A stretch of 64,000 nucleotides of DNA, taken from contig OZ249436.1 in NCBI GenBank assembly GCA_965235115.1, positions 11,408,001 through 11,472,000 of the forward strand, read 5' to 3'. Of the stretch, positions 1-64,000 are shown piece after piece. How positions within the stretch are numbered: position 1 is the stretch's first letter; every line of letters begins with the position of its first letter. The stretch is from Laetmonice hystrix (lineage: Eukaryota). Position numbers and translations under genes: made by a program. The notes under the pieces are model-generated. The model worked only from the letters and a program-made list of their open reading frames with translations. It searched no databases and was not told the origin of the DNA.

Positions 1-95
1 AGAGACTGGGTCAGGTAGACGCTGCCAGTCCGGTTGTCAATACGGAAGAAATGTTCGGCAGGGTACACTCCGGTCAAGGCGTACACGGTCGAACC
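1..95 (-). CDS. cadherin exon E118 (B, truncated by window edge)
   Basis: GSTVYALTGVYPAEHFFRIDNRTGSVYLTQS. Confidence 0.85.
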
Positions 96-3000
96 CTGAG
101 AGAGGAAATCATATGGAGAAACATCAGGACAGATGTGATGAGAAAACTATAACTATCTCTACAACTACCACCTTTTTCTATGGCTACAAGATGTACCAAA
201 AGTTACCATTACGGGATGGGGGTTGGTGAGGAGGGGTTAACTCACCGCTCGGTCTCGGTCGTTGGCCTTGATGTTAACGACTGGAGTGCCCTCTACTGGA
301 TGGTTGATGCTGATGGTGTCGTCAAACTTGCCCTCAAACTCAGGGAGGTACTGGTCGCGCTGCACTTTGACTTGAACTACCACGGAGGCAGTCCGCTCAG
401 GCACCTTACCATCTCTGGCTGATACTTGGATCTGTAAACATCGGGACAGTACATATCATTGGTGGCAATGGTTGGGGTGCATAGAACCAAACTCAGGAGG
501 AAAAGGAAAATGTTATATATGAACAATGGTGCATTGTTATACTGGGCCTATACTCACATTATAAAGTGTCTGGGTGCCCTCCGTAAGTAGTCGCTTCAAT
601 GTGATCGTGCCGGTATCTGCGTTGATGTAGAAGAACTGCCTTGCAATGTTATCTCCCGTAATGGAATACTTTAGACTGTCCTGAAAACAGAAAATATCAT
701 TTAACCAAATGTAACTATATAAAAAGGGGACAAGAAAACTTGACTTGTATATGAACCGTACAGGTGACAGTGACTTACCCCATCCAGATCGGTGGCGTTC
801 ACCTGTGTAACAAAGGCGCCCAGTTCGACCGTTTCAGGTCCTTCCACAGCGTAGTTAGACTGTGTGAACGTGGGGCCGTTCTCATTGCGGGTTACCGCTA
901 TGGTTACTACTGCAGTCGTCCTCTGTCCAGGGCTCGCACTGTCATAGGCCACGATACGTAACTAAAACATACATCCCACATGGTGATCAATATACAGCCG
1001 GCACGATCATCTAGAAAACTTTATATTACATACGTAAAAATAACATGTATATCAGAATGTTTATGTCTTTTCCCCTCGCGAATTTCAAATTGTATACCTT
1101 CAATGGCTCAACGAGCTCTCTGACCCATACAACCTTGCTATATTCATGACGACTGTCGGTATAATTGACGTCAATACTTACCGTGTACTTGGTCTCATCG
1201 TCTGCCTTGAGGTTACTCTTCACCACCAGGTGGCCGTTATCCTCATTGATACCAAAGAACGTGGGAGCTGGCATGTCTCCGATTACAGCGTACTTCATGG
1301 ACCCTCTCAGATCTCGGTCCAAGGCTTGTACCTTGGTGTAGAACTCCCGACCTACAGGAGCGTTCTCCGAGACGGTGGCGTCTTTGTAAGGTGTGTCACT
1401 GAACGACGGCTTCGACTCGTCTCGGGTAATTGTCACGATGACGGTGGCGTTAGCGATTCGCTCTGGGTCACGGTTGTCGGTGGCTTGGATACGTAACTGC
1501 CAATCGGAATTTATAGTTTGAATCAATCGCATCAACTGTTGTTGAAGTTCAATAACTTTCATGATTTGTAAAACAAATATTGGTATTCCCCTAACAATTT
1601 CGCTCATATCGCTTCCAAAGCTATCCAAATACAAGGTTGAAGAATCAAACAAGAAAGACAGCGTTGTTTGTGATTTACTATCCTGTATTATCATTAGCCC
1701 GACTCTCCCTGAGACAATGTTGTGTTTTACTTACCGACTCCCCCTGAGACAGTCTTGTGTTTTACTTACTGACTCTCCCTGAGACAGTGTTGTGTTTTAC
1801 TTACTGACTCTCCCTGAGACAGTGTTGTGTTTAACTTACTGACTCTCCCTGAGACAGTCTTGTGTTTAACTTACTGACTCTTCCTGAGACAGTCTTGTGT
1901 TTTACTTACCGACTCTCCCTGAGACAGTGTTGTGTTTTACTTACCGACTCTCCCTGAGACAGTGTTGTGTTTTACTTACCGACTCTCCCTGAGACAGTGT
2001 TGTGTTTTACTTACCGACTCTCCCTGAGACAGTGTTGTGTTTTACTTACCGACTCTCCCTGAGACAGTGTTGTGTTTTACTTACCGACTCTCCCTGAGAC
2101 AGTGTTGTGTTTTACTTACCGACTCTCCCTGAGACAGTGTTGTGTTTTACTTACCGACTCTCCCTGAGACAGTGTTGTGTTTTACTTACTGACTCTCCCT
2201 GAGACAGTGTTGTGTTTTACTTACTGACTCTCCCTGAGACAGTGTTGTGTTTTACTTACCAACTCTCCCTGAGACAGTGTTGTGTTTTACTTACCAACTC
2301 TCCCTGAGACAGTGTTGTGTTTTACTTACCAACTCTCCCTGAGACAGTGTTGTGTTTTACTTACCGACTCTCCCTGAGACAGTGTTGCGTTTTACTTACC
2401 GTATATTGTTTCTCGGAAGTTTCCGTCAGTGGTTTGGTAACCGTGATAAGGCCAGTGAGAGGGTTCATATAGAAGAACGGTTTCACGATCTCAGGACCAA
2501 TCAACATGTAGCGAACCTCATCCTGCAACAAACCACGAATTATTTAATAATCTTCAAATATACATCTACTCGGAACATGCGACGAAACCGTACATGCCCT
2601 CCCCAATTCTTTGGTTTCTTGCATAATTCATTATAATAATGACGTGCGCGAGTGACACAAACAAGATAATCTACTATACCTAACTTAATCCTTTTCAAAT
2701 AAAATCACCACTTTATGTACAGAACGTTTACGGCTACAATATTTGATCTTGCTGTGTATTATTTAAAGAGCCATCCATTATCCCGCAATCCCCCCCCCCC
2801 CTACACACACACACCCACACTCCAGAAGTCCTGCCTCCCACTCACCCCGTCCCTATCGGTAGCCTCCACCCTGGCCACACTTTCCCCGATCGGGTAGTTC
2901 TCCACGATAGTGGCCGGGTAGTTGGAGCGGGCGAACACGGGCCCGTTCACGTTTCTTCTCACTGTGATTATGACGTCTGTGGTGGCTCGTTGGTTGGGGT

Positions 3001-6000
3001 TTGAACTGTCGTATACCTGGACCCTCAGCTGGTCACATAGAAACAGAGGTACATGAGGATAAGACACAGGATATGACGGTCTAATATAATGTATACTATC
3101 GCCTTGTAGTTTAAAATGATCATATGAAACAATACTGACACAGGTTAAGTCATCCAAAGATAAAGGACAGGTATTGCCTGAGTTCACTCACCACGTATCT
3201 AGTTGATATGTCATTCTTCAGAGGACTCCGGACATACACGTTACCGTTCTTATCTACCCAGAAGTAACTTGGCGCTGACAGGTTACCAACGACCTCATAC
3301 ATCAACACCCCCTACAGGAGACAACAGGTACTACGACTTTAGACAATTCTCTTCATCCGTGCCGCCATAATTTCTCCCGGTTTTCTTTTTACGAACGACT
3401 GAAGTAATTTGCTACCTGAATACTAACAAAAACTGAACTTTGGCCAATTATATGAAGGTGGTCATCACCTTGCACCTGATTCTACAGGAAAGTAAATAAT
3501 TGTGTATCCAAACTTTACCTTAAGATCCTGATCCTGGGCAATGATCCTGACAATGGAAGATCCATTGACAGCCTCGTTTTCAGTGATGGTCTTCTCGTAC
3601 TTTGGGAAGGCGACTGTGGGCGGGTACTGGTCACGTGACAGAGTTAGCTGTACCTGGGTCGTCGACATCTTCTCTGGGTTCGACTGGTCACGTGCCCGTA
3701 TAGTGAACTGTGGGGGGAAATATAACGATAAAATATTAATATTCACAAAGTCTCAACGGGTGTAATGATAGTGGGGGCAATAAAATTCCACCACAGATTC
3801 CGCTCATAAAGGTCTCTGCTGACCAACAGAGACCTGTATGAGCGAAGTTGAGAATGAGAATATACACATGTAATACTGACCGCATATCTGTTTTTCTCGG
3901 CCTCCGCCAGGGGTCTCTTAGCGGTGACGTCTCCCGTGTCGGGGTTGATCCAGAAATAGGTGATGGCTGCTTGCCCCTCCTCGTCATCCACGATCTCATA
4001 CTGTATCACGTCCTTCTGTAACGGCAACGGAACAATAATCTCAGCCACATGGTCATCTCATGTTGGTTTCTACAACATGACAGAAAACAAGCAAACACTC
4101 TCTTTGGTTTCTGTTAAAATCTACTCACGGCGTCCCTGTCGGTGGCCTTCACGGTCAAGATCCCCACACCGATCGGGAAGTTCTCAGACACTTCTTTCTG
4201 GTAGATGTTCTTCTCAAACTGTGGTGTGAATTCGTTTCTCCTCACTGGTAGTACGAGCTCCGTGAAGATCCGCTGCTTGGGGTTGGCACTGTCGTACGCG
4301 GCCACTCTCAACTGTAAAACAAAACAACTTCTGTCACTTCAGAAATATTTACAAGTAACATGCTGCCTGAAATTACAACTTATAAATTCTCATGCTCTCT
4401 TAAAACGTCTCTCAAATTGGTTGGAGTAAAGTTCCCCTTTCTACTTTACAATTATTCCAAATTCAGTGCCTATTTAGACAAACACCTCCCGGGGCCACTG
4501 ACCGTGTATGAACTGAGTCGGAGAGGATCATCCTTGAGATTACCGATCGTACGGACCACCCCGGTGGTACGGCCCACACCGAAATACTGACGGGCTGGGT
4601 ACAGACCTACAGCCTCGTATATCAGCTCACCCTGTAACAAAACCAACACGTCACATACGTCATCAAGGTTATGAAACGGTCAGCCTCATTGGCTATGATA
4701 AAACATAAACAATCTTAGGTTTTGTGAAACCTTAAATTAATCATCCCGCAAATAATAAGTGGAATATCATGAATATGCCTTATTATTTTATGAATGAAGA
4801 TGAGATAAACATTATTGTGGTATTGGACAAACCTTGAGGTCTGAATCCTCAGCTTTGACAGTGTACACTCCGCTAAGGTTGGCAGAGTTTTCAGACACAG
4901 TTCCCGGAATGTAAGGCAGGTTCTTCCAGACAGGTGGTTCCTCATCTCGAGCAATGGTCAGCGCGATGCTGGCATTGGCTGACTTACCCCGTCCGTCGGT
5001 CGCCTGCACTAGGAGCTGGTGAGAGACAGTCAAAAACACAATTAGTAAAACTTAGACTCTAAAACAGCTTACATTTCGACGGAGTATAAGAAATATAAAT
5101 CCTGTAAAACACGAGAAATGGTCTCCTGCTGCCCTCTGGCGGTAAACTTGGGAGCCGCTTGGTAAGTGACGTAAATTTTATATTGGCCTCCAGCTATTGA
5201 GTTCACCCTCACAACCCCCTCCTTCCCCACGGCTACTTACTCTGTATCCAGCTATTGAATTCACCCTCACAACTCCCTCCTTCCCCACGGCTACTTACTC
5301 TGTATCCAGCTATTGAATTCCCCCTCACAACCCCCTGGTTCCCCACGGCTACTTACTCTGTATCCAGCTATTGAATTAACCCTCACAACCCCCTCCTTCC
5401 CCACGGCTACTTACTCTGTATGCGTTCTTGGCCGTAGAGAGTGGTTTCTTCAGCCGAACAATTCCAGTGCTTTCCTCCAACAGGAAGAAATCTGCGCCAT
5501 CATCGCTGGCCGACACCATTGAGTAGGTCACTTTGTCCTGCGATAAAACATTCACAATACGCTTACCTATGGGCATTAAATGATGAGAAACCCTTCAGGC
5601 AGGAACAGTGCTTACAGAACACAATCTTTACATGAGAGCAATGAAGAGCAATGGATCTCTACCAATGAGACTGCCCCTGACGAGCCACTTTACTTTGAGA
5701 CTGCCACCAGCTCCCCCTCCCACCCCGCCAGATACAGCTGCTGCCACCTACCGTCGAGTCGGCATCTCGTGCCGAGACCTGTATGATCGTCTCGCCGACA
5801 CCAAAGCTCTCGGCGATGGCCTTCTGGAGGGTGGCGGTGGGTCTGAACACAGGCCCGTTCACGTTACGCTGAACGTTCACCAAGAGTCGCGCAGTGGCCC
5901 TCTGGTCTGGGAACTCGCTGTCATACGACACCAGGTTCAGCTGAAAGAGAGTGCAGTAACAATGTACGAAAACTTCACAAACGTGGACTACCAGTACAAT

Positions 6001-9000
6001 ATAGGTCTACCAGTACAATATAGGTCTACCAGTACGATATAGGTCTACCAGTGCAATATAGGTCTACCAGTACAATATACCAGTACGATATAGGCCTACC
6101 AGTACGATATAGGTCTACCAGTGCAATATAGGTCTACCAGTACAATATAGGTCTACCAGTGCAATATAGGTCTACCAGTACAATATACCAGTACGATATA
6201 GGCCTACCAGTACAATATAGGTCTACCAGTACGATATAGGTCTACCAGTGCAATATAGGTCTACCAGTACAATATACCAGTACGATATAGGCCTACCAGT
6301 ACGATATAGGTCTACCAGTGCAATATAGGTCTACCAGTACAATATAGGTCTACCAGTACGATATAGGCCTACCAGTGCAATATAGGCCTACCAGTACAAT
6401 ATAGGCCTACCCGTACAATATACCAGTACGATATAGGCCTACCAGTACGATATAGGTCTACCAGTGCAATATAGGCCTACCAGTAAAATATAGGCCTACC
6501 AGTACGATATAGGTCTACCAGTAGGCCCCTACGAGCAGACGGCGTGAGGATAGGGGGCAGCACTGAGCAGCCAGCCTGAGGACAGGGGGCAGCCGCAACC
6601 TGTCTGAGGACAGGGGGCAGCAGCAGCAGTGGGCGTGAGGACAGGGTGCAGCACTGAGCAGCCGGCCTGAGGACAGGGGGCAGCACTGAGCAGCCGGCCT
6701 GAGGACAGGGGGCAGCAGCAGCGGGCCTGAGGACAGGGGGCAGCACTGAGCAGCCGGCCTGAGGACAGGGGGCAGCAGCGGTCGGCCTGAGGACAGGGGG
6801 CAGCAGCAGGGCCCGGCCTGAGGAAGGGGGCAGCAGCAGCCGGCCTGAGGACAGGGGGCAGCAGCAGCAGCCGGCCTGAGGACAGGGGGCAGCAGCAGCG
6901 GTCGGCCAGAGGACAGCAGCAGCAGCAGCCGGCCTGAGGACAGGGGGCAGCAGCGGTCGGCCTGAGGACAGGGGGCAGCAGCAGCTGGCCTGAGGACAGG
7001 GGGCAGCAGCAGCGGCCGGCCTGAGGACAGGGGGTAGCAGCAGCAGCAGCCGGCCTGAGGACAGGGGGCAGCAGCAGCAGCAGCCGGCCTGAGGACAGGG
7101 GGCAGCAGCGGTCGGCCTGAGGACAGGGGGCAGCAGCAGCAGCGGCCGGCCTGAGGACAGGGGGCAGCAGCAGCAGACGGCCTGAGGAGAGGGGGCAGCA
7201 GCAGCAGCGGCCGGCCTGAGGACAGGGGGCAGCAGCAGCAGACGGCCTGAGGACAGGGGGCAGCAGCAGCGGTCGGCCTGAGGACAGGGGGCAGCAGCAG
7301 GGCCCGGCCTGAGGACAGGGGGCAGCACTGAGCATTCGGCCTGAGGACATGGGGGCAGCAGCAGCGGCCGGCCTGAGGACAGGGGGCAGCAGCAGCAGAC
7401 GGCCTGAGGACAGGGGGCAGCAGCAGCCGGTTTCATTACCTGGTAGTTGGCTAGTTGAAGGCTGTCGGTGGCCAGACTACGGATCACTTTGATAATCGCT
7501 CCAGCCCCACCTTCCTTCACTTGGAGAGAGAAGAAACTGGGCGCGGGGTAGACTCCAGCAATCTCGTACAACATCTCACCCTGTCAGGAGGAAATAATCA
7601 GACGGTCAGCGCCACCTAGCGGCAATCACACGTTTCCTACCTCACAATCCTTCAGTAAGTTCAGTATCCTTCAGTAACTCGGTGCAGGTATACGTGTTAC
7701 TAGATTACTCCCACACTAACACAATATTGGCAATTCTGTAGACGCGAATAAACTTTCAAACAAAACTTTCTATTTGAAACTTCAGGCAAAACAGGATTCA
7801 ATCAAATATGACAACTTCTCAATTGTGTATAACAAAACGATAGTCGGGCTTTGCTATAATCACTGCACTTGAATTAGATTTCTACACTTCTTAATATTTC
7901 TTTTGTATGCATGGCCCATGTATAAAACTTTAAATTATAAAGTAGCTGCGGTGACAATGATGCGGCACGCTATTTTTGTGATAATCAGTAACCTGAGGCC
8001 TATCGCCTGAAGATAAAACGACATCAAACAGAGGTGTCCAAGAACTCAGCGCCTAGGGCCAGTCCTCGTTCTCCCCTCATATGGTTTTAGTTTCTTCATA
8101 CAGACTCCCCGTACGTAATACAATATTCTGGTATAACCTTTGATATATTATATGTGTATTATAAACCCCTGATCATTTCTATTCCATAAAACAACTGGCC
8201 CTAACCATCTATATTTACATTTTTAACGAATAACTACCACAGAAAAAGTATCTATACTCCAAAAGAGTTGTTTTCTTTGTATTCGTCGTACAATGTATAT
8301 TGTTTTTATGCTGCGTCTATTGTAAAACATTAGCAGCAGACGTGAGTCACACAAATACAGGCGATCTGGTTCACCTGACTCCACTACAAGTCATCCACAC
8401 TCTGCTGACTCCTTTCACTTTTTCAGACCTCTGGGTCATTTTCTAACAATACGGCCGTTTCCATAGCAACTGACTCAGAGATAGCCTGACCATTTATCAG
8501 CCGAACAGTTCCCGGTCGAGTTACGTAAATAATGTAAGTCTCTTTTGTACTTTCAATTTACATCTTCATAGCTAAATGACCATCGTAAACGCCTCTGAAA
8601 ATATGGGGTTCCTTTTCTTATTTTCAAATACAAGGTATATAATCTAATGACAATATCTTTCGCTGATAAGTTTTCAGTATTCTATTTAGGAACGTAAGAT
8701 TAATTGTGCATTGTTCATAAAAACCGAGTCATGCAACCATAATTTAATAATGAGAATAAATGACAAATCATGTCATGTTTATTAAACAAAGTGACCCTTA
8801 ATTTGGTTCCTCTTCGTATTTTAAATTAGAGTAAGTGTGACCCTCACACAATCTACACACTGACCTAGTAATTAGAAACTGATTATATAAACAACAGGTG
8901 GGAAAGGCCGTGTACCCTTTGACACACGTCACGTGAGGCCATCTTGGAGACAGGGTATGCATGGCGCAGATAACTTCACCCCATCAAACCCCCTCCCCGG

Positions 9001-12000
9001 GACACTGGTCATTATTTTAATCAATGCCCAATAATTGATTGAATTTACAAACATATTCAGCATACATGAAGTTAACCATAAATAAACGCATTTTCTACAG
9101 CAGAAGAGTTAATTAATAGAATTAATTATGAATTCAAGTCTAAGTACACAGGTGGCCAGAATATGACTCTGACTAATCAGTTTTACTTCATGAAATTAAT
9201 GGAAATTAATTAGCAAATCTTACTGTACATCTAAACCTCCACTTAGCCCATTAAATCATGCAAACGAACAAAAACTGACGGTAGAAGCTATCAAATATTA
9301 CCTGTCTGTTGGCATCGCTGGCCTTGATTTCGGCAATGGTACTGCCCACAGCCTGTGACTCGGGTATGTCGACGTTATACAGTCCTCGGTCGAACCTTGG
9401 CGGCTGGTTATCACGGGGTACAGACACGACAACCTTGACGGTCGTCGTCTTGTCGCTGGGCAGGGCCTGGTCGGAGGCCTGGACTGTCAACTGTAACGGC
9501 AGGGTTAGACACATGAGGAGGGTGGTTACCGACGGCAGACACACGTTCAGCGCCATACTCAGGCCACTACACCGGTAATAATGTCACTGGTCACGTCAGG
9601 TCGGGAAACAAGTTGGAAATCCACTGGTGGATATATGTGTAGTGTATTGAAGTGTATTCAGCGGACAAATGATGTCATGTTGCGATGTGGAATACGTGAA
9701 TTAGATTCCTCAAGTTACAGAGATACTCAGATACTGAGTGAGGGCAACTCCTCAGATGTGCTGGGTCGGGTAACCTCACTCAGTGCCGTTCTCAGCACAA
9801 CACAATGCCTCAGAGCCAGGGAGTTATCCTGTACTCCCGCCAATTTTACACTCCTTCTGCTTGGTCGATGGGTTCCATTACAAAGTGTGCGGAAACATGT
9901 TGAAAGCTTTGATTGTTAATACTCCAGTGGTTGTGAGAACTTCTGGCGCCACTCACAGCAATCCCCAACATCTATCCCAGGTAAGTTAAGGCAAGAGGCG
10001 TGGCCACTAGTGAGGTGCCGTCATCAAGGAATATCTTCAAGTCCATGAACTTGTATATCCCATCCACAGAGAGCAACCCTCATCAGACAACGCACACCAG
10101 TCCACGGCCCTCGCTGTGTGTGTGTACGTGTGTATTCACGCACGTGTGTGTGCTACTGGTGAGGATGGCGACCAGAGGAGGTGGCTGAGAACCGTCATGG
10201 TCCCGTGCGAAACTTACTCATGCGTGACTGACAACGCTCATTACGACTCGCCATCACTTGCACGTTCACCTGAGACAGGTGACCACCTGGTGGTCCTTTT
10301 TATACTCAATAAACCCCGAGGACTTGTTTGGTGTGACTTGGCAACTTTTAATTATGCCTGATAATATCAGTCAAAATATGGAAATGTACCGGCTCATGGT
10401 ATACAAGTACGTATGGGCCATCTGAAGAGGGAATGTACCGGCTCATGGTATACAAGTACGTATGGGCCATCTGAAGAGGGAATGTACCGGCTCATGGTAT
10501 ACAAGTACATTATGGGCCATCTGAACAGGGAATGTACCGGCTCATGGTATACAAGTACATTATGGGCCATCTGAACAGGGAATGTACTGGCTCATGGTAT
10601 ACAAGTACATTATGGGCCATCTGAACAGGGAATGTACCGGCTCATGGTATACAAGTACGTATGGACCATCTGAACAGGGAATGTACCGGCTCATGGTATA
10701 CAAGTACGTATGGACCATCTGAACAGGGAATGTACCGGCTCATGGTATACAAGTACGTATGGGCCATCTGAACAGGGAATGTACCGGCTCATGGTATACA
10801 AGTACATTATGGGCCATCTGAACAGGGAATGTACCGGCTCATGGTATACAAGTACGTATGGGCCATCTGAACAGGGAATGTACCGGCTCATGGTATACAA
10901 GTACATTATGGGCCATCTGAACAGGGAATGTACCGGCTCATGGTATACAAGTAAGCCATCTGAACAGGAATGGAATGAGTGGGATGGTACCATTGCGAGA
11001 CCATTTAATGACTGCCCGTTTACCGCTGGCACCTAGCAAAATGATTGGCTTTTACATCATTCATATGAAAACTTTATATTCATAGTCCTATATTACTGAA
11101 TAATTATAGGTGCACACATCCTGAAAGGAGGTTAGGCTCAGATGGTCTTGAAGATGTTTATCCACTTTTCATTGAAGACATGGAAAAAGAGTTGTTTTTT
11201 TTCTATTTATCAATTTTAATAAAAACTTAAATAAGGTAGTATAGAAACAAAACCCCCCTCCACCCTTCACCCAGGAACAAAGAACAAATGAGGTCACCAA
11301 CGCCTTGCAATCACTGGAGGAGAATGTCTGCGTCTTGCGATAATTTGGCCTGAGGCCGGTTTGGTTGACCTTTAGTCTGCTAGTATATGACCACTTGTAT
11401 GAGAATAACCTGATGTTATGATAGCCTCGGGCCGTCTTTTACTTGGTCCTTTAATTATAGATGCCGTCTTAGAACAAAAGCAGGGTTTAAAGTCTGCCGA
11501 GAAATCGCTGGCCTTGCCACTTCTTCCCCCCAAGCTGAGTGAAGCAACCATTCACAGTATCGTTGAAAGCCTTTGAACTCTCTGTAAATTTTACCTCGGA
11601 GGCTTTTTGCTGTTGTTTTAGAAGTTTATGTTTGAAAATTACTTATACGTAAACTGAGTACAGAATCTCAGTGTCCCGATATAAGAAGGACAAAACTGCA
11701 TATCAATTTATTAATATAAAGCATGCATAAACCTGAGCGCACCTCTGCATCGATGACAGTGAAGTGCGACATATTTAAACCCATAAAAAGATAATGTTTT
11801 AATGAATATACAAACACGAACACAGACCATAATTATAAAGACATACCGTATAGGTGGCTGCTTGTCCCTCGGACAGTGGCTTTTTGAGCGAGATCTCTCC
11901 CGTCGTTGGGTTGATATAGAAGAATTCCCTGGCAGCGCTGTCACCGACGAGCGAGTAACGTATAATATCCTGTAACACAAACTCCACATTGACAATCACT

Positions 12001-15000
12001 CTATAGTAACACATCTTAAGTAACCTTTAGAAATCTTTTCTCTGCGGAATTTTGAGGATCTTTATTACGCTGTATTTCTGTATCTATGTTTTAGTTGCAG
12101 TCGTTTTAATATTAGTATTGGCTCAGGTTCTGCATGCGTCCACTGGGTTGCTCCAAGCCCTTGGTCAGACCTTACATGGGTCCGTGAACAGACCCAGTAC
12201 AAGTTTTACTATTTCCCTACAACATATGTTCATTATGAGATGATCTAGCTGACACTCACGCCATCGCTGTCGGTAGCGTTGACCTGTATGACGGGCTCTC
12301 CAAGAGTTTGTTTCTGAGTGACAGATATACGGTACTGGTCCTGACGAAACTTGGGAGCGTTAGCGTTCCTCTGGACCAGGATGGTGACGTCAGCAGTGGC
12401 AACTCGTCCTGGGTCCTGGTCGTCAACGGCCGTCACTCTCAGCTGTAACGGAAAAACATTTTTAAATGGTATTTTTTATATAGAAGAACACAAAAAACGG
12501 CACGGAACTCTTTCAAGATTTAACCTGAATTGACCTTTCCCCCAAGTTTGCCATTTTTGACTAGAATTCCACAAGTTGTATGTGTTGAGTTGTAATGCTA
12601 GCAGTGAGTGTATCAAGTTCTATGTGTTGAGTTGTAATGCTAGCAGTGAGTGTATCAAGTTCTATGTGTTGAGTTGTAATGCTAGCAGTGAGTGTATCAA
12701 GTTCTATGTGTTGAGTTGTAATGCTAGCAGTGAGTGTATCAAGTTCTATGTGTTGAGTTGTAATGCTAGCAGTGAGTGTATCAAGTTCTATGTGTTGAGT
12801 TGTAATGCTAGCAGTGAGTGTATCAAGTTCTATGTGTTGAGATGTAATGCTAGCAGTGAGTGTATCAAGTTCTATGTGTTGAGTTGTAATGCTAGCAGTG
12901 AGTGTATCAAGTTCTATGTGTTGAGTTGTAATGCTAGCAGTGAGTGTATCAAGTTCTATGTGTTGAGATGTAATGCTAGCAGTGAGTGTATCAAGTTCTA
13001 TGTGTTGAGTTGTAATGCTAGCAGTGAGTGTACTCACAGTGTAGACAGTACGGCGGTCCTGTCGAAGATCTCTCTGTACTCGGATCTCTCCTGTCGATGG
13101 ATCCAAACTGAAGTATGTGGGAGCTGGTACCACACCGTCTGTACCGAACTGAATCTTTCCAACCAGATCCTGGTCTTCGGCTGCAACCTGCGGTCACAAC
13201 GGCACAACGTTATACGGCTGCAGCTGGGGGTGCACGGTAATTACTTAGCACAGTAATTAGGCCTACATTTCAGCCGCTAATGATCTAACGTTACTTTCTT
13301 CAGAAAGACACCGTCAAGGAATGCGGGCAATGAATGGTCATCCCTCCCGTTTCTTTGCAACCTGTGAACAACTTCCCCCCAGAAAACTCAAATCTTCATA
13401 TAGAATTACCGACCTTGAATATTGAGCTTGCGGCTGGCCTGAACTCGGACACCGACACCTGGTAGGGTGTGTCGATGAAGGTTGGCGACGACTGCTGTCG
13501 TTGGACAGTGATGTAAGCTGTAGCCGCGTCACACTTCTGGGGAACGTTGTCGTCACAAACCTCGATGTTCAACTGGAAAAAACAAACAGAAGATGAACTA
13601 AGATTGTAACTTCAATATGCCCGAACCGAACGACCTGTGATATCATTATTTGAGTCCCCACAAACACTGAAGATTCCTGGAGGATGAAGTGAACGATGAC
13701 TTACAGTGAAGGTGTTATCCGAGGTTTCAGCTAGCGACCTCTTCAATGACACGAGTCCTGAGTCTGGGTTGATGTAGAACGCTTGCTTGGCGCTGTCACT
13801 GCCGATCAACTCGTACGTGATCTGGTCCTGTGAAAATAAAACAAAATATGTCATTTCTTGAGGACGCGTTAAAACAAGAGTAACAATTTAAAGCAAATCT
13901 AAATACGCATCAAAACGTCTCATTTCGAAATCTCTGTCCTCATATGAGTCTAACCAGAAATTAGTTGCGTTGATGAAAGTAAATACAACACAAATCTGAA
14001 CTAAACACTGCGGGACATACCTTGTCAGCGTCCGTGGCTGTCAGTTTGAGTACACTGGAGCCGAGTCGATGGTTCTCAGCTAGGTTCAGTCGGTACTCAG
14101 GCCGGGCAAAGATTGGAGCGTACTCATTACGTGTTACCTGGATAGGTACCACGGCAGTGGTCACCTGGTCAATGTACGCTGTGTCGTATGCAACCACTCG
14201 AACCTGGCAATATAACAATATCATAATAACTGCATCTATAGGTCACACAATACCAGAGGGATATACCACGCTTCAATAGAGGCGTCGCTTTCTTTTTTAT
14301 AAATCCAACCCAATTTTGTTAACCTTTCATCGTACTCATGACGCCAATGGGGAAGTTATACCACCAGGTGGCGCCATGATTCTGGCTATGGTTTTTGTAA
14401 TGCTACAATCTAAGATTGATCGTCCACCAACCCTGTAGAGTGTCGACTTGAGATTATCTGTCTTCAGATCGGTTTTCACGGAGATCTGTCCACTTGTCGG
14501 GTTGATGGAGAAGAAGCTCGGGGCCGGATAATCTCCGGTAATCTCAAACTTGATTTTCTCCATGAGATCTGGATCGTGAGCGCGGACCTTGAATATGTCC
14601 TCGCCGACCCGCTTGGTCTCCGGGATACGCTGAACATTGTAAGGCGTGTCGTCAAACCGTGGAGCGCGGGTACTCCGACGGACTGTAATGTACACCGTCA
14701 TGGTGGCCTTTCTCTCCGGGGTCCCCTGGTCACTGGCTTCAATCTCCAACTAAACAAAACACAAACCAAACACACGGGTATTAAACACTGCCAGAGTTGT
14801 CAACTCCCACCTCCTGTCTGCCTTTCTCACTGGAGTCGGCCCCATATATCATAGAGGCGAATGTACCAAAACGAACTTTTCGATATAAAGTTATTCAGGA
14901 ACATAGGGTAAGCAGGAACATGGCCTAAATAGGAACATGGCGTAAACACACAGAGATATACTGTCGAACACAACATACAATCATATCATGGCAAAGACTT

Positions 15001-18000
15001 TTTTGAAACAATTCATATTTCAGTCACGTTCAAGCATGAGCAGGTTGAAAATTAACAATTTTTAAAAATTTTATTATTTTTTTTCTTTATGCAAAATAAA
15101 TCGTCATTCTAAGTCAGGAGCGTCAGTAGGCCTATCAGTCGTGTCGAGAATTTCAAAGTAGATTTTTGTTGGTACAAAGTAACAAAATGTTACAAGCATG
15201 CCAAAAGTCCGTTTCTGTTTCTGTTGTCCAGAAATTGTAATGCTTGGTTTATTAAAACATTGACCTTGGTTTATCTCTAAGTGCCACTATTTACAAATGT
15301 GATGGGCAAGTTTAAAATGAGCGGCAGTTTTATAATGCTTGTCTTAATCTACTGTTATATCATCCGTATTAGGATCAGCATACAAATCAATAACTAGATA
15401 TGCATGCAGAAATGAGCAAACTTGAAATCGTTACGAGTAAAACTCAGAACACGCTCAATCAACAGTGTTCAATCACATAGCTATCCCATATTGTACACCG
15501 ACAGACATACAAGAGATACACACACAAGAGGTAAGACTTGGTGTACCTGTTTATACCAGGGTTAAGTACCGAATGCTGTTAGTACACTAAACTCAGGTCG
15601 GGACGAAGTCATACATGCCTGTCATATACAGTCAATGGGTTAGTATATCAGTCATCTTTGGTAAATCTTAAACAGTCCTAAATTATGCCATATGTAGGAG
15701 GTGCTACTTCTCTCTTCTGTCTATAGCTCTTATCACTACCGAGCCTTAAATCTAGGAGTAGTCTTGGAAATCTAGAGGTAATATAACATCCTATAGAGAA
15801 AGGAGACTGGTGACAAATACATACCACATGCTGCGGAACTTATCGAGATTCATTCTGTCACCTTACACTTAATGCTAAGACAGGATAACCATTTGTGCCG
15901 GGATTTTATTTATCAAGGGCAGCAGCTACATCAGTGACACGGTCACATATGAAGCACACTCAAAGGGGACTACAACTTCACTTGTTATTTCAAAGCATGG
16001 CGTCATCATGTCGACACTTTTCACAAGGCATGTTTACTTTCTACAAGCTCATAGCTTACAGGAAAATGAAGCCAAAATGATTTCACATCGTTCTCATTCA
16101 TTTCAAGGACGTTATTGTAAGGATGAACATGTGGGAAGCTGTTACTGAGAATCTAGTCAGAGACAGACAGCAGACCATGTAAGGACATTGAGAAGGCATG
16201 GAGCATGGCGCTGTATCAGGCATTACTTGTCGGAGAGAAATTTGGAAAAGTTTCATAATCCTTCTGCATGAATACTTACATACTGTTGGTCATATGGTCA
16301 TTCGTCTATATACACTATTTATCGCTAGGTATTTATCAAAACACACGAACACAAAAGGTTATCTTAGAGTTGGTTTCCTGCTGATAAAGCATGGAAACGC
16401 AGTCTTCCAAAGATCAAAGAGACAGAGAATAAAGATCCATGACATGGTCGTCACGGGTAATACGGAGGTGTACACAAAACTGGCACAGAGTCATGTTAAT
16501 TCAGGGAGTGGCCACCAGGGGGACACCAAATCTCGTCTACTTACCACGTATTCAGAACGTTGCTGCAATACAGCGTCAGATTCAAAATCAACAATTGGAC
16601 TCTGGTACAGTCAAACCTCGTCAAACAGTTTGATGCCCATTAAAATGTGTTCGGATTGTAAAACATACGGATTACTGAATCATTTTAAATAGAATAGTAG
16701 AAGAGGTTGCCAGAAAGTGTGTTCGGATTTATACGGATTAAAGAATGACGGATTAACGAGGTCTAATTGTACTTAAAGGCGACCACGACATCTGAGGTAT
16801 ATTTTTAGTTAATTTTTTCCCTTAGAATATCACAGTATCTCTAATCTAAACAATATCGACATTCCGATTACTGAGCTAAGGCTCGCACTGAATGGAAAGG
16901 AATGAATGATTTCTTTTAATCAATACATGTACATTATCTTACAATCATAAAATGACACAAGCGTGCTAAACAGTTGCATATCTCCCTGGAAGTCATCTAG
17001 ACGGACAATACAACATCTAATATCATTTATTTATCTAAATACACCGACTTTCAGCGTGACCCAAATCAACTTTCATTTAACCATGTTATTTTATTTGAAC
17101 GAGAATTTCATTCAAAGCCACAATAAGGACTAATGAAATAAGAAAAGCTGAGACAGATAAATTCTGACTCTGAGCCACTACCGTTCTTTTTGAAGTTCTA
17201 AAATACCAGCAATCACATGACTTCAAGGTATACTCTGAAAATTAACAAAAACTAGATGGAGTGTCATATTAAAGGTAACTTACCTCGAATCCTGTCCGAC
17301 TGCCTGGGTAGAGCATCTTTTTGACGGTCACCGTGCCTGTGTCGGCGTCCACGTGGAAGTATTTCAGGGCCTCGGACTGTCCCTCTGCACGGTACACAAT
17401 CTTATCCTGAAAACGTACCACAATTTTATCAAATCTCTCCAAATATTTTTGGTGGATGGTTTTCATGTAATCTTTTTATTTACTATTAGTAAAAAGAAAA
17501 TCTATTTTGTAATAATTGTAGACTGTAGAATTCTCTGGTATTCCACCAGGTGGCGCAGTGATCAAACACCTAGCGGCGCCAGTTTGAACCACCCCTCCAA
17601 GCACAGATCGTATCACCAATATTGTAGGTGTACTGTGTAGACTTACGCCGTCGGGGTCGGTAGCGTTAGGTTTATCAGTGACGACATATCCCAGGGGTTC
17701 CGTTTCTTTCATAGTGAGACGGATGGGTGTATCGTGTGTCCAGCGTGGTCGGTTTTCATTACGCTGCATGGTCACATCCACCACAGCTGTCGACGTACCC
17801 TCGGGGTATATGTTGTCGTAGGCCAACACCCGAATCTTGTAGGAGAATGCCTTGTCAGACTTGAGATTGTTAGCCACCTTGATCTCGCCACTGTTCTTGG
17901 AGATGTTGAAGAAGTAGGGTGCCGGGAAGTCGCCAACTATGGCATACTGGATGCGACCCTGAAACCAATGGGTAAATACGTCTAGTTTTAGACTTTGTGG

Positions 18001-21000
18001 AGAAGAATTATGGTTAGTCTACATTAATTTTCAATCGACTCATAAATCCTACAGGATAACAGTTAGGCCTATCAACTAGCGTACTTGAGCGTTGGTGTGG
18101 TCTTCCTGGTACTTACGACTAGTACAAATGGTTAGCTCCTTTCTTGATACATATTCCTCAGATTTATAATTTCTTTATACAACAGAATTACTCGCTCCTA
18201 TTGTAGAGATCCATATTAAAATATTAGAGCGATGGTCGTAACATTCACTGCATTTTTAAATATATATGAGATAAGTGCTTTAACATGGGAAAAATATGAA
18301 AGAGTAAATAAACTACAGACTCATTGTAAATACATTCGATAATTTTCAAGTATATATGTGTAGTAATAGTAAAACGATAAATATCGGTGGTAGAAAAGAA
18401 AAAGAAATTCTGGGGAATATCATTTCATTGAATCTGTAACTGATATCTAAGGGGGTCTCTGGATACCTTACCTGTGTCAGAAAACATTTTACAGACGTGT
18501 ATCAAATTAACAGTCTTATTAGACGAAACGTCGTAATAATAGGGGTACTTGAAAAAACGAATGAAGTAAGGAATCGATATAAAAAAATGTATGTGTTAAC
18601 GGTTTGTGTGATGGTACAGAAACTGATCAATGTTCATTATGTTGTGTTGAATACCTACTGAACTGTCTACAGACTTACCGGGGAGACTGACTCCTAGTGG
18701 GAATACAATGGACGGTTAGAGACATGGCGACTAGAGGCCATAGTAGCAGGCGGGAAAAACATCGAAAGATAAACCAACTCTACGATATCTAACGATCACT
18801 AGACAAGTCTGTATACACGCGTCCAGCCAACACGGTAAGTACTGGGGGTTGTGAAGTCACACAGTTGTTATTTGACTTCTTGATCATTTTTCAACCTGGC
18901 AGGTTTCACTAAAGATAGATAGTTTCATTTGATGAAACATGGAAAAATGATCAAGCTAATATATGTACCGGTACTGCTGTCTTTCACTAAAGTGAGTCTG
19001 GCAGCCAGTCTGTCAGTACACGTACCTGGATGTCTCTGTCCCGGGCGATCACCTGGAGCACAGAACCACCAACCCGAGTGTTCTCAGACAGGATGGTTTT
19101 GTACGGCTGACCTTGGAACTTGGGGTTCTCATTGTTACGGTTGACTTTAACCACGACTGTGGCGTCGGCACTCCGCTCTGGGTCACGGTTATCTCGGGCA
19201 CGCACAGCGAACTGAGGAAGAGAAAGCGGGAGGATCCTCCGTAAATATTTATAATATTTTTTATTTAATACCTTTCTCGCTTGTACTCCTTACACAGGGC
19301 ACGAATTTTCAAAACTTCAGTGACGTGAGAAGGGTATGACCTTTGACTCGACTTACCGTGTACTGTTTGGTACGGCTTGTATCGTTCATCAGGTTGTTCT
19401 GGAGGTGAATAACTCCAGTGTCGGGAGTCACGAAGAAGTATTGGTTGGCCTTCCGCTCCTCTGGCTTACCCGGCAACTCATACGTTATCTGGTCCTGTGG
19501 GAGAGAACAAAAAAATTATTTCTCTGCCACCCCAACTATATTCACCAGAACCATAACACAAGGCTTAAAGCGGGCGTAGGGCTACAAGCCCTCCAAATTT
19601 ATGCACTTTTTTCTAGCAGAGTCATTCTCTGCTGAATCTGTTGACCAATCGTGAGAATGTGTCCTCACCCCATCAGCGTCAGTGGCGGACACGGTAAGGA
19701 TGCTGCTGCCCACATTGATATTTTCATTGTATGTCGCCTCGTACCGACTCTTGGCGAACTTAGGTGTGTTCACATTGCGGGTCATTGGTACGCGAACTGT
19801 GGTAGTGGCTGTCTTCTCGGGGTTGCCGGAGTCGTGAACCGTCACACGTAACTGCAAACAATGGTTTTATTTACAGTCTGACAATCCAGTCAGATAGTTT
19901 GAATCGTTTGGTCTCATATAGCCAAGTCGACAACTTGCTGTCACTCAGAGGGATTGAGAGATACTTACGATGTAGTATGGCGAGTAGTCCCTGCGGAGAT
20001 CTTGTTTAATTGTGATGGTTCCTGAGTCAGTGTTGACGGTGAAGAAGTTTGGTGAAGGCGGATCACCAATAATTCTGTACTTCAACTGACCCTGAGTCAA
20101 GTAAGACAACGAACAAATGATTGATTAAATCATTAAATCAAACAGAAAAACATTACTTTCCCGAATGACTTCTGTGTATTGAATTGGAATACCCGGTTTG
20201 TATGTCCCACATGTACCCCGGACGTGGATAGACCAGCCCTACCTTCTGGTCCTTGTCTCGACCTCGGACCTGGAAGACCTGCTCACCGACCCTCTTATCT
20301 TCAGCCAGTGTCGGAGCTGTGTACGGAGCTCCGACAAACTCAGGTGAGTGTTCATCTCGTGTCACCTTCACCTTCACCTCCTTGGTCACCTTCTTCTGAG
20401 GGATTCCTTGATCCTCGGCTTCTACCCGGAACTGTGGCACAACACAATACAGTCAGTCATCTCACCGTCTTCCCAGAACGTCCCCCAAACCTTTCTTTAG
20501 TCTTCCCAGAACGTCCCCCAAACCTTTCTTTGGTCTTCCCAGAACGTCTCCCAAACCTTTCTTTGGTCTTCCCATAACGTCACCCAAACCTTTCTTTAGT
20601 CTTCCCAGAACGTCCTCCAAACCTTTCTTTGGTCTTCCCAGAACGTCACCCAAACCTTTCTTTAGTCTTCCCAGGAGGTCCCCCAAACCTTTCTTTAGTC
20701 TTCCCAGAACGTCCCCCAAACCTTTCTGAAGTCTTCCCAGAACGTCCCCCAAACCTTTCGTTAGTCTTCCCCGAACGTCCCCCAAACCTTTCTTTAGTCT
20801 TCCCAGAACGTCCCCCAAACCTTTCGTTAGTTTTGACTTTATTGATAAGAAAAATCTAAACTGTAGAAATCTTGGATAGAAGTTACATAATGCTTACCGT
20901 GAATTCCTTTGTCTTGGTGTCAGTTAAGAATTTCTTGGTGGTGATGACGCCTGTTTCTGGGTTGAGGTAGAAGAACTGTGCTGGCTCTCCTTGGGCCAAC

Positions 21001-24000
21001 AGTTTGTATTCGATTGGATCCTATAGATAAAATCAGTTACAGGACAACTAAGTAACATGTTGATGTTGATATATCCTAATTCACTAACCGTAATCATCTG
21101 GTTACGAGACGTTATGAAACACTTGAAACCGTAGAAAGACGAATTGTACCTTATCGGCGTCGGTAGCGCTGACTTTGATAACGTTAGCGCCGAGTGCCAG
21201 TTTCTCGTCCACAGTGGCTTCATACCTAGCCTCCGGGAAGGCTGGGGCGTTAGGATTGCGCTCTACCTTGATGGACACGGTTCCAGTAGCTTGGTTGTCC
21301 GGATAGATAGTGTCAAAGGCAATCACTTTGAGCTGAAAGTCGACAAATATTACATGTAGTACACACGATGTACAGACAGAACCCGTCGTTCTGCCACATT
21401 TCGTGATTTCATTATTATTTTATTCTAAGTAATACTGGCGGTCGCTCCTAGGGCCGTTTCTCAGTGTGTCTAGAAGAACCCCGTTAAAACCTGACTATCT
21501 CACAGACAACCTGCTTAGCCCCCCGCCGCCGTAGACCCGTAGCGGGTCTGTTGTAATGCGGTGGATCCCTCATATACTCACCACGTAAGTAGCTGAGCGC
21601 AGACTGTCTGTCTTCAAGTCTTTGCGTACACGTATCTCACCGCTGTCTTTGTTCACCCGGAAAAAGTCCTGCGCTGGGTACTCTCCAATCAGACTGTACT
21701 CGATGTTTCCCTACATCAATATCATAACCATAGTCAGAATACATTATCTATCAAAACTGCCTATTATACAAAATATCATACATTGCATCCTTATATCGTG
21801 ACCATTCTTCACATCAATGTACATCATCTTGAGAGGTATATGTTCGTACATGTGTATACAGTAGCGTACCTTCTTATCCTGGTCTGTTGCCTTGACAGCC
21901 CGAGGTTTCGGGGCCACCAATGAGTTGACAGCCACGTCTTCCTTGATCTCAGCCCTGAAAGTAGATGTCTCAAAGCGAGGCTTCTGCTTGTCTCGCTGGA
22001 TCCTTATGTTCACCTTCGAGTCTGCCGTCTTCTCTGGATCACGTTGGTCGCGAACCCGCAGTTGTATCTGGTTTCACAAACATAACGTTTACCACATTGA
22101 CTGTTACATCGCGTACACTGAGGTCGCGAACCAGCAGTTGTATCTGGTTTCACAAACATTACGTTTACCACATTGACTGTTACATCGCGTACACTGAGGT
22201 CGCGAACCCGCAGTTGTATCTGGTTTCACAAACATTACGTTTACCACATTGACTGTTACATCGCGTACACTGAGGTCGCGAACCAGCAGTTGTATCTGGT
22301 TTCACAAACATTACGTTTACCACATTGACTGTTACATCGCGTACACTGAGGTCGGGAACCCGCAGTTGTATCTGGTTTCACAAACATTACATTTACCACA
22401 TTGACTGTAGCATCGCGGCACACTGAGGTATTATGGACCCTCTCTTTAATGACGTTTAGACCTACCATTTACTAGCTAGAACATCCACACTGATAGCAAG
22501 TTTGTGATTTACCTCATCGTTCTCCTGTTCTCCAGGTACGAGTAGTTTTTTCAGTGTGATGAGACCCGTTATCGGGTCGATGTAGTAGTACGTCTGAGCC
22601 CGACTGGTTCCACGGATACTGTACTGCAGAGTGTCCTGTATTGTACAAAGTCGGGAGGATTTCAAAAATACGCCCTTTGCTGTTCTCTTACATCTATGAG
22701 ATGATTGGCAATGGTGCGATGAGAACGGAATGTTAAGGGTTTCTAATCCTGTAGCAATTTCCCTAATCCTGAAGTTCTCATCAACTGTTAACTGCAGGTA
22801 GATATACGTATTAATGTCTGACAGTCGTATAAATTCACTCACTCCATCGGCATCAGTGGCCCCAACACGGATGATCTCTTGACCCAGGGCCCAGCGGTCG
22901 TTGAGTGTCACGGACCATGCGGTTCGGTTCCACTTGGGTGCGTTCTCGTTCCTGGAGACGCTGGCTGTCAGAGTGGAGGTGGCTGTCTTCTCTGGTCGCC
23001 CGGAGTCGTATACCGTCACGGGTAACTGAGGGTGAACAACCAGACACAGGGAGGTGAGGTCAACTCAATCAACGCTACGTCATCAAGTAACAATACCGTC
23101 ACGGGTAACTGAGGGTGATCAACCAGACACAGGGAGGTGAGGTCAACTCAATCAATGCTACGTCATCAAGTAACAATACCGTCATGGGTAACTGAGGGTG
23201 ATCAACCAGACACAGGGAGGTGAGGTCAACTCAATCAACGCTACGTCATCAAATAACAATACCGTCACGGGTAACTGAGGGCGAACAACCAGACACAAGG
23301 AGGTGAGGTCAACTCAATCAACGCTACGTCATCAAGTAACAATACCGTCATGGGTAACTGAGGGTGATCAACCAGACACAGGGAGGTGAGGTCAACTCAA
23401 TCAACGCTACGTCATCAAATAACAATACCGTCACGGGTAACTGAAGGCGATCAACCCGACACAGGGAGGTGAGGTCAACTCAGTCAACGCTACGTCATCA
23501 AGTAACAATCTTAAGCTGTATTTCTCCTGCCCTCATTCAGTCGTGAAAGAGAGGGCAGGATTCTAGGATTTCAACCTTTTTTTTGGGGGGGGGGAGATTC
23601 TGGACGGGGATGTCCTATGGATAGCCATTTTGAACAAATATAGCTACAGTTTTTTTGCGGAGGGTGGGGGGAGATGTAACTGTTTTGTTGGGAAGTGCTC
23701 CTCTGAAAAAGCCTGCAGGAAACCCTGGAAGAACCAAGCATAAACTTGGAGGCATATAAAATATAGAAATGCATACACATAGAATAATAATTAATCTTAT
23801 GAAGAACATCGTTTTACTCTACACAGTTACACTGCAAAAAAGGCCAACCTTGCTGGCGGACTTACTCTGTACATAACAGCGGTGTCCCGGAGGAGGAGAG
23901 CCGAGTTCTTCACACGGATCTCACCATTGTCCTCTCTGATAGAGAAGATATCCGTGCCTGGAGGAGCTGGAAGGAGGCTGTACCGGAGTGATTGCTGGAA

Positions 24001-27000
24001 CACAAACACATTACCTGTCAGATATAACACACACACACCCTCCACTAACTCTACCGTATATTGTCGGATAGACTACAGCAGATCTGCCCGCACTCGGGGC
24101 AGCGTCTAGGACGTTTACAAGCAACCACAGTTACATCAAAGCAGTTACTGACTCTACAGATGTACCTCGGCTCAAATCTACGTCAACATGTTACATAATA
24201 AATAAAGTACCACCACCTATCTGACCGAAGTCAACATTCTATATACAACAGTAGGTTTGTCTATGATAACAGAGGATGACGACACAGTACTAAAGATCTA
24301 GAAGGATGCTAACTGGTGACGAATGTATAATCTACCGGTAGGCTATCCCTACTGACATGTACCAGGGAATAGATTTAGCAAACCCTCATGAAGGGGCAGG
24401 TCCCATGACTTCCCTGAAATATCTAACTTCTATTAGCTTGTTTGTTGTAAAGTTGTTTTCACAAGGGACCGGTAGGCTACACAGGTCCATGAAGGCATGA
24501 ACACTCACTACCCGCGGGAGGTAGAATGACAGAAACGGAAGGTTTTCATCACCGGGTCATGTCAGAACATCTTGCCTGGAACTGTTAATACATCCCTTCT
24601 CTTTGTATCACCTCCAAGAACTCAAACATGACGACGTTTTACCACAGCCCCTGTGGACCTCATATCACGAGCCTCAATATGCCCCGAGTGGGAGTATGCA
24701 AAACATCGCTGATGATGGCGAATGTAAATGAACGAAATATGTAAGTGATGTGACTCCTGAAAGTCTACGGAGTAAATATGTAAGCAATGTTATGTTGGAG
24801 GTAATGTGTCCTGCCCTACCGGTGCTGGGGTAGTAGGCTGAAATAGAAAGTTTACGATGAATATGGTACTATACTCCTGACGGTCGGTACATGAGGGCGC
24901 TGTGTTTCTAACAGCACAACCAAACCTCCAAGAAAATAGCTGGCCTCAATAATGTATAATAACAACCCCTGTTACACATAGCAACAGTCGCTTTATCAAC
25001 ATCCCCAGGTATGATTCTACATTCAAAGATATGTACAGGATGTACTGAATACCGACATCATGCAGTGTGCATGCAATCCACAATATTCCACTGGTAAAAC
25101 TTACAATGTAAGGCTCCTTATCCTTACACTTTGCTATAGTATTACATTCTTTACAAGTAAAACAAGCAGACAGGCTAACGCTGCAGTGAAGCATGTTAAA
25201 AAACAAATGAGATGAAAGACCACTTTATAAACTAATGCTAAAAATTGATACAAAGTGTGTGATAACGGAAAACGGCGTTTGATTTCTACAAGAAATAAAA
25301 GAAATAATTCTGAGTAGTGCATAGACTGAAACAGTTTTCACCTAAGCTAAGAGAGGAGAATGGCCACTTGGCAAACAACTGGGGAAGTGGGGATTAGCCA
25401 GCGATTACAAGCCTCGACCTTTGTTCGCCCTGTCACTTAACCTAAGCTCTTGTTGTTAACGCTGAAATACTGGCGAGGAGGTTTTCACAGTACGAAGGGA
25501 TATTTTGAGGTTTCCATTAAAAGAACAACTAAAATACCGGCATAAGTAAATGTAAAATGATCATAACTCAACTAACTGTAAGCCGACAAAATCGAATTAC
25601 CAAGTGCCAAGTGACTTTTTTCTAGCAACGCTAAAGCCATAATTACTTTTGCATTGTAAACTGGAAGTTGGGGAAGGCAAAATGGGCGTCTAGGCTGGGG
25701 TTGGGCTAGAGACAAAATCTACTGCCTTGCAAACCACAATGAGTGTAGCATTAGCAAGTTTACTTTAGCTGTACATGTTTGGCAGGGCCCCAAATGGCTG
25801 AACTGAAGACGTCTTCAATGGAAAAGTAAGCATCGAAACACCATTATCCCTTCAGAAATAAAGGTCCACATAAAGTGTTGTTGAATACTGCAGAACTCGG
25901 TTCGCGATTCCCTTTCACGAGAAAAGTTTGAAATTATAAAACGAAAAACAGCAGAAGCTAATCGAGCATTTCGGTGGGCCCAATATGTCTGGCAGCAGGG
26001 AAAAGTCGGCAGCGTAAAGCAAAAACCATTTTCCTCTACGTACTTTTGTATTGTTTCCACGCTGGAAATATTGGAAAACAGAAAGAAATGCAGATTTGTT
26101 GACAAATACAACTTCATTCATGACAAATCATCATTGAATACCTATTGTATGACTCTTCCTTGTTCTACCGAAGTTTTATACTTTTCTCATATCTACGTAC
26201 ACCAGGCTTGCAGGTACTTGCTGCATGTTTCTGGTTTTTCCCGGTAACTCCCTCAACCATCCCAACTGACTGCCTCGATACACGTATCGGGCAGTCTCAT
26301 GATTTGTCAGTAACCTCTGAAGTAGGAGTAGCCATACATAGATGTTCAGAGATGATAGATTCCACCAAGCCACGACCGATGGGCTCATTGTGTGACATTA
26401 ACAGGTTACACAGGACGATAACAAAACAACATTTCAAACATTATGGACTATGGTACAGGGAACATGGTAACATCGGTACATGTCACAGGAGATCGCAACA
26501 TTGCTGTCTCAACCTGAACGTCTCCCTCAACACTGCCCTCAACACTGCCCTCCACTCTGCCCTCAACTGGAGACAGCCATGGCGTGTGTAAATATCGTGA
26601 CTCCACCTCATGCAGGTTTACCAGTGTGTGCAGTATACGTCATGTATCATGGCTAAGTGCTGGCGGTCTACAACGACCTCTAGGCCTAAGGGCCTGGTTA
26701 ATGAAGCAATATAAAACTACTTAGTTCATACGTTTTAATCAACTGGAAGTCAGCTAGGAAAGAACCCCCTCCCCCTCCCCCACTTTCGCCAAATCATTCG
26801 ATGTAGAATATCAGTAGCATATTCAACACAATATGTCCACATCTATGTTGAACCGTTTCCTTTGTCCCCTCCAAAATGAAGCCAATATGCAGGTCTTTTC
26901 CCCACCTGTCATCTGAATATTAATGTATCCAAAGGCATAGATGGTTCAGCCACGTATCCTCAAGCAATCTAAATAGGAATTCATCTGGTTGAAGATGGCC

Positions 27001-30000
27001 ATATGTTTACTTGTATCAAAGCCTGAACCACCTTTTCTCAAGCCACACTGTACACCATTGCCATGTTTTACATACCCCTGATCCAGAGCTCTGAAACAAT
27101 TCAACCATTATACATACTTAACATACGGTCAGTAGGCTGAAACAAACACTATCCTTGCCGTGTAACTTCAGTAAGTTTTGAAACTGCACCTCAAAGGTAG
27201 CTCATCTATTTAATGAGCATTGTGAGGTCTGAAGATATGACTAAAGACTTGCTACTAGATGTGACAGAGATGACCAGTTGGTTCCTACCTTTCGGTCCTC
27301 ATCGCGGCCGATGACGGTGTACACCAAACTCCGGTTACGAGCGTTCTCAGACACCTTCTGTTCCCGTGGTAGGTTGGAGAATTTGGGCGGACGGTCCCGT
27401 TTGAACACGACCACGACGCTTGTTTCCCGAGTCTTCGGTGGGTTGGCTTGGTCACTGGCCTCTACCTTAAACTGTGGCGCCAAATAAAACAAAAACCTTA
27501 ATCAAACGTGTCGGTATGAATCTGTGGTGTGGATAGCCTGGCGTATTGTTACTGTCAGCACTGGCGATTCAAAATGTGGAAATGGCGATGAAAATTTACA
27601 TCTAGAAATAAGAATTGTGTGCGCTGCTCACCCTGTATTCTGTCTTCTGCTGATTGGGCCAGACCTTCTTCAAGGTGAGGACGCCAGTGGATGGGTTCAG
27701 GTAGAACATATCGGTATCCAGTGGTTTGGGTATGATCCGGTACACAATGACATCCTGAGATACAACAAAAACACATCATGATAAACAGCACTGCCATACG
27801 GAATAACTCCTAAAACAAGGACATCCTGGGATACAACAAAAACACATCATGATAAACAGCACTGCCACACGGAATAACTCCTAAAACAATGACATCCTGA
27901 GATACAACAAAAACACATCATGATAAACAGCACTGCCATATGGAATAACTCCTAAAACAATAACATATTCTGAGATACAACAAAAACACATAAACAGCAC
28001 TGCCATACGGAATAACTCCTAAAACAAGGACATCCTGAGATACAACAAAAACACATCATGATAAACAGCACTGCCATACGGAATAACTCCTAAAACAAGG
28101 ACATCCTGAGATACAACAAAAACACAATAAACAGCACTGCCATACGGAATAACTCCTAAAACAAGGACATCCTGAGATACAACAAAAACACAATAAACAG
28201 CACTGCCATACGGAATAACTCCTAAAACAAGGACATCCTGAGATACAACAAAAACACATCATGATAAACAGCACTGCCATACGGAATAACTCCTAAAACA
28301 AGGACATCCTGAGATACAACAAAAACACAATAAACAGCACTGCCATACGGAATAACTCCTAAAACAAGGACATCCTGAGATACAACAAAAACACATCATG
28401 ATAAACAGCACTGCCATACGGAATAACTCCTAAAACAAGGACATCCTGAGATACAACAAAAACACAATAAACAGCACTGCCATACGGAATAACTCCTAAA
28501 ACAAGGACATCCTGAGATACAACAAAAACACAATAAACAGCACTGCCATACGGAATAACTCCTAAAACAAGGACATTGTATTTTCCTCCACTCACGTGTT
28601 TGTCTTGGTCAGTGGCTGACACTTGGAGTATACTTTCACCCAGCGGGAAGTACTCTAAGATCTCCTTGCGGTATTCACCACGACTAAACTGTGGCTGGCG
28701 TTCGTTCCTCGTGACGGTGATGTTCACATAGGTTGTGGCCGTGTGGAAGCGGACACCTTGGTACGTGGCCTGAACCATGAGCTACAAGACAAAAACAATC
28801 AAATTTAATATCGCCGTGGTTCCTTGTATCACCAACATACTCCACATTTACTAGATATAGTCGTCCTACTCTTGGTTCTGTGTAATGAGAGCCGTGTTTG
28901 GGTCAGTCTGTGTGTGGCTGTGATAATCTAACATTTACCAGGTATGAGTTCGCCTTGATTGGGTCGTCCCGGAGGTCCTTCTTGATCCGTATCTCTCCAC
29001 GGTTCTCCACCACGGTGAAGTAGTCAGGAGCATTGCTTGTTCCAACAACTGAATATTGGATGTTTTTCTGGAAATCACCAAAAACATAAATATCAGCAAA
29101 CGTAACGCAATATTTCAGGGAGTTTTGTTTTTCGTAAATTCCAGGAAGGACGCCGTGTATCAGAGTAAGACCAGTCGTACCCCTGGTGAAGCCCGCACGT
29201 TGCCGATACTGGTGTTTAGTCTTCGGTTCTCAGATACCCGGATGTTGTATTTCTGGGAGGAGAACTTGAGGTCGCCCTCGTCTCGCTGAACTTTGACCTC
29301 TACCACGGCCGTGGCTGTCCGCGGCGGCACGCCCGCGTCTGTGGCCTTCACCTTCACCTATACATAACGTCAATGTCACGTGTTTGATCACTCAACCAAC
29401 CACATTCTCTCTATCATTGCCCAAACTTTAGTTCAACTCCAACTGAGTGCTGTGCGTTTTATGCATGTCATACAACATCAATGTGGACAAAAGATCAGAG
29501 GATATCACAAGCACGGTGTGAAGTAACATACCCTGTAGTCCCTCTTTCCTGTATCCCGCACCGACTTGAGGAGGGTGATGTCTCCATCCGTTGGGTGGAT
29601 GTAGAAGAACTGTGCGGAGTCTCCTTCACCACTGATGGAGTAACTTAGGACATTGTTTGGTGCCTGTAAATATGTAAACATCCCTTGGTATAAATCCTGA
29701 ATCAATGTCCGATACGTGAATCAGTCTATGAATTTATAATAGAGCTAGAACTATTCGCCCTTAGGTGGAGGAGGCTGTGAGTGTGAGTGAGAATGATGTC
29801 TACTCACGGCAGTGTCGGCATCCGTGGCTGTGATTGAGGTAACAATGGACCCAGACGGTAAAATCTCCGGTATCTGGGCACGGACTGTAGTCTGGTTAAA
29901 CTTGGGAGAGTTGAGGTTACGATCCACCTGTACCTGGATGGTGGCGGTGGCCGTCTTGGGTGGCGTGCCACCGTCCTCGGCCAACACTCGGAGCTGTAAC

Positions 30001-33000
30001 ACCATAGAGACTCAATCAACGTTCTATCATATTACTTACATGTACATTAATAAGGGCACAGTCTATCAATACTTGGGCTGCATTTTCTCATACAGAGCAT
30101 CATCACCAAATAACCTGAGTATGTTCGCTGACTTACGATGTAAGTTGTTTCGGTGTCCTTGGGAAGGTTGACTCCCTCACGAAGTTTGATGGCTCCACTC
30201 TGCTCCAGACTGAAGAAACTCGGGGCGGAATCATCGCCGATCAACGTGTACTTAACTTTGTTAAATGGTTCCTGAGAAAAACGGGAATATTTGTAGTGAT
30301 ATCGTCACAGCATAAACAGTCATACATAATTAAAGGACACAACACAATAAAATCCACACTACAGGAAGGTACATAGCTTTTTCCCCTCGACAGAAATGGC
30401 TAAGATCATCATGACGACCGTTATATTTCTGCCTGAAGTAATGAAAGGTAAAGGTAACTGAATACATACCTTCCTGTCGCTATCACGTGTCCTGATTGAG
30501 AGCAGAGTCGATCCGACTGCCTGAGTTTGTGGGATCCGTTTTTTGTATGGTTGACCCTCAAACCGAGGAGCGTTCTTGTTACGGTCCACCGTGATGGCAA
30601 TACTGGCCTGGTTACTGCTGTTCCTCCTGTGGATGCCCGCCAGGTCCTGAGCTAAAGCACGGAACTGAAAACAACCACATAGTTGGCTTACTTACACTTC
30701 TTCCATTCCCATTTAACTACATTCTAACACAACTGTCACAAATATTTTCACATAGAAGAAAATTTTAGAAGAAAAGTCGTGTCCGACACGGTCCCTGATG
30801 ACTTACGCTGTATGACGTCCTGCCGTTAAGGTCCTCCATGACCGACTTTTTGAGTGAGATCTCTCCAGTTTCTGGGTCAATCATGAAGTACTGGATGATT
30901 CCGGACTCGCCCAGGAGAAGGTATCGAAGATCATTGTAAGGACTCTGATTTATCAAAACACAAGGGTATCAACGAGGTGGGTCTAGTATCTAAGTATCAA
31001 TATATCTGTTTCTATTTCATTTGGTGTCTGATAATTAGCATGTGAATACGATTTCGAAAATCCCAATGGGCATCCCTATTGTTGCCAGTTCACCAGGCAT
31101 TCTGTAAGGTACTAACCCGTGTGTCTCTGTCGGTGGCTCGTACCCTGACAAACGGTACCCCTAGGACCTGAGTCTCCAGGATGGCCTGTCGGTAACTGCT
31201 CGTCTCAAACCTTGGCGCGAACTGATTACGATTGACGTGAACGTGTACAATAGACATGGCCGTCTGACTCGGCGTCCCGCCATCCTTGGCAACCACGCGG
31301 ATCTATACCAACATACATATACATAGTGTAAGATCCTTGGCAACCACGCGGATCTATACCAACATACATATACATAGGGTAAGATCCTTGGCAACCACAC
31401 GGATCTATACCAACATACATATACATAGGGTAAGATCCTTGGCAACCACGCGGATCTATACCAACATACATATACACATAGGGTAAGATCAACGCGATCT
31501 TAGCGTGAGCTTCGAAATAACACAAATCATGGCTCGTTTATTACACCGGGCTGGTTCAGGTTGACCAGCCGATCAGAAGCTTTACGCTTAGAATTAAACA
31601 AGATGTCAAGTTTGGATAAACCCTGCCCCGGTCTGAATCGGATCCCATTGACAGCCTCACCTGGTAGTCGGTCTCTGTGTCTGTCTTGATGTCACGTTTA
31701 ATCTTAATCTCTCCTTTGTTTTGTTCAATGGAGAAATAAGTCGGGGCGGCATCGTCACCCACGATTTCGTACGTGATGTTCTTGTATTCAGGCTGAAAGG
31801 TTCAAGACACCAACGGTAACAGTTAAACACAAGGATACAAAATTACCAACTCAACATCACTGACTGTTATCAAAGACTTTGTTCCTCAGTGGGAGAGGGA
31901 CGAGGGAGAAGGGTAAATATATTTATTATAATGTGAATTCTATCTTCCACTACCACTCACGGGGGTGACACGCCATTACGTGTTTGTACATAATGTGTGC
32001 TCATACACACAAGAAATGTTGTTAAGGATCCCATTTATTTATGACCACTCAGCAGGTTTAAATCTGAACTCACGTCACTATCCCGATCGTCTGAACGAAC
32101 CGTGAAGACCACCGTGCCTGATTTCTGTGTTTCCGTGATGTTCTTACGGTAAGGCATACCGAGGAACCGTGGCGTCTGTAGGTTACGTACGACATTCACC
32201 ACCACACGAGCCGACGGGCCAACCTTAGGTTCGGGAAGTCCCTCGTCCATCGCTATCACCGTGATCTGGGAGAAAATGAACATATTCTTAGTCTCCTTGA
32301 GTGGAAACCAGCATCCACATATTGTACCATCACTTCAAACAGGAACTGAGTAAAAAAAACATTGTCTTTCTGTCGTTTCTGTGAGACTTACCGTGTACTG
32401 TTTGGTGTTGAGGTCGTTTCTGTGAGACTTACTGTGTACTGTTTGGTGTTGAGGTCGTTTCTGTGAGACTTACTGTGTACTGTTTGGTGTTGAGGTCGTT
32501 TCTGTGAGACTTACCGTGTACTGTTTGGTGTTGAGGTCGTTTCTGTGAGACTTACTGTGTACTGTTTGGTGTTGAGGTCGTTTCTGTGAGACTTACCGTG
32601 TACTGTTTGGTGTTGAGGTCGTTTCTGTGAGACTTACTGTGTACTGTTTGGTGTTGAGGTCGTTTCTGTGAGACTTACTGTGTACTGTTTGGTGTTGAGG
32701 TCGTTTCTGTGAGACTTACTGTGTACTGTTTGGTGTTGAGGTCGTTTCTGTGAGACTTACTGTGTACTGTTTGGTGTTGAGGTTGTTTCTGTGAGACTTA
32801 CTGTGTACTGTTTGGTGTTGAGGTTGTTTCTGTGAGACTTACCGTGTACTGTTTGGTGTTTTCTCCCACCAGGGTGCGCCTCAGGTAGAGTTCACCAGTT
32901 TTCTCGTCTATCAGGAATCGATCTCGATACTGGGAATTGGCTTCGATCTCATAGTGTACCTTGTTGTGGGGTGTCTGAAAAAGCACGATGTAGGAAGTGA

Positions 33001-36000
33001 GTACTGTATATATGCATGAATAATACTTAGAAAATGCTTCTTTCTTACCTTTTCATTTGGGTTGCATCACAACAAATGAAAAAGAATGCGTGATCCCCCA
33101 AGCGATGAAAATGTCAAAATGTATAAACCGTGCTATACGACAGAGAAAATCATGCTGGTATGTTTGGATGGTAAGCTGTTGGTGCCTCAATCATAGCCGT
33201 ACTCTTACATTGGTGATCACATCACAGGAAAACTGTCACATATGAAAGAAAATATGTACAAAAAGAGGTTGAAAATGTAGCGGGCCAGTTCCCATGACTG
33301 TACCGACGAATAAAAAGAAGCAGACACTAAAGGCACAGTCATTGAAGGGAGATTTCAAGTAAATGATATAAATATGATTTCCTTCTTAGATTTGATGAAA
33401 TGTTTCCGACCTAATAGAGGTCTCAATGCCTTGTTGTTTAGGGCGATGAATGAAATGAAATCAGCTTGAAAGTCCCCTTAATGTTCTCATGCCTTGACTC
33501 AGCAAATAAAGGATTAATATTTTCAACTATTTCAAAAGCCCCGGAATCGGAAAAATCGGGGAGTTCACTAACAAGACTTAGTGCTTTCCCCCTCACCAGA
33601 GACACTTAGGAACTTTGACTTTCAGTGTCTTATAAAATTAAACTGAACTACGATTAACTGGTGATTAAAGCTTAAAGCACAATTCAACCTGACATCAAAG
33701 TGTATCTACTCTACATCCGATAGTGCCCATTAGAATACTTAAGCATGGTATTTGTTATATCCATCCATTTCTTTGGTTTCTGACGATTAACTGAATAAAT
33801 GTTATCAATTTCATTTACAAACGCCTACTCTCCTTCTGCAAACGTCTGCAACAGATACATCAAATAAAGAGATCTTCTCCATTTCCTACCGTTACATATT
33901 GTCCAAATACTTTTAGAAGAATGTTTTCATGGTCATGACTTTCTTACTGCTAAATAATTTTCAAGAAGTTACTCTTAATTTCATGTATCTGTGGTTCTGA
34001 TGAAGCTGATTGCTGACCACTCTGATGTCGATACGAACAACCTGTTCTGTGTCTAGGATTTATTGCCGTCAACCAGTTGTCTCACACCGCAGACAGCGTT
34101 AACCCCACCCCCTCACAACACCCCCCTCAACAAGACCTGCCAAGGCGTCCATCTCAGAACCGCTCCCGGGCATCAAGTTCTGTCACCTAATACCTCACTA
34201 CAACAAAAGGCACAACTAAGGTGGTTCGACTGCCTGTCGACAAAAGCTGAAGCCTAGCAATAAAACCTAATTACCGTCTTAGTTGTGTTGCCTTTCCCCT
34301 GAAATACCAAGTTCACAGTTCGTTGTAGCTATGGCGACATGGCTACAGCTTCAACGACCTTTGGAGGAAGAAGCACCGCACACGTAATGGCTTTGGTGAT
34401 CGAGGTCTTAAATGGGCTGGCATATATACACAGATTTATGTCTGAAATCACGAATCTGATCCAAAGGGATCCTACATTTTCTCATAAGAGGATAGAAAAC
34501 AAAAACACAGCACATATATATGTGAATATCTGAATAACCACATAAATTTTTATCAAACAATAGATTTGTTAAAAGAAAACGGACACGCCAACCGTGCTGA
34601 GGTAGGCGGTGACTTTAAAACTCTCAGATAATTTTTTTTATTGGCTGGTTTTTGTTCAGTGTTTAACTTTTGCTTCTTCCTCCGAATATACAACAATCTG
34701 CTGCTATGATCTACCAGTAATGCTCGCCTGTAAAATGTTAATAATTGATCCCATTGCCTACATTGCGGGTGATGAGGCATGGGTCAATCAGGTACAGCTC
34801 AAGGGTTAAATTTGGGATGGTGTTAGTTCCTACACGATCAAACAAAACACAGCAGTAACCTAGGTTTATAGACATTTGACTCCATACTGACCCATACCAT
34901 GCAATCTGACCACATTGTTTCAGAAGAAACTCTCGAGGTTGTGTACAGTTGTTAGTTTCAGTAGAAAACATGAATGGGACCTCCCAAGTATTAAAATACT
35001 GAATTAAAATAATGACGCTTATCACTTAGCCAGGAAATGGCTTCATGCATGGTCAGGTATGATCAACCCAGAAATCCAGGAGAGAGAATCCAGCATTATT
35101 TGTCTCACCTGAGAATCGCGGTCAGTTGCAGTGACCTTGACGATTGGTGAGGTCAAGGCGTGGGTTTCCTTGATGGTCACAGTCCACTCTCCCTTAGTAA
35201 AGCGAGGCGCGTACACGTTACGCTGGACGTTAATCGTAGCGACCGAAGTCTTGGAGCATGGTGGGATACCTCCGTCAGAAACCATCACTCTCAGCTGTCA
35301 AACAAAACAACATTCAAATATATCTGATTAAACTATGCCTTTATACACATCATTATTAACTAATTATCTGAATAATGAAACTGAGTGAGATATTGGCCTA
35401 TGTTTGTACTAACTGACCTTGTACTGGATCTCGGTGTCAGCTGTGAGGTCCGTCTTGACGTAGATACGGCCCGTGTTCTCATCGATACGGAAGTACGTTG
35501 GACCTTTGTCGTCACCGAGCAGAGTGAAGTTCAGTTTACGGAATGGTGTGTTCTGAGGGTCGAAGTCTACTGCCGTGATTCTCATCACCTCCGACCTCAC
35601 TGACTTGGTCTGCACGATGGTCTTAGTGAACGGTTCCTGCTGGAACTGTGGGCAGTTCTTGTTTCGCTGGACACGGACGGTCACTGTGGCACTGTCCTGG
35701 CTGGTCAACTGGGGCGTGCCCAGATCACGGGCCTTCACAACGATCTGGTTAGGACAACGATAAACGTTGGTATGAATGCCTCATCATGTAATTAAGATAA
35801 AACTATGACTTCTAATTATACATTATAAAATGTTCACTGTAATTTCTTCTGGTTTATGTTAAATGTGATTTGGTACTTACAGTGTAAGTGGACACAGACT
35901 GTTTGTCCTCGGACAGTGGCTTCTTGATGTAAATCTCTCCAGTCATCTCGTTGATGAGGAAGAACTGTTTGGAGTTAGCCGAGCCAGAGATTTCATAGCG

Positions 36001-39000
36001 GATCACGTTATGAGGAGCCTTGGTGTCCTGGTCCGTGGCGTTCACGTCAGCGATGGCGATACCGAGGGGAAATGTTTCCAGGATATCCCGGTCGATACGT
36101 TGGGGTTGGAACTTGGGCGCGAACAGGTTCCTCTTAACATTCACCCGAACGGTGGAGGTGGCCGTCTTCATCGGGTCTCCGCCGTCAGCCGCCAACACCC
36201 GCAACTGGTGGCCAACACAATACATAACATAACATATCAAGACATAATGACTTATAATCTACACTCCTCCTGCGACATTAAGACAATAGTGTGGTATAAT
36301 AGTTTGGCGGTACCTACCGTATACATGGTGTCTGAGTCCGACATGAGTGAACTCTTCAGTGTGATGTCACCACTAGTGGGACTTTTTATCTGGAAGAACG
36401 TCGGGGCCTTGTTGTCTCCAATGATACGATAAGTCACCTTGTTAAACGGAGCCTGAAAGGGAACAACAACAGTCACTTTAAACAACCGTAACGCTTTACT
36501 GTAAACTTCATTCAACATCAGCAAACACATGGATGTTAACAGCAGTATATCAGTGGGCCCAGACCCGCTGGAACCCACCTCCTTGTCCTGATCAGTCGCA
36601 GACACCGAGTAGACGGCCTTGCCAGCGGCTAGATTCTCATTGATACCGGTGGTGTACGGCAGGCGCTGGAAGACAGGTGGCTGACGGTTACGGCCGATGG
36701 TGATCGTAACGTCAGCCTCTGAACTCTTGCGGGGTGGGTCACCGCCATCATAGGCCCTGATCTTGATGCTGTAGGTCTGAGCCTGGCAGGGCTGGAGGAG
36801 GAGGGACTGTTTCAGAACCAGAACTCCCGTTACGGTGTTAATGGCGAAACATTCCTTGGCGGCGTTGTTACCAGTGATCTCATAGTACACGTCATTGTAG
36901 GGTTTCTGAAAATAGCAGAAAATGGTAATGAATAAACAAGGTCATATCTTGTTTCTGACTGGGTGATCAAACTTAAATCAGCACTGTGATTATCTTGTTA
37001 CTGAATCTGCTTGACCTGTAATAGATGTTGTAGAGTGTGACATGGATGCTTACCTTCCTGTCGCTGTCCTTGGCCGACACCTGTAGAATGGACGTGCCCA
37101 GGGTAGCACTCTCATTGATAGCCTTGGCGTACCTCGACACACCCCACTGAGGATCAGCGAAGTTACGCTCCACGTCTACGTCCACTGTTGTGATGTTGTA
37201 CCGGAAGGGGGTGCCACCGTCGCGCACACGTACACGGATCTATCAAAGGTTAACAAACGTTGGTCAAGTTCAACTACACAAACACCGTTCTCCGTCAGCG
37301 CCTTAAAAAACTTTCTCCCATCATTCTGACGTAATAACTGAGTGTTCTTACCGTGAGCTTTTCAAGCTCTGTCTCTCGGAGGCTACGTTTGACACTGATA
37401 TCTCCAGCCTCATTGATACTAACGTGATAACTGAGTGTTCTTACCGTCAGCTTTTCAAGCTCTGTCTCTCGGAGGCTACGTTTGACACTGATATCTCCAG
37501 CCTCATTGATACTAACGTGATAACTGAGTGTTCTTACCGTCAGCTTTTCAAGCTCTGTCTCCCGGAGGCTACGTTTGACACTGATATCTCCAGCCTCATT
37601 GATACTAAAGTAGGTTGGAGCGGTGTCGTCACCGATGATGTCATAAGTTAGGTCACTGAATGCTCCCTGTACAAAACAAACCGACAGTGTCATTTAGTTA
37701 AAGAAAGTAATTGCCTAATACTTATAAATCCATCACATGAAGCTGGAATCTTCAACCTGTTTAAGATTGACCCGTTACCTTTATTTGATAAGAAACTGAC
37801 AGCTTAGAAATAGACGAGTTCCTTAAAGTCACGACTTTATTACATTAACTTTAGATTATCAGTGATCAAACACGCCTAGTGACTGATCTGTGAGTGGATA
37901 AAGAGTTAGATGACCTTGGTATCCCTGTCCCGGGCTCGGACTGAGAAAATCTTCTGGTTAACGCCCTGTGTCTCTGGGATGGCGACAGCGTACGGCCTGG
38001 TTCCTTCAAACTGTGGCATGTTGGTATTCCGTGTGACGGTCACTGTCACCCTGGCCAGGCGTGACGATACCTTGGGTGGGTTACCGCCGTCAGTCGCCTT
38101 AATGTCCAACTGAAACCGGCGCCACATCATAATCACGGCACTAATTACATAAACCGGCGCCACATCATAATCAACGCACTAATCACATAATCCGGCGCCA
38201 CATCATAATCAAGGAACTAATCATATAATCCGGGAACATTCTCTATCTCACAGCCGCCATGGGTAACAGAGAAAACAAGTTCCTAATCACTTAGCTTTGC
38301 TTCAATAAAAGCTTCAATAAAAACCAATGTCTGGGTCACGCTCATGTATTTCGGACATCACTATTCTCTAATGCAGGTTTACCAGGAGTTCCTGTTATCA
38401 CACCAGAGAATGTACTCAAACTGACCGTGTATCTTGTCCTCTTGCCTGGGTCGAGTTGTAGACTCTTCATGACGGCTACCTCTCCCGTGTCGGCATTCAC
38501 CATGAAGTACTGCACAGCCTGAGGCCCGCCAGTCAGTTCAAACTTGAACGTGTTGTAGGGGGCCTGGAAACCACCATGAACATGTACGAATAACTATAGG
38601 TTCTAGTTTTAGCACTGATGGTGGTGTTCCATGCAAACGGAGAGACCAGCAGAGACCTCTATGAGCGGAATTGGGAATGAGGTCTGGGCCATCGGACCCT
38701 CCAAACACAGCGGCTCTCAATCACTCCTATTTCGCGTCCTTATAAATAATTCCTTTTTAATATTTTAGAGAAATGTAAGATTTATTTAGATATCCACTGC
38801 TGACGTACCTTTTGATCCTTGTCGGCGGCCTTGACCTGTGTGAACGGTACTCCGATGGCCTGAGTCTCCATGATGGTGGCTGAGTAGGCCTGAGGTGAGA
38901 ACACGGGAGCCTCCAGGTTACGCTGTACGCTTACCGTCACAACCGTTGTGTCTGACTTGGGCGGTGTCCCCCCGTCTCTGGCCAGAACTCTCACCTGGAC

Positions 39001-42000
39001 GGATCAAAGGTCAACAAAGGTCAAAGGTCGGCAAATATCCGTCAATTACGACTAGTACAACATGGTTCATCTCGCTGCTAGGTCCTACTCGATTTTTTTG
39101 TTTTGTGAAATCTATTCTGACATTGTCAAGACTTCAGGTCTTACCCTGTATTCTGTCTTCGAGTCAGCATTCACAGAAGACTTGGTAGACAACGACCCAT
39201 TGTCTTCGTTTATCTTGAAGTACACGGGTGCTGAGTCGTCACCTATGATCTCGTACTTCACACGTCGGAAGATGTCCTGTGAGTGGAGAAAGTATACCGT
39301 GACTGTCAGAAAGACTCGCTATACTAACCGACCAGTCCAAATACCCTCATCTTCTGGGAGCATTTCCACTGAAGGTCTTTTAGGACCTTCTTCCTATCCT
39401 TTAAAAATCCAAACTGCCTCAAAATATACTCAAACGGCAATCTGTTGACTTTTAATGCTGGGAGAATCCCCCCTTCTAAAAAGACATAATTATCTCGGTA
39501 CATATACATGAAGGGTTCCATTTTTCATCGTTACAATAACGTTACAAGTTGTACTTACAGCCGTGTCAGTGTCCTTGGCGGACACGGAAACCAGGAAGGT
39601 GTTAGCGTCCACGTTCCTCTTGATCTCCTTGCTGTACGACGTGGCAGCAAACTTTGGTGCGGCGTCGTTACGCTGGACTTTGATGGTCACCTTGGCTGGG
39701 GCCGAACTGACCCGAGGGTGTTTACCCTGGTCAGTGGCCGTGATGGTGAACGGCTGGTAACGGTAGTAATGTCGGGATTAGGGTAACGTCCAACATGATA
39801 CTGAGGCATTCTAAGCTTTCCTTATCATTTGTCCAAATCACCATACATGACTTAATGATTTTCAAGGCTTTCTCGTCTAACACAATTATATCGCCGATCG
39901 TAATGCTTCCTCTGTCACCATGACAAAGTCGTTTTTCTAATAAACTGTAATATTGACCCTACTACATTAGTGGTTGTAATAGAAGCCCTAATAGACCATG
40001 TGGTGACCTACCCCGTACTGTTTGACCCTGCTGGTGTCAAGCATCAAGGATTTCTTGACGTACAGAATGCCTGTCTCAGCGTCCACGGTGAAGTAATCCC
40101 TGATCCTGGCCTCCACCGTCAGTGGGATAGCGTACCGGATTACATTGTATGGACGCTGTAAGTCAGAAAACGTTCACTGTCAGCCTGGGTTAACAACACA
40201 CTGAAACAGTTTGTCAACTCTAACAAAATCTGACTTTAATAACAACACACCGAATCAGTTTGTCAACTCTAATGAAATCTGACTTTAACCGAACACACCG
40301 AATCAGTTTGTCAACTCTAACAAAATCTGACTTTAACCAAACACACCGAATCAGTTTGTCAACTCCAACGAAATCTGACTTTAATAACAACACACCGAAT
40401 CAGTTTGTCAACGCTAACGAAATCTGACTTTAACTGGCCACACCCAATCAGTTTGTCAACTCCAACGAAATCTGACTTTAATAACAACACACCGAATCAG
40501 TTTGTCAACTCTAACGAAATCTGACTTTAACCGAACACACCGAATCAGTTTGTCAACTCTAACAAAATCTGACTTTAACCAAACACACCGAATCAGTTTG
40601 TCAACTCCAACGAAATCTGACTTTAATAACAACACACCGAATCAGTTTGTCAATTCTAACGAAATCTGACTTTAATAACAATACACCGAATCAGTTTGTC
40701 AACTCTAACGAAATCTGACTTTAACCAAACACACTGAATCAGTTTGTCAATTCTAACGAAATCTGACTTTAATAACAACACACCAAATCAGTTTGTCAAC
40801 TCTAACGAAATCTGACTTGAAAAGCAACACCAGTGTGCACACGTTACCTTCTTGTCCCTGTCCCTAGCCCGGACCTGTAACACTGACACGCCGAGAGCCT
40901 GAGTTTCCAGGATCTCCTTGTTGTAGTTAACAGGATCAAACACAGGTTCCTGGAAGTTACGCAGAATCTCCACCTTGACGATGGCCGTGGCACTCTTCGC
41001 TGGACTTCCTCCATCCACGGCTACCACTCTCAGCTACCAACACACACACACAATATCAAAACCTGAACCAGCAATTTCTATGTATACATGTACTTGTTAT
41101 AAAGTACCTCTGAACCATTTAAATACAACATGAAGGCCCAAGGTGTGAGTGTTAATTATGTTGTAGAAGTCCAAGGTGTGAGTGTTACTTACGTTGTAGA
41201 AGTCGACGTTCTCCGTGGTGAGCACCTTGTTGACGGAGATACGACCGCTATTCTCGTTGATCTTGAAGAAGGTCGGGCCGTCGTCGTCACCGATCAGGCT
41301 GTATGTCACTTTGTTGAAAGGTGCCTAAAGACGCCATGTTTATTTGTAAAATTAATATTTTTAACGTTCAAGTCAAATAATCTTAAGCCTAGCCTTTGGT
41401 GATAATTTTAAAAAAGCACAAAACATTCATAGGAAGAATTCCGATTCCCATGTCATATCGGATATAAAGAACTGCAATTGATTACTTCAAAACTTGTTCT
41501 CAGGCTACTCCCTATAACTACAACGTATTTAGTGGTAGATGGACCGATGACGTCTTTCACAAAGATTATCATGGAAGCCCTTGATGTAATGATAATGAGT
41601 AATGAACTTACTGCAGTGTCTGAGTCCTGGGCTCGTACCTCGAGAACTGACCCATCTACAGCCAGTGTCTCAGGTATAGCCTTTTCAAACTCAGACTTGG
41701 TGAAGCGCGGAGCCCTCAGGTTTCTGGTGACTACCACTTGAATCCTGGCCGTGTTGGAACTGTTTTGTGCCGGATAACCTGTGTCCCAGGCTATCACCGA
41801 CAGCTGATGAGAGGAAATGGTGGAGGCTGTTGAATTCTAATGAATGTGAAGAATGTCATACAGGTATTAAATGGTGCAAACCTTTGGCGGACATGTGAAG
41901 TTATCCACTCACACACCCACGCACACAGGTCAATAGGTTATACAGCGTGAACACAACCAACAGTTAAGATTGAGTATAGTGAATTTGCACACACCGAGTG

Positions 42001-45000
42001 ATAGCTCAAGTTAAGAGACCCTGAGATAGGGTCAGGTGAGAGAGATATTTAAGTAGGTGAAATGATCCTATTAAGGGGCATTTCGTCCAATTGTGAAACA
42101 CTGTGAAGTGTTATTGATTATTGTCATCAATACGAGACGTCCAAGTGACATTAGTTTCTTAATTAACATGCAATCATACGTGATCAATTAATTCATTCTT
42201 TGAGCATTTCAGTAGTGGTTTCTCAGTACCGAACTGGTGATGCATTACGTACAGCCATATTTGATACATGTCCAGAAAAACAAGTCATACAAGTTGTAAA
42301 GTTTTTGGGAATATTATGTTATATAGGAGGAAATTATACTAAACAAGCATTTTTTTTTGAGTCTGCAATCTACTGAACTCTATAGGAATCTAGCGTCAGA
42401 TTGTATTAAAGAAGGAATATCAATCACATGACTACATGTATCTATCGATATAAAACTAGCATTTACAGTGAGGCAAAATTAACAGTGAGTGCATTTGGGA
42501 CAGATAATTAACAAGATCAATGGTTTACACGATCTATTAAAATGGTGTGTGCAATCAAAATAAGTAAACTAAGTAAGGTATTAGTGGTGGTGTTAGTAGG
42601 TTGCTGGTATTAGGGAGTACTAGGCACAAGGACACAGACAGCACACAAAACCCTCCCAGCCGGGGAGACTCTCACAAGGGTGACCGCCTTATGTCAGTAG
42701 CGTTTCCCTGACCACCTGGGACTCAAGGGGCAGGCGCAGGAGGAACTTTTCACTGTCCGACCGCCGCACGCCAACGGCAGTTTCAAGGACGTAGAACAAC
42801 TGGGTGAAAACTAGAGTCACAGTTCACGATTCCACCGATCCCTTTAGGATTTCAGACACCCAGGTCTACGCAGGGACCAGGCGAACACATAATGTTTAAA
42901 AAATCAAAAATTAATATTAAAAGGAAACTAAATCACCTGCCCTTAATGTGGGAAAACATTAATGAGAAGCAAAATTGTGACGCAGCCATGGTTGAATGGA
43001 TAAGCTCCCAGGTTGTTAACACCTAATTCAAGACCTTACCCGAATGTCCGTACGCGTTGTCTGACTCAATGGCTTGGCAAGCGTTACGACGCCCGTGTCA
43101 CGGTTCACGTAGAAGAAACTGTCGTCTCCAGTCCTCTCCACCATCTCGTAGTAGACGGAATCCTGAAAGGTCAAATGGTTCTCAGTTAGGATAGCAAATT
43201 CCAACTAGTAACATACACCATTTTGATAACTCATAATTTCATCTCCTTGAGCACCTTATTGTTGACTGATTACACGTACACGCACGCTGACCTAACACCT
43301 GTCTAATTTCTAATTCCATGTAAAACTTTCACTCAGTAAGTTAAGAAGCCAGTATTGTGACGTATACCTTGTCCTTGTCCGTGGCCTTGACCTGGGTGAT
43401 GACCGTGCCGATAGGGATGATCTCGAGAACTTTAGCCGAGTAATCGTACGGCTCGAATCGTGGTCGGTTCAGGTTACGAGTGACTGTGATTGTCAGGTTT
43501 GTCTCTGCCTTGTTTGTAGGATTTGCCTCATCGTATACGTGAGCTTCGATCTGAAATATCATCGCTTTGATATCTAAATACTGGAGTTTTAAACCAAGGG
43601 TGTCTTGTTTTGTTAAACATGCACTCAGCCTCCCTCAAATTGTACATAATATAGAAGTGTGAGTAGGATGAACGCTCACTGAGAGAGCTCACTTACCGTG
43701 TAGTTAAAGAGCCGGTCTGACTTGAGCCCACTCTTCACGTAGATTACTCCCGTTTTTTCACGGACACCGAAGAAATACGGCGCTGGCACGATACCCGTGA
43801 TGTCATAGATCAAGGTACCCTGAGGAAAGAAAAGGGAACAATGTAATGTGACTCATATCCACCTAGTCTCTGTCAAATCATTAATACGTAATATATATAC
43901 GGAATCAGGTTAAATATGTCCAGTCCTGCCTACACTCGGGCAAACGCCGACTTCTCCCAGCCCAGATCCAACCTATCAACCTCACTAGACAGTCAATCTG
44001 ATTGCGATTCATACCATTTTGTCGTCGTCTCGACCCCTCAGTTTGAAGACACTGCGGCCCACAGGTGTTGTCTCTGGGATGATCACCTTGTACGGCAAAC
44101 TCTCAAATGTCGGAGGTTTCAAGTCACGCTGTACACTGATGTAGATCAGGGTAGTGGCTGTCTTCTCAGGTACACCCTTATCACTGGCTTTTATGTTGAA
44201 CTGGAAGCAACATGACATATTATCACGTTTCAGAAACTGAATGGAACCTTCAGAAGAACTAATATATACCGGGTTCAGTGAATGTGTACTGTGTACTCGA
44301 GTACTTACCCTGTAGGAGACTCTGTCCTCCACACTCAACACCTTGGCCAGGGTCAGAACTCCCGTCTCCGGGTGCATGTAGAAGAAATCAGTCTCGGGTT
44401 TCTTAGGAATCAACGTATACTCCAGTTCATCCTGCAAAATAATGAAATCATATTCATATTCTAACATCGTACAATCAGCATCATATTTCGTAATGTCAGA
44501 ATGAAATCTGCTTATAACATTTGAATGACATGAAAGATCTATTCATCACGACAGAATATAAGACGTTGTACCATGTTGAACGGTGACCTTACAACCTGAC
44601 CACTTACCCCATCTCTGTCGGTCGCCTTCACCCTGAGGATGCTCGCTCCCACGTCTGTTTTCTCAGAGAGTGGATCCTTACGGTACTCACTCCTCTCAAA
44701 CCTTGGAGCGAACTCGTTCCTCCTCACTGTGATGTTTACCGTAGCGTATGTCACCTGTTCTCGGACCTCAAACTGTCGCTTCGCCTGCACCTGTAGCTGG
44801 TAGTTACTTAGTTTGGCCACGTCTTGCTTCAGAGATTTCTTTATGGTGATACGCCCACTGCTCTCCTCGATCTTAAAGTAATCTGGAGCGGTGCTGAATC
44901 CAAGGATCGCATACTTCACGTTGTCCTGTCAAACGGATAGTTAAACTTGTCTTTATTTTAATATTTGTAATATTTGTACTTACTGAAATCTGTATCTTTG

Positions 45001-48000
45001 GTCAGGACGAAATCTGCTTATAACACTCGAATGATAGGATAAGTTCTTGCACTAAACGATGTGTTGAAAGGTGACCCACAGCCCGACCACTGGTCACGTG
45101 TGACGTAAATGTGACCCACACGAGATAGGAAGCAAAAACCAAAACCATGTGGTCTCTTTCATCTATCTCAGAATTCACCGGGGGCATATATCTTCTCAGT
45201 GTAAATAGTAAACCAAAGCTGTGCTCATGACCCAAACTTTGACGTATAATGACAGACATCGTAATCAGACAAGACATATACTTACCCCTGGAGCAGCGAC
45301 CACTTTGATGACGTCTGAGTTAACGGCCTTGTTCTCGGACACGGTGGCCCTGTACTCGGATGATGAGAACCTCAGGGTGCCACGGTCCCGGACTACTGTC
45401 ACCACTACCGTCGTCTCGTCAGTCCTCTCCGGCACGCCTTGATCGCGGGCCACAACCTTGATCTGGTAATGTCAATTAGAAAACGTGAACTTCATGAACA
45501 ACATCTAACAATTCTAGAGTTTGGGATTGTTGGAGATTCCACCAGGTGGCGCCACACTACGATCACAACCTAGGTGGAAGGTACGACCGGCAGGAGTGTT
45601 GAATTTATTGAGTAGGATTTCAATGTGTTTCCTTTTGCCATATATTTTCTATTCACCAGGGTATTGAGAAGACTAAATGAGTAGTTGCCTGACTTACCCT
45701 GTAGGCTGAGGTGGTGGTCTGGAGTACCGACTGGAGCAGAGTGATCTCTCCACTAGCCGGGTTGATGTAGAAGTACTTGGGCGACTGTCCCTCTCCAATA
45801 ATGGCATATTGAATCACATTGTTTGGTGCCTGTACCATGCAAAATGACAACACCAACTTATAAACATACACATACAAGGATCAATAAATAGAAAATGAGT
45901 TAACCGTTTACTCTGGGGCCTATATTGGAAACTCTAATTCAATATTCTCCCTATAAGTAAATAACTATAATCCAAACGATTCCAAGTGCCGACCTCTCTG
46001 TCCTTGTCCTTGGCCTCCACCTGAGCGACCCTCATACCAGGAGCTGAGTTGTCTGGGATGGACACCCGCACGTTGTCTGTCACAAACTCGGGAGCGTTCA
46101 GGTTTCGTGTCACCTTAACCTCCACCATGGCTGTGCTACTCTTGGGCGGGGTGCCACCATCTCGGGCCTCGATACGCAGCTGGAGAAAGCAGTAACAACA
46201 TCATTTAGTAAAACAAACGCCTTTGTTAGAGAAATGGATGATGATGTATCTGGCACCAGGTGCACTACGACTTATGACATACAAACTACGCCAATTAAAG
46301 AATATAAGGTGGAGCACTCACAGTGTAGTCAGTATTGGTGTCTCTGGCCAGGCCTGATTCTCTCTTCACTCTCACAGAACCAGTCTGGGTCACCTCAAAG
46401 AAGGTTGGCGCCGAGTCGTCACCAATAAGCCTGAGGACAACGTCTCGGAACGGTTTCTAGAGACAAGAGGACAAGAGAGAAACTGGAGGGGGGACTGACA
46501 CAAAGAATGGTAAGTCAAATGGTCACAGTATGCCGTCCATAGGTAACGGGGTTGAATGGTCACAGTATGCCGTCCATAGGTAACGGGGTCGAATGGCCAC
46601 AGTATGCCGTCCATAGGTAATGGGGTCGAATGGTCACAGTATGCCGTCCATAGGTTTATATATGGTTTAATTTTAGTGTATCATTTTCAAGTGGTTGTTC
46701 CATCATTCCCAGTTCCCGGCAGTGTACTCATATCGCCACCTAGCGGTATGTATTCCTCCGAACGTCGAGCCATGCCTACCATTGCATCCTTGTCCTCCAC
46801 CTTGACCCTGAGCACCTCGCTGCCACCACTGATCGTCTCCGAGATGGTTTTCTTGTAGCTGGTCGGGTCGTCAAAGACGGGAGCGTTCATGTTACGGTCC
46901 ACTTTGATGGATACTGTGGCTGTGTTCTCTGACTTCTGGGCTGGGTCACCCAGGTCGACGGCTCCTATCACAACCTACGGAAAGTAAAAATAACGTCACA
47001 TCAGTTTGATAATGTCCCTTACACTATACTGACGCTCAGTGCTCCAAATCGGCTCATCTGTACGCCAAGTATAAAATAACGTTCTACGTACGATCAGTAC
47101 AGTTGATACCTGATTAACCTGATTCACATTGAGGTATGTGACGTCTGTGACATTTATAGAATGACGGGTTCATTCATTTATGAGGTAACAAGTGAACGAA
47201 GTCAACTGTAACTTACCCTGTATGAGGTTGAGGTGTCAACTGCGAGAGACTTCTTCAGCGAGACCTCTCCACTTTGAGCATTGACCATGAAATAATCTTT
47301 AGCCTTGGTATCTCCCGTTACAACGTACTCCAACTCATTGTCCGGAGCCTGAAACCAGAACGTTATGATCAGGAATCAGGTCAAATCTTTACAATATTCA
47401 CCCACAGGATAATCATTTTTTATGCAAACATTTTGTTTTATCTCAGACAGCCCACACCAATGACATAATAATCCCTAGACGTACCCTCTTGTCGCTGTCT
47501 GAGGCCACCACCTTTGTGATAATCTCCCCAATGGGTAGGGTCTCGAGGACCTTGGCCTGGTAGACGGTTGGGTCGAAACGAGGTTTCTTCAAGTTACGGA
47601 TGACGGTAACACTGACGACGATCGTGTGTGTCCTGGGTGGGGTGCCACCATCCAGAGCAACCACTCGAATCTGATACGTTAAGTAATGGTGATTATCTTC
47701 ATACAGGAAACAATGAGACATACACTTCATTCCTCTCATAATGGGTGAGGCAGACTGCATGGAAACACCAGGTTTAGAGACCACCGTTCTTAATTGCGAA
47801 TTTACCCCGCTACTCACGCATCCAGTTTAAGAAAGTAGAGGAGGAGAGAGAGAGAGTGAGTGTATGTGTGAGACTAACCTTGTACTCTCTGGTAGCATCG
47901 TTCTCCAGATTATTGCTGACAGAGATCAGCCCGCTGTTGGCGTCAATCTTGAAGTAACTACCCGCTGCATCATCTCCGATGATCTCGTACGTGATCTTGT

Positions 48001-51000
48001 TGAATGGTGCCTACAAATGATATAATAGTACGTGTTTACGAGTTAACGCACACAGCGGTAAATGGTGCCTACAAATGATGTAATAGTGTACGTGTTTTAA
48101 GAGTTAATGCACACAGCTGTAAATGCCAAATAAAACCAGCTATTCAAAATATACAGTCAATCATGAAGACCCATCAAGCAGTATCCCGCATACCCTGGTG
48201 TCTGAGTCCCTGGCCACCACTGAGATGACTGAGGTCCCTGGTGACGCGTCCTGTTTGATGGTACGTTTGTACTCCCGGGTTGAAAACTTGGGTGAGTTCT
48301 TGTTCCTGATCACGGTCACCGTCACAATGTTCGGACCCGTTCTCTGGGGCGGCACACCCTTGTCGATAGCGTACAGGTTCAACTGAAAAAACAACCCAAA
48401 TACATGTTAATAGGGATTTCAGGGAAATGTGAAAACTTAAACAAACTCAACCAGAGTCGTCTCTTTCGGATCTTTTAGAAAGAATGACATTATAACGATA
48501 CCGGTGTTAATTCTGCTGTAAATAACAGAATTTCAAATATTGATCTCCATTGATCGGTTTATTTGGTATATTGTGTCACTTACACTGTAAGACTCAGCAG
48601 TGTCTCCGATCAAAGACCTCTTCAGGCTGATTACCCCCTTGTCGTCCACAGCGAAATGTTCATCAGTCAGCTGGTAAGTGACCTGGTTGTGAGGTGGTTT
48701 CTCGTCTGAATCCCTGGCCGACACCTTGAGTACCGACCGGCCAATGGGCTGGGTTTCTAGAATAGTCGCCTTGTAGTTGTTACTATCAAAGTTCGGAGCA
48801 CGCAGGTTCCTCAGCATGTTGATGGTGAGGATAGCGGCCGCCTCCCGAGGTGGGGTCCCACCGTCTTGTACTGCTACCCGTACCTTGTACTGAGTCTCGT
48901 CTCCAGGCGCTGACCGCAGACTGTTCCGTACTTTGATCTCTCCCGTCGAATCAATGCTGTAGAACTGAGGAGCGTTGTCATCGCCCACGATGAAGAAGGA
49001 GAGTTTGTTGAATGGTACTCTCGTGTCGGCGTCGCGACCCTCCACCTTGAAGACTCGGGAACCGATCGACGTCGACATGTTGACGGAGATGGTCGCCGGG
49101 AGATTTCCAAAACGTGGAGTTTGTTTGTTACGAACAACCACGATACTAACCTGGGCGGCCCTGGTTGATTTCTGTGGCGGTGTTCCCAGATCCGTGGCAT
49201 CCACACGGAACTGAAACAAGGCATTGTAATCTTGCTACAATGTGTACACTAAGTAGGCCTGCTCTTTTTTATAATTTGTAACAAATGAACAAATCAGATA
49301 CAGAGGTTTCTTCATTCAATGGAATACCTCATATTTTTCTCGGGTATCCTCCAACAGTGACTTGCGTAGTGAAATGTTTCCAGATACTTCATCAATCATG
49401 AAGAAACTGGCCATTGCAGTGCTTTGAAGTGAAAATCTGGTAACGTTGTGTGGGTACTGAAACGGGAAATTGGCTTGATAAACACTCTGAACCAAAATAA
49501 AGTCAAATGGCTTTATGTCAAAAAATCATAAAACTAGACAGATTTGAGGATGTACAGATGTACTAAATATGCATTCCCTTGATGAGAAGACGTGTATAAC
49601 CTACCACTCTGTCCTTGTCTCGAGCCGAGACGGTGAGGATACGCTGACCCAGGGCATGGGTCTCCAGAATGGTAGCGTCATAGGTGCTCGGGTTAAACTC
49701 GGGCCTGTTGAGGTTTCGTTGAACAGTGACGGAGACTGTGGCCGTGGAACTTGCTGGAGGAGTCCCTCCATCCTTGGCCAGAATCTTGATCTACGTACGC
49801 CAAGCGAACAGCAGGTTAATATTGAGAATATTCATACGATCTAGATACAGTATCACAGAATGATCGGTATTATCTACATGGCATCAATAATAGTATCGTA
49901 AATATTTATAGTGATTTTTATCTTTTACAACAGTTTTTGTTACAGCAGACGCACAGGAATCCACTGTACAATATTTCAGCCGGGACCATCACTTTTATGT
50001 TAAACACCAATAACAAGAATTGATATCTATGGAGAATGTCATTACTAACCGTGTAGGTTGTGGCGCTGTCTGCCTGCAGACTTGACTTCACTCGAATCTC
50101 TCCCTGACCCTCCGACACGCTGAAATATGCCGGGGCCTGGTCGTCTCCAATGATGCTGTATGTCACTCGGTTAAATGGCACCTGTACAAACCAACCAATG
50201 CTTAATTAATCCATCATTACATCCAAACAAATTCAAACTACAAAACCTATACCTTTATTACTGGGAGTGTACAATGTACAACCCATTCAGTCATCAGTCA
50301 TATTGTAAAGCTTGCCCTTTAAAAAGCCTGTCCTGTTACAATATACGAGTTAGTGGACTGACCGTGGTGTCGCGGTCAGTGGCGGTGACAGTGGTCACTC
50401 TGTTGTTGGTACCCAGGTCCTCCTTGACCGTTGCCTTGTACTGACCACCACTTGTAAACCTTGGAGCGTTCTCATTACGTCGGACCGTCACCGTCACTGT
50501 GGCGTTACTCCGTGCGGCACAGGGCTCCGGTAAACCAAGGTCAGTGGCTCCCACCAACAGCTGAGGTCGGGGAAACAAATCAAGACTTTTTATTTCTAAA
50601 TACCAAATACAAAAATAAACAAAGGAACTAGCTTAGAAAGGATGGCTGCTCACCCTGTATGTTTTGGCCTTGGTTGGTTCGTTCTGGATGGACTTTCGCT
50701 GGTAGATCGAGCCACTGATGGGATCGACTAGGAAGTATTCCTGTGCCAGAGCATCACCGTACAGGGTGTACCGCACCTGGTTAAAGGGGGTCTGCAAAAA
50801 TGGTCAAATATTGAAAAATTGTCAATCTGGTAATTACTCAAAAACACCTTTAAATCATCCAGCATTGGTCTATGGACGTATCAATGATACTGACTGTGAC
50901 ACGATGTCCGAAAATGTTTCACGGTGTGGTATCTGTTTTCTTTGATAGTAGGGAAAATGTGTAAAGATAATGCATAATAAAGATAACGGGTGACTATATT

Positions 51001-54000
51001 ACGAGTAATCTAACTTACCTGGGTGTCCCTGTCATTGGCCTGGAGTTTGCCGATGGAGGTAGCGATGTTAAGTGTCTCCATGATGGTAACCGGTAGACTG
51101 GATGCCCGCCATGTTGGACAGGCCAGGTTACGGTTAACATTAACCGTTACTGTGGTTGTACTGTCCTTGGACGGTACACCATTGTCATACGCCCGCACTC
51201 GCAGCTACAAATCAAACACAAAACTTACCAACTCATACCACAGGTTCAATAACCATCATTTTTCAAGGAAATAAAAAAACTTCCTCTCGTATTGTAAAAC
51301 AGTCGCCTTGGCAAAACATCCTTTCTTCACTTTAGACTCACCACATAAACGGTCTCCGTATCTTTGGCGATCTCTCCTGAGACAGTGACAAGTCCATCAG
51401 TGGGGTTGATCTTGAAGTAGGACGGGGCTGAGTCATCCCCTATCACTTCATACCGAATGATTTCAAACGTCTCCTACAACACAGTACAGCCTTGTCATAT
51501 TCTTCTCATCATTCAAAACTCGGCCATGAACTGTTCCAGGATAGAATCCTATACAATAAAGTTGACAATATCCCGCAATGCAAGCACATAATGATGCTGT
51601 GAGCCAACCCTCACCTTAGGGTCGTTGTCTCTGGCGACCACCTGAGCGACCCGACTGCCCAAACTCTTGTCCTTACGGATTGTCGCCTCGTATGGCGCGC
51701 CGACAAAGGTTGGAGCGTTCTTGTTACGGATAACCTTGACGTTGATGGTGGCACGGCGAGAGCTGGGTTTGGACGGGAAGCCGCCGTCATAGGCACGTAC
51801 TTCAATCTGTACTCAATGTAACAAATTGATTTCAATCAATATATGCGTTCACACATACAACCCTACGTTATTCAAGACAGATCAAGACTTGCCCGGGTAC
51901 GAGTGCCCGACTATACTCTGTACGTACCCTGTAACGTTCGGAAGAGGCGGGGTCTTGCAGCAGTGAAGTTTTTAACTTGATTTCCCCACTGTCACGGTCA
52001 ATGAGGAAGAACCGCTGGGCCTTAGCGTCACCAACGATCTCATAGAATACCTTCTTGTACGGATCCTGATCGGGGAAAAAGTTTACAACATGTCATCAAC
52101 TCGTCACACTGAGGATAGTATTACAGAACATGACCATTACACCTGAACACCTCAACGACTAACGAGAGTGTGTGTGAATCAGACCGACCCTTCTGTCCTT
52201 GTCCAGGGCCTTGACGGTGTAGATGGCCCTCTGGAAGCTCTCCGTCTCTTTGATTGTCACCTCGTCCGAGTCGGTGGGTTTGGTGAAGACGGGTACCTCG
52301 AGGTTACGGTCGACAGTGACCGTTAGTATCTCAATGGCTGTCCGTGGGGGCGAGTCACCGTCAGCAGCCTCGATCCGTATCTGGAATCATAAACCGCCGT
52401 CAGTAGGGATCGAGCACAGATCGAACTGTTACCCTCATTAAACGGGTTAACACGGTCAGCTCTGCCATAGAGAACGTATGGCGATAGAGGGCGTTAGTAG
52501 GACTGCCACATGGCTGCTGGTTGGGCTATTGACGGCCGCTGTAAATGGTTTTAGCAAACATGTGTTGCAAAATAGAGAGTAAAATTATTCCTTTGGAGCT
52601 TACATTCTTTAAGTTACTGTATGTCTCAATACTACAAGCGATGTTACGTTGATTTTTCCCGTTTTTTGTCTATACTATACCGCAGTAAGACTGCGGGCGC
52701 CACCTATCGGAAAACAACTGGCGCCTAGTTCCGTCATACTTGAGAAAGATAATGACCAGGGAAGGCGTTGTTGATCGCTCACCTTATAAATCTCATTGTC
52801 ATCCTCATTGAGACTTCTCTTCACCTTGACGGTACCACGCGCATCGATAGAGAAATAAGTGGGGGCGTTGTCGTCACCAATGATGGTGTAAGTGACCTTG
52901 TTGTAGGGAACCTGAGGGAAACACATCATGACTGCCATCAGGATCTCTGATTATAACACTACTGCTGCCATACATCTCTTCTACAATATCTGCTCTACAA
53001 TAATAAAGATACTCGTTAATAGACACTCCATTTATCTTGATTATTTGTGGACATAAAAATAAAATAGTTTGATTCAAGTTTAACTCGCAAAAACTACATG
53101 TCCTGAGTAAATCTCCTGTCTCACTATTGCCAGTATCACAGCTTGACGTCAATTAAATCGTATTTCAGACTGACGAATGATTGAAGCTGAAAGAGACACT
53201 TTCTGAAAGAAAAGATTTCAATTTCAAACCACCTCCATGTTGCCTTGGGACTGCACTGGTGATGTAGAAGGGACAGATGCCCAAGTCACAGACGGTCTCA
53301 GGCGGCGGGAACTCCCAATGTTTAAAATGAGTCCATCTGGTTGCCAAACCACGTACTCAGTAACGGAGGAAGATATTTGTAACCCCTAAACCATTGGCTT
53401 ACCAACTACAACTTCTCAGATTCAAAGACGTCTGAATGAAGTGAAGCAAAGCTAAAGCAACCGTCTGTATTAAGTAATGCACAAATAATAGAAGCATCTC
53501 CTACTCGTGGCCTGAGGAAGAACGGCGACCTGAAGTGTAATACTGAAGCATGTAGGCCTAGGCTAAAGATGAACTAAAGCGGTGAGAACTATTGGCCAGC
53601 GTTTTTGGTATTTTACCAATGTAACCTCCCGTAACTAGGGATTACGTTTCTATATCATGAAAAGTCAATAAAAATGAAGGAGATAGCGCAACTTACTAAA
53701 ACAACATGACGCGATATAAGAAGCGTTGTAAACATCACTGTAGAAATGCGTGGGTGGGTGGTTGGGTTGGTGTGACAGGCATTTTGTTTCTTGAATGTGT
53801 TTGTGTTTGTATTTGTGTGTGTGTTTGAGACTGATCACCAGTATTTCCAAGGCTATAAAACGGGGCAGTAGTAGGGGAACACTTGAATATTACCTGGACG
53901 GTCTGGGAAGAGGAGTTTCCAATGTTGACATTGGCCTGGAGAGGGTCAAAGATAATTATGGCACACGTCATCTCATTCAAAAACTCTCATACATTTACTC

Positions 54001-57000
54001 CTCTTGTAAAACAGCAGGACTTGTAACAAAGTGACGGGGAAATCAGAGGTTGCGTTAGGAACACAGCAATCCACCTTTAAAACGGTAACGTTGAAGGTGG
54101 TCAGAGAGTCCAAAACAGCTATAGGTGGCAGCAAGGCTATGTGCTGAAACGTGATGCCATCATTCCTTGAATAAGACTGGACTACTTTCTCTTGAGATTG
54201 GTAACTCTGACAGTACCCACGATATGATCCATTCAACAACAACAAACAAGAGCATCTCCCCAATATCTATCCCCACCCAACTGGTCTCATCACAAGGCGG
54301 TCACGTTAGCCACTAGGTGGCACCAGCGTCTCTCCCCCTGGCGGCAGTCCTGGCTGTAACTCCATGCCCATGTACCTCCGACACACAGAACTACTTGAAC
54401 ACTCACGTTAATGTCGGCATCCCTGGCGAGGACCTGCTTGACGACAGTACCAACGTCTACGTTCCGCTTGATTGAAGCCACGTACGGAGTCGCCTCAAAC
54501 TTGGGACTGTTGAGGTTACGAGCGACGTTTACCGTCACGCGAGCATTCTGGTTACTGGACAGACTTGGCATACCCTTGTCTCTGGCTTGGATGGTCAACT
54601 GGAAAACACCAACACAACCTCGTGAAGTTTGATAATCCTTTCATATACCTTTCCTCGAAAAAATCAAATCAATTTTGTGCCTCTATGGATTAAAATCAGA
54701 GTAATATTTTAACTAGAATACTGACACTGTATCTAGCGTTGGTGTCGCTCGCCAAATCCTTCCTGACAGATACTTCGCCTGTGTCCTCGTTAACGATGAA
54801 AAACCTCTGGGCGAGAGTGTCCGATATGAGGTAATACTGCACCACATTGTGAGGTTCCTATCCGAACACAAACAACATCATTAATTCACCAGCAGATTGA
54901 TCTGGGCTATGTAGTCATGAAAGTAGGCCTACTTATCCTTATAAAGGTGCATTTACGGGAGGTTTCCCCAAAATAATGTCGTCCTAAAGCAGAAACTGGA
55001 ACTAATTCATTATACGAAGGTGGTCCCTCTTGGACATCACCCAAAAGAACACTGGATTTTTTAGGCGACATTTGTATACATGAGTTGCCATTTTCCCCAA
55101 AAGATGAAGCGTGTCGGCTCACCTGTTGGTCGGTGTCGGTGGCAGCCACCTTGGTAATGGGAGTGCCCAGTTCCTGTGTGTACAGTATGTTAACGGTAAG
55201 ACTTGTCTGACTGAAGCGGGGAGCGTTCAGGTTACGGTTGACGGTAATCTTAACGATGGCGACGTCTGATTGGAAGGGAGTGCCGTTATCGAAGGCTTCC
55301 ACACGGATCTGATACTCCGTCTCTGTGTCCTCGCGTAGTGAAGACTTTAACTTGATGTCTCCCGTACGGTCATCGATTTGGAAGAACGTTGGCGCTGAGT
55401 CGTCGCCAATTATCCTGTAGCGTACCACTCCAAAACGCTCCTATAAAATAACACAATTAGTTTACGCTGTAGTTTTTCAGGAACTCAAAGAATAAAAAGT
55501 TCTGTTGATTTTCATTTAAACTACAATATTAATTCATCGTACATTTCTTAAAACAATAATTCAAAGGATATCAAGGAAATCACATCCTTCAGTAAGAACC
55601 TTTCAAATAGTGAATAACAAGTCGATCTAAGTTATTTTTCCATTCATCAGCGTTCAAAGCCCCAGACCCATGCCAGGGATGCTAAGGTTACCTGTGGGTC
55701 CCTGTCGTTGGCCTTGACTTGGACGATGCGGCGGCCAGTCTCCTGGTTCTGGGTGATGGATGCGGCATACACTTCCTTCTCAAACTTGGGCGGGTTGTCA
55801 TTACGAACCACTTCAATGTTTACTGTCGCGTTGTCACTCGTCCGCTGGGGCGTGCCCAGGTCCTTGGCTATGATCCGGAACTGTTAATAACATGAGACAT
55901 AAACCAATTATATAACTCAAAAGGAAACAAGAAAAAGAAAGATTTATTGATTGACTGTATGATGGGGTCACTAAACCTGCTATGTGTCTTACCCTATAAA
56001 GCTTGACCCGGTCCTCGTCATTCAGCAATGATTTCTTCACAGCGATGTCCCCCGTGTCCTCGTCCACCTCAAAGAACTCCAAAGCTTTGGTGTCTCCAGT
56101 GGCCTCGTAGAAGAATTGGTTGTTTGGTGCCTACAAAACGGCAGATTCAGATTATAAATATCGTCCAGGTCAGAGATAAAAATAGGAAAGGAAAGACATC
56201 TTGAAAACTGCGGCACATTCAGGCTGCCCAGAGTCAGTACTCTCTTTTGGCGCCAGTTTGTCTTCCAGTTTGTCTTCCAGTCAAATTCCAGATAATCCCC
56301 CTACTGGCGTCATTTTCTGCCAACCTTTTCTTTTGAAACCAAACTTCCCCCCTTTTAGATTCGCCCCTGTGAGTGATATGCAATCATTCAGAAAACTGAA
56401 GATATAGATAGGGAGACGTACCGCCCTGTCTCTGTCGCGTGCGGCCACCTTGTGGAAGTATACACCCTGTGGCTGGGTCTCCGGGATTTTCACAGTGTAA
56501 TCGGTTTGTACCCAGGTCGGGGAGAAGAAGTTTCTCAAGACTGTGACGTAAACAATGGCGGTGGCACTCCGGGGTGGGTTACCGCTGTCCTGGGCAACCA
56601 CTCGAATCTGGATCCAACAAAAGGGTTTGTCAGTAAAGACAAAAGACTTAACATTAGAGCTTGTTTCCCGTAGTCAACTTCTACAAAGCAAAGGTGTAAT
56701 TGTCCTCACTGCAATTCACATTCAAAGGAACGGGCAATAATATACAATGATTGCTTTTTCATGAAATGATATTGTTGATATCTGTGAAACACTCCCTGAG
56801 TTTAAACCTTCCCGCCAGAAGAGATTTTACCCTATAGAGTTCTGTAGTTTCTCTCTCCAGTGAAGACTTTGTCGTCAGGGTACCAGTCTCAGCGTTGATC
56901 GCAAAGAAGCTCGGAGCAGTGTCATCTCCAATGATTCCGTACGTGACGGTCTTAAAGTCCTCCTGAAAACGTCACAGCAACAAGAAAAATGATTCTTCAA

Positions 57001-60000
57001 TTCAACAACAAGCTTAAGCTAATTATTCTAATCTTAATGTTATAAGTTATGAGGACTCACGGCCGTATCAGCGTCCTTGGCTTGCACGGAGACGACCCTA
57101 TGTCCTGACGGGACGTCCTGCCGGATGGTGGCCGTGTAGGATGTGTTGAAGAAGATCGGGTCGTTCGTGTTACGGACTACCGTCACACGTACGGTGGCAC
57201 GGTTAACGGCCCGCTTCGATGTCGGTTGACCTCTGTCCTTGGCGCTAATCTCCAGCTACGAGAGTCAAGGTCATTCAGTTAACGGTCATTTCTCCATGGC
57301 AAATGTTTTTTGTCTATAAACCGGCTATATCTTTGCTATCGATTCAAAATACTGATTACAAATAAATTCAAGTTAAAAATGTTCATGTATCCTATCCTTC
57401 CCTCCCCTTACTTTATTGTAGACTAATTGTTTAAAAGTCAAACACTGACTGTGTAACGTGTTCTACGCTCAGGATCCAAGACGACAGATTTCTTCAGACT
57501 TATGTGTCCTGTGTCCTCATTGACCATGAAGTATTCCAAGGCCGTGCTGTCCCCAGTCAGTGTGTACGTGACGTCTTTATGAGGAGCCTACAACCACCAA
57601 ACACAATCTTACACACCCTCCGGTATCTGTGTTACACGAAAACAGATTTAACCTAACTTAAAGGGAAATAGAGCTGAGTCCAGTTTCTTTTTCAAAACTC
57701 AAGTTCTTGCTTTTGCGTACGCTAAAGCTTCTTGAAGCTAAAGTTACTGATTAGATGGCTGAAGCAAGAACTAAAAAACTTAAGTTTTGGGTGCTAGTTT
57801 CTTTCTGTACCGACCTGGACGTCTCCGTCGGCGGCAGTGACCCGGATGAAGGACGAAGACAGAGGCTCGTTGTCCTGGATGGTGGTACGGTACGTCTCGG
57901 TCTCAAACCTGGGTGCGTTCAAGTTACGGTTGACAGTAACCGTCACCAGACCCTCAGCGCTTCGTTCACCACCGTCTGTCGCCCTCACACGTACCTGGTG
58001 GTCACACGCACAGTAATCAGGTTATATGTGTGGTAATCAGAGAATAAAATTCTCTTGAGTTTTACTGCAGGACCTTCGGAAGGAGAGTCTGGTTTTGGCT
58101 AATAGTTTGGTACTTGATACTTGGTGTCGATAATTTTATACTCACGACATAACCGAGGTCTTGGTCCTCACGAAGACTCCGGGCGATGGAGATCTTGCCA
58201 TTCGTTTTGTCAATCTTGAAGTAGCGTGGTGCCTTTCCATCCCCAACAATTTCAAACTCAATCTTGTTGAAAGGCGCCTGAAAAATTGAGTAAACAAAAA
58301 ATATATCATGCCTATGTCACCAGTTATTCAGTTATTGTAAGCTTATTTCACTTGCTTCCAGTTTTCTGTTACTAAAATTCTGTCGGATATAACTCAGTAA
58401 GTGACATTCGTTGGTGTTCCTGTCCCTGTAAGCGGATATAACTCAGTGACTTACGTTGGTGTCCCTGTCCCTGGCGGTGACCTGAAGAACCTCCTCATTG
58501 ACAGCCCGTGTGAAGTCGATATTCTTGGCGTACTGAGGAGGTGTGAACTCGGGAGCGAAGTTATTACGAATCACATTGACGGTCACCTGAGCTGTGGAAC
58601 TCAATGATGGCTCTCCCAGATCACTGGCCATCACCGTAAGCTGGAACAGGGTGGCGGAGACGTTGTACATCTAAGGTTCCATCCATCTATATGTTATGGT
58701 TCCATTAGAACAATACACGTTTCGTAATACGTAATTTCTGGTCAAGTTATGTTTCTCCCGCAGTACTTACCACATAGCGGGAAGTTTCCTTGTCCGTTGT
58801 GACGGGCCTGCTGACGGTAATCGCGCCACTCTCAGGGGAGATGTAGAAGAAGTTCTGTCCTGAGTTGGGGTTCACTGTACGGATGGAGTAGCGTATCTCA
58901 CTGTTAGGTCCCTCGGGATCCTTGTCCTCTGCCTTCACCTGAACGACCTGAGTGCCAGGAGACACAGTCTCCAACAGGTTCGGGGCTGTGTAAGATGCTT
59001 TCTCGAAGGCAGGAGTGAAATCGTTTTGATCCTGGAAACAAACAAGACAAGACATAAGAAAGAGGCTCGTGCTATACAGAGTGTTTCCCATCTATTATGG
59101 TGACCTTACTTTATACGTAAGTCAGTTTTAATGAAAGCGGACAATTCTAGTATTAAAAATGATAAAAAGGTTTATGAAACCAGAACAAGATGGTTGCAAG
59201 GGGACCTCACCAGTACGGAGATAGAGACAGTAGCTGAGTACTCGGGACTGTTCTGTCCGCTGGCCTCACGGGTTGATACGACCAGAGTATATTGTTTCTG
59301 TCTCTCGTAGTCCAGTCCCTGGCTAGTGGTCAGTTTACCGGACCCCTCCTCCAACCGGAAGCGACCCGTATCTCCCCGTACGATGGCGTAAGTGATAGAC
59401 TTCTTCTCGTCCTGGTCCACAGCCTGGTCACAAATCACGCAGTACAATCAAATAACCTTCTCAACTAACAATTTCAAAGAATGTTTACTAATTGTTATAT
59501 CATATAGAATGGTAACAAATATCAAGAAAATAGGACTAATGGTCAGGATTAGCTTGGTTTGTTGTGGTCCCATCAAATTTCGTGGACATGTTCTGAGGGT
59601 GTATCTCCTAACTGAGCTAGAAGTTCAAATTGTTTCCAGCAGCTCGCTGGTTGTTGGCGCCGTTTACTCACCTCCACCGTGGTGACCAGGTACCCTGGCT
59701 TGTTCTCCGGTACCTGGGCCACATAGAGTTTGGTTGGGAAGACTGGTAGGACATCCTCGACGTCAATAACCTTGATGGTGACGGCAACGACAGTGGCCCG
59801 CTGATCGAAACCAGTATCAGTGGCTGTCACTAACAATATGTGTTCCTTCTGGTCCTCGTAATCTAACGGTTGGCTTGTCCTGATCTGTCCGTTCGTCTCA
59901 CCGATCGTGAAGAAACTAGAGACAAGACCAAGGTCATTATAGGCCATGTTCATGCGTACATTCAGGGAATACAGAAAATGTAGCTTCCTTGATGCTCATC

Positions 60001-63000
60001 AAATATCATCTTTTGATAACCTTTATTCGTAATAAAATAAACATTAATCAGTCTAGTTATTCAAGGTTGAAGATGAACTGACCCGTTGGAAGATGGCACC
60101 GAGTACTTGATGACCTTGTTGTTGCCGACATCAGCATCCGTGGCTGAGACAGTGCCCACAAATTCGTTGTTCTTGTTCTCACGTACACTGAACTCAACGG
60201 GTTGTTTGGTAACGAAGACAGGGCTGTTGTCGTTAATATCGGTGACTGTGATCGACAGGGTCGTGGTGGCAGACTGAAGTAACAATAACAGTTATGGTAT
60301 ATGACATTCCTGTTATTTTCTCTCTTTTGTTTTCATTCGTGTATTTAAAATAAACCGGTACTGGAATGCAGTACAAACTTGCTGGATGGAAACTTACTCT
60401 CTCGGGGTTGTCATCCTGAGCTTTGATCTTGAGGGCGTAACTGCCTTTGGTTTCACGATCGAGAAGTTTGGTGGTGCTGATCACACCCCTGAAAACCAAC
60501 CAAACGAACAACGTGAAATAAGACACATCAAATTTATATACTGATTCACCAAGGAGTATCTAAAGACACAGCAACAAGACAATTCACACAAACCAGCCAC
60601 ACTTACTTTGTTCTGTCTATCGCGAAAACCTCTCCAGTATTGCCTTCATAAATGGCGAATACCAGATTGTCTCCCTCCGGATCTGTAGCCTGTACAAGGT
60701 GGGAAATAAAAATGTTTTACTCTCATGTACAAAACACCACCCACCCCTTAATACTACACAGTCGGACTCTAATATAACGGTCATTCTTCCATTCACTAAT
60801 AATGAACACATCCAACGTCCTACGGTTCCATGTGTACTAAGATCTCCTAGGCTGTGACCCGGCACACTGAGATCAATTGTAAGTTGTATATGATCTCCTA
60901 GGCTGTGACCCGGCACACTGAGATCGATTGTAATTAATGGTATGAGTACTAATGACCACGTACGGGTACGGTGAAGACCTCCGAGCCGACGAGCACGCCC
61001 TCACTGAGGGACACAGTGTACTGAGGTGCCGGGATGATCGGACCCAGGTTCTTGTCGAGTTCCACCTCCACCGTGACCAGTGTCAGTGACTCTCTCCTCA
61101 CTCTCTGCGGCGCCTGGTCCTCAGCCTCCACTGTGATGATATATTGCTCACCACGCTTGACGACAGCTGTTACTGAGATCTGACCAGAGGTAGCGTCGAT
61201 AGAGAACTTGTTACCGCCGTCATTGGATACTGATTGGATGCCGTACCGTACCTGACCGAACGCACCGTCATCAGCGTCGGTCGCCTCAACCTGACCGGGG
61301 CAAACGGAATCGTGGTAAACGTCATTTTGCAGAACTTTCAAAAAAATGTTATGTAACGTGTTTGTCTTATTGTTCTGTTTTATTTCTACCAGATTTCTAC
61401 CTTTTTTTTAGCAATTCAATAATAATAGTATAATGTCAAAAGGCAGATCCAAGGATGGTTCAGGAGGTACAGACCCCTTGTAACTAGTTTTTTTAAAGCC
61501 CCCCCCCCCCCAGTAGAAATCCCTGCTACGTACCTTGACGACCGGCCTGCGTCCCTCGCCCTCCTTGATGGTGACCGAGTAACCTGAGGGCGGGAATTTT
61601 GGAGCATTGTCGTTCTGGTCGAGTACGGTAACAGTGATGTCTGCCGTACTCGACTTGGGCGTCTCCACTCCGGCCTCGGTAACGATCGCCCGGAATGACA
61701 CCTTCTTCAGCGTCTCGTAATCCAGGTCGTCCACATTGAGTGCCACGAAACCATCCTTGGTGATGGTAAACATACCAGTGCCGTCCACCCGGTAGTTAAA
61801 CACCATGTCGGGATCATCTTCAGTCTGGGTAGTTCAAGTCAAATTACGTATCAGAAGAATGCATGAAGTGTTTCAAGAAAATAACAAGTAAAAGCATTAC
61901 GAGGGAAATCTTTGTGAACAAAGTCAGAGTTTGACTCCTAACATTCAAGTATTATCGGAACCACCCTGTTACAGGTCTTTCACTATCTGCCCTCTATGTT
62001 TCCTCTGACCGACTTCTGTCGAGGAACCGGGATACCAGGAACAAGACAATATTCAAGTCTGTAGGAGCCTCAACTCAACCACCTGTTAACTTTACTGTGA
62101 ATACAGACATATAAAGGTTACCTGTAAATATTCATTGTGGTTTTTCTAAGGATGGAGCATATAATTATAGGCGGGACACTTCATAGATTCTGCCCCAATC
62201 GAGCCAACTAGTGAGGCCGGCGACGACAGTCATTCTTCCCTCGCATACAAAAAGATAGGGATCTCCCTGACCTCGGATGGCACTTACAGGATTATACATA
62301 ATGACGCTACTTAACATAGATCTGAGGTTCTAAACATACTGTGAGTCTAAAATCAAGTTAGCATCTGTTTCTTTTATAAACTACTGACGCCGCCTTTCCA
62401 GAAAGAACACTGGCGACTGTTCTCCGTCAGACGTGTGTCTAATTTAAATGTTTCAATCAGTGAGCCATGGGCCTAGAAACGTTTCCAATGAGACAGTGTC
62501 ACTCAGTGAGCCGTGGGCATGGACACGTTTCCAATGAGACGGTGTCACTCGGTGAGCCGTGGGCCTGGAAACGTTTCCAATAAAACGGTGTCACTCAGTG
62601 AGCCGTGGGCCTGGAAACATTTCACAGAAAAGGTGTCACTCGGTGAGCCGTGGGCCTAGAAACGTTTACATTTAGACGGTGTCACTCAGTGAGCCGTGGG
62701 CCTGGAAATGGTTCACAGAGACGGTGCCACTCAGTGAGCCATGGGCCTGGAAATGGTTCACAGAGAAGGTGTCACTCAGTGAGCCGTGGGCCTGGAAACG
62801 GTTCACAGAGAAGGTGTCACTCAGTGAGCCATGGGCCTGGAAACATTTTACACAGAAAGTGTCACTCAGTGAGCCATGGGCCTGGAAACATTTTACACAG
62901 AAAGTGTCACTCAGTGAGCCGTGGGCCTGGAAACGGTTCACAAAGAAGGTGTCACTCAGTGAGCCATGGGCCTGGAAATGGTTCACGGAGACGGTGTCAC

Positions 63001-63833
63001 TCAGTGAGCCGTGGGCCTGGAAATGGTTCACACAGAAAGTGTCACTAAGTGACCTGTAATTCGCCCTCACCTGGTCAGGATCCCGGACGATGAGTCGGAG
63101 AGCGGCGGCCCCGAGCAGGTCAGTGACGAGCGTGTTCTTCTGAGCGTTCTCGTAGATGTAACCAGTAAAATCTCTCAGAGAACTGGTGATCACTGGTGCT
63201 GCCTCGTTAGTCGGTGTCACCTGGATGACCAGGTCGGCCGTCGTATAGCGCACGTTCTGTGATACCTCCTGGGCCTGCAGTCAATGTAGTTCACATCAGT
63301 GTTAGATTTCGGAGAACTTACTGCATGGTTTCTCCAAACATAGTCAGGACGAAATCAGGTTCTATTTGTCCTTTGAAACTAAGTGATAGCTAAGAGACGG
63401 AGTGAAAAGAAAGTGGTATGTTGTGACTTACTCTGATGGTGAGTGTGATTGACCGGGTGTTTTGTCTGTCGATGGCCTTCAGCTGGGTGACCGCCCCAGT
63501 GTTACTATCAACGCTAAAACTATCTCTATAGTCTGATGGGAAGGCTGTAAATAAACAAGTTACGTTTGTCGTAAAATAATATCTACCCGACATCAACAAT
63601 CAGGGAATGTGACATACCGCATATACTACATGACAGTACTTTCTCATCTACGTCATACAGCAGATACATTACAGAGGAAAGAAAAAAAGGGAAAACACAA
63701 CCAGGCATTTGGTTATCACTGATCATAAAGAGTGGCAGACGTTACCTCTCACTAGACTGTACTGAATCGGATAATTTAATGTGTCCATGTCCTTAGCCTT
63801 AATTGCCTCTGGTTCCACGGTGAGTTGACCAGT
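1..63833 (-). CDS. Giant multi-exon cadherin-superfamily gene (partial at both ends; ~118 exons, ~65 EC repeats)
   Basis: Consecutive GT-AG bounded exons join in frame into cadherin repeats (PE, DxD, Y-x-I-x-G, F-x-I-x-x-x-TG, A-x-D-x-G-x-P motifs); intron phases are compatible at every junction checked; no TM segment or stop seen. Confidence 0.93.
246..431 (-). CDS. cadherin exon E117 (A)
   Basis: IQVSARDGKVP...RDQYLP...NDRDRA. Confidence 0.87.
558..680 (-). CDS. cadherin exon E116 (B)
   Basis: DSLKYSITG...FFYINADTG...TLYN. Confidence 0.87.
779..961 (-). CDS. cadherin exon E115 (A)
   Basis: LRIVAYDSASP...RNENGP...TDLDG. Confidence 0.89.
1182..1496 (-). CDS. cadherin exon E114 (A+B fused)
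   Basis: LRIQATDNRDP...RDESKP...DRDLRGSMKY...TKYT. Confidence 0.9.
1701..2399. repeat. 35-bp minisatellite, ~20 copies, each containing a copy of the E113 donor (G|GTAAGT on minus)
   Basis: unit ttttacttaccgactctccctgagacagtgttgtg. Confidence 0.95.
2400..2522 (-). CDS. cadherin exon E113 (B)
   Basis: DEVRYMLIG...FFYMNPLTG...KQYT. Confidence 0.86.
2846..3028 (-). CDS. cadherin exon E112 (A)
   Basis: LRVQVYDSSNP...RNVNGP...TDRDG. Confidence 0.89.
3192..3311 (-). CDS. cadherin exon E111 (B)
   Basis: GVLMYEVVGNLSAPSYF...TRYV. Confidence 0.86.
3519..3707 (-). CDS. cadherin exon E110 (A)
   Basis: FTIRARDQSNP...RDQYPP...QDQDLK. Confidence 0.89.
3881..4015 (-). CDS. cadherin exon E109 (B; NAGNAG acceptor, 4015 or 4012)
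   Basis: KDVIQYEIV...YFWINPDTG...NRYA. Confidence 0.86.
4129..4311 (-). CDS. cadherin exon E108 (A)
   Basis: LRVAAYDSANP...RNEFTP...TDRDA. Confidence 0.89.
4503..4631 (-). CDS. cadherin exon E107 (B)
   Basis: GELIYEAVGLYPARQYF...SSYT. Confidence 0.86.
4833..5015 (-). CDS. cadherin exon E106 (A)
   Basis: LLVQATDGRG...RDEEPP...EDSDLK. Confidence 0.88.
5129..5142 (-). promoter_or_regulatory. CTCF-like motif
   Basis: CCGCCAGAGGGCAG on minus. Confidence 0.45.
5188..5421. repeat. 58-bp tandem repeat x4 duplicating the E105 3' end and donor
   Basis: cttactctgtat at 5236, 5294, 5352, 5410. Confidence 0.92.
5415..5537 (-). CDS. cadherin exon E105 (B)
   Basis: DKVTYSMV...FFLLEESTG...NAYR. Confidence 0.87.
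5752..5940 (-). CDS. cadherin exon E104 (A)
   Basis: LNLVSYDSEFP...RNVNGP...RDADST. Confidence 0.89.
5983..6523. repeat. 19-bp minisatellite with 13-bp truncated variants
   Basis: unit ataggtctaccagtacaat. Confidence 0.95.
6530..7430. repeat. GC-rich variable-length satellite with internal (CAG)n runs, roughly 25-30 units
   Basis: core ggcctgaggacagggggcagcagc. Confidence 0.95.
7440..7580 (-). CDS. cadherin exon E103 (B)
   Basis: GEMLYEIAGVYPAPSFF...ANYQ. Confidence 0.87.
7607..7623 (-). promoter_or_regulatory. CTCF-like motif
   Basis: GCCGCTAGGTGGCGCTG on minus. Confidence 0.5.
8457..8470. promoter_or_regulatory. RFX X-box-like motif
   Basis: GTTTCCATAGCAAC fits GTHNYYATRRNAAC. Confidence 0.3.
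9302..9490 (-). CDS. cadherin exon E102 (A)
   Basis: LTVQASDQALP...RDNQPP...SDANRQ. Confidence 0.89.
10380..10966. repeat. 49/50-bp minisatellite, ~12 copies, mid-intron
   Basis: unit gggaatgtaccggctcatggtatacaagtacgtatgggccatctgaaca. Confidence 0.95.
11847..11969 (-). CDS. cadherin exon E101 (B)
   Basis: DIIRYSLVG...FFYINPTTG...ATYT. Confidence 0.89.
12260..12442 (-). CDS. cadherin exon E100 (A)
   Basis: LRVTAVDDQDP...RNANAP...TDSDG. Confidence 0.89.
12573..13032. repeat. 42-bp minisatellite, ~11 copies, starting ~6 nt after the E99 donor
   Basis: unit tgtgttgagttgtaatgctagcagtgagtgtatcaagttcta. Confidence 0.95.
13038..13187 (-). CDS. cadherin exon E99 (extended B)
   Basis: VAAEDQDLVGKIQF...PAPTYF...TVYT; in-frame TGA just upstream fixes the acceptor. 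Confidence 0.82.
13414..13572 (-). CDS. cadherin exon E98 (shortened A)
   Basis: LNIEVCDDNVPQKC...RQQSSP...SSIFK; donor gtcggt inferred from phase. Confidence 0.8.
13705..13827 (-). CDS. cadherin exon E97 (B)
   Basis: DQITYELIG...FYINPDSG...NTFT. Confidence 0.89.
14021..14203 (-). CDS. cadherin exon E96 (A)
   Basis: VRVVAYDTAY...RNEYAP...TDADK. Confidence 0.89.
14361..14375 (+). promoter_or_regulatory. CTCF-like motif
   Basis: CCACCAGGTGGCGCC. Confidence 0.5.
14432..14749 (-). CDS. cadherin exon E95 (A+B fused)
   Basis: LEIEASDQGTP...HDPDLMEKIKFEITGDYPAP...TLYR. Confidence 0.9.
16512..16526 (+). promoter_or_regulatory. CTCF-like motif
   Basis: CCACCAGGGGGACAC. Confidence 0.4.
16608..16769. 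mobile_element. MITE-like element (Tc1/mariner-pogo type)
   Basis: TA|cagtcaaacctcgt ... acgaggtctaattg|TA: imperfect 14-bp TIR with TA on both flanks. Confidence 0.55.
17284..17406 (-). CDS. cadherin exon E94 (B)
   Basis: DKIVYRAEG...YFHVDADTG...TGFE. Confidence 0.88.
17543..17557 (+). promoter_or_regulatory. CTCF-like motif
   Basis: CCACCAGGTGGCGCA. Confidence 0.5.
17647..17958 (-). CDS. cadherin exon E93 (B+A fused)
   Basis: GRIQYAIVGDFPAP...SYKIRVLAYD...RNENRP...TDPDG. Confidence 0.89.
19026..19211 (-). CDS. cadherin exon E92 (A)
   Basis: FAVRARDNRDP...RNNENP...RDRDIQ. Confidence 0.89.
19357..19494 (-). CDS. cadherin exon E91 (B)
   Basis: DQITYELPG...YFFVTPDTG...KQYT. Confidence 0.86.
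19669..19851 (-). CDS. cadherin exon E90 (A)
   Basis: LRVTVHDSGNP...RNVNTP...TDADG. Confidence 0.89.
19969..20091 (-). CDS. cadherin exon E89 (B)
   Basis: GQLKYRIIGDPPSPNFF...PYYI. Confidence 0.87.
20243..20431 (-). CDS. cadherin exon E88 (A)
   Basis: FRVEAEDQGIP...RDEHSP...RDKDQK. Confidence 0.89.
20467..20832. repeat. 33-bp minisatellite, ~11 copies
   Basis: unit gtcttcccagaacgtcccccaaacctttcttta. Confidence 0.95.
20898..21020 (-). CDS. cadherin exon E87 (B)
   Basis: DPIEYKLL...FFYLNPETG...KEFT. Confidence 0.87.
21150..21332 (-). CDS. cadherin exon E86 (A)
   Basis: LKVIAFDTIYP...RNPNAP...TDADK. Confidence 0.89.
21412..21553. mobile_element. possible Helitron/Helentron-derived fragment
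   Basis: tattattatt start and perfect terminal hairpin agacccg-tag-cgggtct followed by gtt; family assignment is inference. Confidence 0.25.
21582..21710 (-). CDS. cadherin exon E85 (B)
   Basis: GNIEYSLIGEYPAQDFF...ATYV. Confidence 0.87.
21870..22067 (-). CDS. cadherin exon E84 (A)
   Basis: IQLRVRDQRDP...RDKQKP...TDQDKK. Confidence 0.87.
22047..22428. repeat. 76-bp tandem repeat x5 duplicating the E84 acceptor and first ~21 exon nt
   Basis: gttgtatctgg at 22061, 22137, 22213, 22289, 22365. Confidence 0.93.
22513..22635 (-). CDS. cadherin exon E83 (B)
   Basis: DTLQYSIRG...YYIDPITG...ENDE. Confidence 0.88.
22843..23025 (-). CDS. cadherin exon E82 (A)
   Basis: LPVTVYDSGRP...RNENAP...TDADG. 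Confidence 0.88.
23011..23508. repeat. 83-bp tandem repeat x6 duplicating the E82 acceptor and first ~15 exon nt
   Basis: taccgtca at 23011, 23094, 23177, 23260, 23343, 23426. Confidence 0.93.
23866..23994 (-). CDS. cadherin exon E81 (B)
   Basis: QSLRYSLL...FSIREDNG...VMYR. Confidence 0.86.
27289..27471 (-). CDS. cadherin exon E80 (A)
   Basis: FKVEASDQANPP...RDRPP...RDEDRK. Confidence 0.89.
27632..27754 (-). CDS. cadherin exon E79 (B)
   Basis: DVIVYRIIPK...FYLNPSTG...TEYR. Confidence 0.86.
27749..28575. repeat. 66/71-bp tandem repeat, ~12 copies, duplicating the E79 acceptor
   Basis: gacatcctgagatacaacaaaaacac repeated through the intron. Confidence 0.93.
28596..28781 (-). CDS. cadherin exon E78 (A)
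   Basis: LMVQATYQG...RNERQP...TDQDKH. Confidence 0.88.
28939..29067 (-). CDS. cadherin exon E77 (B)
   Basis: KNIQYSVVGTSNAPDYF...NSYL. Confidence 0.87.
29181..29357 (-). CDS. cadherin exon E76 (A, lacks DxD)
   Basis: VKVKATDAGVPP...RDEGDLKF...VRASPG. Confidence 0.88.
29532..29663 (-). CDS. cadherin exon E75 (B)
   Basis: APNNVLSYSISGEG...RDYR. Confidence 0.89.
29808..29993 (-). CDS. cadherin exon E74 (A)
   Basis: LRVLAEDGGTPP...RNLNSP...TDADTA. Confidence 0.89.
30137..30271 (-). CDS. cadherin exon E73 (B)
   Basis: EPFNKVKYTLIGDDSAPSFF...TTYI. Confidence 0.88.
30470..30664 (-). CDS. cadherin exon E72 (A)
   Basis: FRALAQDLAG...RNKNAP...RDSDRK. Confidence 0.88.
30807..30944 (-). CDS. cadherin exon E71 (B)
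   Basis: SPYNDLRY...YFMIDPETG...TSYS. Confidence 0.89.
31117..31302 (-). CDS. cadherin exon E70 (A)
   Basis: IRVVAKDGGTP...RNQFAP...TDRDTR. Confidence 0.88.
31282..31488. repeat. 51-bp tandem repeat x4 duplicating the E70 acceptor and first 21 exon nt
   Basis: atccttggcaaccac at 31282, 31333, 31384, 31435. Confidence 0.92.
31661..31792 (-). CDS. cadherin exon E69 (B)
   Basis: PEYKNITYEIVGDDAAPTYF...TDYQ. Confidence 0.88.
32074..32265 (-). CDS. cadherin exon E68 (A)
   Basis: ITVIAMDEGLP...RNLQTP...DDRDSD. Confidence 0.89.
32372..32860. repeat. 41-bp tandem repeat x12 duplicating the last 18 nt of E67 and its donor
   Basis: unit gtcgtttctgtgagacttactgtgtactgtttggtgttgag. Confidence 0.94.
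32843..32974 (-). CDS. cadherin exon E67 (B)
   Basis: TPHNKVHYEI...FLIDEKTG...KQYT. Confidence 0.88.
33342..33481. mobile_element. possible short TIR element with TTAA-like ends
   Basis: tgaagggagatttcaag ... cttgaaagtccccttaa, 13/17 inverted match. Confidence 0.3.
35109..35294 (-). CDS. cadherin exon E66 (A)
   Basis: LRVMVSDGGIPPC...RNVYAP...TDRDSQ. Confidence 0.89.
35418..35744 (-). CDS. cadherin exon E65 (A+B fused)
   Basis: IVVKARDLGTP...RNKNCP...DFDPQNTPFRKLNF...IQYK. Confidence 0.9.
35881..36204 (-). CDS. cadherin exon E64 (A+B fused)
   Basis: LRVLAADGGDP...RNLFAP...DQDTKAPHNVIRY...STYT. Confidence 0.9.
36318..36452 (-). CDS. cadherin exon E63 (B)
   Basis: APFNKVTYRIIGDNKAPTFF...TMYT. 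Confidence 0.89.
36579..36905 (-). CDS. cadherin exon E62 (B+A fused)
   Basis: KPYNDVYYEITG...TYSIKIRAYDGG...RNRQPP...TDQDKE. Confidence 0.9.
37054..37239 (-). CDS. cadherin exon E61 (A)
   Basis: IRVRVRDGGTP...RNFADPQW...KDSDRK. Confidence 0.89.
37330..37607. repeat. 93-bp tandem repeat x3 duplicating the 3' half of E60 and its donor, in frame
   Basis: donors after 37538, 37445, 37352; (VRTLSYHV-SINEAGDISVKRSLRETELEKLT)n is open. Confidence 0.93.
37538..37666 (-). CDS. cadherin exon E60 (B; alternative in-frame 3' ends at 37445 and 37352)
   Basis: GAFSDLTYDIIGDDTAPTYFSINEAG...EKLT. Confidence 0.85.
37915..38109 (-). CDS. cadherin exon E59 (A)
   Basis: LDIKATDGGNPPKVSSR...RNTNMP...RDRDTK. 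Confidence 0.89.
38113..38235. repeat. 38-bp tandem repeat x3 abutting the E59 acceptor
   Basis: unit aaaccggcgccacatcataatcacggcactaattacat. Confidence 0.85.
38426..38563 (-). CDS. cadherin exon E58 (B)
   Basis: APYNTFKF...YFMVNADTG...RTRYT. Confidence 0.87.
38809..38994 (-). CDS. cadherin exon E57 (A)
   Basis: VRVLARDGGTPP...RNLEAP...ADKDQK. Confidence 0.89.
39145..39276 (-). CDS. cadherin exon E56 (B)
   Basis: DIFRRVKYEIIGDDSAPVYF...TEYR. Confidence 0.87.
39559..39753 (-). CDS. cadherin exon E55 (A)
   Basis: PFTITATDQGKHP...RNDAAP...IKRNVD...KDTDTA. Confidence 0.86.
40012..40155 (-). CDS. cadherin exon E54 (B)
   Basis: RPYNVIRY...YFTVDAETG...KQYG. Confidence 0.86.
40192..40818. repeat. 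48/49-bp minisatellite, ~13 copies
   Basis: unit cacaccgaatcagtttgtcaactctaacgaaatctgactttaataacaa. Confidence 0.94.
40848..41033 (-). CDS. cadherin exon E53 (A)
   Basis: LRVVAVDGGSP...RNFQEP...RDRDKK. Confidence 0.89.
41160..41204. repeat. 33-bp two-copy duplication of the E52 3' end, second donor decayed
   Basis: gttgtagaagtc at 41160 and 41193. Confidence 0.7.
41193..41324 (-). CDS. cadherin exon E52 (B)
   Basis: APFNKVTYSLIGDDDGPTFF...DFYN. Confidence 0.89.
41612..41803 (-). CDS. cadherin exon E51 (A)
   Basis: LSVIAWDTGYP...RNLRAP...QDSDTA. Confidence 0.89.
43040..43162 (-). CDS. cadherin exon E50 (B)
   Basis: DSVYYEM...FFYVNRDTG...TDIR. Confidence 0.85.
43368..43550 (-). CDS. cadherin exon E49 (A)
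   Basis: IEAHVYDEANP...RNLNRP...TDKDK. Confidence 0.89.
43697..43819 (-). CDS. cadherin exon E48 (B)
   Basis: GTLIYDITGIVPAPYFF...FNYT. Confidence 0.87.
44015..44200 (-). CDS. cadherin exon E47 (A)
   Basis: FNIKASDKGVP...RDLKPP...RDDDKM. Confidence 0.89.
44309..44431 (-). CDS. cadherin exon E46 (B)
   Basis: DELEYTLIPK...VSYR. Confidence 0.89.
44608..44925 (-). CDS. cadherin exon E45 (B+A fused)
   Basis: DNVKYAILG...NYQLQVQAKRQF...RNEFAP...TDRDG. Confidence 0.9.
45286..45462 (-). CDS. cadherin exon E44 (A, lacks DxD)
   Basis: IKVVARDQGVP...RDRGTLRF...VVAAPG. Confidence 0.88.
45539..45553 (+). promoter_or_regulatory. CTCF-like motif
   Basis: CCACCAGGTGGCGCC. Confidence 0.5.
45698..45829 (-). 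CDS. cadherin exon E43 (B)
   Basis: APNNVIQYAIIGEG...SAYR. Confidence 0.89.
45994..46179 (-). CDS. cadherin exon E42 (A)
   Basis: LRIEARDGGTPP...RNLNAP...KDKDRE. Confidence 0.88.
46322..46456 (-). CDS. cadherin exon E41 (B)
   Basis: KPFRDVVLRLIGDDSAPTFF...TDYT. Confidence 0.86.
46519..46655. repeat. 37-bp tandem repeat x4
   Basis: atggtcacagtatgccgtccataggtaacggggtcga. Confidence 0.9.
46734..46746 (-). promoter_or_regulatory. CTCF-like motif
   Basis: CCGCTAGGTGGCG on minus. Confidence 0.42.
46780..46974 (-). CDS. cadherin exon E40 (A)
   Basis: VVIGAVDLGDP...RNMNAP...EDKDAM. Confidence 0.88.
47217..47348 (-). CDS. cadherin exon E39 (B)
   Basis: APDNELEYVVTGDTKA...TSYR. Confidence 0.87.
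47485..47670 (-). CDS. cadherin exon E38 (A)
   Basis: IRVVALDGGTPP...RNLKKP...SDSDKR. Confidence 0.89.
47879..48010 (-). CDS. cadherin exon E37 (B)
   Basis: APFNKITYEIIGDD...REYK. Confidence 0.87.
48003..48121. repeat. 58-bp two-copy duplication of the E37 acceptor and first 8 exon nt
   Basis: aatggtgcctacaaatgat at 48003 and 48061. Confidence 0.82.
48194..48382 (-). CDS. cadherin exon E36 (A)
   Basis: LNLYAIDKGVPP...RNKNSP...RDSDTR. Confidence 0.89.
48584..49210 (-). CDS. cadherin exon E35 (A+B+A+B fused, two EC repeats)
   Basis: FRVDATDLGTPP...ESYS, 627 nt uninterrupted. Confidence 0.92.
49328..49456 (-). CDS. cadherin exon E34 (B)
   Basis: YPHNVTRF...FFMIDEVSG...EKYE. Confidence 0.86.
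49605..49790 (-). CDS. cadherin exon E33 (A)
   Basis: IKILAKDGGTPP...RNLNRP...RDKDRV. Confidence 0.87.
50050..50181 (-). CDS. cadherin exon E32 (B)
   Basis: VPFNRVTYSIIGDDQAPAYF...TTYT. Confidence 0.88.
50363..50560 (-). CDS. cadherin exon E31 (A)
   Basis: LLVGATDLGLPEPC...RNENAP...TDRDTT. Confidence 0.88.
50654..50791 (-). CDS. cadherin exon E30 (B)
   Basis: TPFNQVRYTLYGD...KTYR. Confidence 0.87.
51019..51204 (-). CDS. cadherin exon E29 (A)
   Basis: LRVRAYDNGVP...RNLACPTW...NDRDTQ. Confidence 0.89.
51342..51473 (-). CDS. cadherin exon E28 (B)
   Basis: ETFEIIRYEVIGDDSAPSYF...TVYV. Confidence 0.88.
51615..51806 (-). CDS. cadherin exon E27 (A)
   Basis: IEVRAYDGGFPSKPSSR...RNKNAP...RDNDPK. 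Confidence 0.88.
51928..52065 (-). CDS. cadherin exon E26 (B)
   Basis: DPYKKVFYEIVGD...ERYR. Confidence 0.87.
52189..52380 (-). CDS. cadherin exon E25 (A)
   Basis: IRIEAADGDSPP...RNLEVP...LDKDRR. Confidence 0.87.
52697..52710 (-). promoter_or_regulatory. CTCF-like motif
   Basis: CCGATAGGTGGCGC on minus. Confidence 0.38.
52783..52911 (-). CDS. cadherin exon E24 (B)
   Basis: VPYNKVTYTIIGDDNAPTYF...EIYK. Confidence 0.89.
54310..54345. promoter_or_regulatory. pair of oppositely oriented CTCF-like motifs
   Basis: CCACTAGGTGGCACC (+, 54310-54324) and GCCGCCAGGGGGAG (-, 54332-54345). Confidence 0.45.
54407..54598 (-). CDS. cadherin exon E23 (A)
   Basis: LTIQARDKGMPSLSS...RNLNSP...IKRNVD...RDADIN. 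Confidence 0.89.
54726..54857 (-). CDS. cadherin exon E22 (B)
   Basis: EPHNVVQY...FFIVNEDTG...ARYS. Confidence 0.87.
55123..55440 (-). CDS. cadherin exon E21 (B+A fused)
   Basis: ERFGVVRYRIIGDD...EYQIRVEAFDNG...RNLNAP...TDTDQQ. Confidence 0.9.
55692..55880 (-). CDS. cadherin exon E20 (A)
   Basis: FRIIAKDLGTP...RNDNPP...NDRDPQ. Confidence 0.88.
55993..56130 (-). CDS. cadherin exon E19 (B)
   Basis: APNNQFFYEATGDTKA...KLYR. Confidence 0.88.
56422..56607 (-). CDS. cadherin exon E18 (A)
   Basis: IRVVAQDSGNPP...RNFFSPTW...RDRDRA. Confidence 0.89.
56831..56962 (-). CDS. cadherin exon E17 (B)
   Basis: EDFKTVTYGIIGDDTAPSFF...ELYR. Confidence 0.88.
57061..57255 (-). CDS. cadherin exon E16 (A)
   Basis: LEISAKDRGQP...RNTNDP...KDADTA. 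Confidence 0.88.
57450..57587 (-). CDS. cadherin exon E15 (B)
   Basis: APHKDVTY...YFMVNEDTG...RTRYT. Confidence 0.88.
57815..57994 (-). CDS. cadherin exon E14 (A)
   Basis: VRVRATDGG...RNLNAP...ADGDVQ. Confidence 0.86.
58146..58277 (-). CDS. cadherin exon E13 (B)
   Basis: APFNKIEFEIVGDGKAPRYF...LGYV. Confidence 0.88.
58384..58472. repeat. ~49-bp two-copy duplication of the E12 3' end, second donor decayed
   Basis: cggatataactcagt...cgttggtgt(t/c)cctgtccctg twice. Confidence 0.78.
58455..58640 (-). CDS. cadherin exon E12 (A)
   Basis: LTVMASDLGEPSLSS...RNNFAP...RDRDTN. Confidence 0.9.
58771..59031 (-). CDS. cadherin exon E11
   Basis: DQNDFTP...AEDKD...TSRYV (last canonical-type linker). Confidence 0.9.
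59211..59423 (-). CDS. cadherin exon E10
   Basis: AVDQDE...LDYE...SISVL. Confidence 0.88.
59672..59915 (-). CDS. cadherin exon E9
   Basis: FFTIGETNG...LDYE...DVEDVLP...TTVE; phase 2/0. Confidence 0.88.
60083..60273 (-). CDS. cadherin exon E8
   Basis: SATTT...DINDNSP...ATDAD...SSN; phase 0/2. Confidence 0.88.
60398..60488 (-). CDS. cadherin exon E7
   Basis: GVISTTKLLDRETKGSYALKIKAQDDNPER; phase 2/0. Confidence 0.88.
60607..60689 (-). CDS. cadherin exon E6
   Basis: ATDPEGD...FAIDRT; phase 0/2. Confidence 0.85.
60842..60932. repeat. 51-bp-period two-copy repeat near the E5 donor
   Basis: atctcctaggctgtgacccggcacactgagatc twice. Confidence 0.8.
60964..61290 (-). CDS. cadherin exon E5
   Basis: VEATDADD...DKNLGP...VFTVP. 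Confidence 0.88.
61534..61824 (-). CDS. cadherin exon E4
   Basis: TEDDPD...LDYE...DQNDNAP...PVVK. Confidence 0.88.
62457..63058. repeat. 45-bp minisatellite, ~13 copies, starting ~12 nt after the E3 donor
   Basis: unit gtgtcactcagtgagccgtgggcctggaaatggttcacagagaag. Confidence 0.95.
63071..63274 (-). CDS. cadherin exon E3
   Basis: AQEVSQ...PTNEAAP...IVRDPDQ. Confidence 0.85.
63432..63544 (-). CDS. cadherin exon E2
   Basis: FPSDYRDSFSVDSNTG...IDRQ...LTIR; phase 1/0. Confidence 0.85.
63746..63833 (-). CDS. cadherin exon E1
   Basis: TGQLTVEPEAIKAKDMDTLNYPIQYSLVR; ag/gt, phase 0/1. Confidence 0.8.
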
Positions 63834-64000
63834 CTGAAATAACAAATGTCATGTATGGAAGTCTCTCACGGAAACCAGAGGTATACTCTCAATGACAGAC
63901 TCGAGTTGGCACCACAACCATTAACAAAACTCACCTTACTGATTTTACTGGCATTTGTACGTGGGAATCAATTCTAAAATACGTTTATTTGACCCACAGA

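What the first reader, a model, noticed from the sequence alone, without database searches (positions are those of the whole stretch)
1..63833. Giant cadherin with about 65 EC repeats, still open at both window edges
Seen: 118 exons total about 20.8 kb of coding sequence (about 6,900 aa), all cadherin repeats, with no TM segment, EGF/LamG domain or stop. Known: Fat has 34 EC repeats; Dachsous and CDH23 have 27. Inference: this ectodomain has roughly twice as many repeats as Fat even before its ends are reached. At about 4.5 nm per EC it would span about 300 nm, suited to a long extracellular tether or filament (ciliary/microvillar link or matrix fibre). It is probably auto-annotated only as 'Fat4-like'.
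Basis: partly seen in the sequence, partly recalled or inferred. Interest (0 to 1): 0.85.

Follow-up and report, generated by a model that had tools for sequence, protein, structure and literature searches.

The report
Giant 86-repeat cadherin gene
The window holds the middle two thirds of one expressed gene for a membrane cadherin of about 9,400 residues and about 86 cadherin repeats, the largest complete member of an unstudied giant-cadherin family of molluscs, brachiopods and ribbon worms that databases label "Fat4-like" and usually cut into pieces.

Summary
On the minus strand the window carries 118 coding exons, about 20.9 kb of coding sequence and 66 complete cadherin (EC) repeats. It has no stop, membrane segment, EGF or LamG domain.

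With 100 kb fetched on each side, the array resolves into one gene, G000:C1:11376713-11479437 (103 kb). My model has 163 exons, 9,376 residues and no internal stop. It runs signal peptide, about 86 ECs, a membrane-adjacent domain (MAD), one membrane helix, then a tail of about 115 residues ending in NPxY.

One run from the sequenced animal behaves like RNA. It gives five spliced joints, and the model reproduces all five.

It is not a Fat cadherin. The N-terminal ECs align in order with protocadherin-15. The MAD of an orthologue folds like those of cadherin-23 and protocadherin-15.

About 75 repeats replace the calcium-binding DxNDN linker with a shorter Arg-Asn-x-Asn motif. Only lophotrochozoan relatives share it.

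Related loci in Patella and Tubulanus are visibly truncated or split in annotation. Partial entries of 7,076 and 7,916 residues exist for other molluscs.

A long surface tether is inferred, not shown.

The parts
1..64000 (-). Central part of one giant cadherin gene: 118 coding exons, about 20.9 kb of coding sequence, residues about 284-7250 of a 9,376-aa model. The whole gene is G000:C1:11376713-11479437, which is window -31287..71437.
   Evidence: Exon chain from dynamic programming on HMM and BLAST evidence, with no internal stop. All 215 repeat hits lie on the minus strand.
58771..63544 (-). The part of the N-terminal EC series (about EC3-EC8) that lies inside the window, with mostly canonical calcium linkers such as DQNDNAP, DINDNSP and DQNDFTP. 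It is collinear with the Potamilus orthologue. That orthologue's N-terminus aligns in register with protocadherin-15 EC1/2-EC6.
   Evidence: tblastn collinearity with P0029. P0029 residues 115-717 align to PCDH15 chain 11iy_C residues 89-670. Linker classes are listed.
1..58640 (-). Array of Arg-linker EC repeats. Most repeats are coded by two phase-0 exons: a junction exon of about 186 nt (last third of one EC plus first quarter of the next) and a mid exon of about 129 nt. The array continues to window -18109.
   Evidence: Alternating CN/M exon pattern. R at the linker position in 70 of 79 full ECs. 152 of 162 introns are phase 0.
48584..49210 (-). Largest exon in the window (627 nt). It spans two EC boundaries without an intron and was the query for the database searches.
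   Evidence: Pfam Cadherin E 1e-19. The RNA contig of run X4 covers 48767-49210 and splices on to 49328.
44201..44308 (-). Intron confirmed by a spliced contig (GT..AG on the minus strand).
   Evidence: read laying joint in run X4, reproduced by models v3-v5.
44926..45285 (-). Intron confirmed by a spliced contig.
   Evidence: joint 44924>45285, cut +1.
46975..47216 (-). Intron confirmed by a spliced contig.
   Evidence: joint 46972>47215, cut +2.
49211..49327 (-). Intron confirmed by a spliced contig.
49457..49604 (-). Intron confirmed by a spliced contig. Together with the previous intron it defines the 129-nt mid exon 49328-49456.
37337..37669 (-). Threefold tandem copy (93 nt each) of the 3' half of a mid exon plus its donor. 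Which donor is used is unknown, so the model is uncertain here by 0-62 residues.
   Evidence: Translation of segment 37298-37693. Three HMM hits at 37337-37669.

Best explanation
One very large gene on the minus strand encodes a type I membrane cadherin of about 9,400 residues.

Order of parts: signal peptide; about 8 N-terminal ECs with mostly normal calcium linkers; about 75 diverged ECs with the Arg linker; two more ECs; a ferredoxin-like membrane-adjacent domain (MAD); one membrane helix; a short tail ending in NPxY.

Shown:
- the exon chain and open reading frame;
- the domain content;
- splicing and expression at five introns;
- membership of a family found in molluscs, a brachiopod and a nemertean, with conserved N-terminus (matched in a bivalve), MAD, membrane helix and tail;
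- the same two-exons-per-EC, phase-0 gene structure in three phyla.

Inferred mechanism:
- The protein sits in an apical or outer cell membrane.
- It pairs side by side through its MAD, as protocadherin-15 does.
- It binds a partner through its calcium-dependent N-terminal ECs.
- The long Arg-linker array acts as a spacer or tether of up to a few hundred nanometres.
- The conserved arginine neutralises the acidic pocket that normally holds calcium sites 1 and 2, while site 3 ligands are kept. Stiffness would then depend less on calcium.
- The symmetric phase-0 exons explain how EC number could change so freely between species (about 27 to 86) by exon-pair duplication or loss.
For: Gene model: 163 exons, 28,131 nt, no internal stop. 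All 5 RNA joints are reproduced although they were not used to build it.

Single protein: only one strongly hydrophobic segment besides the signal peptide. No repeat hits occur elsewhere in the 100-kb flanks.

Expression: the RNA-like run X4 holds 0.20 and 0.15 of the words of two stretches about 50 kb apart, whose exon fractions are 0.51 and 0.26.

Both ends conserved: the N-terminus is collinear with Potamilus KAK3608192. The C-terminus is collinear with Patella, Lingula, Tubulanus and Potamilus proteins, including EYETQSL.MYVPPDE and INPxY.

[quoted passage not shown] The top 9 Foldseek matches are CDH23 MAD28 and PCDH15 MAD12, E 1e-6 to 8e-4. A MAD profile matches our model over its full length, E 3e-28, spread over four ordered exons.

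The Arg signature occurs only in lophotrochozoan relatives. The same CN/M exon alternation is seen in Patella, Tubulanus and Lingula loci.
Against: - No read or contig spans more than three exons, so a single 28-kb mRNA is not demonstrated. Alternative promoters, poly(A) sites or exon skipping could give shorter products.
- X4 is not on record as RNA. I infer this from its spliced contigs.
- Splice sites outside the 6 kb that was laid are predictions. The N- and C-terminal exons were placed with help from orthologues, and a few exons are uncertain (37.3-37.7 kb; the choice of last-exon acceptor).
- EC1 has no detectable sequence match to protocadherin-15 or to any solved structure.
- Calcium binding, stiffness, dimerisation, partner, cell type and location were not tested.
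- The arginine-in-pocket idea rests on motif statistics only.
Confidence: 0.72

Rival explanations
1. The array is transcribed as several shorter cadherin mRNAs, through internal promoters or poly(A) sites or heavy exon skipping. A 9,400-residue protein is then rare or never made.
For: 152 of 162 introns are phase 0, so almost any run of exons can be skipped in frame. NCBI lists isoforms of 6,411-7,723 aa for an unrelated giant cadherin of Nematostella. Only short contigs were available from X4. A threefold donor duplication at 37.3-37.7 kb offers alternative donors.
Against: There is no internal signal peptide or membrane segment, so internal-start products would not be secreted or anchored. 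RNA-like contigs occur in parts 50 kb apart. Every EC is kept open and conserved at its key positions despite about 32% mutual identity, which argues for selection on the whole array.
Confidence: 0.15
2. It is a true Fat or Dachsous orthologue, a planar-polarity cadherin that has simply gained repeats.
For: Database names of relatives. Weak partial matches to Pfam Cadherin_FAT4_N, which in most cases stay below its cut-off or give no qualifying stretch.
Against: Orthologues have no EGF or LamG domain. In our gene the space between the last EC and the membrane helix is filled by a MAD. The tail motifs are shared only with the lophotrochozoan family. The N-terminus aligns in register with protocadherin-15, not Fat4.
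Confidence: 0.04
3. Decaying pseudogene or assembly artefact (falsely expanded tandem repeat).
For: The size is extreme. Many minisatellites lie in the introns.
Against: 28 kb of coding sequence has no stop. The repeats are old and all different. Contigs of three DNA runs agree with the assembly at even depth. Spliced contigs exist. Comparable arrays stand in Patella and Tubulanus chromosomes.
Confidence: 0.03

Closest known systems
Unnamed lophotrochozoan 'protocadherin Fat 3/4-like' family. Members: Elysia crispata RRG08_040225 (7,916 aa, partial); Ylistrum balloti (7,076 aa, partial); Saccostrea cucullata (5,858 aa); Patella vulgata XP_055954920 + XP_055954929 and XP_050391949; Lingula XP_013411494; Tubulanus XP_074647699; Potamilus KAK3608192
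   Same: Arg-linker ECs, MAD, a conserved membrane helix with its flanks, and the tail EYETQSL.MYVPPDE...INPxY. The loci examined (Patella, Tubulanus, Lingula) also have two phase-0 exons per EC. The Potamilus entry also shares the N-terminus.
   Different: This is the longest member and the only giant one with both ends in hand: about 86 ECs, against about 27 (unionid mussels, complete) to at least 69 (Elysia, partial). Its membrane-helix motif (CFTWNRY) groups with the nemertean and a JGI entry rather than with molluscs. No member is characterised in the papers I could search.
Protocadherin-15 / Drosophila Cad99C (tip-link and microvillus cadherin)
   Same: Type I topology. The orthologue's ECs align in register with PCDH15 residues 89-670. 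The unusual DGDDxGP linker sits at the same EC2-EC3 position (PCDH15 is the best PDB match for that exon, E 5e-5). A ferredoxin-like MAD stands directly before the membrane.
   Different: 11 ECs against about 86. EC1 shows no sequence match. The MAD and tail show no sequence match to solved structures. PCDH15 has no Arg-linker repeats.
Cadherin-23
   Same: A long EC chain followed by a MAD. CDH23 MAD28 is the best structural match, E 1.2e-6, TM-score 0.64.
   Different: 27 ECs, mostly canonical calcium linkers, and a different N-terminus and tail.
Fat / Fat4 and Dachsous
   Same: Giant cadherins with many ECs; the source of the automatic names.
   Different: Fat has 34 ECs plus EGF and LamG domains and its own tail; Dachsous has 27 ECs. 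None of these features is present here.
Calcium-free or partly calcium-free EC linkers described for Drosophila N-cadherin, protocadherin-15, Fat and Dachsous (from my own knowledge of that literature)
   Same: Loss of DxNDN/DRE ligands at EC boundaries.
   Different: In those proteins such linkers are isolated exceptions. Here one uniform variant (Arg-Asn-x-Asn, one residue shorter, with DXD, XEX and the top Asp kept) is the rule in about 75 consecutive linkers.
Nematostella LOC116612238 (7,723 aa) and the Sycon 'Fat 1-like' protein (6,691 aa)
   Same: Predicted cadherins with about 50-70 ECs show that very long EC arrays exist elsewhere.
   Different: 0 of 55 and 2 of 47 of their ECs carry the Arg linker. 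No shared ends were found.

Membership tests
Cadherin superfamily | Tandem extracellular cadherin (EC) repeats recognised by Pfam PF00028 | tested here: met
   All 10 window segments match PF00028; 9 are above the curated cut-off. 84 EC hits in the spliced model.
Cadherin superfamily | Signal peptide and single-pass membrane anchor | tested here: met
   Signal-peptide exon at window 71356-71437, aligned with that of Potamilus. One hydrophobic helix at residues about 9240-9262.
Fat / Fat-like cadherins | EGF and laminin-G domains between the ECs and the membrane | tested here: not met
   Only cadherin-type families appear in three orthologues. In this gene the interval is occupied by a MAD.
Fat / Fat-like cadherins | About 32-34 ECs and a Fat-type cytoplasmic tail | tested here: not met
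   About 86 ECs. The tail matches only the lophotrochozoan family.
Protocadherin-15 / Cad99C | Membrane-adjacent ferredoxin-like domain (MAD) before the membrane helix | tested here: met
   The fold of the Tubulanus orthologue matches PCDH15 MAD12 and CDH23 MAD28. The profile matches this gene's product, E 3e-28.
Protocadherin-15 / Cad99C | Eleven ECs | tested here: not met
   About 86 ECs.
Protocadherin-15 / Cad99C | PCDH15-type EC1-EC2 tip that binds cadherin-23 | tested here: inconclusive
   Register-true similarity starts at the end of EC1. The DGDDxGP EC2-3 linker is shared. EC1 itself has no match. No binding test was done.
Lophotrochozoan Arg-linker giant cadherins (unnamed) | Majority of ECs with R-N-x-N in place of DxNDN | tested here: met
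   71 of 82 ECs here. Relatives: 14/24 to 55/63. Cnidarian, sponge and amphioxus giants: 0-3.
Lophotrochozoan Arg-linker giant cadherins (unnamed) | Conserved MAD, membrane helix and tail (EYETQSL.MYVPPDE ... INPxY) | tested here: met
   tblastn and profile alignments.
Lophotrochozoan Arg-linker giant cadherins (unnamed) | Two phase-0 exons per EC (junction exon plus mid exon) | tested here: met
   This gene. Patella, Tubulanus and Lingula loci show the same alternation. Intron phases in those loci were not checked.

The most novel reading that the evidence does not exclude
The Arg-Asn-x-Asn linker is a distinct, undescribed class of cadherin joint. A conserved arginine fills the place of calcium sites 1-2. 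This would give a long rod or spring whose mechanics are largely independent of calcium. Its length would be tuned between species, and possibly between isoforms, by adding or skipping symmetric phase-0 exon pairs. The family would then be a lophotrochozoan surface-tether system derived from the tip-link cadherin lineage (PCDH15/CDH23 type). It may be the 'Fat4-like' cadherin that keeps turning up in shell and mantle proteomes.
Probability: 0.2. Interest if true: 0.8.

Novelty: new variant of a known kind. Interest (0 to 1): 0.6.

Why it matters
- With about 86 ECs and about 9,400 residues, this would be the longest cadherin with both ends defined that I could find. Fat has 34 ECs. The largest related database entries are partial, at 7,076 and 7,916 residues.
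- It defines a conserved but unnamed family across at least three phyla. That family is mislabelled as Fat and is often split or truncated in annotation. This affects orthology tables, expression atlases and biomineral proteomes that report "protocadherin Fat 4".
- The uniform Arg-substituted linker gives structural biologists a natural series of about 75 variant joints. They can test how cadherin chains behave without full calcium loading.
- The link to the tip-link cadherins (N-terminal register, MAD) suggests how a short mechanosensory or microvillar cadherin architecture can be stretched into a tether of several hundred nanometres.

Tried and rejected
- A regular-expression scan for canonical cadherin motifs found only 7 sites on both strands and nearly misled me. 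The repeats lack those motifs.
- Three gene-model attempts failed the RNA test before the fourth passed. Generic evidence blocks ran into introns and kept in-frame introns (0 to 1 of 5 joints matched). Exon-type HMMs with boundary bonuses fixed it (5 of 5).
- Models v3 and v4 had rough ends, with micro-exons and one split-codon stop. Adding orthologue-guided evidence gave v5.
- No run is on record as RNA.
- No near-identical protein, and none marked as the window's own, appeared in the representative library or the word-indexed searches.
- The MAD and tail have no sequence match in the PDB. EC1 has none either.
- Literature searches for a described giant lophotrochozoan cadherin found nothing specific.
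- Several papers report 'protocadherin Fat 4' or cadherin domains in biomineral tissues: oyster mantle cells (bioRxiv 10.64898/2026.05.15.723513), Lingula shell matrix (PMC4595640) and chiton shell plates (PMC13564323). I could not verify that those proteins belong to this family, so they are only leads. The family also occurs in a shell-less nemertean.
- I did not fold an Arg-linker EC pair. No two complete ECs share an exon in the window, and the tool returns no side-chain coordinates.

Full report
**1. What is in the window**

The window is G000:C1:11408001-11472000 of a 627-Mb animal genome.

A first scan for classical cadherin motifs found almost nothing. Translation of the long stop-free segments showed repeat after repeat on the minus strand, of the form A.D.G.P ... 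V.RN...P.F ... Y...I.E ... A.D.D ... Y.I.GD ... F.I....G.I.

Pfam PF00028 matched all ten segments I submitted; nine scored above the curated cut-off and one below it.

A repeat HMM built from the window gave 215 hits in a 264-kb region (the window plus 100 kb on each side). All were on the minus strand and all lay between window -20374 and 61302. The signal is therefore real, strand-specific and confined to one locus.

**2. Exon structure and gene model**

The hits alternate with great regularity. A junction exon holds the last third of one EC plus the first quarter of the next. A mid exon follows.

Naive exon chaining failed when checked against RNA. I then built separate profiles for the two exon types and used them with splice-site scores in a dynamic programme.

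- The result reproduced all five spliced joints seen in run X4, which had not been used to build it.
- With orthologue-guided evidence for the two ends, the final model has 163 coding exons, 28,131 nt and 9,376 residues. It has no internal stop, and 152 of 162 introns are in phase 0.
- It spans window -31287..71437, which is C1:11376713-11479437, 102.7 kb.
- Inside the window lie 118 exons with 20,950 coding nt (20,575 in model v3) and 66 complete ECs.

Exons in the window, as low-high window coordinates: -33-95; 246-431; 558-680; 779-961; 1182-1496; 2400-2522; 2846-3028; 3192-3311; 3519-3707; 3881-4015; 4129-4311; 4503-4631; 4833-5015; 5415-5537; 5752-5940; 7329-7580; 9302-9490; 11847-11969; 12260-12442; 13038-13154; 13414-13572; 13705-13827; 14021-14203; 14432-14749; 17284-17406; 17647-17958; 19026-19211; 19357-19494; 19669-19851; 19969-20091; 20243-20431; 20898-21020; 21150-21332; 21582-21710; 21870-22067; 22513-22635; 22843-23025; 23866-23994; 27289-27471; 27632-27754; 28596-28781; 28939-29067; 29172-29357; 29532-29663; 29808-29993; 30137-30271; 30470-30646; 30807-30944; 31117-31302; 31661-31780; 32074-32265; 32843-32974; 35109-35294; 35418-35744; 35881-36204; 36318-36452; 36579-36905; 37054-37239; 37352-37465; 37538-37666; 37915-38109; 38426-38563; 38809-38994; 39145-39276; 39559-39753; 40012-40110; 40848-41033; 41193-41324; 41612-41803; 43040-43162; 43368-43550; 43697-43819; 44015-44200; 44309-44431; 44608-44925; 45286-45462; 45698-45829; 45994-46179; 46322-46456; 46780-46974; 47217-47348; 47485-47670; 47879-48010; 48194-48382; 48584-49210; 49328-49456; 49605-49790; 50050-50181; 50363-50560; 50654-50776; 51019-51204; 51342-51473; 51615-51806; 51928-52065; 52189-52380; 52783-52911; 54407-54598; 54726-54857; 55123-55440; 55692-55880; 55993-56130; 56422-56607; 56831-56950; 57061-57255; 57450-57587; 57815-57994; 58146-58277; 58455-58640; 58771-59031; 59181-59423; 59672-59915; 60083-60273; 60398-60559; 60630-60689; 60964-61334; 61530-61824; 63071-63274; 63432-63544.

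Six more exons lie to the right of the window, up to 71437. Thirty-nine lie to the left, down to -31287. Apart from the five RNA-checked introns, these are predictions.

**3. Architecture of the product**

The own-HMM finds 84 ECs. EC1 is missed by that HMM but aligns to the Potamilus orthologue, and one or two weak slots add to a total of about 86.

- The first exon encodes a signal peptide that ends where the Potamilus protein's does.
- After the last EC come four exons that together match, over its full length, a profile of the family's membrane-adjacent region.
- A single hydrophobic helix follows. It is the only such segment in the whole model besides the signal peptide.
- The tail of about 115 residues ends in INPIYQR.
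- No EGF or LamG domain is present in three orthologues, and there is no room for one here.

**4. Expression**

No run is on record as RNA.

Run X4, from the same sample as the assembly, holds only 0.20 of the words of window 44000-50000, where the exon fraction is 0.51. Its contigs skip five introns with GT..AG ends on the minus strand.

It also holds 0.15 of the words of the 10 kb just left of the window, where the exon fraction is 0.26.

Three DNA runs tile the laid region evenly.

The gene is therefore transcribed and spliced as modelled where I could look. A full-length mRNA is not shown.

**5. The repeats are old, and their linker is unusual**

ECs share 32% identity on average and 51% at most. 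Even offsets are slightly more similar than odd ones (0.35 against 0.315), a weak period of two. This excludes a recent or artefactual expansion.

Key positions across 79 full ECs:

| Canonical motif | What is found here |
|---|---|
| XEX glutamate | kept in 71% |
| DXD | both aspartates kept in 96% |
| Asp of A.D.G.P | kept in 91% |
| LDRE | reduced to L..D/E |
| DxNDN | replaced by a one-residue-shorter R-N-x-N, with Arg in 70 of 79 |

By the usual assignment of cadherin calcium ligands (my own knowledge), the ligands of site 3 survive. Those specific to sites 1 and 2 are largely gone. I infer that the arginine compensates for the missing positive charge.

The first eight or so ECs and the last two keep DxNDN-like linkers.

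**6. Relatives**

The best hits are lophotrochozoan entries named 'protocadherin Fat 1/3/4-like' or 'hypothetical protein'. The genera are Haliotis, Patella, Potamilus, Sinanodonta, Solemya, Saccostrea, Crassostrea, Batillaria, Gigantopelta, Aplysia, Plakobranchus, Elysia (7,916 aa, partial), Ylistrum (7,076 aa, partial), Lingula and Tubulanus.

- They share the Arg linker, which cnidarian, sponge and amphioxus giants lack.
- They share the MAD, the membrane helix and the tail motifs.
- Most entries start in the middle of an EC without a signal peptide.
- In Patella and Tubulanus, EC exons continue upstream of the annotated start to the end of the DNA I could fetch.
- In Patella, two adjacent models (2,190 and 2,892 aa, 4.4 kb apart) form one array of at least about 64 ECs ending in MAD and membrane helix.
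- Lingula (about 34 ECs) looks complete at its upstream end, and the unionid mussel proteins (about 27 ECs) start with a signal peptide and look complete.

EC number therefore truly varies, and public annotation under-reports it.

**7. Relation to known families**

The Potamilus N-terminus aligns in one register-true stretch with protocadherin-15 (residues 115-717 to 89-670, E 1.5e-42).

The exon of our gene that carries the EC2-EC3 linker has PCDH15 as its best PDB match, through the shared DGDDxGP motif.

[quoted passage not shown] It matches CDH23 MAD28 and PCDH15 MAD12 in the top nine places. This is the fold described for MAD12 in bioRxiv 10.1101/460097.

EC1, the MAD and the tail give no sequence-level match to solved structures.

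I therefore place the family beside the tip-link-type cadherins in architecture. I do not call it a PCDH15 orthologue, and I reject Fat membership.

**8. Function**

Shown: a secreted-pathway, single-pass, expressed protein with a huge EC chain.

Inferred:
- a surface tether or spacer whose calcium-dependent tip binds a partner;
- MAD-mediated pairing at the membrane;
- an Arg-linker shaft with reduced calcium dependence;
- an NPxY tail for adaptor binding or endocytosis.

At 4.5 nm per EC the fully extended length would be about 390 nm. This is an upper bound, given the altered linkers.

Reports of 'protocadherin Fat 4' or cadherin domains in oyster mantle cells, Lingula shell matrix and chiton shell plates are leads that I could not tie to this family.

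**9. Verdict**

It is one giant gene rather than an artefact. It is the largest member, with defined ends, of an unstudied and mislabelled family with a distinctive linker. Similar partial entries already sit in the databases, so the kind is not new, but the variant and its scale are.

The scan's other notes on this window concern sub-features of the same gene: two possible calcium-free hinges (s1-339578, s1-339587) and the triplicated half-exon (s1-339588).

Noticed in passing
L010 (window -29880..-31284, i.e. C1:11376716-11378120), minus strand: About 24 tandem 60-nt copies of the acceptor plus the first 11 codons of the last exon (SLAMYVPPDD followed by intron-like LMVTNLACFQ). They are in frame and each carries a usable acceptor. 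Which copy is spliced is unknown, so the tail could vary by 20-residue steps.
   Followed up: partly
L010 (window -25160..-25940), minus strand: Directly after the donor of the membrane-helix exon the intron starts with a long Pro-rich minisatellite that is open in all three frames (PPPQVRT / PGTYP units). It misled the exon chaining.
   Followed up: partly
window 37337-37669, minus strand: Threefold 93-nt duplication of half a mid exon together with its donor (also noted by the scan as s1-339588). It would add 0, 31 or 62 residues depending on which donor is used.
   Followed up: partly
window 44608-45462, minus strand: One EC boundary where DXD is replaced (VVAA) and the next EC has no A.D.G.P. 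This is a linker with no calcium ligands left, and it coincides with scan note s1-339578. The intron 44926-45285 inside it is RNA-confirmed.
   Followed up: partly
window 6480-7583, 10674-11033, 12561-13253, 20412-20893, 31164-31537, 62647-63056: Introns carry many minisatellites that stay open in several frames on both strands. They produce long false ORFs, for example 365 aa at 6477-7574.
   Followed up: no
G000:C4, e.g. 10009749-10010348, 15468660-15469304, 27320722-27323256: At least ten other cadherin loci on contig C4 lie in single open frames of 916-1,862 aa. They look like a cluster of intronless protocadherin-type genes.
   Followed up: no
L024/L025 (Patella vulgata OW026349.2: 14514983-14628323): Two adjacent NCBI models (XP_055954920, 2,190 aa; XP_055954929, 2,892 aa), 4.4 kb apart on the same strand, belong to one continuous EC-exon array of at least about 64 ECs. 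The array still runs on upstream of the fetched DNA, so this is a split and truncated annotation.
   Followed up: partly
whole gene (EC order): ECs an even number of positions apart are slightly more alike than those at odd offsets (0.35 against 0.315 mean identity). This suggests an ancestral two-EC unit.
   Followed up: no

What the first reader, a model, noticed from the sequence alone, without database searches (positions are those of the whole stretch)
1..58640. Abrupt switch from canonical Ca2+ linkers to about 59 R-N-x-N-x-P / R-D-x-x-P-P linkers
Seen: E3-E11 carry DQNDNAP, DINDNSP, DVEDVLP, DQNDFTP and LDYE/LDRE. From E12 onward the linkers read x-R-N-x-N/F-x-P or x-R-D-x-x-P-P (a few diverge further) and LDRE is reduced to L-x-x-D, while DxD and the A-x-D-x-G-x-P Asp are kept. 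Known: canonical linkers bind three Ca2+; site 3 uses the DxNDN Asn residues, DxD and the FG-loop Asp, while sites 1-2 need the acidic DxNDN and DRE residues. Inference: an array of linkers binding about one Ca2+ each, with a near-invariant Arg possibly replacing a cation by salt bridge. This would give a filament with distinct, possibly elastic or low-Ca-tolerant, mechanics.
Basis: partly seen in the sequence, partly recalled or inferred. Interest (0 to 1): 0.78.

Follow-up and report, generated by a model that had tools for sequence, protein, structure and literature searches.

The report
Giant worm cadherin with arginine linkers
A marine worm's roughly 88-domain cell-surface cadherin joins about 75 of its domains with a shortened, arginine-containing linker that has lost two of the three usual calcium sites; molluscs, a brachiopod and a ribbon worm share this junction, which is undescribed in the literature searched.

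Summary
The window lies inside one minus-strand cadherin gene. After a head with acidic linkers (DQNDNAP, DINDNSP, DVEDVLP, DQNDFTP), exactly 59 linker exons from 58640 to 240 carry an Arg, and 15 more follow downstream. Arg is invariant (74 of 74) against 33% identity between repeats and uses all six codons.

Site-3 ligands are kept as well as in ordinary cadherins. The site-1/2-specific acids (D67, D100, D103 equivalents) are lost. The E11 and E69 equivalents are mostly kept.

By strand register, Arg probably sits at D100, not Q101.

The gene is single-copy. It is the annelid member of an unnamed family found only in Lophotrochozoa, auto-labelled "protocadherin Fat 4-like". The family has no EGF or LamG domains and a shared conserved tail, and in a bivalve the head-to-stalk switch sits at the orthologous position.

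PCDH15 EC5-6 is a solved precedent for a site-3-only linker. AlphaFold models an R-type domain pair confidently, but its inter-domain geometry matches no solved pair (rmsd 6-8.5 Å, against 1.7-3.7 Å for a canonical control).

One Ca2+ plus an Arg salt bridge is the best reading. It is not proven.

The parts
1..64000 (-). Interior of one giant single-pass cadherin gene. The gene runs from about window +71,000 (N-terminal exon) to at least -31,300 (tail exon with the AINPIY motif). Estimated size is about 88 EC domains and about 9,700 residues.
   Evidence: Six-frame motif scan; flanks fetched and scanned; HMM exon map; homology of both ends to full-length mollusc and nemertean proteins. Pfam Cadherin PF00028.
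58768..63848 (-). Last exons of the N-terminal 'head', with acidic linkers: DQNDNAP (61474-61695), DINDNSP (60070-60282), DVEDVLP (59597-59836), DQNDFTP (58768-59046). They are interspersed with atypical linkers (ELDKNLGP at 60955-61137).
   Evidence: Canonical 9-residue spacing in 5/5. Orthologous to residues about 460-1028 of the bivalve protein P0079.
58446..58640 (-). First R-type linker exon (VIRNNFAP). This is the switch point.
   Evidence: The bivalve P0079 switches at the orthologous place, with VLDQNDNNP followed by VFRN-TAP.
240..58640 (-). Array of 59 R-type linker exons ('A' exons: F-G strands, linker, A-C strands to DxD). They alternate with 'B' exons carrying the rest of each EC. 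Introns are almost all phase 0.
   Evidence: The divergent B exon at 7437-7583 was recovered.
48536..49234 (-). Intron-less stretch with two R-type linkers (VVRNKQTP, MLRNLRAP) and one complete EC. A related species keeps it at 84% identity with identical linkers.
45289..45462 (-). R-linker exon (VVRDRGTL) whose following EC lacks DxD. All three sites are predicted empty.
   Evidence: Similar linkers occur in molluscs (VLRDSGVL, ILRDANTL).
29184..29357 (-). Second R-linker exon (VQRDEGDL) without DxD.
240..23025 (-). Zone where R-N-x-N-x-P and R-D-x-x-x-P linkers largely alternate (a two-EC super-repeat). It continues past the window edge.
   Evidence: The same alternation occurs in molluscs. 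RD units lack the acid at the E69-equivalent position.

Best explanation
The window is the middle of a single-copy gene for a giant cadherin, estimated at about 88 EC domains and about 9,700 residues. Its parts are a head of roughly nine ECs with ordinary acidic linkers, a stalk of about 75 ECs, a few membrane-proximal ECs, one transmembrane helix and a short conserved tail.

The stalk ECs are joined by a distinct 'R-type' linker, which differs from the canonical one in these ways:
- It is one residue shorter.
- An invariant Arg sits where D100 normally sits (inferred from strand register).
- D67, D100 and D103 are gone.
- The E11 and E69 equivalents are mostly kept.
- The full site-3 set (N102, D134, D136, D195 equivalents) is kept.

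Most likely each such junction binds a single Ca2+ at site 3, the high-affinity site. The Arg guanidinium would fill and neutralise the former site-1/2 pocket by pairing with the E11 and E69-equivalent carboxylates.

The result is predicted to be a defined EC-EC geometry different from the straight canonical one. The stalk would then be a filament of different shape and different calcium dependence.

Shown: the sequence pattern, its conservation, the one-residue deletion, the family and its range, and the model's departure from solved geometries. Inferred: the Ca2+ count, the Arg contacts and the mechanics.
For: 1. Arg is 74/74, on a par with DxD, while repeats share 33% identity. All six Arg codons are used.
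2. Worm ligand table: site-3 set complete in 67/75 linkers; D67-equivalent acidic 2/75; D103-equivalent 18/75; E11-equivalent 59/75; E69-equivalent 52/75; at least one of the last two in 71/75.
3. In 40 relatives, 1,133 Arg linkers keep N102/D134/D136/D195 equivalents at 93/96/92/94%, against 92/93/94/93% in 6,071 canonical linkers. D67 falls to 5% and D103 to 11%.
4. Where Arg is lost, E69-equivalent acidity falls from 62% to 24% and E11 from 79% to 54%. The direction is the same in 21 and 20 of 23 proteins.
5. The one-residue shortening is confined to the stretch between the G strand and the Pro.
6. In an unbiased covariation scan, the residue after Arg pairs best with the D195 loop, the DxD and the N143 region of the next EC. 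That places it at site 3.
7. Crystal precedent: PCDH15 EC5-6 lacks DRE and the DXNDN acids, keeps DXD/XDX and binds one Ca2+ at site 3. Site 3 is also the highest-affinity site (5 versus 44 and 71 uM in CDH23 EC1-2) (PMC7547225).
8. The AlphaFold2 model of an R-type pair has pLDDT 96 and pTM 0.83 but fits solved pairs only at TMq 0.45-0.57 and rmsd 6.2-8.5 Å. A canonical control has pLDDT 97.5 and pTM 0.84 and fits the same chains at TMq 0.69-0.89 and rmsd 1.7-3.7 Å.
Against: - No structure or binding data exist for any R-type linker, and model coordinates could not be inspected. The Arg-carboxylate contacts are therefore inferred.
- Sequence alignment alone cannot fix whether Arg replaces D100 or Q101. 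The aligners disagree.
- Loss of Arg goes with loss of all ligand positions, not only E11/E69. The covariation supports one co-conserved module, not a specific contact.
- The RN/RD covariation may reflect two ancient repeat types rather than independent events.
- The AlphaFold comparison is one R-type pair (from an oyster relative, not the worm) against one control, without ions.
- No RNA data exist for the worm.
Confidence: 0.55

Rival explanations
1. R-type linkers bind no calcium. The invariant Arg neutralises the conserved DxD/D195 acid cluster itself, making a wholly Ca2+-independent, protein-only junction.
For: Arg is as invariant as DxD. Loss of Arg goes with loss of D134, D136 and D195 as strongly as with loss of E11/E69. 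AlphaFold reaches pTM 0.83 without ions. Ca2+-free linkers are an established class (papers listed).
Against: The Asn/Asp at the N102 position and all three site-3 aspartates are kept at the same frequency as in Ca2+-binding linkers. One Arg cannot balance three to five carboxylates. PCDH15 EC5-6, with comparable motif loss, still holds Ca2+ at site 3. Genuinely degenerate linkers in this same gene, at 45462 and 29357, lose DxD. This shows DxD is dispensable when calcium is not bound.
Confidence: 0.2
2. R-type linkers bind two Ca2+ (sites 2 and 3), as PCDH15 EC2-3 and EC3-4 do, using the retained E11, E69-equivalent and D136. The Arg would play an unrelated structural role.
For: The E11 and E69 equivalents are acidic in 79% and 62% of Arg linkers. 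Two-ion linkers exist (PMC7547225).
Against: D100 and D103 are both lost. The linker is one residue shorter, in the stretch that holds Q101, whose backbone oxygen binds site 2. A cationic Arg sits in that stretch.
Confidence: 0.12
3. The junctions bind one Ca2+ but are floppy, like PCDH15 EC5-6. The stalk would then be an entropic, elastic tether rather than a shaped rod.
For: The only solved site-3-only linker adopts several orientations (PMC7547225).
Against: That linker has no conserved Arg and is not shortened. The R-type model has pLDDT about 97 across the linker and pTM 0.83. The invariance of Arg argues for a specific packed interface. AlphaFold confidence does not measure flexibility, so this rival is weakened, not excluded.
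Confidence: 0.25
4. The array is a decaying or mis-assembled repeat, not a working gene.
For: No RNA run was available for this worm.
Against: About 150 consecutive exons lie on one strand with almost all introns in phase 0 and no frame breaks. An orthologous fragment shares 84% identity. Orthologues of 5,000-7,900 residues exist in molluscs, including intron-free 16-22 kb contigs from a cuttlefish that look transcript-derived. Head, TM and tail are conserved.
Confidence: 0.02

Closest known systems
Protocadherin-15 EC5-6 linker (partial Ca2+-free, site-3-only)
   Same: It loses the DRE motif and the acidic DXNDN residues and keeps DXD and XDX. Crystals show one Ca2+ at site 3 (PMC7547225). 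This is the best functional analogue for the predicted ion count.
   Different: It is a single linker in an 11-EC protein. Its sequence is PPNNQ with no conserved Arg, XEX is also lost, and it is conformationally variable. The worm has about 70 consecutive junctions of one stereotyped, shortened, Arg-bearing type with the E11/E69 equivalents retained.
Ca2+-free linkers (PCDH15 EC9-10, LI-cadherin, Drosophila N-cadherin)
   Same: These are non-canonical EC-EC junctions that change the shape of the ectodomain (papers listed).
   Different: They lose site 3 as well, are isolated, and have no shared sequence signature. Only 2 of the 59 window linkers (45462, 29357) plus one just outside it (-2824) look like this.
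FAT and Dachsous giant cadherins
   Same: They are very long cadherin-only or cadherin-rich ectodomains with a single TM. Databases name the family's members 'protocadherin Fat 4-like'.
   Different: FAT has 34 ECs plus juxtamembrane EGF and LamG domains, and Dachsous has 27 ECs, mostly with three-Ca2+ linkers (PMC9935876). No EGF or LamG domain is present here. Arg linkers are at most 12% in 233 other giant cadherins, against 49-98% in this family. The tail motifs are different.
Unnamed lophotrochozoan giant cadherins (e.g. Pinctada P0192, Saccostrea P0153, Octopus P0193, Lingula P0028, Tubulanus P0016, Potamilus P0079)
   Same: They share the head, the switch point (shown for the bivalve P0079), the R-type stalk, RN/RD alternation, DxD-less hinge linkers, the TM and the tail motifs (FVEPPSFLxEYETQ, QSLxMYVPPDE..LGEINMTF, A[IV]NPxY). 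The worm gene is their annelid orthologue.
   Different: The worm has the longest stalk seen here, about 75 R-type linkers against about 14-62 in relatives. It also has the purest Arg record, 74/74 against 49-98%.

Membership tests
Cadherin superfamily | Extracellular cadherin (EC) repeats, Pfam PF00028 | tested here: met
   All six exon translations scanned match PF00028, five of them above the gathering score, with E-values down to 1e-19. The best PDB sequence matches are cadherins. The model folds as two EC domains.
Canonical three-Ca2+ EC linker | Full motif set XEX, D(R/Y)(D/E), DXNDN, DXD, XDX | tested here: not met
   In the 75 stalk linkers the D67 equivalent is acidic in 2, the D103 equivalent in 18, and the column before Arg in 7. 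The linker is one residue short. The head linkers do meet it.
Site-3-only (partial Ca2+-free) linker, as PCDH15 EC5-6 | Site-1/2 acids lost while DXD, XDX and the linker Asn are kept | tested here: met
   Site-3 set complete in 67/75 worm linkers and kept at 92-96% in relatives. Definition taken from PMC7547225.
Site-3-only (partial Ca2+-free) linker, as PCDH15 EC5-6 | One bound Ca2+ observed experimentally | not testable with these tools
   No structure of an R-type linker exists in the PDB sequence search. Model coordinates and ions were not available.
FAT cadherins | EGF and laminin-G domains between the ECs and the TM | tested here: not met
   Pfam finds only Cadherin in the membrane-proximal parts of the worm gene and of P0079, P0153 and P0016. 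Defining feature per PMC9935876.
CELSR/Flamingo | Seven-pass adhesion-GPCR moiety after the ECs | tested here: not met
   A single TM helix is followed by a tail of about 130-200 residues in the worm and its orthologues. There are no GPCR Pfam hits.
Classical cadherins | Catenin-binding cytoplasmic domain (PF01049) | tested here: not met
   No PF01049 hit in the tails scanned.
Dachsous | About 27 ECs with mostly three-Ca2+ linkers, and a Dachsous-type tail | tested here: inconclusive
   EC number and linker type do not fit. No profile for the Dachsous tail was available for a direct comparison.
Lophotrochozoan R-type giant cadherin (unnamed) | Homologous head, Arg-linker stalk, and TM with the tail motifs FVEPPSFLxEYETQ / PPDE..LGEINMTF / A[IV]NPxY | tested here: met
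   tblastn of mollusc and nemertean ends onto the worm locus; Arg fraction.

The most novel reading that the evidence does not exclude
The R-type linker is a new class of cadherin junction: shortened by one residue, stapled by an Arg in place of two Ca2+ ions, and holding one high-affinity Ca2+. It would set a fixed non-linear angle or twist between domains. A run of about 75 such junctions (about 340 nm contour) would then form a regular superhelix or zig-zag, a pre-shaped molecular spring or spacer. Its length would be tuned between species by duplicating phase-0 exon pairs, and the arrangement would have been conserved since before annelids and molluscs split.
Probability: 0.3. Interest if true: 0.85.

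Novelty: new variant of a known kind. Interest (0 to 1): 0.68.

Why it matters
Cadherin mechanics are thought to be set by how many Ca2+ ions each linker holds. Non-canonical linkers are so far known as isolated exceptions that create local hinges.

Here a whole filament, and a whole family spanning several phyla, is built from one stereotyped alternative junction. This study counted more than 1,200 natural instances of it. It gives three things:
- A clear, testable sequence rule for a one-Ca2+, Arg-compensated linker.
- A natural series of stalk lengths, from about 14 to 75 R-type linkers.
- A predicted EC-EC geometry absent from the PDB.

A structure of one EC pair, plus R-to-A and R-to-D mutants, would settle whether a side chain can stand in for two structural calcium ions. 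That would bear on interpreting disease variants at cadherin linkers and on engineering calcium-insensitive cadherin rods.

It also shows that the 'Fat 4-like' labels on these lophotrochozoan genes are misleading.

Tried and rejected
- RNA evidence. The run search found only three runs of one study, none on record as RNA. They hold exons and introns alike and are most likely DNA.
- The related-species locus for P0296 could not be fetched because the file is too large. P0008 is not on record.
- Three literature searches found no description of this family or of an Arg-type linker. Only open-access text was searched.
- Sequence alignment could not fix the register of Arg. phmmer puts it on D100. 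hmmalign and hmmsearch put it on Q101. The preference for D100 rests on the h-x-h-x-h-x strand pattern and is an inference.
- Rejected: an N-glycosylation sequon (no N-x-S/T pattern in RNxNxP) and a furin site (no RxxR).
- Rejected: that Arg conservation is due to recent duplication (33% identity, six codons).
- Rejected: paralogues in the worm. Every profile hit above 62.5 bits lies in this one locus.
- A search for a final exon ending in the mollusc-type TTML found nothing downstream of -31,281, although a GT donor follows AINPIYQ.
- Model coordinates are not returned by the tools. Arg-Glu distances and the tilt and twist of the R-type pair could not be measured.
- Only two structure jobs were allowed, so the R-type versus canonical comparison is one model against one.


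Full report
**What is in the window**

Cadherin motifs are almost all on the minus strand: 109 against 8. Translating the open segments shows a long series of EC-repeat exons. Pfam confirms the Cadherin domain PF00028, and the best PDB sequence matches are CELSR1, protocadherins and cadherin-23.

The window is G000:C1:11408001-11472000 in a 627-Mb genome that earlier notes of this scan describe as a marine worm's. Fetching 80 kb below and 30 kb above the window shows that the gene continues on both sides:
- N-terminal exons lie near window +70,000 to +71,000.
- A transmembrane exon (…APWLALVALAGVLILFCIIGMVIICFTWN…) lies at about -25,100.
- Tail exons lie at -26,130 to -26,255 and at -31,060 to -31,281.

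**Exon model**

I built a profile of a circularly permuted EC unit from intron-less units, iterated it, and mapped every exon. The permuted unit runs: F-G strands, linker, then A-E strands.

Each stalk EC is encoded by two exons. An 'A' exon runs from the F strand through the linker to DxD. A 'B' exon carries the rest. In almost every case the in-frame acceptor and donor sit exactly at the profile ends. The trailing Val and leading Gln seen in raw ORFs are the GT and CAG of the splice sites. The introns are thus almost all phase 0, an arrangement that allows exon-pair duplication without frame loss.

**Checking the observation**

From 58640 to 240 there are exactly 59 linker exons, and 15 more lie below the window. 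All 74 have Arg at one column. Other columns across the 74-75 units:
- N 58 and D 13 after the Arg.
- Pro 71/74.
- DxD 70/70 and 69/70.
- The A-x-D-x-G-x-P Asp 70/73.
- E11-equivalent Glu 55/74.
- The 'L-x-x-D' Asp/Glu 53/73.

Repeats share only 33% identity on average. Arg is spelled with all six codons: CGT 37, CGA 9, CGG 9, AGG 9, CGC 6, AGA 5. The amino acid has therefore been held while the DNA drifted.

**A correction: the linker is shorter**

I counted residues between the last conserved G-strand Val and the linker Pro.

| Linker class | Residues | Count |
|---|---|---|
| Worm Arg linkers | 8 | 70 of 71 |
| Arg linkers of relatives | 8 | 1164 of 1284 |
| Worm head linkers | 9 | 5 of 5 |
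| Canonical linkers of other giant cadherins | 9 | 5178 of 5437 |

The flanking spacings (Asp to Val, and Pro to Glu) are the same in both classes. So one residue is missing inside the linker.

The strand pattern h-x-h-x-h-x-D100 becomes h-x-h-x-h-x-R. From the other side, Pro and the two Asn line up. The most economical reading is D100 to R with Q101 deleted. phmmer gives this alignment, while hmmalign and hmmsearch slide the gap by one. This point is an inference.

On either register the acids are not hiding one position away. The column before Arg is acidic in 7/75 worm linkers and 9% of relatives' linkers. The D103-equivalent column is acidic in 18/75 and 11%.

**Ligand bookkeeping per linker**

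I assigned each ligand to the linker it serves, using established E-cadherin numbering from my own knowledge:
- Sites 1 and 2 use E11, D67, E69, D100, the Q101 backbone oxygen, D103 and D136.
- Site 3 uses N102, the N104 backbone oxygen, D134, D136, the N143 backbone oxygen and D195.

On that basis the worm's site-3 set is complete in 67 of 75 linkers, and in 53 of 59 inside the window. The D67 equivalent is acidic in 2. The E11 equivalent is acidic in 59 and the E69 equivalent in 52, with at least one of them acidic in 71. Two window linkers, at 45462 and 29357, and one just outside the window lack DxD altogether.

**The family**

I searched 1.84 billion representative proteins with a profile of the 59 window linkers. 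Of the top 150 giant cadherins, 11 were rich in Arg linkers. Their records are mollusc (Haliotis, Patella, Potamilus, Bulinus), brachiopod (Lingula) and nemertean (Tubulanus).

Two further searches added many molluscs of 4,000-7,900 residues: Pinctada, Saccostrea, Crassostrea, Mya, Octopus, Aplysia, Elysia and others. They also added a cuttlefish protein of 5,252 residues carried on intron-free 16-22 kb contigs, which look transcript-derived.

The split is bimodal. About 45 proteins have 49-98% Arg linkers. The 233 other giant cadherins have at most 12%; these include FAT, Dachsous, cadherin-23, and cnidarian, sponge and choanoflagellate giants. Any protein with about 20 or more R-type linkers should have entered the top 150, and none from outside Lophotrochozoa did. 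Shorter ones cannot be excluded.

Family members share these features:
- A TM region.
- The tail motifs FVEPPSFLxEYETQSLNMYVPPDE…LGEINMTF and A[IV]NPxY.
- In molluscs, a C-terminal TTML.

The worm has the same motifs.

The full-length bivalve proteins P0079 and P0151 start with a signal peptide. They have about seven acidic linkers, then switch to R-type, and end with one canonical VDVNDNxP before the membrane. The worm's DQNDFTP exon aligns to P0079's last acidic linker. The switch is therefore orthologous and probably predates the annelid-mollusc split.

Pfam finds only Cadherin domains, with no EGF, LamG or catenin-binding domain. The 'Fat 4-like' labels are therefore not family assignments. 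FAT is defined by juxtamembrane EGF and LamG domains (PMC9935876).

In the worm the gene is single-copy. Every profile hit above 62.5 bits lies in this locus. A fragment from a related assembly is 84% identical and has the same linkers.

**Family-wide statistics**

Acidic or ligand residues at each position, across 1,411 family linkers with both neighbours aligned:

| Position (equivalent) | Arg linkers (n = 1,133) | Canonical linkers (n = 6,071) | Non-Arg, non-canonical family linkers (n = 255) |
|---|---|---|---|
| N102 | 93% | 92% | 70% |
| D134 | 96% | 93% | 81% |
| D136 | 92% | 94% | 79% |
| D195 | 94% | 93% | 87% |
| D67 | 5% | 82% | 10% |
| D103 | 11% | 84% | 7% |
| E11 | 79% | 93% | 54% |
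| E69 | 62% | 88% | 24% |

Where Arg has been replaced, the E11 and E69 differences point the same way in 20 and 21 of 23 proteins. Site-3 residues decline too. Arg, the two shared carboxylates and site 3 thus behave as one co-conserved module. The data do not isolate a specific Arg-carboxylate contact.

RN linkers have an acid at the E69 equivalent in 72% of cases and RD linkers in 27% (odds ratio 7, 21 of 21 proteins). The number of acids around the junction is thus kept. However, RN and RD units alternate as an ancient two-EC super-repeat, so this may be inheritance rather than repeated compensation.

An unbiased mutual-information scan recovers known intra-domain strand pairs. It also shows that the residue after Arg co-varies best with the D195 loop, the DxD and the N143 region of the next EC. 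This supports its assignment to site 3.

**Precedent**

In protocadherin-15, EC5-6 lacks DRE and has PPNNQ for DXNDN, but keeps the site-3 motifs. Three crystal forms show a single Ca2+ at site 3 and variable orientations.

Site 3 is the tightest site: 5 uM against 44 and 71 uM for sites 2 and 1 in CDH23 EC1-2 (PMC7547225). Sequence-encoded ion loss is therefore experimentally established. Keeping only site 3 would make a junction that saturates at low calcium.

**Structure prediction**

No worm stretch contains two complete ECs without an intron. I therefore modelled a Pinctada pair (P0192:149-362) using 135 aligned family pairs. As a control I modelled a canonical pair from Platynereis Fat (P0236:2592-2799) using 133 canonical pairs, built the same way.

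| Measure | R-type pair | Canonical control |
|---|---|---|
| Mean pLDDT | 96.0 | 97.5 |
| pTM | 0.83 | 0.84 |
| Foldseek TMq against solved pairs | 0.45-0.57 | 0.69-0.89 |
| VIA-align rmsd over about 200 residues | 6.2-8.5 Å | 1.7-3.7 Å |
| rmsd on 5uz8 | 8.0 Å | 1.7 Å |
| rmsd on 2wcp | 7.5 Å | 2.1 Å |
| rmsd on 7sz8 | 6.5 Å | 2.3 Å |

The R-type junction is therefore predicted, with confidence, to hold its two domains in an arrangement not seen in any solved pair among Foldseek's top 1,000. I could not read the coordinates, so the kind of difference (tilt or twist) and the Arg contacts remain unknown. This is also a comparison of one model against one.

**Most likely mechanism**

Each stalk junction keeps the high-affinity Ca2+ at site 3. 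The Arg, in a linker shortened by one residue, occupies the former site-1/2 pocket and pairs with the retained E11 and E69-equivalent carboxylates. In RD units the charge is balanced by the extra linker Asp. The junction is stiffened in a non-canonical geometry.

A stalk of about 75 such junctions has a contour of roughly 340 nm at about 4.5 nm per EC (my estimate). It would not be a straight rod, and its shape should depend little on calcium above the micromolar range.

The tail has an NPxY motif and, in molluscs, a C-terminal T-x-L of the PDZ-ligand type. This suggests anchoring to a cytoplasmic scaffold (inference). The tissue and the partner are unknown.

Calcium scarcity is unlikely to be the driver. 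This is a marine worm, and the family occurs in both marine and freshwater molluscs.

**Verdict**

In the literature I could search, this is an undescribed linker class and an undescribed family that is mislabelled in the databases.

Noticed in passing
G000 contig C4, e.g. C4:25908598-25908783, C4:10009086-10009271, C4:1015034-1015219, C4:27321019-27324381: Dozens of single-exon open frames of about 900-1,000 aa (one of 1,862 aa) match the cadherin linker profile at 45-62 bits. This looks like a clustered-protocadherin-like expansion in this worm.
   Followed up: no
window 240-23025 (continues to about -17,500): RNxNxP and RDxxxP linkers largely alternate, giving a two-EC super-repeat. RD units lack the acid at the E69-equivalent position. 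The same alternation and covariation occur in molluscs (odds ratio 7).
   Followed up: partly
window 45289-45462, 29184-29357; outside the window at -2824 to -3018: Three R-linkers whose following EC lacks DxD are candidate fully Ca2+-free hinges. Similar DxD-less linkers occur in mollusc family members (VLRDSGVL, ILRDANTL, IEKDPDQL), so this linker type is probably ancient.
   Followed up: partly
window 62675-63280, 12564-13193, 28362-28781; outside at -14447 to -15894, -29880 to -31284, -32921 to -33956: Intronic minisatellites read as long open frames, for example FQAHGSLSDTFCVNH and LTASITTQHIELDT repeats. They could mislead ORF-based gene calling.
   Followed up: no
window 7437-7583: One B exon is divergent, with an insertion in the C-D region (…FFSLQVKEGGAGAIIKV…). 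The EC profile only weakly detects it (E = 0.21).
   Followed up: partly
window 21777-22067 and 21579-21710: The ORF of the linker exon at 22067 reads on through a weak second-half EC match, and a separate good B exon follows. This may be intron read-through or an alternative or duplicated half-exon.
   Followed up: no
outside the window, about -24,900 to -25,950: Downstream of the TM-coding stretch, one long ORF continues into a Pro-rich repeat (PPPQVRT/PGTYP…). The conserved juxtamembrane motif is on a separate exon at -26,130 to -26,255. The Pro-rich part is probably intron, but an alternative tail is not excluded.
   Followed up: no
outside the window, about -31,270: After AAINPIYQ a GT donor follows (CAGAG|GTAATT), so a further 3' exon is expected. 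No exon ending in the mollusc-type TTML was found within 39 kb.
   Followed up: partly

Follow-up and report, generated by a model that had tools for sequence, protein, structure and literature searches.

This locus raises the question of whether an unbroken run of 107 exons, all symmetric in phase, constitutes a combinatorial splicing system. Combinatorial splicing of such an array would represent a novel means of adjusting how long or how specific an adhesion molecule is, but the data favour a mundane origin, the repeated copying of symmetric exons. Judged from sequence features, the combinatorial reading appears mostly unsupported, and we consider it likely (probability about 0.7) that the all-phase-0 array is a legacy of ancient tandem duplication in a gene constitutively spliced into one long ectodomain.

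Architecture of the gene

Most of one giant invertebrate cadherin gene lies on the minus strand inside the 64-kb window (the whole stretch of DNA that was analysed). Its exon boundaries are those of a sequence-based model. Profile HMMs for the half-domains, seeded from one fused exon, matched 59 A and 60 B units, strictly alternating, along the minus strand of the window, and the exon model revealed 107 consecutive array exons from 59031 to 246, in which A exons of ~44 aa and B exons of ~62 aa strictly alternate. All 107 lengths are divisible by 3, and in-frame stops are absent. Extension into the flanks added 26 further phase-0 exons beyond the window edge, below position 1; the full array thus has 133 exons and encodes 7,754 aa in about 74 cadherin repeats, and its introns are GT-AG in 132/132 cases. 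Downstream of the array, canonical repeats are followed by a membrane helix, and the product is best explained as a cadherin that crosses the membrane once and carries about 80 extracellular cadherin (EC) repeats. The array and the 5' part of the gene were delimited as follows.

246..59031, minus strand: RN-linker cadherin repeat array, 107 phase-0 exons (HMM matches, frame-blind splice scoring, exon table; 60 B + 59 A units)
58771..59031, minus strand: first array exon, fused BA, 261 nt (junction of 59211 with 59031 phase 0, best total score 10.1)
59175..63599, minus strand: 5' gene part with irregular exons, canonical cadherin repeats with DxNDN linkers and mixed intron phases (approximate model)

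The opening residues of the first array exon, DQNDFTPAF, complete the final canonical DxND linker of the N-terminal part. Exon structure upstream of 59031 is irregular, and at least the junction of 60083 with 59915 is best modelled as phase 2. Near the 3' end of the gene, phases other than 0 occur in exons 139–142.

Intron phases and positions

Frame-blind scoring of splice sites with a generic metazoan weight matrix revealed that the best donor was phase 0 in 107/107 exons and the best acceptor in 101/107; in the other six, a phase-0 acceptor of nearly equal score lies at the homologous position. Candidate donors in the same search windows were distributed over phases 0/1/2 as 211/172/100, and candidate acceptors as 200/51/82. 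The original prediction of an all-phase-0 run of exons divisible by 3 between 59031 and 246 was therefore borne out in all 107 lengths and donors, at the same coordinates, and its placement of the introns in mid-domain, after DxD and after Tyr, agrees with the positions mapped onto an AlphaFold model. Intron position 1 lies 0–2 residues after DxD, in the B-C loop, and position 2 lies one residue past the conserved Tyr, within strand F. With two fixed intron sites per EC repeat, a B exon codes for strands F-G of one repeat, the linker that follows and strands A-B of the repeat after it, strands C-E come from an A exon, and a complete EC repeat requires parts of three consecutive exons.

Fused exons

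The array had been described as 107 half-domain exons, which is accurate for 97 of them (48 A and 49 B); the other ten are fused exons with two to four halves (5 BA, 4 AB and 1 BABA). Apart from the first array exon, these are:

55123..55440, minus strand: fused AB exon, 318 nt (exon table)
48584..49210, minus strand: fused BABA exon, 627 nt, 209 aa, three ancestral intron positions missing (Pfam Cadherin E=9.9e-20; AlphaFold pLDDT 95)
44608..44925, minus strand: fused AB exon, 318 nt (exon table)
36579..36905, minus strand: fused AB exon, 327 nt (exon table)
35881..36204, minus strand: fused BA exon, 324 nt (exon table)
35418..35744, minus strand: fused BA exon, 327 nt (exon table)
17647..17958, minus strand: fused AB exon, 312 nt (exon table)
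14432..14749, minus strand: fused BA exon, 318 nt (exon table)
1182..1496, minus strand: fused BA exon, 315 nt (exon table)

The BABA exon was the seed for the HMMs and the query in the structure and homology searches. The AB exon at 44608..44925 sits where A exons change from 44–46 aa to 41 aa, and the B exon just before it (45286–45462) is short and ends without DxD. Compared with the ten fused exons here, Lingula and Tubulanus have two each. The BABA exon is also fused in a close relative (P0151, 83% identity), where exons are conserved but introns are not, and is split by an intron into BA and BA in the more distant relatives P0152–P0154. Across these species, the array introns are gradually disappearing rather than being kept.

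The locus is rich in minisatellites. One tandem repeat overlaps an array exon and contains three identical GTAAGA donors, 93 nt apart, with the frame open (0, +31 or +62 aa):

37329..37608, minus strand: 93-nt x 3 tandem repeat spanning the 3' end of an A exon and its donor (sequence)

Repeat fold, linkers and two-domain period

The fused exons score 44–71 bits against Pfam PF00028 (cut-off 28.8), which places them in the cadherin superfamily, and the AlphaFold model of the BABA exon has the seven-strand EC beta-sandwich. The top Foldseek matches were all cadherin ectodomains (E down to 1.8e-13), and the nearest solved structures were those of CELSR1, CDH23 and protocadherins, at 20–27% identity.

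The canonical calcium-binding EC linker (DxNDNxPxF, with both Asp) was not found across the 74 array linkers; it is replaced by RNxNxPxF with an invariant Arg. The first Asp position is variable, and the next position is Arg in 73/74 linkers; the residue after it is Asn in 58 linkers and Asp in 13. Leu, Glu and Gln predominate at the second Asp position, with Glu in 16 linkers, and Pro and Phe are kept in 71 and 67, respectively. The DxD motif and the Glu of strands A-B are retained in array repeats. The array linkers may be calcium-poor and Arg-stabilised, and the protein would be a tether or rod.

Comparison of repeats along the array revealed a two-domain super-repeat, with identity of 0.352 at even offsets and 0.319 at odd offsets; 0/2000 permutations were as extreme, and 68/73 units conform. 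The same periodicity is present in the Patella and Tubulanus homologues. The two-domain super-repeat and the invariant-Arg linker are new observations, and literature searches returned no description of the gene family or of its exon plan.

Non-canonical linkers are known in PCDH15, CDH23, FAT and DCHS. The gene resembles CDH23, PCDH15, FAT4/DCHS1 and CELSR1 in its cadherin fold, long EC chain and single membrane helix, but has about 80 repeats where those have 27–34, and nearly all of its linkers are non-canonical, with the invariant Arg. A Pfam scan for the EGF-like and laminin-G modules of FAT/FAT4 between the array end and the membrane helix gave only Cadherin, in single open frames that small exons could escape. 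Since neither module was seen before the helix, the gene is probably not a FAT orthologue, despite the automatic name 'protocadherin Fat 4-like' given to its relatives.

Homologous genes in other lophotrochozoans

The RNxNxPxF repeat type is common to Patella vulgata (XP_050391949.2, XP_055954929.1 and XP_055954920.1), Tubulanus polymorphus (XP_074647699.1), Lingula anatina (XP_013411494.1) and Haliotis rubra (XP_046564129.1). Exact mapping of the Patella, Tubulanus and Lingula RefSeq models onto their own loci revealed alternating exons of about 183–186 nt and 123–138 nt, all phase 0, with non-0 phases almost confined to the last ten or so exons, as is the case here. The phase-0 exon plan is thus conserved across three phyla, comprising limpets, ribbon worms and lamp shells. 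These 'protocadherin Fat 4-like' models share with the present gene the repeat type, two exons per repeat, phase 0 and a similar irregular 3' end, but the proteins are uncharacterised, their repeat numbers differ and domain-level orthology is weak. The array is 24–36% identical overall to its lophotrochozoan homologues, whole-array blastp showed only a modest preferred register, and a domain-by-domain match to Patella from B exons alone (best diagonal 0.351, background 0.311) was too weak to use.

Four of the five RefSeq models omit 0/200 genomic A/B exons, each model representing one isoform in which minor forms are invisible. The fifth, Patella P0007 (XP_055954920.1), lacks 19 intact exons and includes three partial B exons of 66 nt; it contains B-B and A-A-A joins, plus one clean A-B-A-B skip between 23569 and 26329 of L010. 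Because the B-B and A-A-A joins and the partial exons would break EC folds, this model looks like an annotation artefact. If it proved to be RNA-supported, extensive skipping would be real in Patella. A search for transcript-derived proteins covering the irregular part of P0007 returned nothing, and a similar search with the BABA exon matched only genomic ORFs of relatives. A genome-wide profile search for retrocopies recording spliced forms gave many long single-exon cadherin ORFs; these were rejected, as their canonical DxNDN linkers and about 27% identity mark them as unrelated protocadherin-like genes.

Origin of the array and alternative explanations

We propose that the array was built up long ago by tandem duplication of a four-exon unit encoding two EC repeats, in which both intron sites happened to be phase 0, and that all copies inherited these sites. 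Such inheritance would make the phase pattern a trace of past duplications rather than an adaptation for splicing. Constitutive splicing would then produce one very long rod-like ectodomain, as the annotations of relatives and the sequence features suggest, and in-frame exon skipping, structurally permitted, would probably be minor noise and not a regulated combinatorial system.

The age of the repeats bears on whether the array is still changing. Array repeats have a mean identity of 32–35% and a maximum of 55–65%, and blastn self-comparison of the locus detected only four weak, short exon matches at 70–80% identity. Repeats this old and distinct, lacking similarity at the DNA level, do not favour unequal crossover today, contrary to the suggestion in the original prediction that the locus is primed for it. 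Repeat number does vary in the family, with about 74 repeats here, a minimum of 55 in Patella P0007 and P0010 combined and about 28 in Patella P0006, and the richness in minisatellites was also counted toward copy-number instability. However, the parity pattern is intact over 68 units, the relative at 83% identity keeps the BABA-intron-B order, and the three sequencing runs that matched the locus, all from one sample, gave contiguous genomic contigs over 44600–50590 with SNPs and small indels, no spliced joints and no unit-sized insertion or deletion among haplotypes. Current instability of copy number through unequal crossover between units is therefore very improbable.

With regard to splicing, it is logically correct, as had been argued, that skipping an A+B or B+A run keeps the frame, since each of the 133 array exons is symmetric (0,0) and can be skipped in frame, and that loss of such a run restores the A/B alternation. 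Symmetric in-frame exons that are skipped escape nonsense-mediated decay, and the resulting isoforms would be tolerated. Titin and nebulin resemble the array in being long tandem arrays of one fold with same-phase exons, frame-safe skipping and a higher-order super-repeat, of two domains here; the symmetric same-phase exons of a titin-like array are present in full (133/133 exons have phase-0 borders and a length divisible by 3). Titin exons generally correspond to one whole domain each, and differential splicing of I-band exons is documented by transcripts, whereas the exon borders here fall within the domain, each repeat is spread over three exons, and the array is known from genomic sequence. 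Regulated in-frame skipping of exon blocks, probably in multiples of four exons that keep the two-domain periodicity, could tune ectodomain length by tissue; the A exon with three identical in-frame donors and the non-adjacent joins of P0007, in particular its clean skip, are consistent with this. Set against it are the complete use of all 200 exons in the other four models, the artefact-like character of P0007 and the failure to find transcript-derived proteins for its irregular region, together with the shortness of the introns (median 216 nt; 96/132 <300 nt), as intron-defined splicing favours exon retention over skipping. Length tuning of this kind is accordingly unlikely. The strict two-domain periodicity further implies that the loss of just one domain-equivalent through skipping would disrupt a conserved alternation, and it is somewhat more doubtful still that the phase-0 plan and the super-repeat together serve tissue-specific skips of four exons (two EC repeats) to give graded tethers; if length tuning were true, the irregular Patella P0007 would be a first glimpse of graded tethers from one gene.

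Drosophila Dscam1 possesses mutually exclusive exon clusters. The likeness to it lies in the many in-frame exons, here of two recurring types, that encode parts of a beta-sandwich adhesion domain, from which many recognition isoforms would arise if similar cassette exons were chosen in combination or to the exclusion of one another. In contrast to the Dscam1 clusters, A and B exons strictly alternate without clusters of same-type alternatives, both types are needed for each repeat, which draws on three consecutive exons, and the models of relatives use exons in series. Moreover, no 8-, 10- or 12-mers were common to the 132 introns beyond shuffled controls, and blastn self-comparison of the locus detected no intron-intron similarity; without motifs common to the introns, docking and selector elements of the Dscam type are therefore absent. 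The Dscam-like diversity envisaged in the original prediction thus has almost no likelihood, and tandem-duplication legacy with constitutive splicing is the reading that we prefer.

Implications

The locus is a clean case of tandem repeats with exon borders placed within the fold, an arrangement conserved in at least three lophotrochozoan phyla. Names assigned automatically ('Fat 4-like') and some gene models at such loci are unreliable; the Patella gene is split over several models, one of which omits exons. The array defines an uncharacterised lophotrochozoan family of cadherins of about 30–80 repeats, whose Arg linker without calcium ligands and two-domain structural period matter for cadherin mechanics.

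Exon structure of the array

The window was gap-free eukaryotic DNA placed at 11408001-11472000 of contig C1 in the Laetmonice hystrix assembly (GCA_965235115.1; 627 Mb, 35 contigs), and its minus-strand open frames encoded cadherin repeats, with matches to Pfam PF00028 of up to 71 bits. The fused exon at 48584-49210 was split into four parts, two of which, one per type, seeded iterated profile searches of every minus-strand open frame of the window. These searches yielded two strictly alternating kinds of piece, 59 of A and 60 of B, the A piece of about 44 aa (consensus xPFNxVxYxIxGDxxAPxFFxIDxxTGxIxxKxSLxxDxxxxY) and the B piece of about 62 aa (RVxAxDxGxPxxxxTAxVxVxVxRNxNAPxFxxxxYxxxIxExxxxGxxVxxVxAxDxD).

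All GT and AG sites near each piece were scored with a generic metazoan splice matrix blind to reading frame. The best donor was in phase 0 at a homologous position in all 107 exons, and the best acceptor in 101, the other six having a near-equal phase-0 site where expected; for comparison, the full set of candidates in these search windows was distributed over phases 0, 1 and 2 as 211, 172 and 100 (donors) and 200, 51 and 82 (acceptors). The 107 exons between 59031 and 246 thus had exactly the coordinates of the original prediction, with lengths all divisible by three, zero stop codons and phase-0 borders. Its description of them all as half-domain exons held for most, and failed for ten of the 107, which each combine two to four halves (five BA, four AB and one BABA). 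Upstream of 59031 the exons were irregular, with at least one junction best modelled as phase 2.

Using a 60-kb flank from the same assembly, we extended the array beyond the window edge by 26 further phase-0 exons; the full array comprised 133 exons encoding 73-74 repeats in 7,754 aa, and all of its 132 introns were GT-AG (median 216 nt). It was followed on the 3' side by four irregular exons, canonical cadherin repeats with DxNDN linkers, and a membrane helix. Right after the helix, about 25-26 kb below the window start, the minus strand of locus L004 (4060-5106) carried a long proline-rich repeat of PPPQVRT and PGTYPTLTP units, open in all three frames, which may belong to a low-complexity cytoplasmic tail or represent an intronic minisatellite. 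Two B exons, at 45286-45462 and 29181-29357, were each 9 nt short; the former ended without DxD and coincided with a switch of the A exons from 44-46 aa to 41 aa.

Intronic minisatellites were abundant and adjoined or overlapped exon ends (periods 33-93 nt, 2-20 copies, 92-98% matches), so that a splice site, and in some cases the exon's terminal or initial codons, forms part of the repeat unit. Where the period was divisible by three (42, 93, 33 and 51), the frame remained open through the repeat.

Minisatellites in the window
1699-2401, 35-nt unit in 20 copies, a GTAAGT donor in every copy
5189-5421
12572-13032
22046-22429
23010-23509
27744-28576
31282-31490
32372-32860
37329-37608, 93-nt triplication
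41138-41204

Intron positions and linker type

Profile columns confirmed the predicted intron positions, the first lying 0-2 residues past DxD and the second one residue past the conserved Tyr. In an AlphaFold model of the fused exon 48584-49210 (pLDDT 95), the DxD-side position fell in the B-C loop and the Tyr-side position inside strand F, a strand (residues 107-115) that contains the 109|110 junction. From these positions, an A exon supplies strands C-E, and a B exon begins with strands F-G of one repeat, crosses the linker and ends with strands A-B of the following repeat; each EC repeat is distributed across three exons.

The 74 B exons shared the linker consensus V.V.RN.N.P.F (for example, minus strand, 48698-48883), in which both Asp of DxNDN were missing and Arg occupied the second position in 73 of 74, with the Asn residues, Pro and Phe kept, as were DxD and the strand-A Glu. 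Such linkers would probably bind less calcium, with Arg taking over part of its role. The nearest solved structures were ectodomains of CELSR1, CDH23 and protocadherins, at 20-27% identity. FAT proteins carry EGF and laminin-G modules, whereas a Pfam scan of single open frames between the array end and the membrane helix detected neither, which argues against true FAT orthology.

Elsewhere in the genome, dozens of long single-exon cadherin frames (about 900-1,860 aa, canonical repeats, DxNDN linkers) occurred at many sites between 1.0 and 27.4 Mb of contig C4 (for example, L014:487-6072) and at 3.19 Mb of contig C13 (L015:589-4338), apparently a large expansion of protocadherin-like genes, concentrated on a single chromosome (C4).

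Exon use in the array and its relatives

At E<=1e-30, an exhaustive profile search returned 685 proteins. Highest-ranked were models from the lophotrochozoans Haliotis rubra, Patella vulgata, Tubulanus polymorphus and Lingula anatina, annotated as 'protocadherin Fat 1-like' or 'Fat 4(-like)'. RNxNxPxF repeats were common to these and the array; the RN linker defines a distinct EC subtype shared with lophotrochozoan 'Fat 4-like' models. Five of these RefSeq proteins were mapped exactly onto their own genomic loci, and all five displayed the exon plan of the array, with exons of about 183-186 nt alternating with exons of 123-138 nt in phase 0, non-zero phases being almost confined to the last ten or so exons.

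Because skipping any array exon keeps the frame, a point on which the original prediction was correct, the array could be read as combinatorial cassettes giving Dscam-like diversity, or as a tether tuned in length by exon skipping, as in titin. Four of the mapped models (Patella P0006 and P0010, Tubulanus P0008 and Lingula P0009) omitted none of the 200 genomic A and B exons lying within their genes. The sole hint that skipping might be real came from Patella P0007 (XP_055954920.1), in which 19 intact exons were missing, three of these being used in part, and which contained B-B joins, A-A-A joins and three B exons cut to 66 nt. The Patella homologue was spread over at least two adjacent models (XP_055954920.1 and XP_055954929.1; loci L010, OW026349.2:14522983-14569560, and L013), and additional array exons lay beyond both ends of XP_055954920.1. 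Since P0010 directly follows it on the chromosome, P0007 is one piece of a gene split in two by annotation, and we read its omissions as an annotation artefact.

No 8-, 10- or 12-mer was common to the 132 array introns above shuffled controls, so Dscam-like docking or selector elements are absent; together with the exon order, this contradicts Dscam-like diversity, and the combinatorial reading is unsupported. Short introns favour intron definition, under which failed splicing tends to leave introns in rather than skip exons; 96 of the 132 were shorter than 300 nt. Queries with the fused BABA exon and the irregular part of P0007 found no transcript-derived proteins, and the only public runs with the locus came from one sample, whose continuous contigs over 44600-50590 were genomic and unspliced. 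Titin-like length tuning appears unlikely. Following an A exon, the 93-nt triplication at 37329-37608 repeats the donor ACG|GTAAGA three times without change in an uninterrupted reading frame; splicing at the second or third copy would lengthen the product by 31 or 62 residues. This is the only concrete in-frame alternative that the DNA shows. The product is most likely a giant single-pass cadherin of about 80 EC repeats, constitutively spliced into one long ectodomain. A typical EC repeat is about 4.5 nm long, at which the 74-repeat array alone would extend about 330 nm.

Age and duplication history

Among repeats, identity averaged 32% for A (maximum 65%) and 35% for B (maximum 55%). Self-comparison of the window by blastn revealed just four short exon matches, each linking distant units at 70-80% identity, and no intron matches, and the one-sample contigs over 44600-50590 contained SNPs and small indels and no insertion or deletion of repeat-unit size. 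The divergence of the units contradicts the suggestion that the array is primed for unequal crossover. Similarity was periodic, higher at even than at odd offsets between repeats (0.352 vs 0.319; none of 2000 permutations as extreme), a rule that held in 68 of 73 units, and A exons alternated between 44 and 46 aa in the first third of the array. It follows that the unit originally amplified comprised two EC repeats (four exons); the two-domain period was also found in the Patella and Tubulanus homologues and was not detected in that of Lingula.

Among closer relatives represented by genomic open frames, the BABA fusion, the downstream intron and the next B exon were retained at 83-89% identity, with divergence of the intron sequence, whereas in more distant relatives (50-63%) an intron separated the two BA halves, indicating slow intron loss. 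These comparisons gave no sign of selection to preserve each array intron. Since a single unit gave rise to all the copies, the phase-0 introns flanking the window's 107 exons do not count as 108 independent events and come down to the two to four intron positions that the founder had. Introns in general are most often in phase 0 (PMC8001218), so it is no surprise that those of the founder were all of that phase. Ancient duplication, of which the all-phase-0 plan would be a record, explains that plan best, and the plan is conserved in at least three lophotrochozoan phyla.

Follow-up and report, generated by a model that had tools for sequence, protein, structure and literature searches.

A stretch of 64,000 nucleotides from Laetmonice hystrix, here called the window, illustrates how a cadherin of more than 80 EC repeats was built and shows a spacing of 18 ECs between two hinges that stayed stable across a very deep split. 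The initial annotation had proposed an ancient intragenic duplication of about 18 domains, with the exons of the two blocks pairing in register. The explanation that we consider best, with moderate confidence, is a tandem duplication before the split of this lineage from Patella vulgata, for which 18 ECs is the most parsimonious block, followed by homogenisation of the hinge core in this lineage.

Gene Model and Unit Organization

In the predicted exon model, which is based on reading frame, splice signals, and HMM continuity, the window is occupied by a single minus-strand cadherin gene with 113 exons, 6835 aa, and 66 EC-type units (U1-U66). Matches of the long exons to Pfam PF00028 (E values of 1e-7 to 1e-19) identified EC repeats of the cadherin superfamily. 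There are two phase-0 exons per EC repeat, A-type and B-type exons alternate along the gene in the HMM matches, and all introns placed in the model are in phase 0. The gene extends about 26 kb beyond window position 1, where there are about 16 more units, then two EC domains of divergent sequence, and finally a transmembrane segment with a Pro-rich tail. These roughly 18 additional ECs bring the total to about 84 cadherin repeats. Both the hydrophobic segment, 23 residues long, and the Pro-rich tail after it are encoded by an ORF located about 25 kb below window position 1; the segment is predicted to be a single-pass membrane anchor after the EC array. No EGF or LamG domain was found between the ECs and the membrane in the 10 membrane-proximal ORFs, which gave only two weak Cadherin matches; short exons may escape such a search. 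No cadherin relatives above about 46% domain identity were found. An HSP70 encoded without introns in this genome was equally close (77-78% identity) to those of annelids, molluscs, and a brachiopod, and its best matches were ENA proteins at 82-88%. As judged from its sequence, the locus is one giant, putatively non-classical cadherin gene.

The class tree and the motif census were used to order the units. The N-terminal units U1-U5 are followed by 18 type I units (U6-U23), a hinge (U24 and U25), three type II units (U26-U28), 13 type I units (U29-U41), a second hinge (U42 and U43), and type II units from U44 to U66 and on. The order of classes is that described initially; the second type I array contains 13 units, not 14. 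Both type I arrays show a strong two-unit (odd/even) periodicity. A canonical DxNDNxPxF linker occurs in U1, U4, and U5 only, and most other units carry xRNxNxPxF or xRDxxxPxF. The Pro and both Asn residues are missing from both hinge linkers. The coordinates of all features are compiled in Table 1.

Table 1. Features of the cadherin gene, in window coordinates
Feature	Position	Strand	Basis
Giant cadherin gene, part within the 64-kb window	3..61824	(-)	Pfam Cadherin matches, alternating A-/B-type exon HMM matches, phase-0 introns
Type I array 1 (U6-U23), 18 units, odd/even subtypes alternating	46036..58944	(-)	class tree
Type I array 2 (U29-U41), 13 units, colinear with Patella Pv11-23 unit by unit	29850..41644	(-)	class tree, Patella comparison
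Type II triple (U26-U28), flanked by hinge A and array 2; same three units in Patella	41654..44646	(-)	class tree
Long type II array (U44-U66 in the window), RN-/RD-type linkers alternating	3..28637	(-)	class tree, motif census
Block A of the initial annotation: exons 15-45, canonical EC 11-28 (13 type I, 2 hinge, 3 type II)	43040..55880	(-)	exon model, class tree
Block B of the initial annotation: exons 46-78, EC 29-46, class pattern as in block A	22513..41803	(-)	exon model, class tree
Intron at type II to type I junction (exon 45/exon 46), putative join of the two copies	41804..43039	(-)	exon model
Core copy A (U23-U26): pre-hinge unit, H1, H2, first type II unit	44057..46812	(-)	reciprocal best matches to U41-U44
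Core copy B (U41-U44)	27331..30502	(-)	reciprocal best matches to U23-U26
Exon 39, H1-H2 linker of copy A: RDRGTLRF in place of DxNDNxPxF, AAPG in place of DxD	45286..45462	(-)	sequence, motif census
Exon 71, H1-H2 linker of copy B: RDEGDLKF ... ASPG	29181..29357	(-)	sequence, motif census

The class pattern is periodic across exactly 36 units, from U11 to U46, with the type II to type I junction at U28|U29. The locus contains two adjacent copies with the same subtype order and one novel junction, the arrangement expected of a tandem block duplication. The first unit past the exon 45/exon 46 junction, U29, is the best-conserved orthologue of a Patella unit (Pv11: normalised score of 0.51, identity of 0.50).

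Similarity between the Two Hinge Modules

The two core copies are 46.7% identical over 413 aa, and their units form the reciprocal best matches U23-41, U24-42, U25-43, and U26-44. In the residual tests, each of the units U23 to U27 ranked first against its partner at an offset of 18, and similarity above background was confined to U23-U27 versus U41-U45, around the two hinge copies. For exons 38 and 39, the 627-Mb genome contains a single further strong match apiece, the in-register partner (E values of 4e-9 and 8e-9), and it has no hinge module besides these two. Reciprocal best matches and genome-unique hinge exons support an intragenic duplication that included the hinge. The exon lengths in the hinge region are identical between the copies (132, 177, 186, 135, and 195 nt), and one exon pair is 73% identical as DNA. 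A blastn comparison of block A with block B detected no intron similarity and seven short exon matches, three of which were in register. Four-fold sites are saturated (34 of 96 identical versus a background of 0.39). When the 150 best representative proteins were searched with a hinge HMM, P0001, P0004, and P0005 alone stood out, all three of which had been used to build the model.

Register of the Type I Units

The motifs and exon lengths listed in the initial annotation, whose exon numbers equal those of the present model plus 5, were all recovered at a constant offset of 18 units. In the hinge region these are APNNV..Y.I.GEG in exons 38 and 70 (132 nt each), exons 37 and 69 (186 nt each), LIGDDSAP.FF in exons 36 and 68 (135 nt each), exons 35 and 67 (195 nt each), and Y..IPK...D.FY in exons 41 and 74. 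The "shared idiosyncrasies" of the type I units are KL.F in exons 30 and 60, P.W in exons 24 and 56, DGG.P.K.SSR.A in exons 22 and 54, RNLE.PVF in exons 20 and 52, and IKRNVD in exons 18 and 50. These five are real strings, but they are statistically indistinguishable from class-level similarity plus coincidence, because the type I tests that control for periodicity were null. With odd/even periodicity controlled, no significant in-register similarity was found between U10/11-U22 and U28/29-U40 (z = 0.13, p = 0.44 and z = 0.38, p = 0.35), nor did the type I pairs show any by exon segment (B-exon, z = 1.24, p = 0.11; A-exon, z = -0.48). Same-class identities in and out of register were 0.436 versus 0.421 for odd units and 0.373 versus 0.374 for even units. 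Beyond the hinge, identity was only 0.30 for U27-45 and 0.24 for U28-46. Intron losses common to both blocks amounted to one coincidence (exon 30/exon 60), with about 0.3 expected by chance.

The claim of a block of about 18 paired domains thus holds for four to five pairs (U23-U27 versus U41-U45); over the remainder of the block no in-register similarity was found, the type I tests being null. Identities are equal throughout, within arrays, between arrays, in register, and out of register, so that one 18-unit event and a smaller event plus array growth fit these data alike. A tree of the individual domains, which had been expected to give reciprocal sister pairs at an offset of about 18, recovered 3 of the 18 pairs (U24-42, U25-43, and U26-44) and placed U23 and U41 within one small clade. 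The tree had low power, recovering only 2 of 13 known orthologue pairs of Laetmonice hystrix and Patella, and is too weak to refute the 18-unit pairing. As a caution on method, idiosyncrasies matched by eye within a periodic array are no evidence of register, and single-domain trees settle the matter neither way.

Comparison with Patella vulgata and Haliotis rubra

In Patella vulgata, locus L013 shares this exon design and has the order H1, H2, three type II units, 13 type I units, H1, H2, and a type II array, again with a period of 18. Orthology of array 2 was detected unit by unit (z = 3.1, p = 0.0007), with the true diagonal alone standing out, and the type II arrays were also orthologous (z = 3.7). 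In the type I arrays, in-register paralogy (z = 0.4) is weaker than orthology to Patella, which indicates that the arrays were already separate when the two lineages split. The common layout, the period of 18, and the colinear array 2 place the duplication before that deep split. The proposed antiquity of the event is borne out by this shared two-hinge period, by DNA similarity limited to a few exons, and by the saturated four-fold sites.

At the Haliotis rubra locus, about 18-22 type I units lead up to one hinge, which is B-like, and the type II triple is lacking. Its array is colinear with array 2 of Laetmonice hystrix (z of about 2.5) and not with array 1 (z = 0.7). To account for the single hinge, one has to assume that a copy was lost secondarily, that another lies undetected upstream, or that the locus is a paralogue. 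Haliotis was considered as a single-hinge outgroup; its contig contains gaps and recent internal copies that are 85-90% identical as DNA, and the 18-unit model is neither proven nor refuted by it.

Proposed Homogenisation of the Hinge Core

In a hinge-module tree of seven taxa with long branches, copies A and B of Laetmonice hystrix form a clade (support 98/95) on an internal branch of 0.45, Patella A groups with P0005 (93/91), and Patella B groups with Haliotis (78/88). AU tests reject the grouping of our copy A with Patella A (p = 0.0017) and of our copy B with Patella B (p = 0.024). H1 of copy A resembles Patella B (0.42) more than Patella A (0.31), and its neighbour U22 behaves as an orthologue. 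Because the flanking units U22 and U46 are ordinary positional orthologues, and U27-28 show such orthology weakly, the homogenised tract would be bounded. We read the A plus B clade as probably reflecting a later homogenisation of about four units, in either direction, a reading that hangs on this seven-taxon, long-branch tree. The saturated four-fold sites imply that the homogenisation would itself be old. The strong matches reported initially for E40-46 and E72-79 (original numbering) seem to stem from this later, lineage-specific event and not from the original duplication.

Alternative Explanations

Several other histories were weighed against a pre-split duplication with later homogenisation. 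Convergence of the hinges on a common function, with no duplication at all, would suit features as functionally loaded as the loss of calcium motifs, but 47% identity over 413 aa, five identical exon lengths (132, 177, 186, 135, and 195 nt), and an exon pair 73% identical as DNA leave it with almost no credibility. Hardly more probable are two separate 18-unit duplications, one in this lineage and one in Patella, both later than the split. This scenario would explain why the two Laetmonice hystrix hinge modules resemble one another more than they do either copy in Patella, but it predicts type I paralogy at least as strong as orthology, which is absent (z = 0.4 against 3.1), and an identical layout of 3 + 13 units is improbable twice. 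Homogenisation could also be dispensed with if slow evolution of the hinge had preserved the original similarity and the A plus B grouping were an artefact of short versus long branches. The Patella branches are indeed longer than those of Laetmonice hystrix, and position-specific constraints on hinge-type units are conserved across species. However, the tip branches differ modestly (0.8-1.0 versus 1.0-1.3), the internal branch joining A and B is long and well supported (0.45, 98/95), both positional-orthology groupings are rejected by the AU tests, and H1 of copy A resembles Patella B more than Patella A (0.42 versus 0.31) although U22 behaves as an orthologue. We regard this explanation as improbable.

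The most serious competitor concerns the size of the block. A duplication of only about five to seven units (one even/odd type I pair, H1-H2, and three type II units) could have been followed, before the split from Patella, by two-unit tandem duplications that expanded array 2 to 13 units. That similarity is found in only four to five pairs, that the arrays have a strong two-unit periodicity, and that the Haliotis contig shows recent gain of units to be possible (internal copies at 85-90% DNA identity) all speak for it. Against it, about six extra events are required, array 2 has been stable at 13 units across two very distant lineages, and its units are no closer among themselves (0.41/0.38) than to those of array 1 (0.42/0.37). 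On balance we consider the smaller block unlikely, with an appreciable chance nonetheless.

Proposed History of the Gene

In the preferred history, the ancestral gene would have had N-terminal ECs, a type I array, an H1-H2 hinge with a linker devoid of calcium-binding motifs, and a type II array. Unequal recombination between the intron after EC28 (type II) and the intron before EC11 (type I) would have produced the tandem duplication; with phase-0 introns and two exons per EC, intron-to-intron recombination keeps the reading frame. By geometry and parsimony, the most parsimonious duplicated block is one of 18 ECs (13 type I, 2 hinge, and 3 type II), which would account for the present period of 18, and the event would predate the split from Patella vulgata. 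Later, in this lineage only, about four units (U23-26 and U41-44) would have been homogenised by non-allelic gene conversion or re-copying, long enough ago for synonymous sites to become saturated, so that only these pairs look alike today and the type I units defy one-to-one matching. The resulting protein may be a rod that flexes at two hinges separated by about 18 ECs.

A broader proposal is speculative, and we give it little credence: an undescribed lophotrochozoan family of giant cadherins with about 84 strictly alternating ECs and two linkers lacking calcium motifs, placed exactly 18 ECs apart since before a deep split, whose hinges have been kept alike in this lineage by non-allelic gene conversion. 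If this were true, the two hinges must match, for example in a rod that folds back or in antiparallel hinge-to-hinge pairing.

Relation to Known Systems

That repeat proteins grow when blocks of several domains are duplicated in tandem is well known, and the present case is unsurprising in kind. In titin and nebulin, multi-domain blocks have been tandemly duplicated within one gene, helped by symmetric exon phases. Their super-repeats consist of Ig/FN3 or nebulin modules and are still clear, whereas most pairs in the present gene are saturated. Fat and Dachsous share with the present gene very long EC arrays and a single transmembrane segment, and calcium motifs are missing from some of their linkers, which presumably bend the rod. 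The EC count is 34 in Fat and 27 in Dachsous, compared with about 84 of alternating subtypes here. Between its ECs and the membrane Fat has EGF and laminin-G domains, none of which were found in the membrane-proximal ORFs of the present gene. Relatives of the gene are automatically annotated as "protocadherin Fat 4-like," and public Patella and Haliotis gene models split it into several "Fat 4-like" fragments.

In LI-cadherin (CDH17) and the 7D-cadherins, EC1-2 and EC3-7 resemble EC1-2 and EC1-5 of classical cadherins, and a flexible linker is calcium-free (PMC8427231). CDH17 resembles the present gene in an ectodomain grown by an internal repeat of an EC block and in an atypical linker. Its block comprises two ECs with the calcium-free linker at the junction of the copies, whereas here the block comprises up to 18 ECs, the linker lies inside each copy, and the protein has about 84 ECs. 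In protocadherin-15, the EC9-10 linker is devoid of canonical calcium-binding residues and gives this long cadherin an elastic, bent element (PMC5120219). That protein has 11 ECs, a single such linker, and no duplication, whereas the flexibility of the present hinges is suggested by their motifs. The H1-H2 linker without calcium motifs provides cadherin structural biologists with a defined module.

Gene model and order of units

The window is wholly occupied by minus-strand coding sequence of one predicted cadherin gene, and its long exons match Pfam Cadherin. With a repeat HMM made from the window sequence itself, 122 exon-sized pieces of two alternating kinds were found: A exons of ~132 nt, covering the middle of an EC domain, and B exons of ~186 nt, running from the last part of one EC domain into the first part of the following one. 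Chaining of splice sites yielded 113 exons and a predicted product of 6835 aa, with all placed introns in phase 0. The product was divided into 66 units, U1-U66 from the N terminus; exon numbers in the initial annotation equal ours plus 5. The predicted gene extends ~18.5 kb past window position 1, with ~16 further units and two divergent EC domains, after which an ORF, as read from the sequence, encodes a hydrophobic transmembrane segment followed by a tail rich in proline. The predicted total would be about 84 ECs. No EGF or laminin-G domains were found in the membrane-proximal ORFs. About 25 kb below that position, the transmembrane exon extends into a lengthy proline-rich repeat (PPPQVR, PPRYV) with all three reading frames open.

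In a maximum-likelihood tree the units fell into four main classes (type I odd, type I even, type II odd, and type II even) and two special pairs, U24+U42 (support 99/97) and U25+U43 (94/89), which belong to the hinges. The class pattern was periodic across exactly U11-U46. Odd and even subtypes alternate strictly throughout the whole protein. In most EC linkers the sequence is xRNxNxPxF or xRDxxxPxF instead of DxNDNxPxF, so that both canonical aspartates are absent; only three N-terminal units have canonical linkers. The hinge-internal linkers (RDRGTLRF...AAPG and RDEGDLKF...ASPG) differ from the usual xRNxNxPxF...DxD and thus lack the usual calcium-binding residues and proline, as they do in Patella, Haliotis, and two UniParc proteins.

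Positions of units and other features
Feature	Units	Position	Remark
N-terminal ECs	U1-5		canonical DxNDN linkers in U1, U4, U5
Type I, 18 units (array 1)	U6-23
Hinge	U24-25
Type II, 3 units	U26-28
Type I, 13 units (array 2)	U29-41
Hinge	U42-43
Type II	U44 onward
Noncanonical EC linkers	all units surveyed	window 3-58944
Offset-6 pairs	U47-U54	window 14060-21911	in type II array
Minisatellite		window 37329-37608
Minisatellite		window 31282-31490
Minisatellite		window 32372-32860
Minisatellite		window 27744-28576
Minisatellite		window 23010-23509
Minisatellite		window 22046-22429
Minisatellite		window 41138-41204
Transmembrane exon and proline-rich repeat		L004:4060-5106	L. hystrix, minus strand
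Patella vulgata locus L013		OW026349.2:14514983-14577560
Missed Patella hinge exon		L013:8901-9053
Haliotis rubra internal copies		L014 (QXJH01001742.1):527-4054 vs 24216-24989 and 32010-34461
Single-exon cadherin frames		G000:C4:14306867-14307040; 26886991-26887152	L. hystrix contig C4, examples

In-register similarity at an offset of 18 units

The initial annotation had proposed an ancient intragenic duplication of a block of about 18 domains. In the exon model, all motifs and exon lengths listed for it were found in register, 18 units apart. Reciprocal best matches were obtained for U23-41, U24-42, U25-43, and U26-44; in residual tests U23-27 each ranked first against the partner unit. Hinge exons 38 and 39 each had one strong match in the 627-Mb genome, the partner exon. 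Because the arrays show a strong two-unit periodicity, same-parity units must be compared in every test. Under this control, U10/11-U22 versus U28/29-U40 gave z 0.13, p 0.44, and another test z 0.38, p 0.35; in register, B-exon segments alone gave z 1.24, p 0.11 and A-exon segments alone z -0.48. Same-class identity was equal within and between arrays, in and out of register (odd 0.41-0.44, even 0.37-0.39). For the pairs U27-45 and U28-46, identity was 0.30 and 0.24. A diagonal scan found no preferred offset between arrays 1 and 2. The observed in-register matching is real, with 4-5 of the 18 pairs above chance and the others not. In the type II array, U47 and U53 were each other's best match, as were U48 and U54, both pairs being 6 units apart, which hints at an additional, smaller block duplication.

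Comparison with Patella

The closest proteins comprised gastropod models (Haliotis, Patella) annotated as "protocadherin Fat 4-like" or "Fat 1-like" as well as proteins of nemerteans, brachiopods, and bivalves, all with per-domain identity of at most ~46%. The Patella vulgata locus has the same two-exon, phase-0 design. There, two RefSeq models (XP_055954920, XP_055954929) and unannotated upstream exons form a single continuous giant gene; one hinge exon is absent from the RefSeq model and was undetected by our HMM. With this exon recovered, the order is type I, H1, H2 (the two hinge units), three type II, 13 type I, H1, H2, and a type II array, again with a period of 18. The 13-unit array was colinear unit by unit with L. 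hystrix array 2 (z 3.1, p 0.0007; first rank in 7 of 13 units), only the true diagonal standing out, and the type II arrays were also colinear (z 3.7). The layout was thus already present in the common ancestor, and the split of the two lineages is deep.

Proposed homogenization of the hinge core

A tree built on the hinge module of four units, with copies from L. hystrix, Patella, Haliotis, and P0005 among its taxa, grouped L. hystrix copies A (U23-U26) and B (U41-U44) (98/95), Patella A with P0005 (93/91), which is also ordered hinge, three type II, type I, and Patella B with Haliotis (78/88). AU tests rejected L. hystrix A + Patella A (p 0.0017), L. hystrix B + Patella B (p 0.024), and Patella A + Patella B (p 0.022). 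Compared singly, H1 of L. hystrix copy A resembled Patella B (0.42) more than Patella A (0.31). Flanking U22 and U46 behaved as ordinary orthologues, U27-28 weakly so. From these sequences we read the hinge core as younger than the layout: approximately U23-26 and U41-44 would have been homogenized with each other in the L. hystrix lineage. This event would itself be old, because 4-fold sites of the two copies were identical at 34 of 96 positions (background 0.39) and DNA similarity was kept only in exons 38/70 (73%, 109 nt) and a 39-nt stretch of exons 35/67. This later event probably accounts for the matches behind the initial annotation.

Extent of the original duplication

Tandem duplication leaves copies separated by one block length. 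With the pattern periodic across U11-U46 and the 18-unit spacing conserved in two distant lineages, a single 18-EC event, whose join would lie in the intron separating exon 45 from exon 46, is the simplest account. Alternatively, a smaller block may have been duplicated and the arrays grown before the Patella split. An independent, younger 18-unit duplication in the L. hystrix lineage is excluded, since orthology of Patella-split age was detectable by the method, whereas in-register paralogy was not. The proposed duplication stands in kind, as an ancient event that contains the hinge; sequence does not confirm its extent of 18 domains. The mechanism is an ordinary one, acting on an unusually large, poorly annotated gene.

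The Haliotis rubra contig has a single, B-like hinge preceded by ~18-22 type I units, which were colinear with L. hystrix array 2 (z ~2.5) but not array 1 (z 0.7). One period may have been lost, but the contig is too untidy to serve as evidence. Approximately four of its type I units are copied internally at 85-90% identity, and it also carries a local repeat of 99.6% identity; both reflect either an assembly artifact or recent growth of the array.

Other observations

Seven intronic minisatellites in 34 kb of the window begin inside exons, which places the splice site within the repeated unit. In one, a 93-bp unit present three times includes the 3' half of exon 55 and its donor, in frame; in another, a 51-bp unit present four times includes the acceptor and first 21 nt of exon 65. 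The repeated sites could act as alternative splice sites. Elsewhere in the genome, numerous open frames containing cadherin repeats, each a single exon of ~900-1000 aa, are spread along contig C4 and look like a protocadherin-type gene family.
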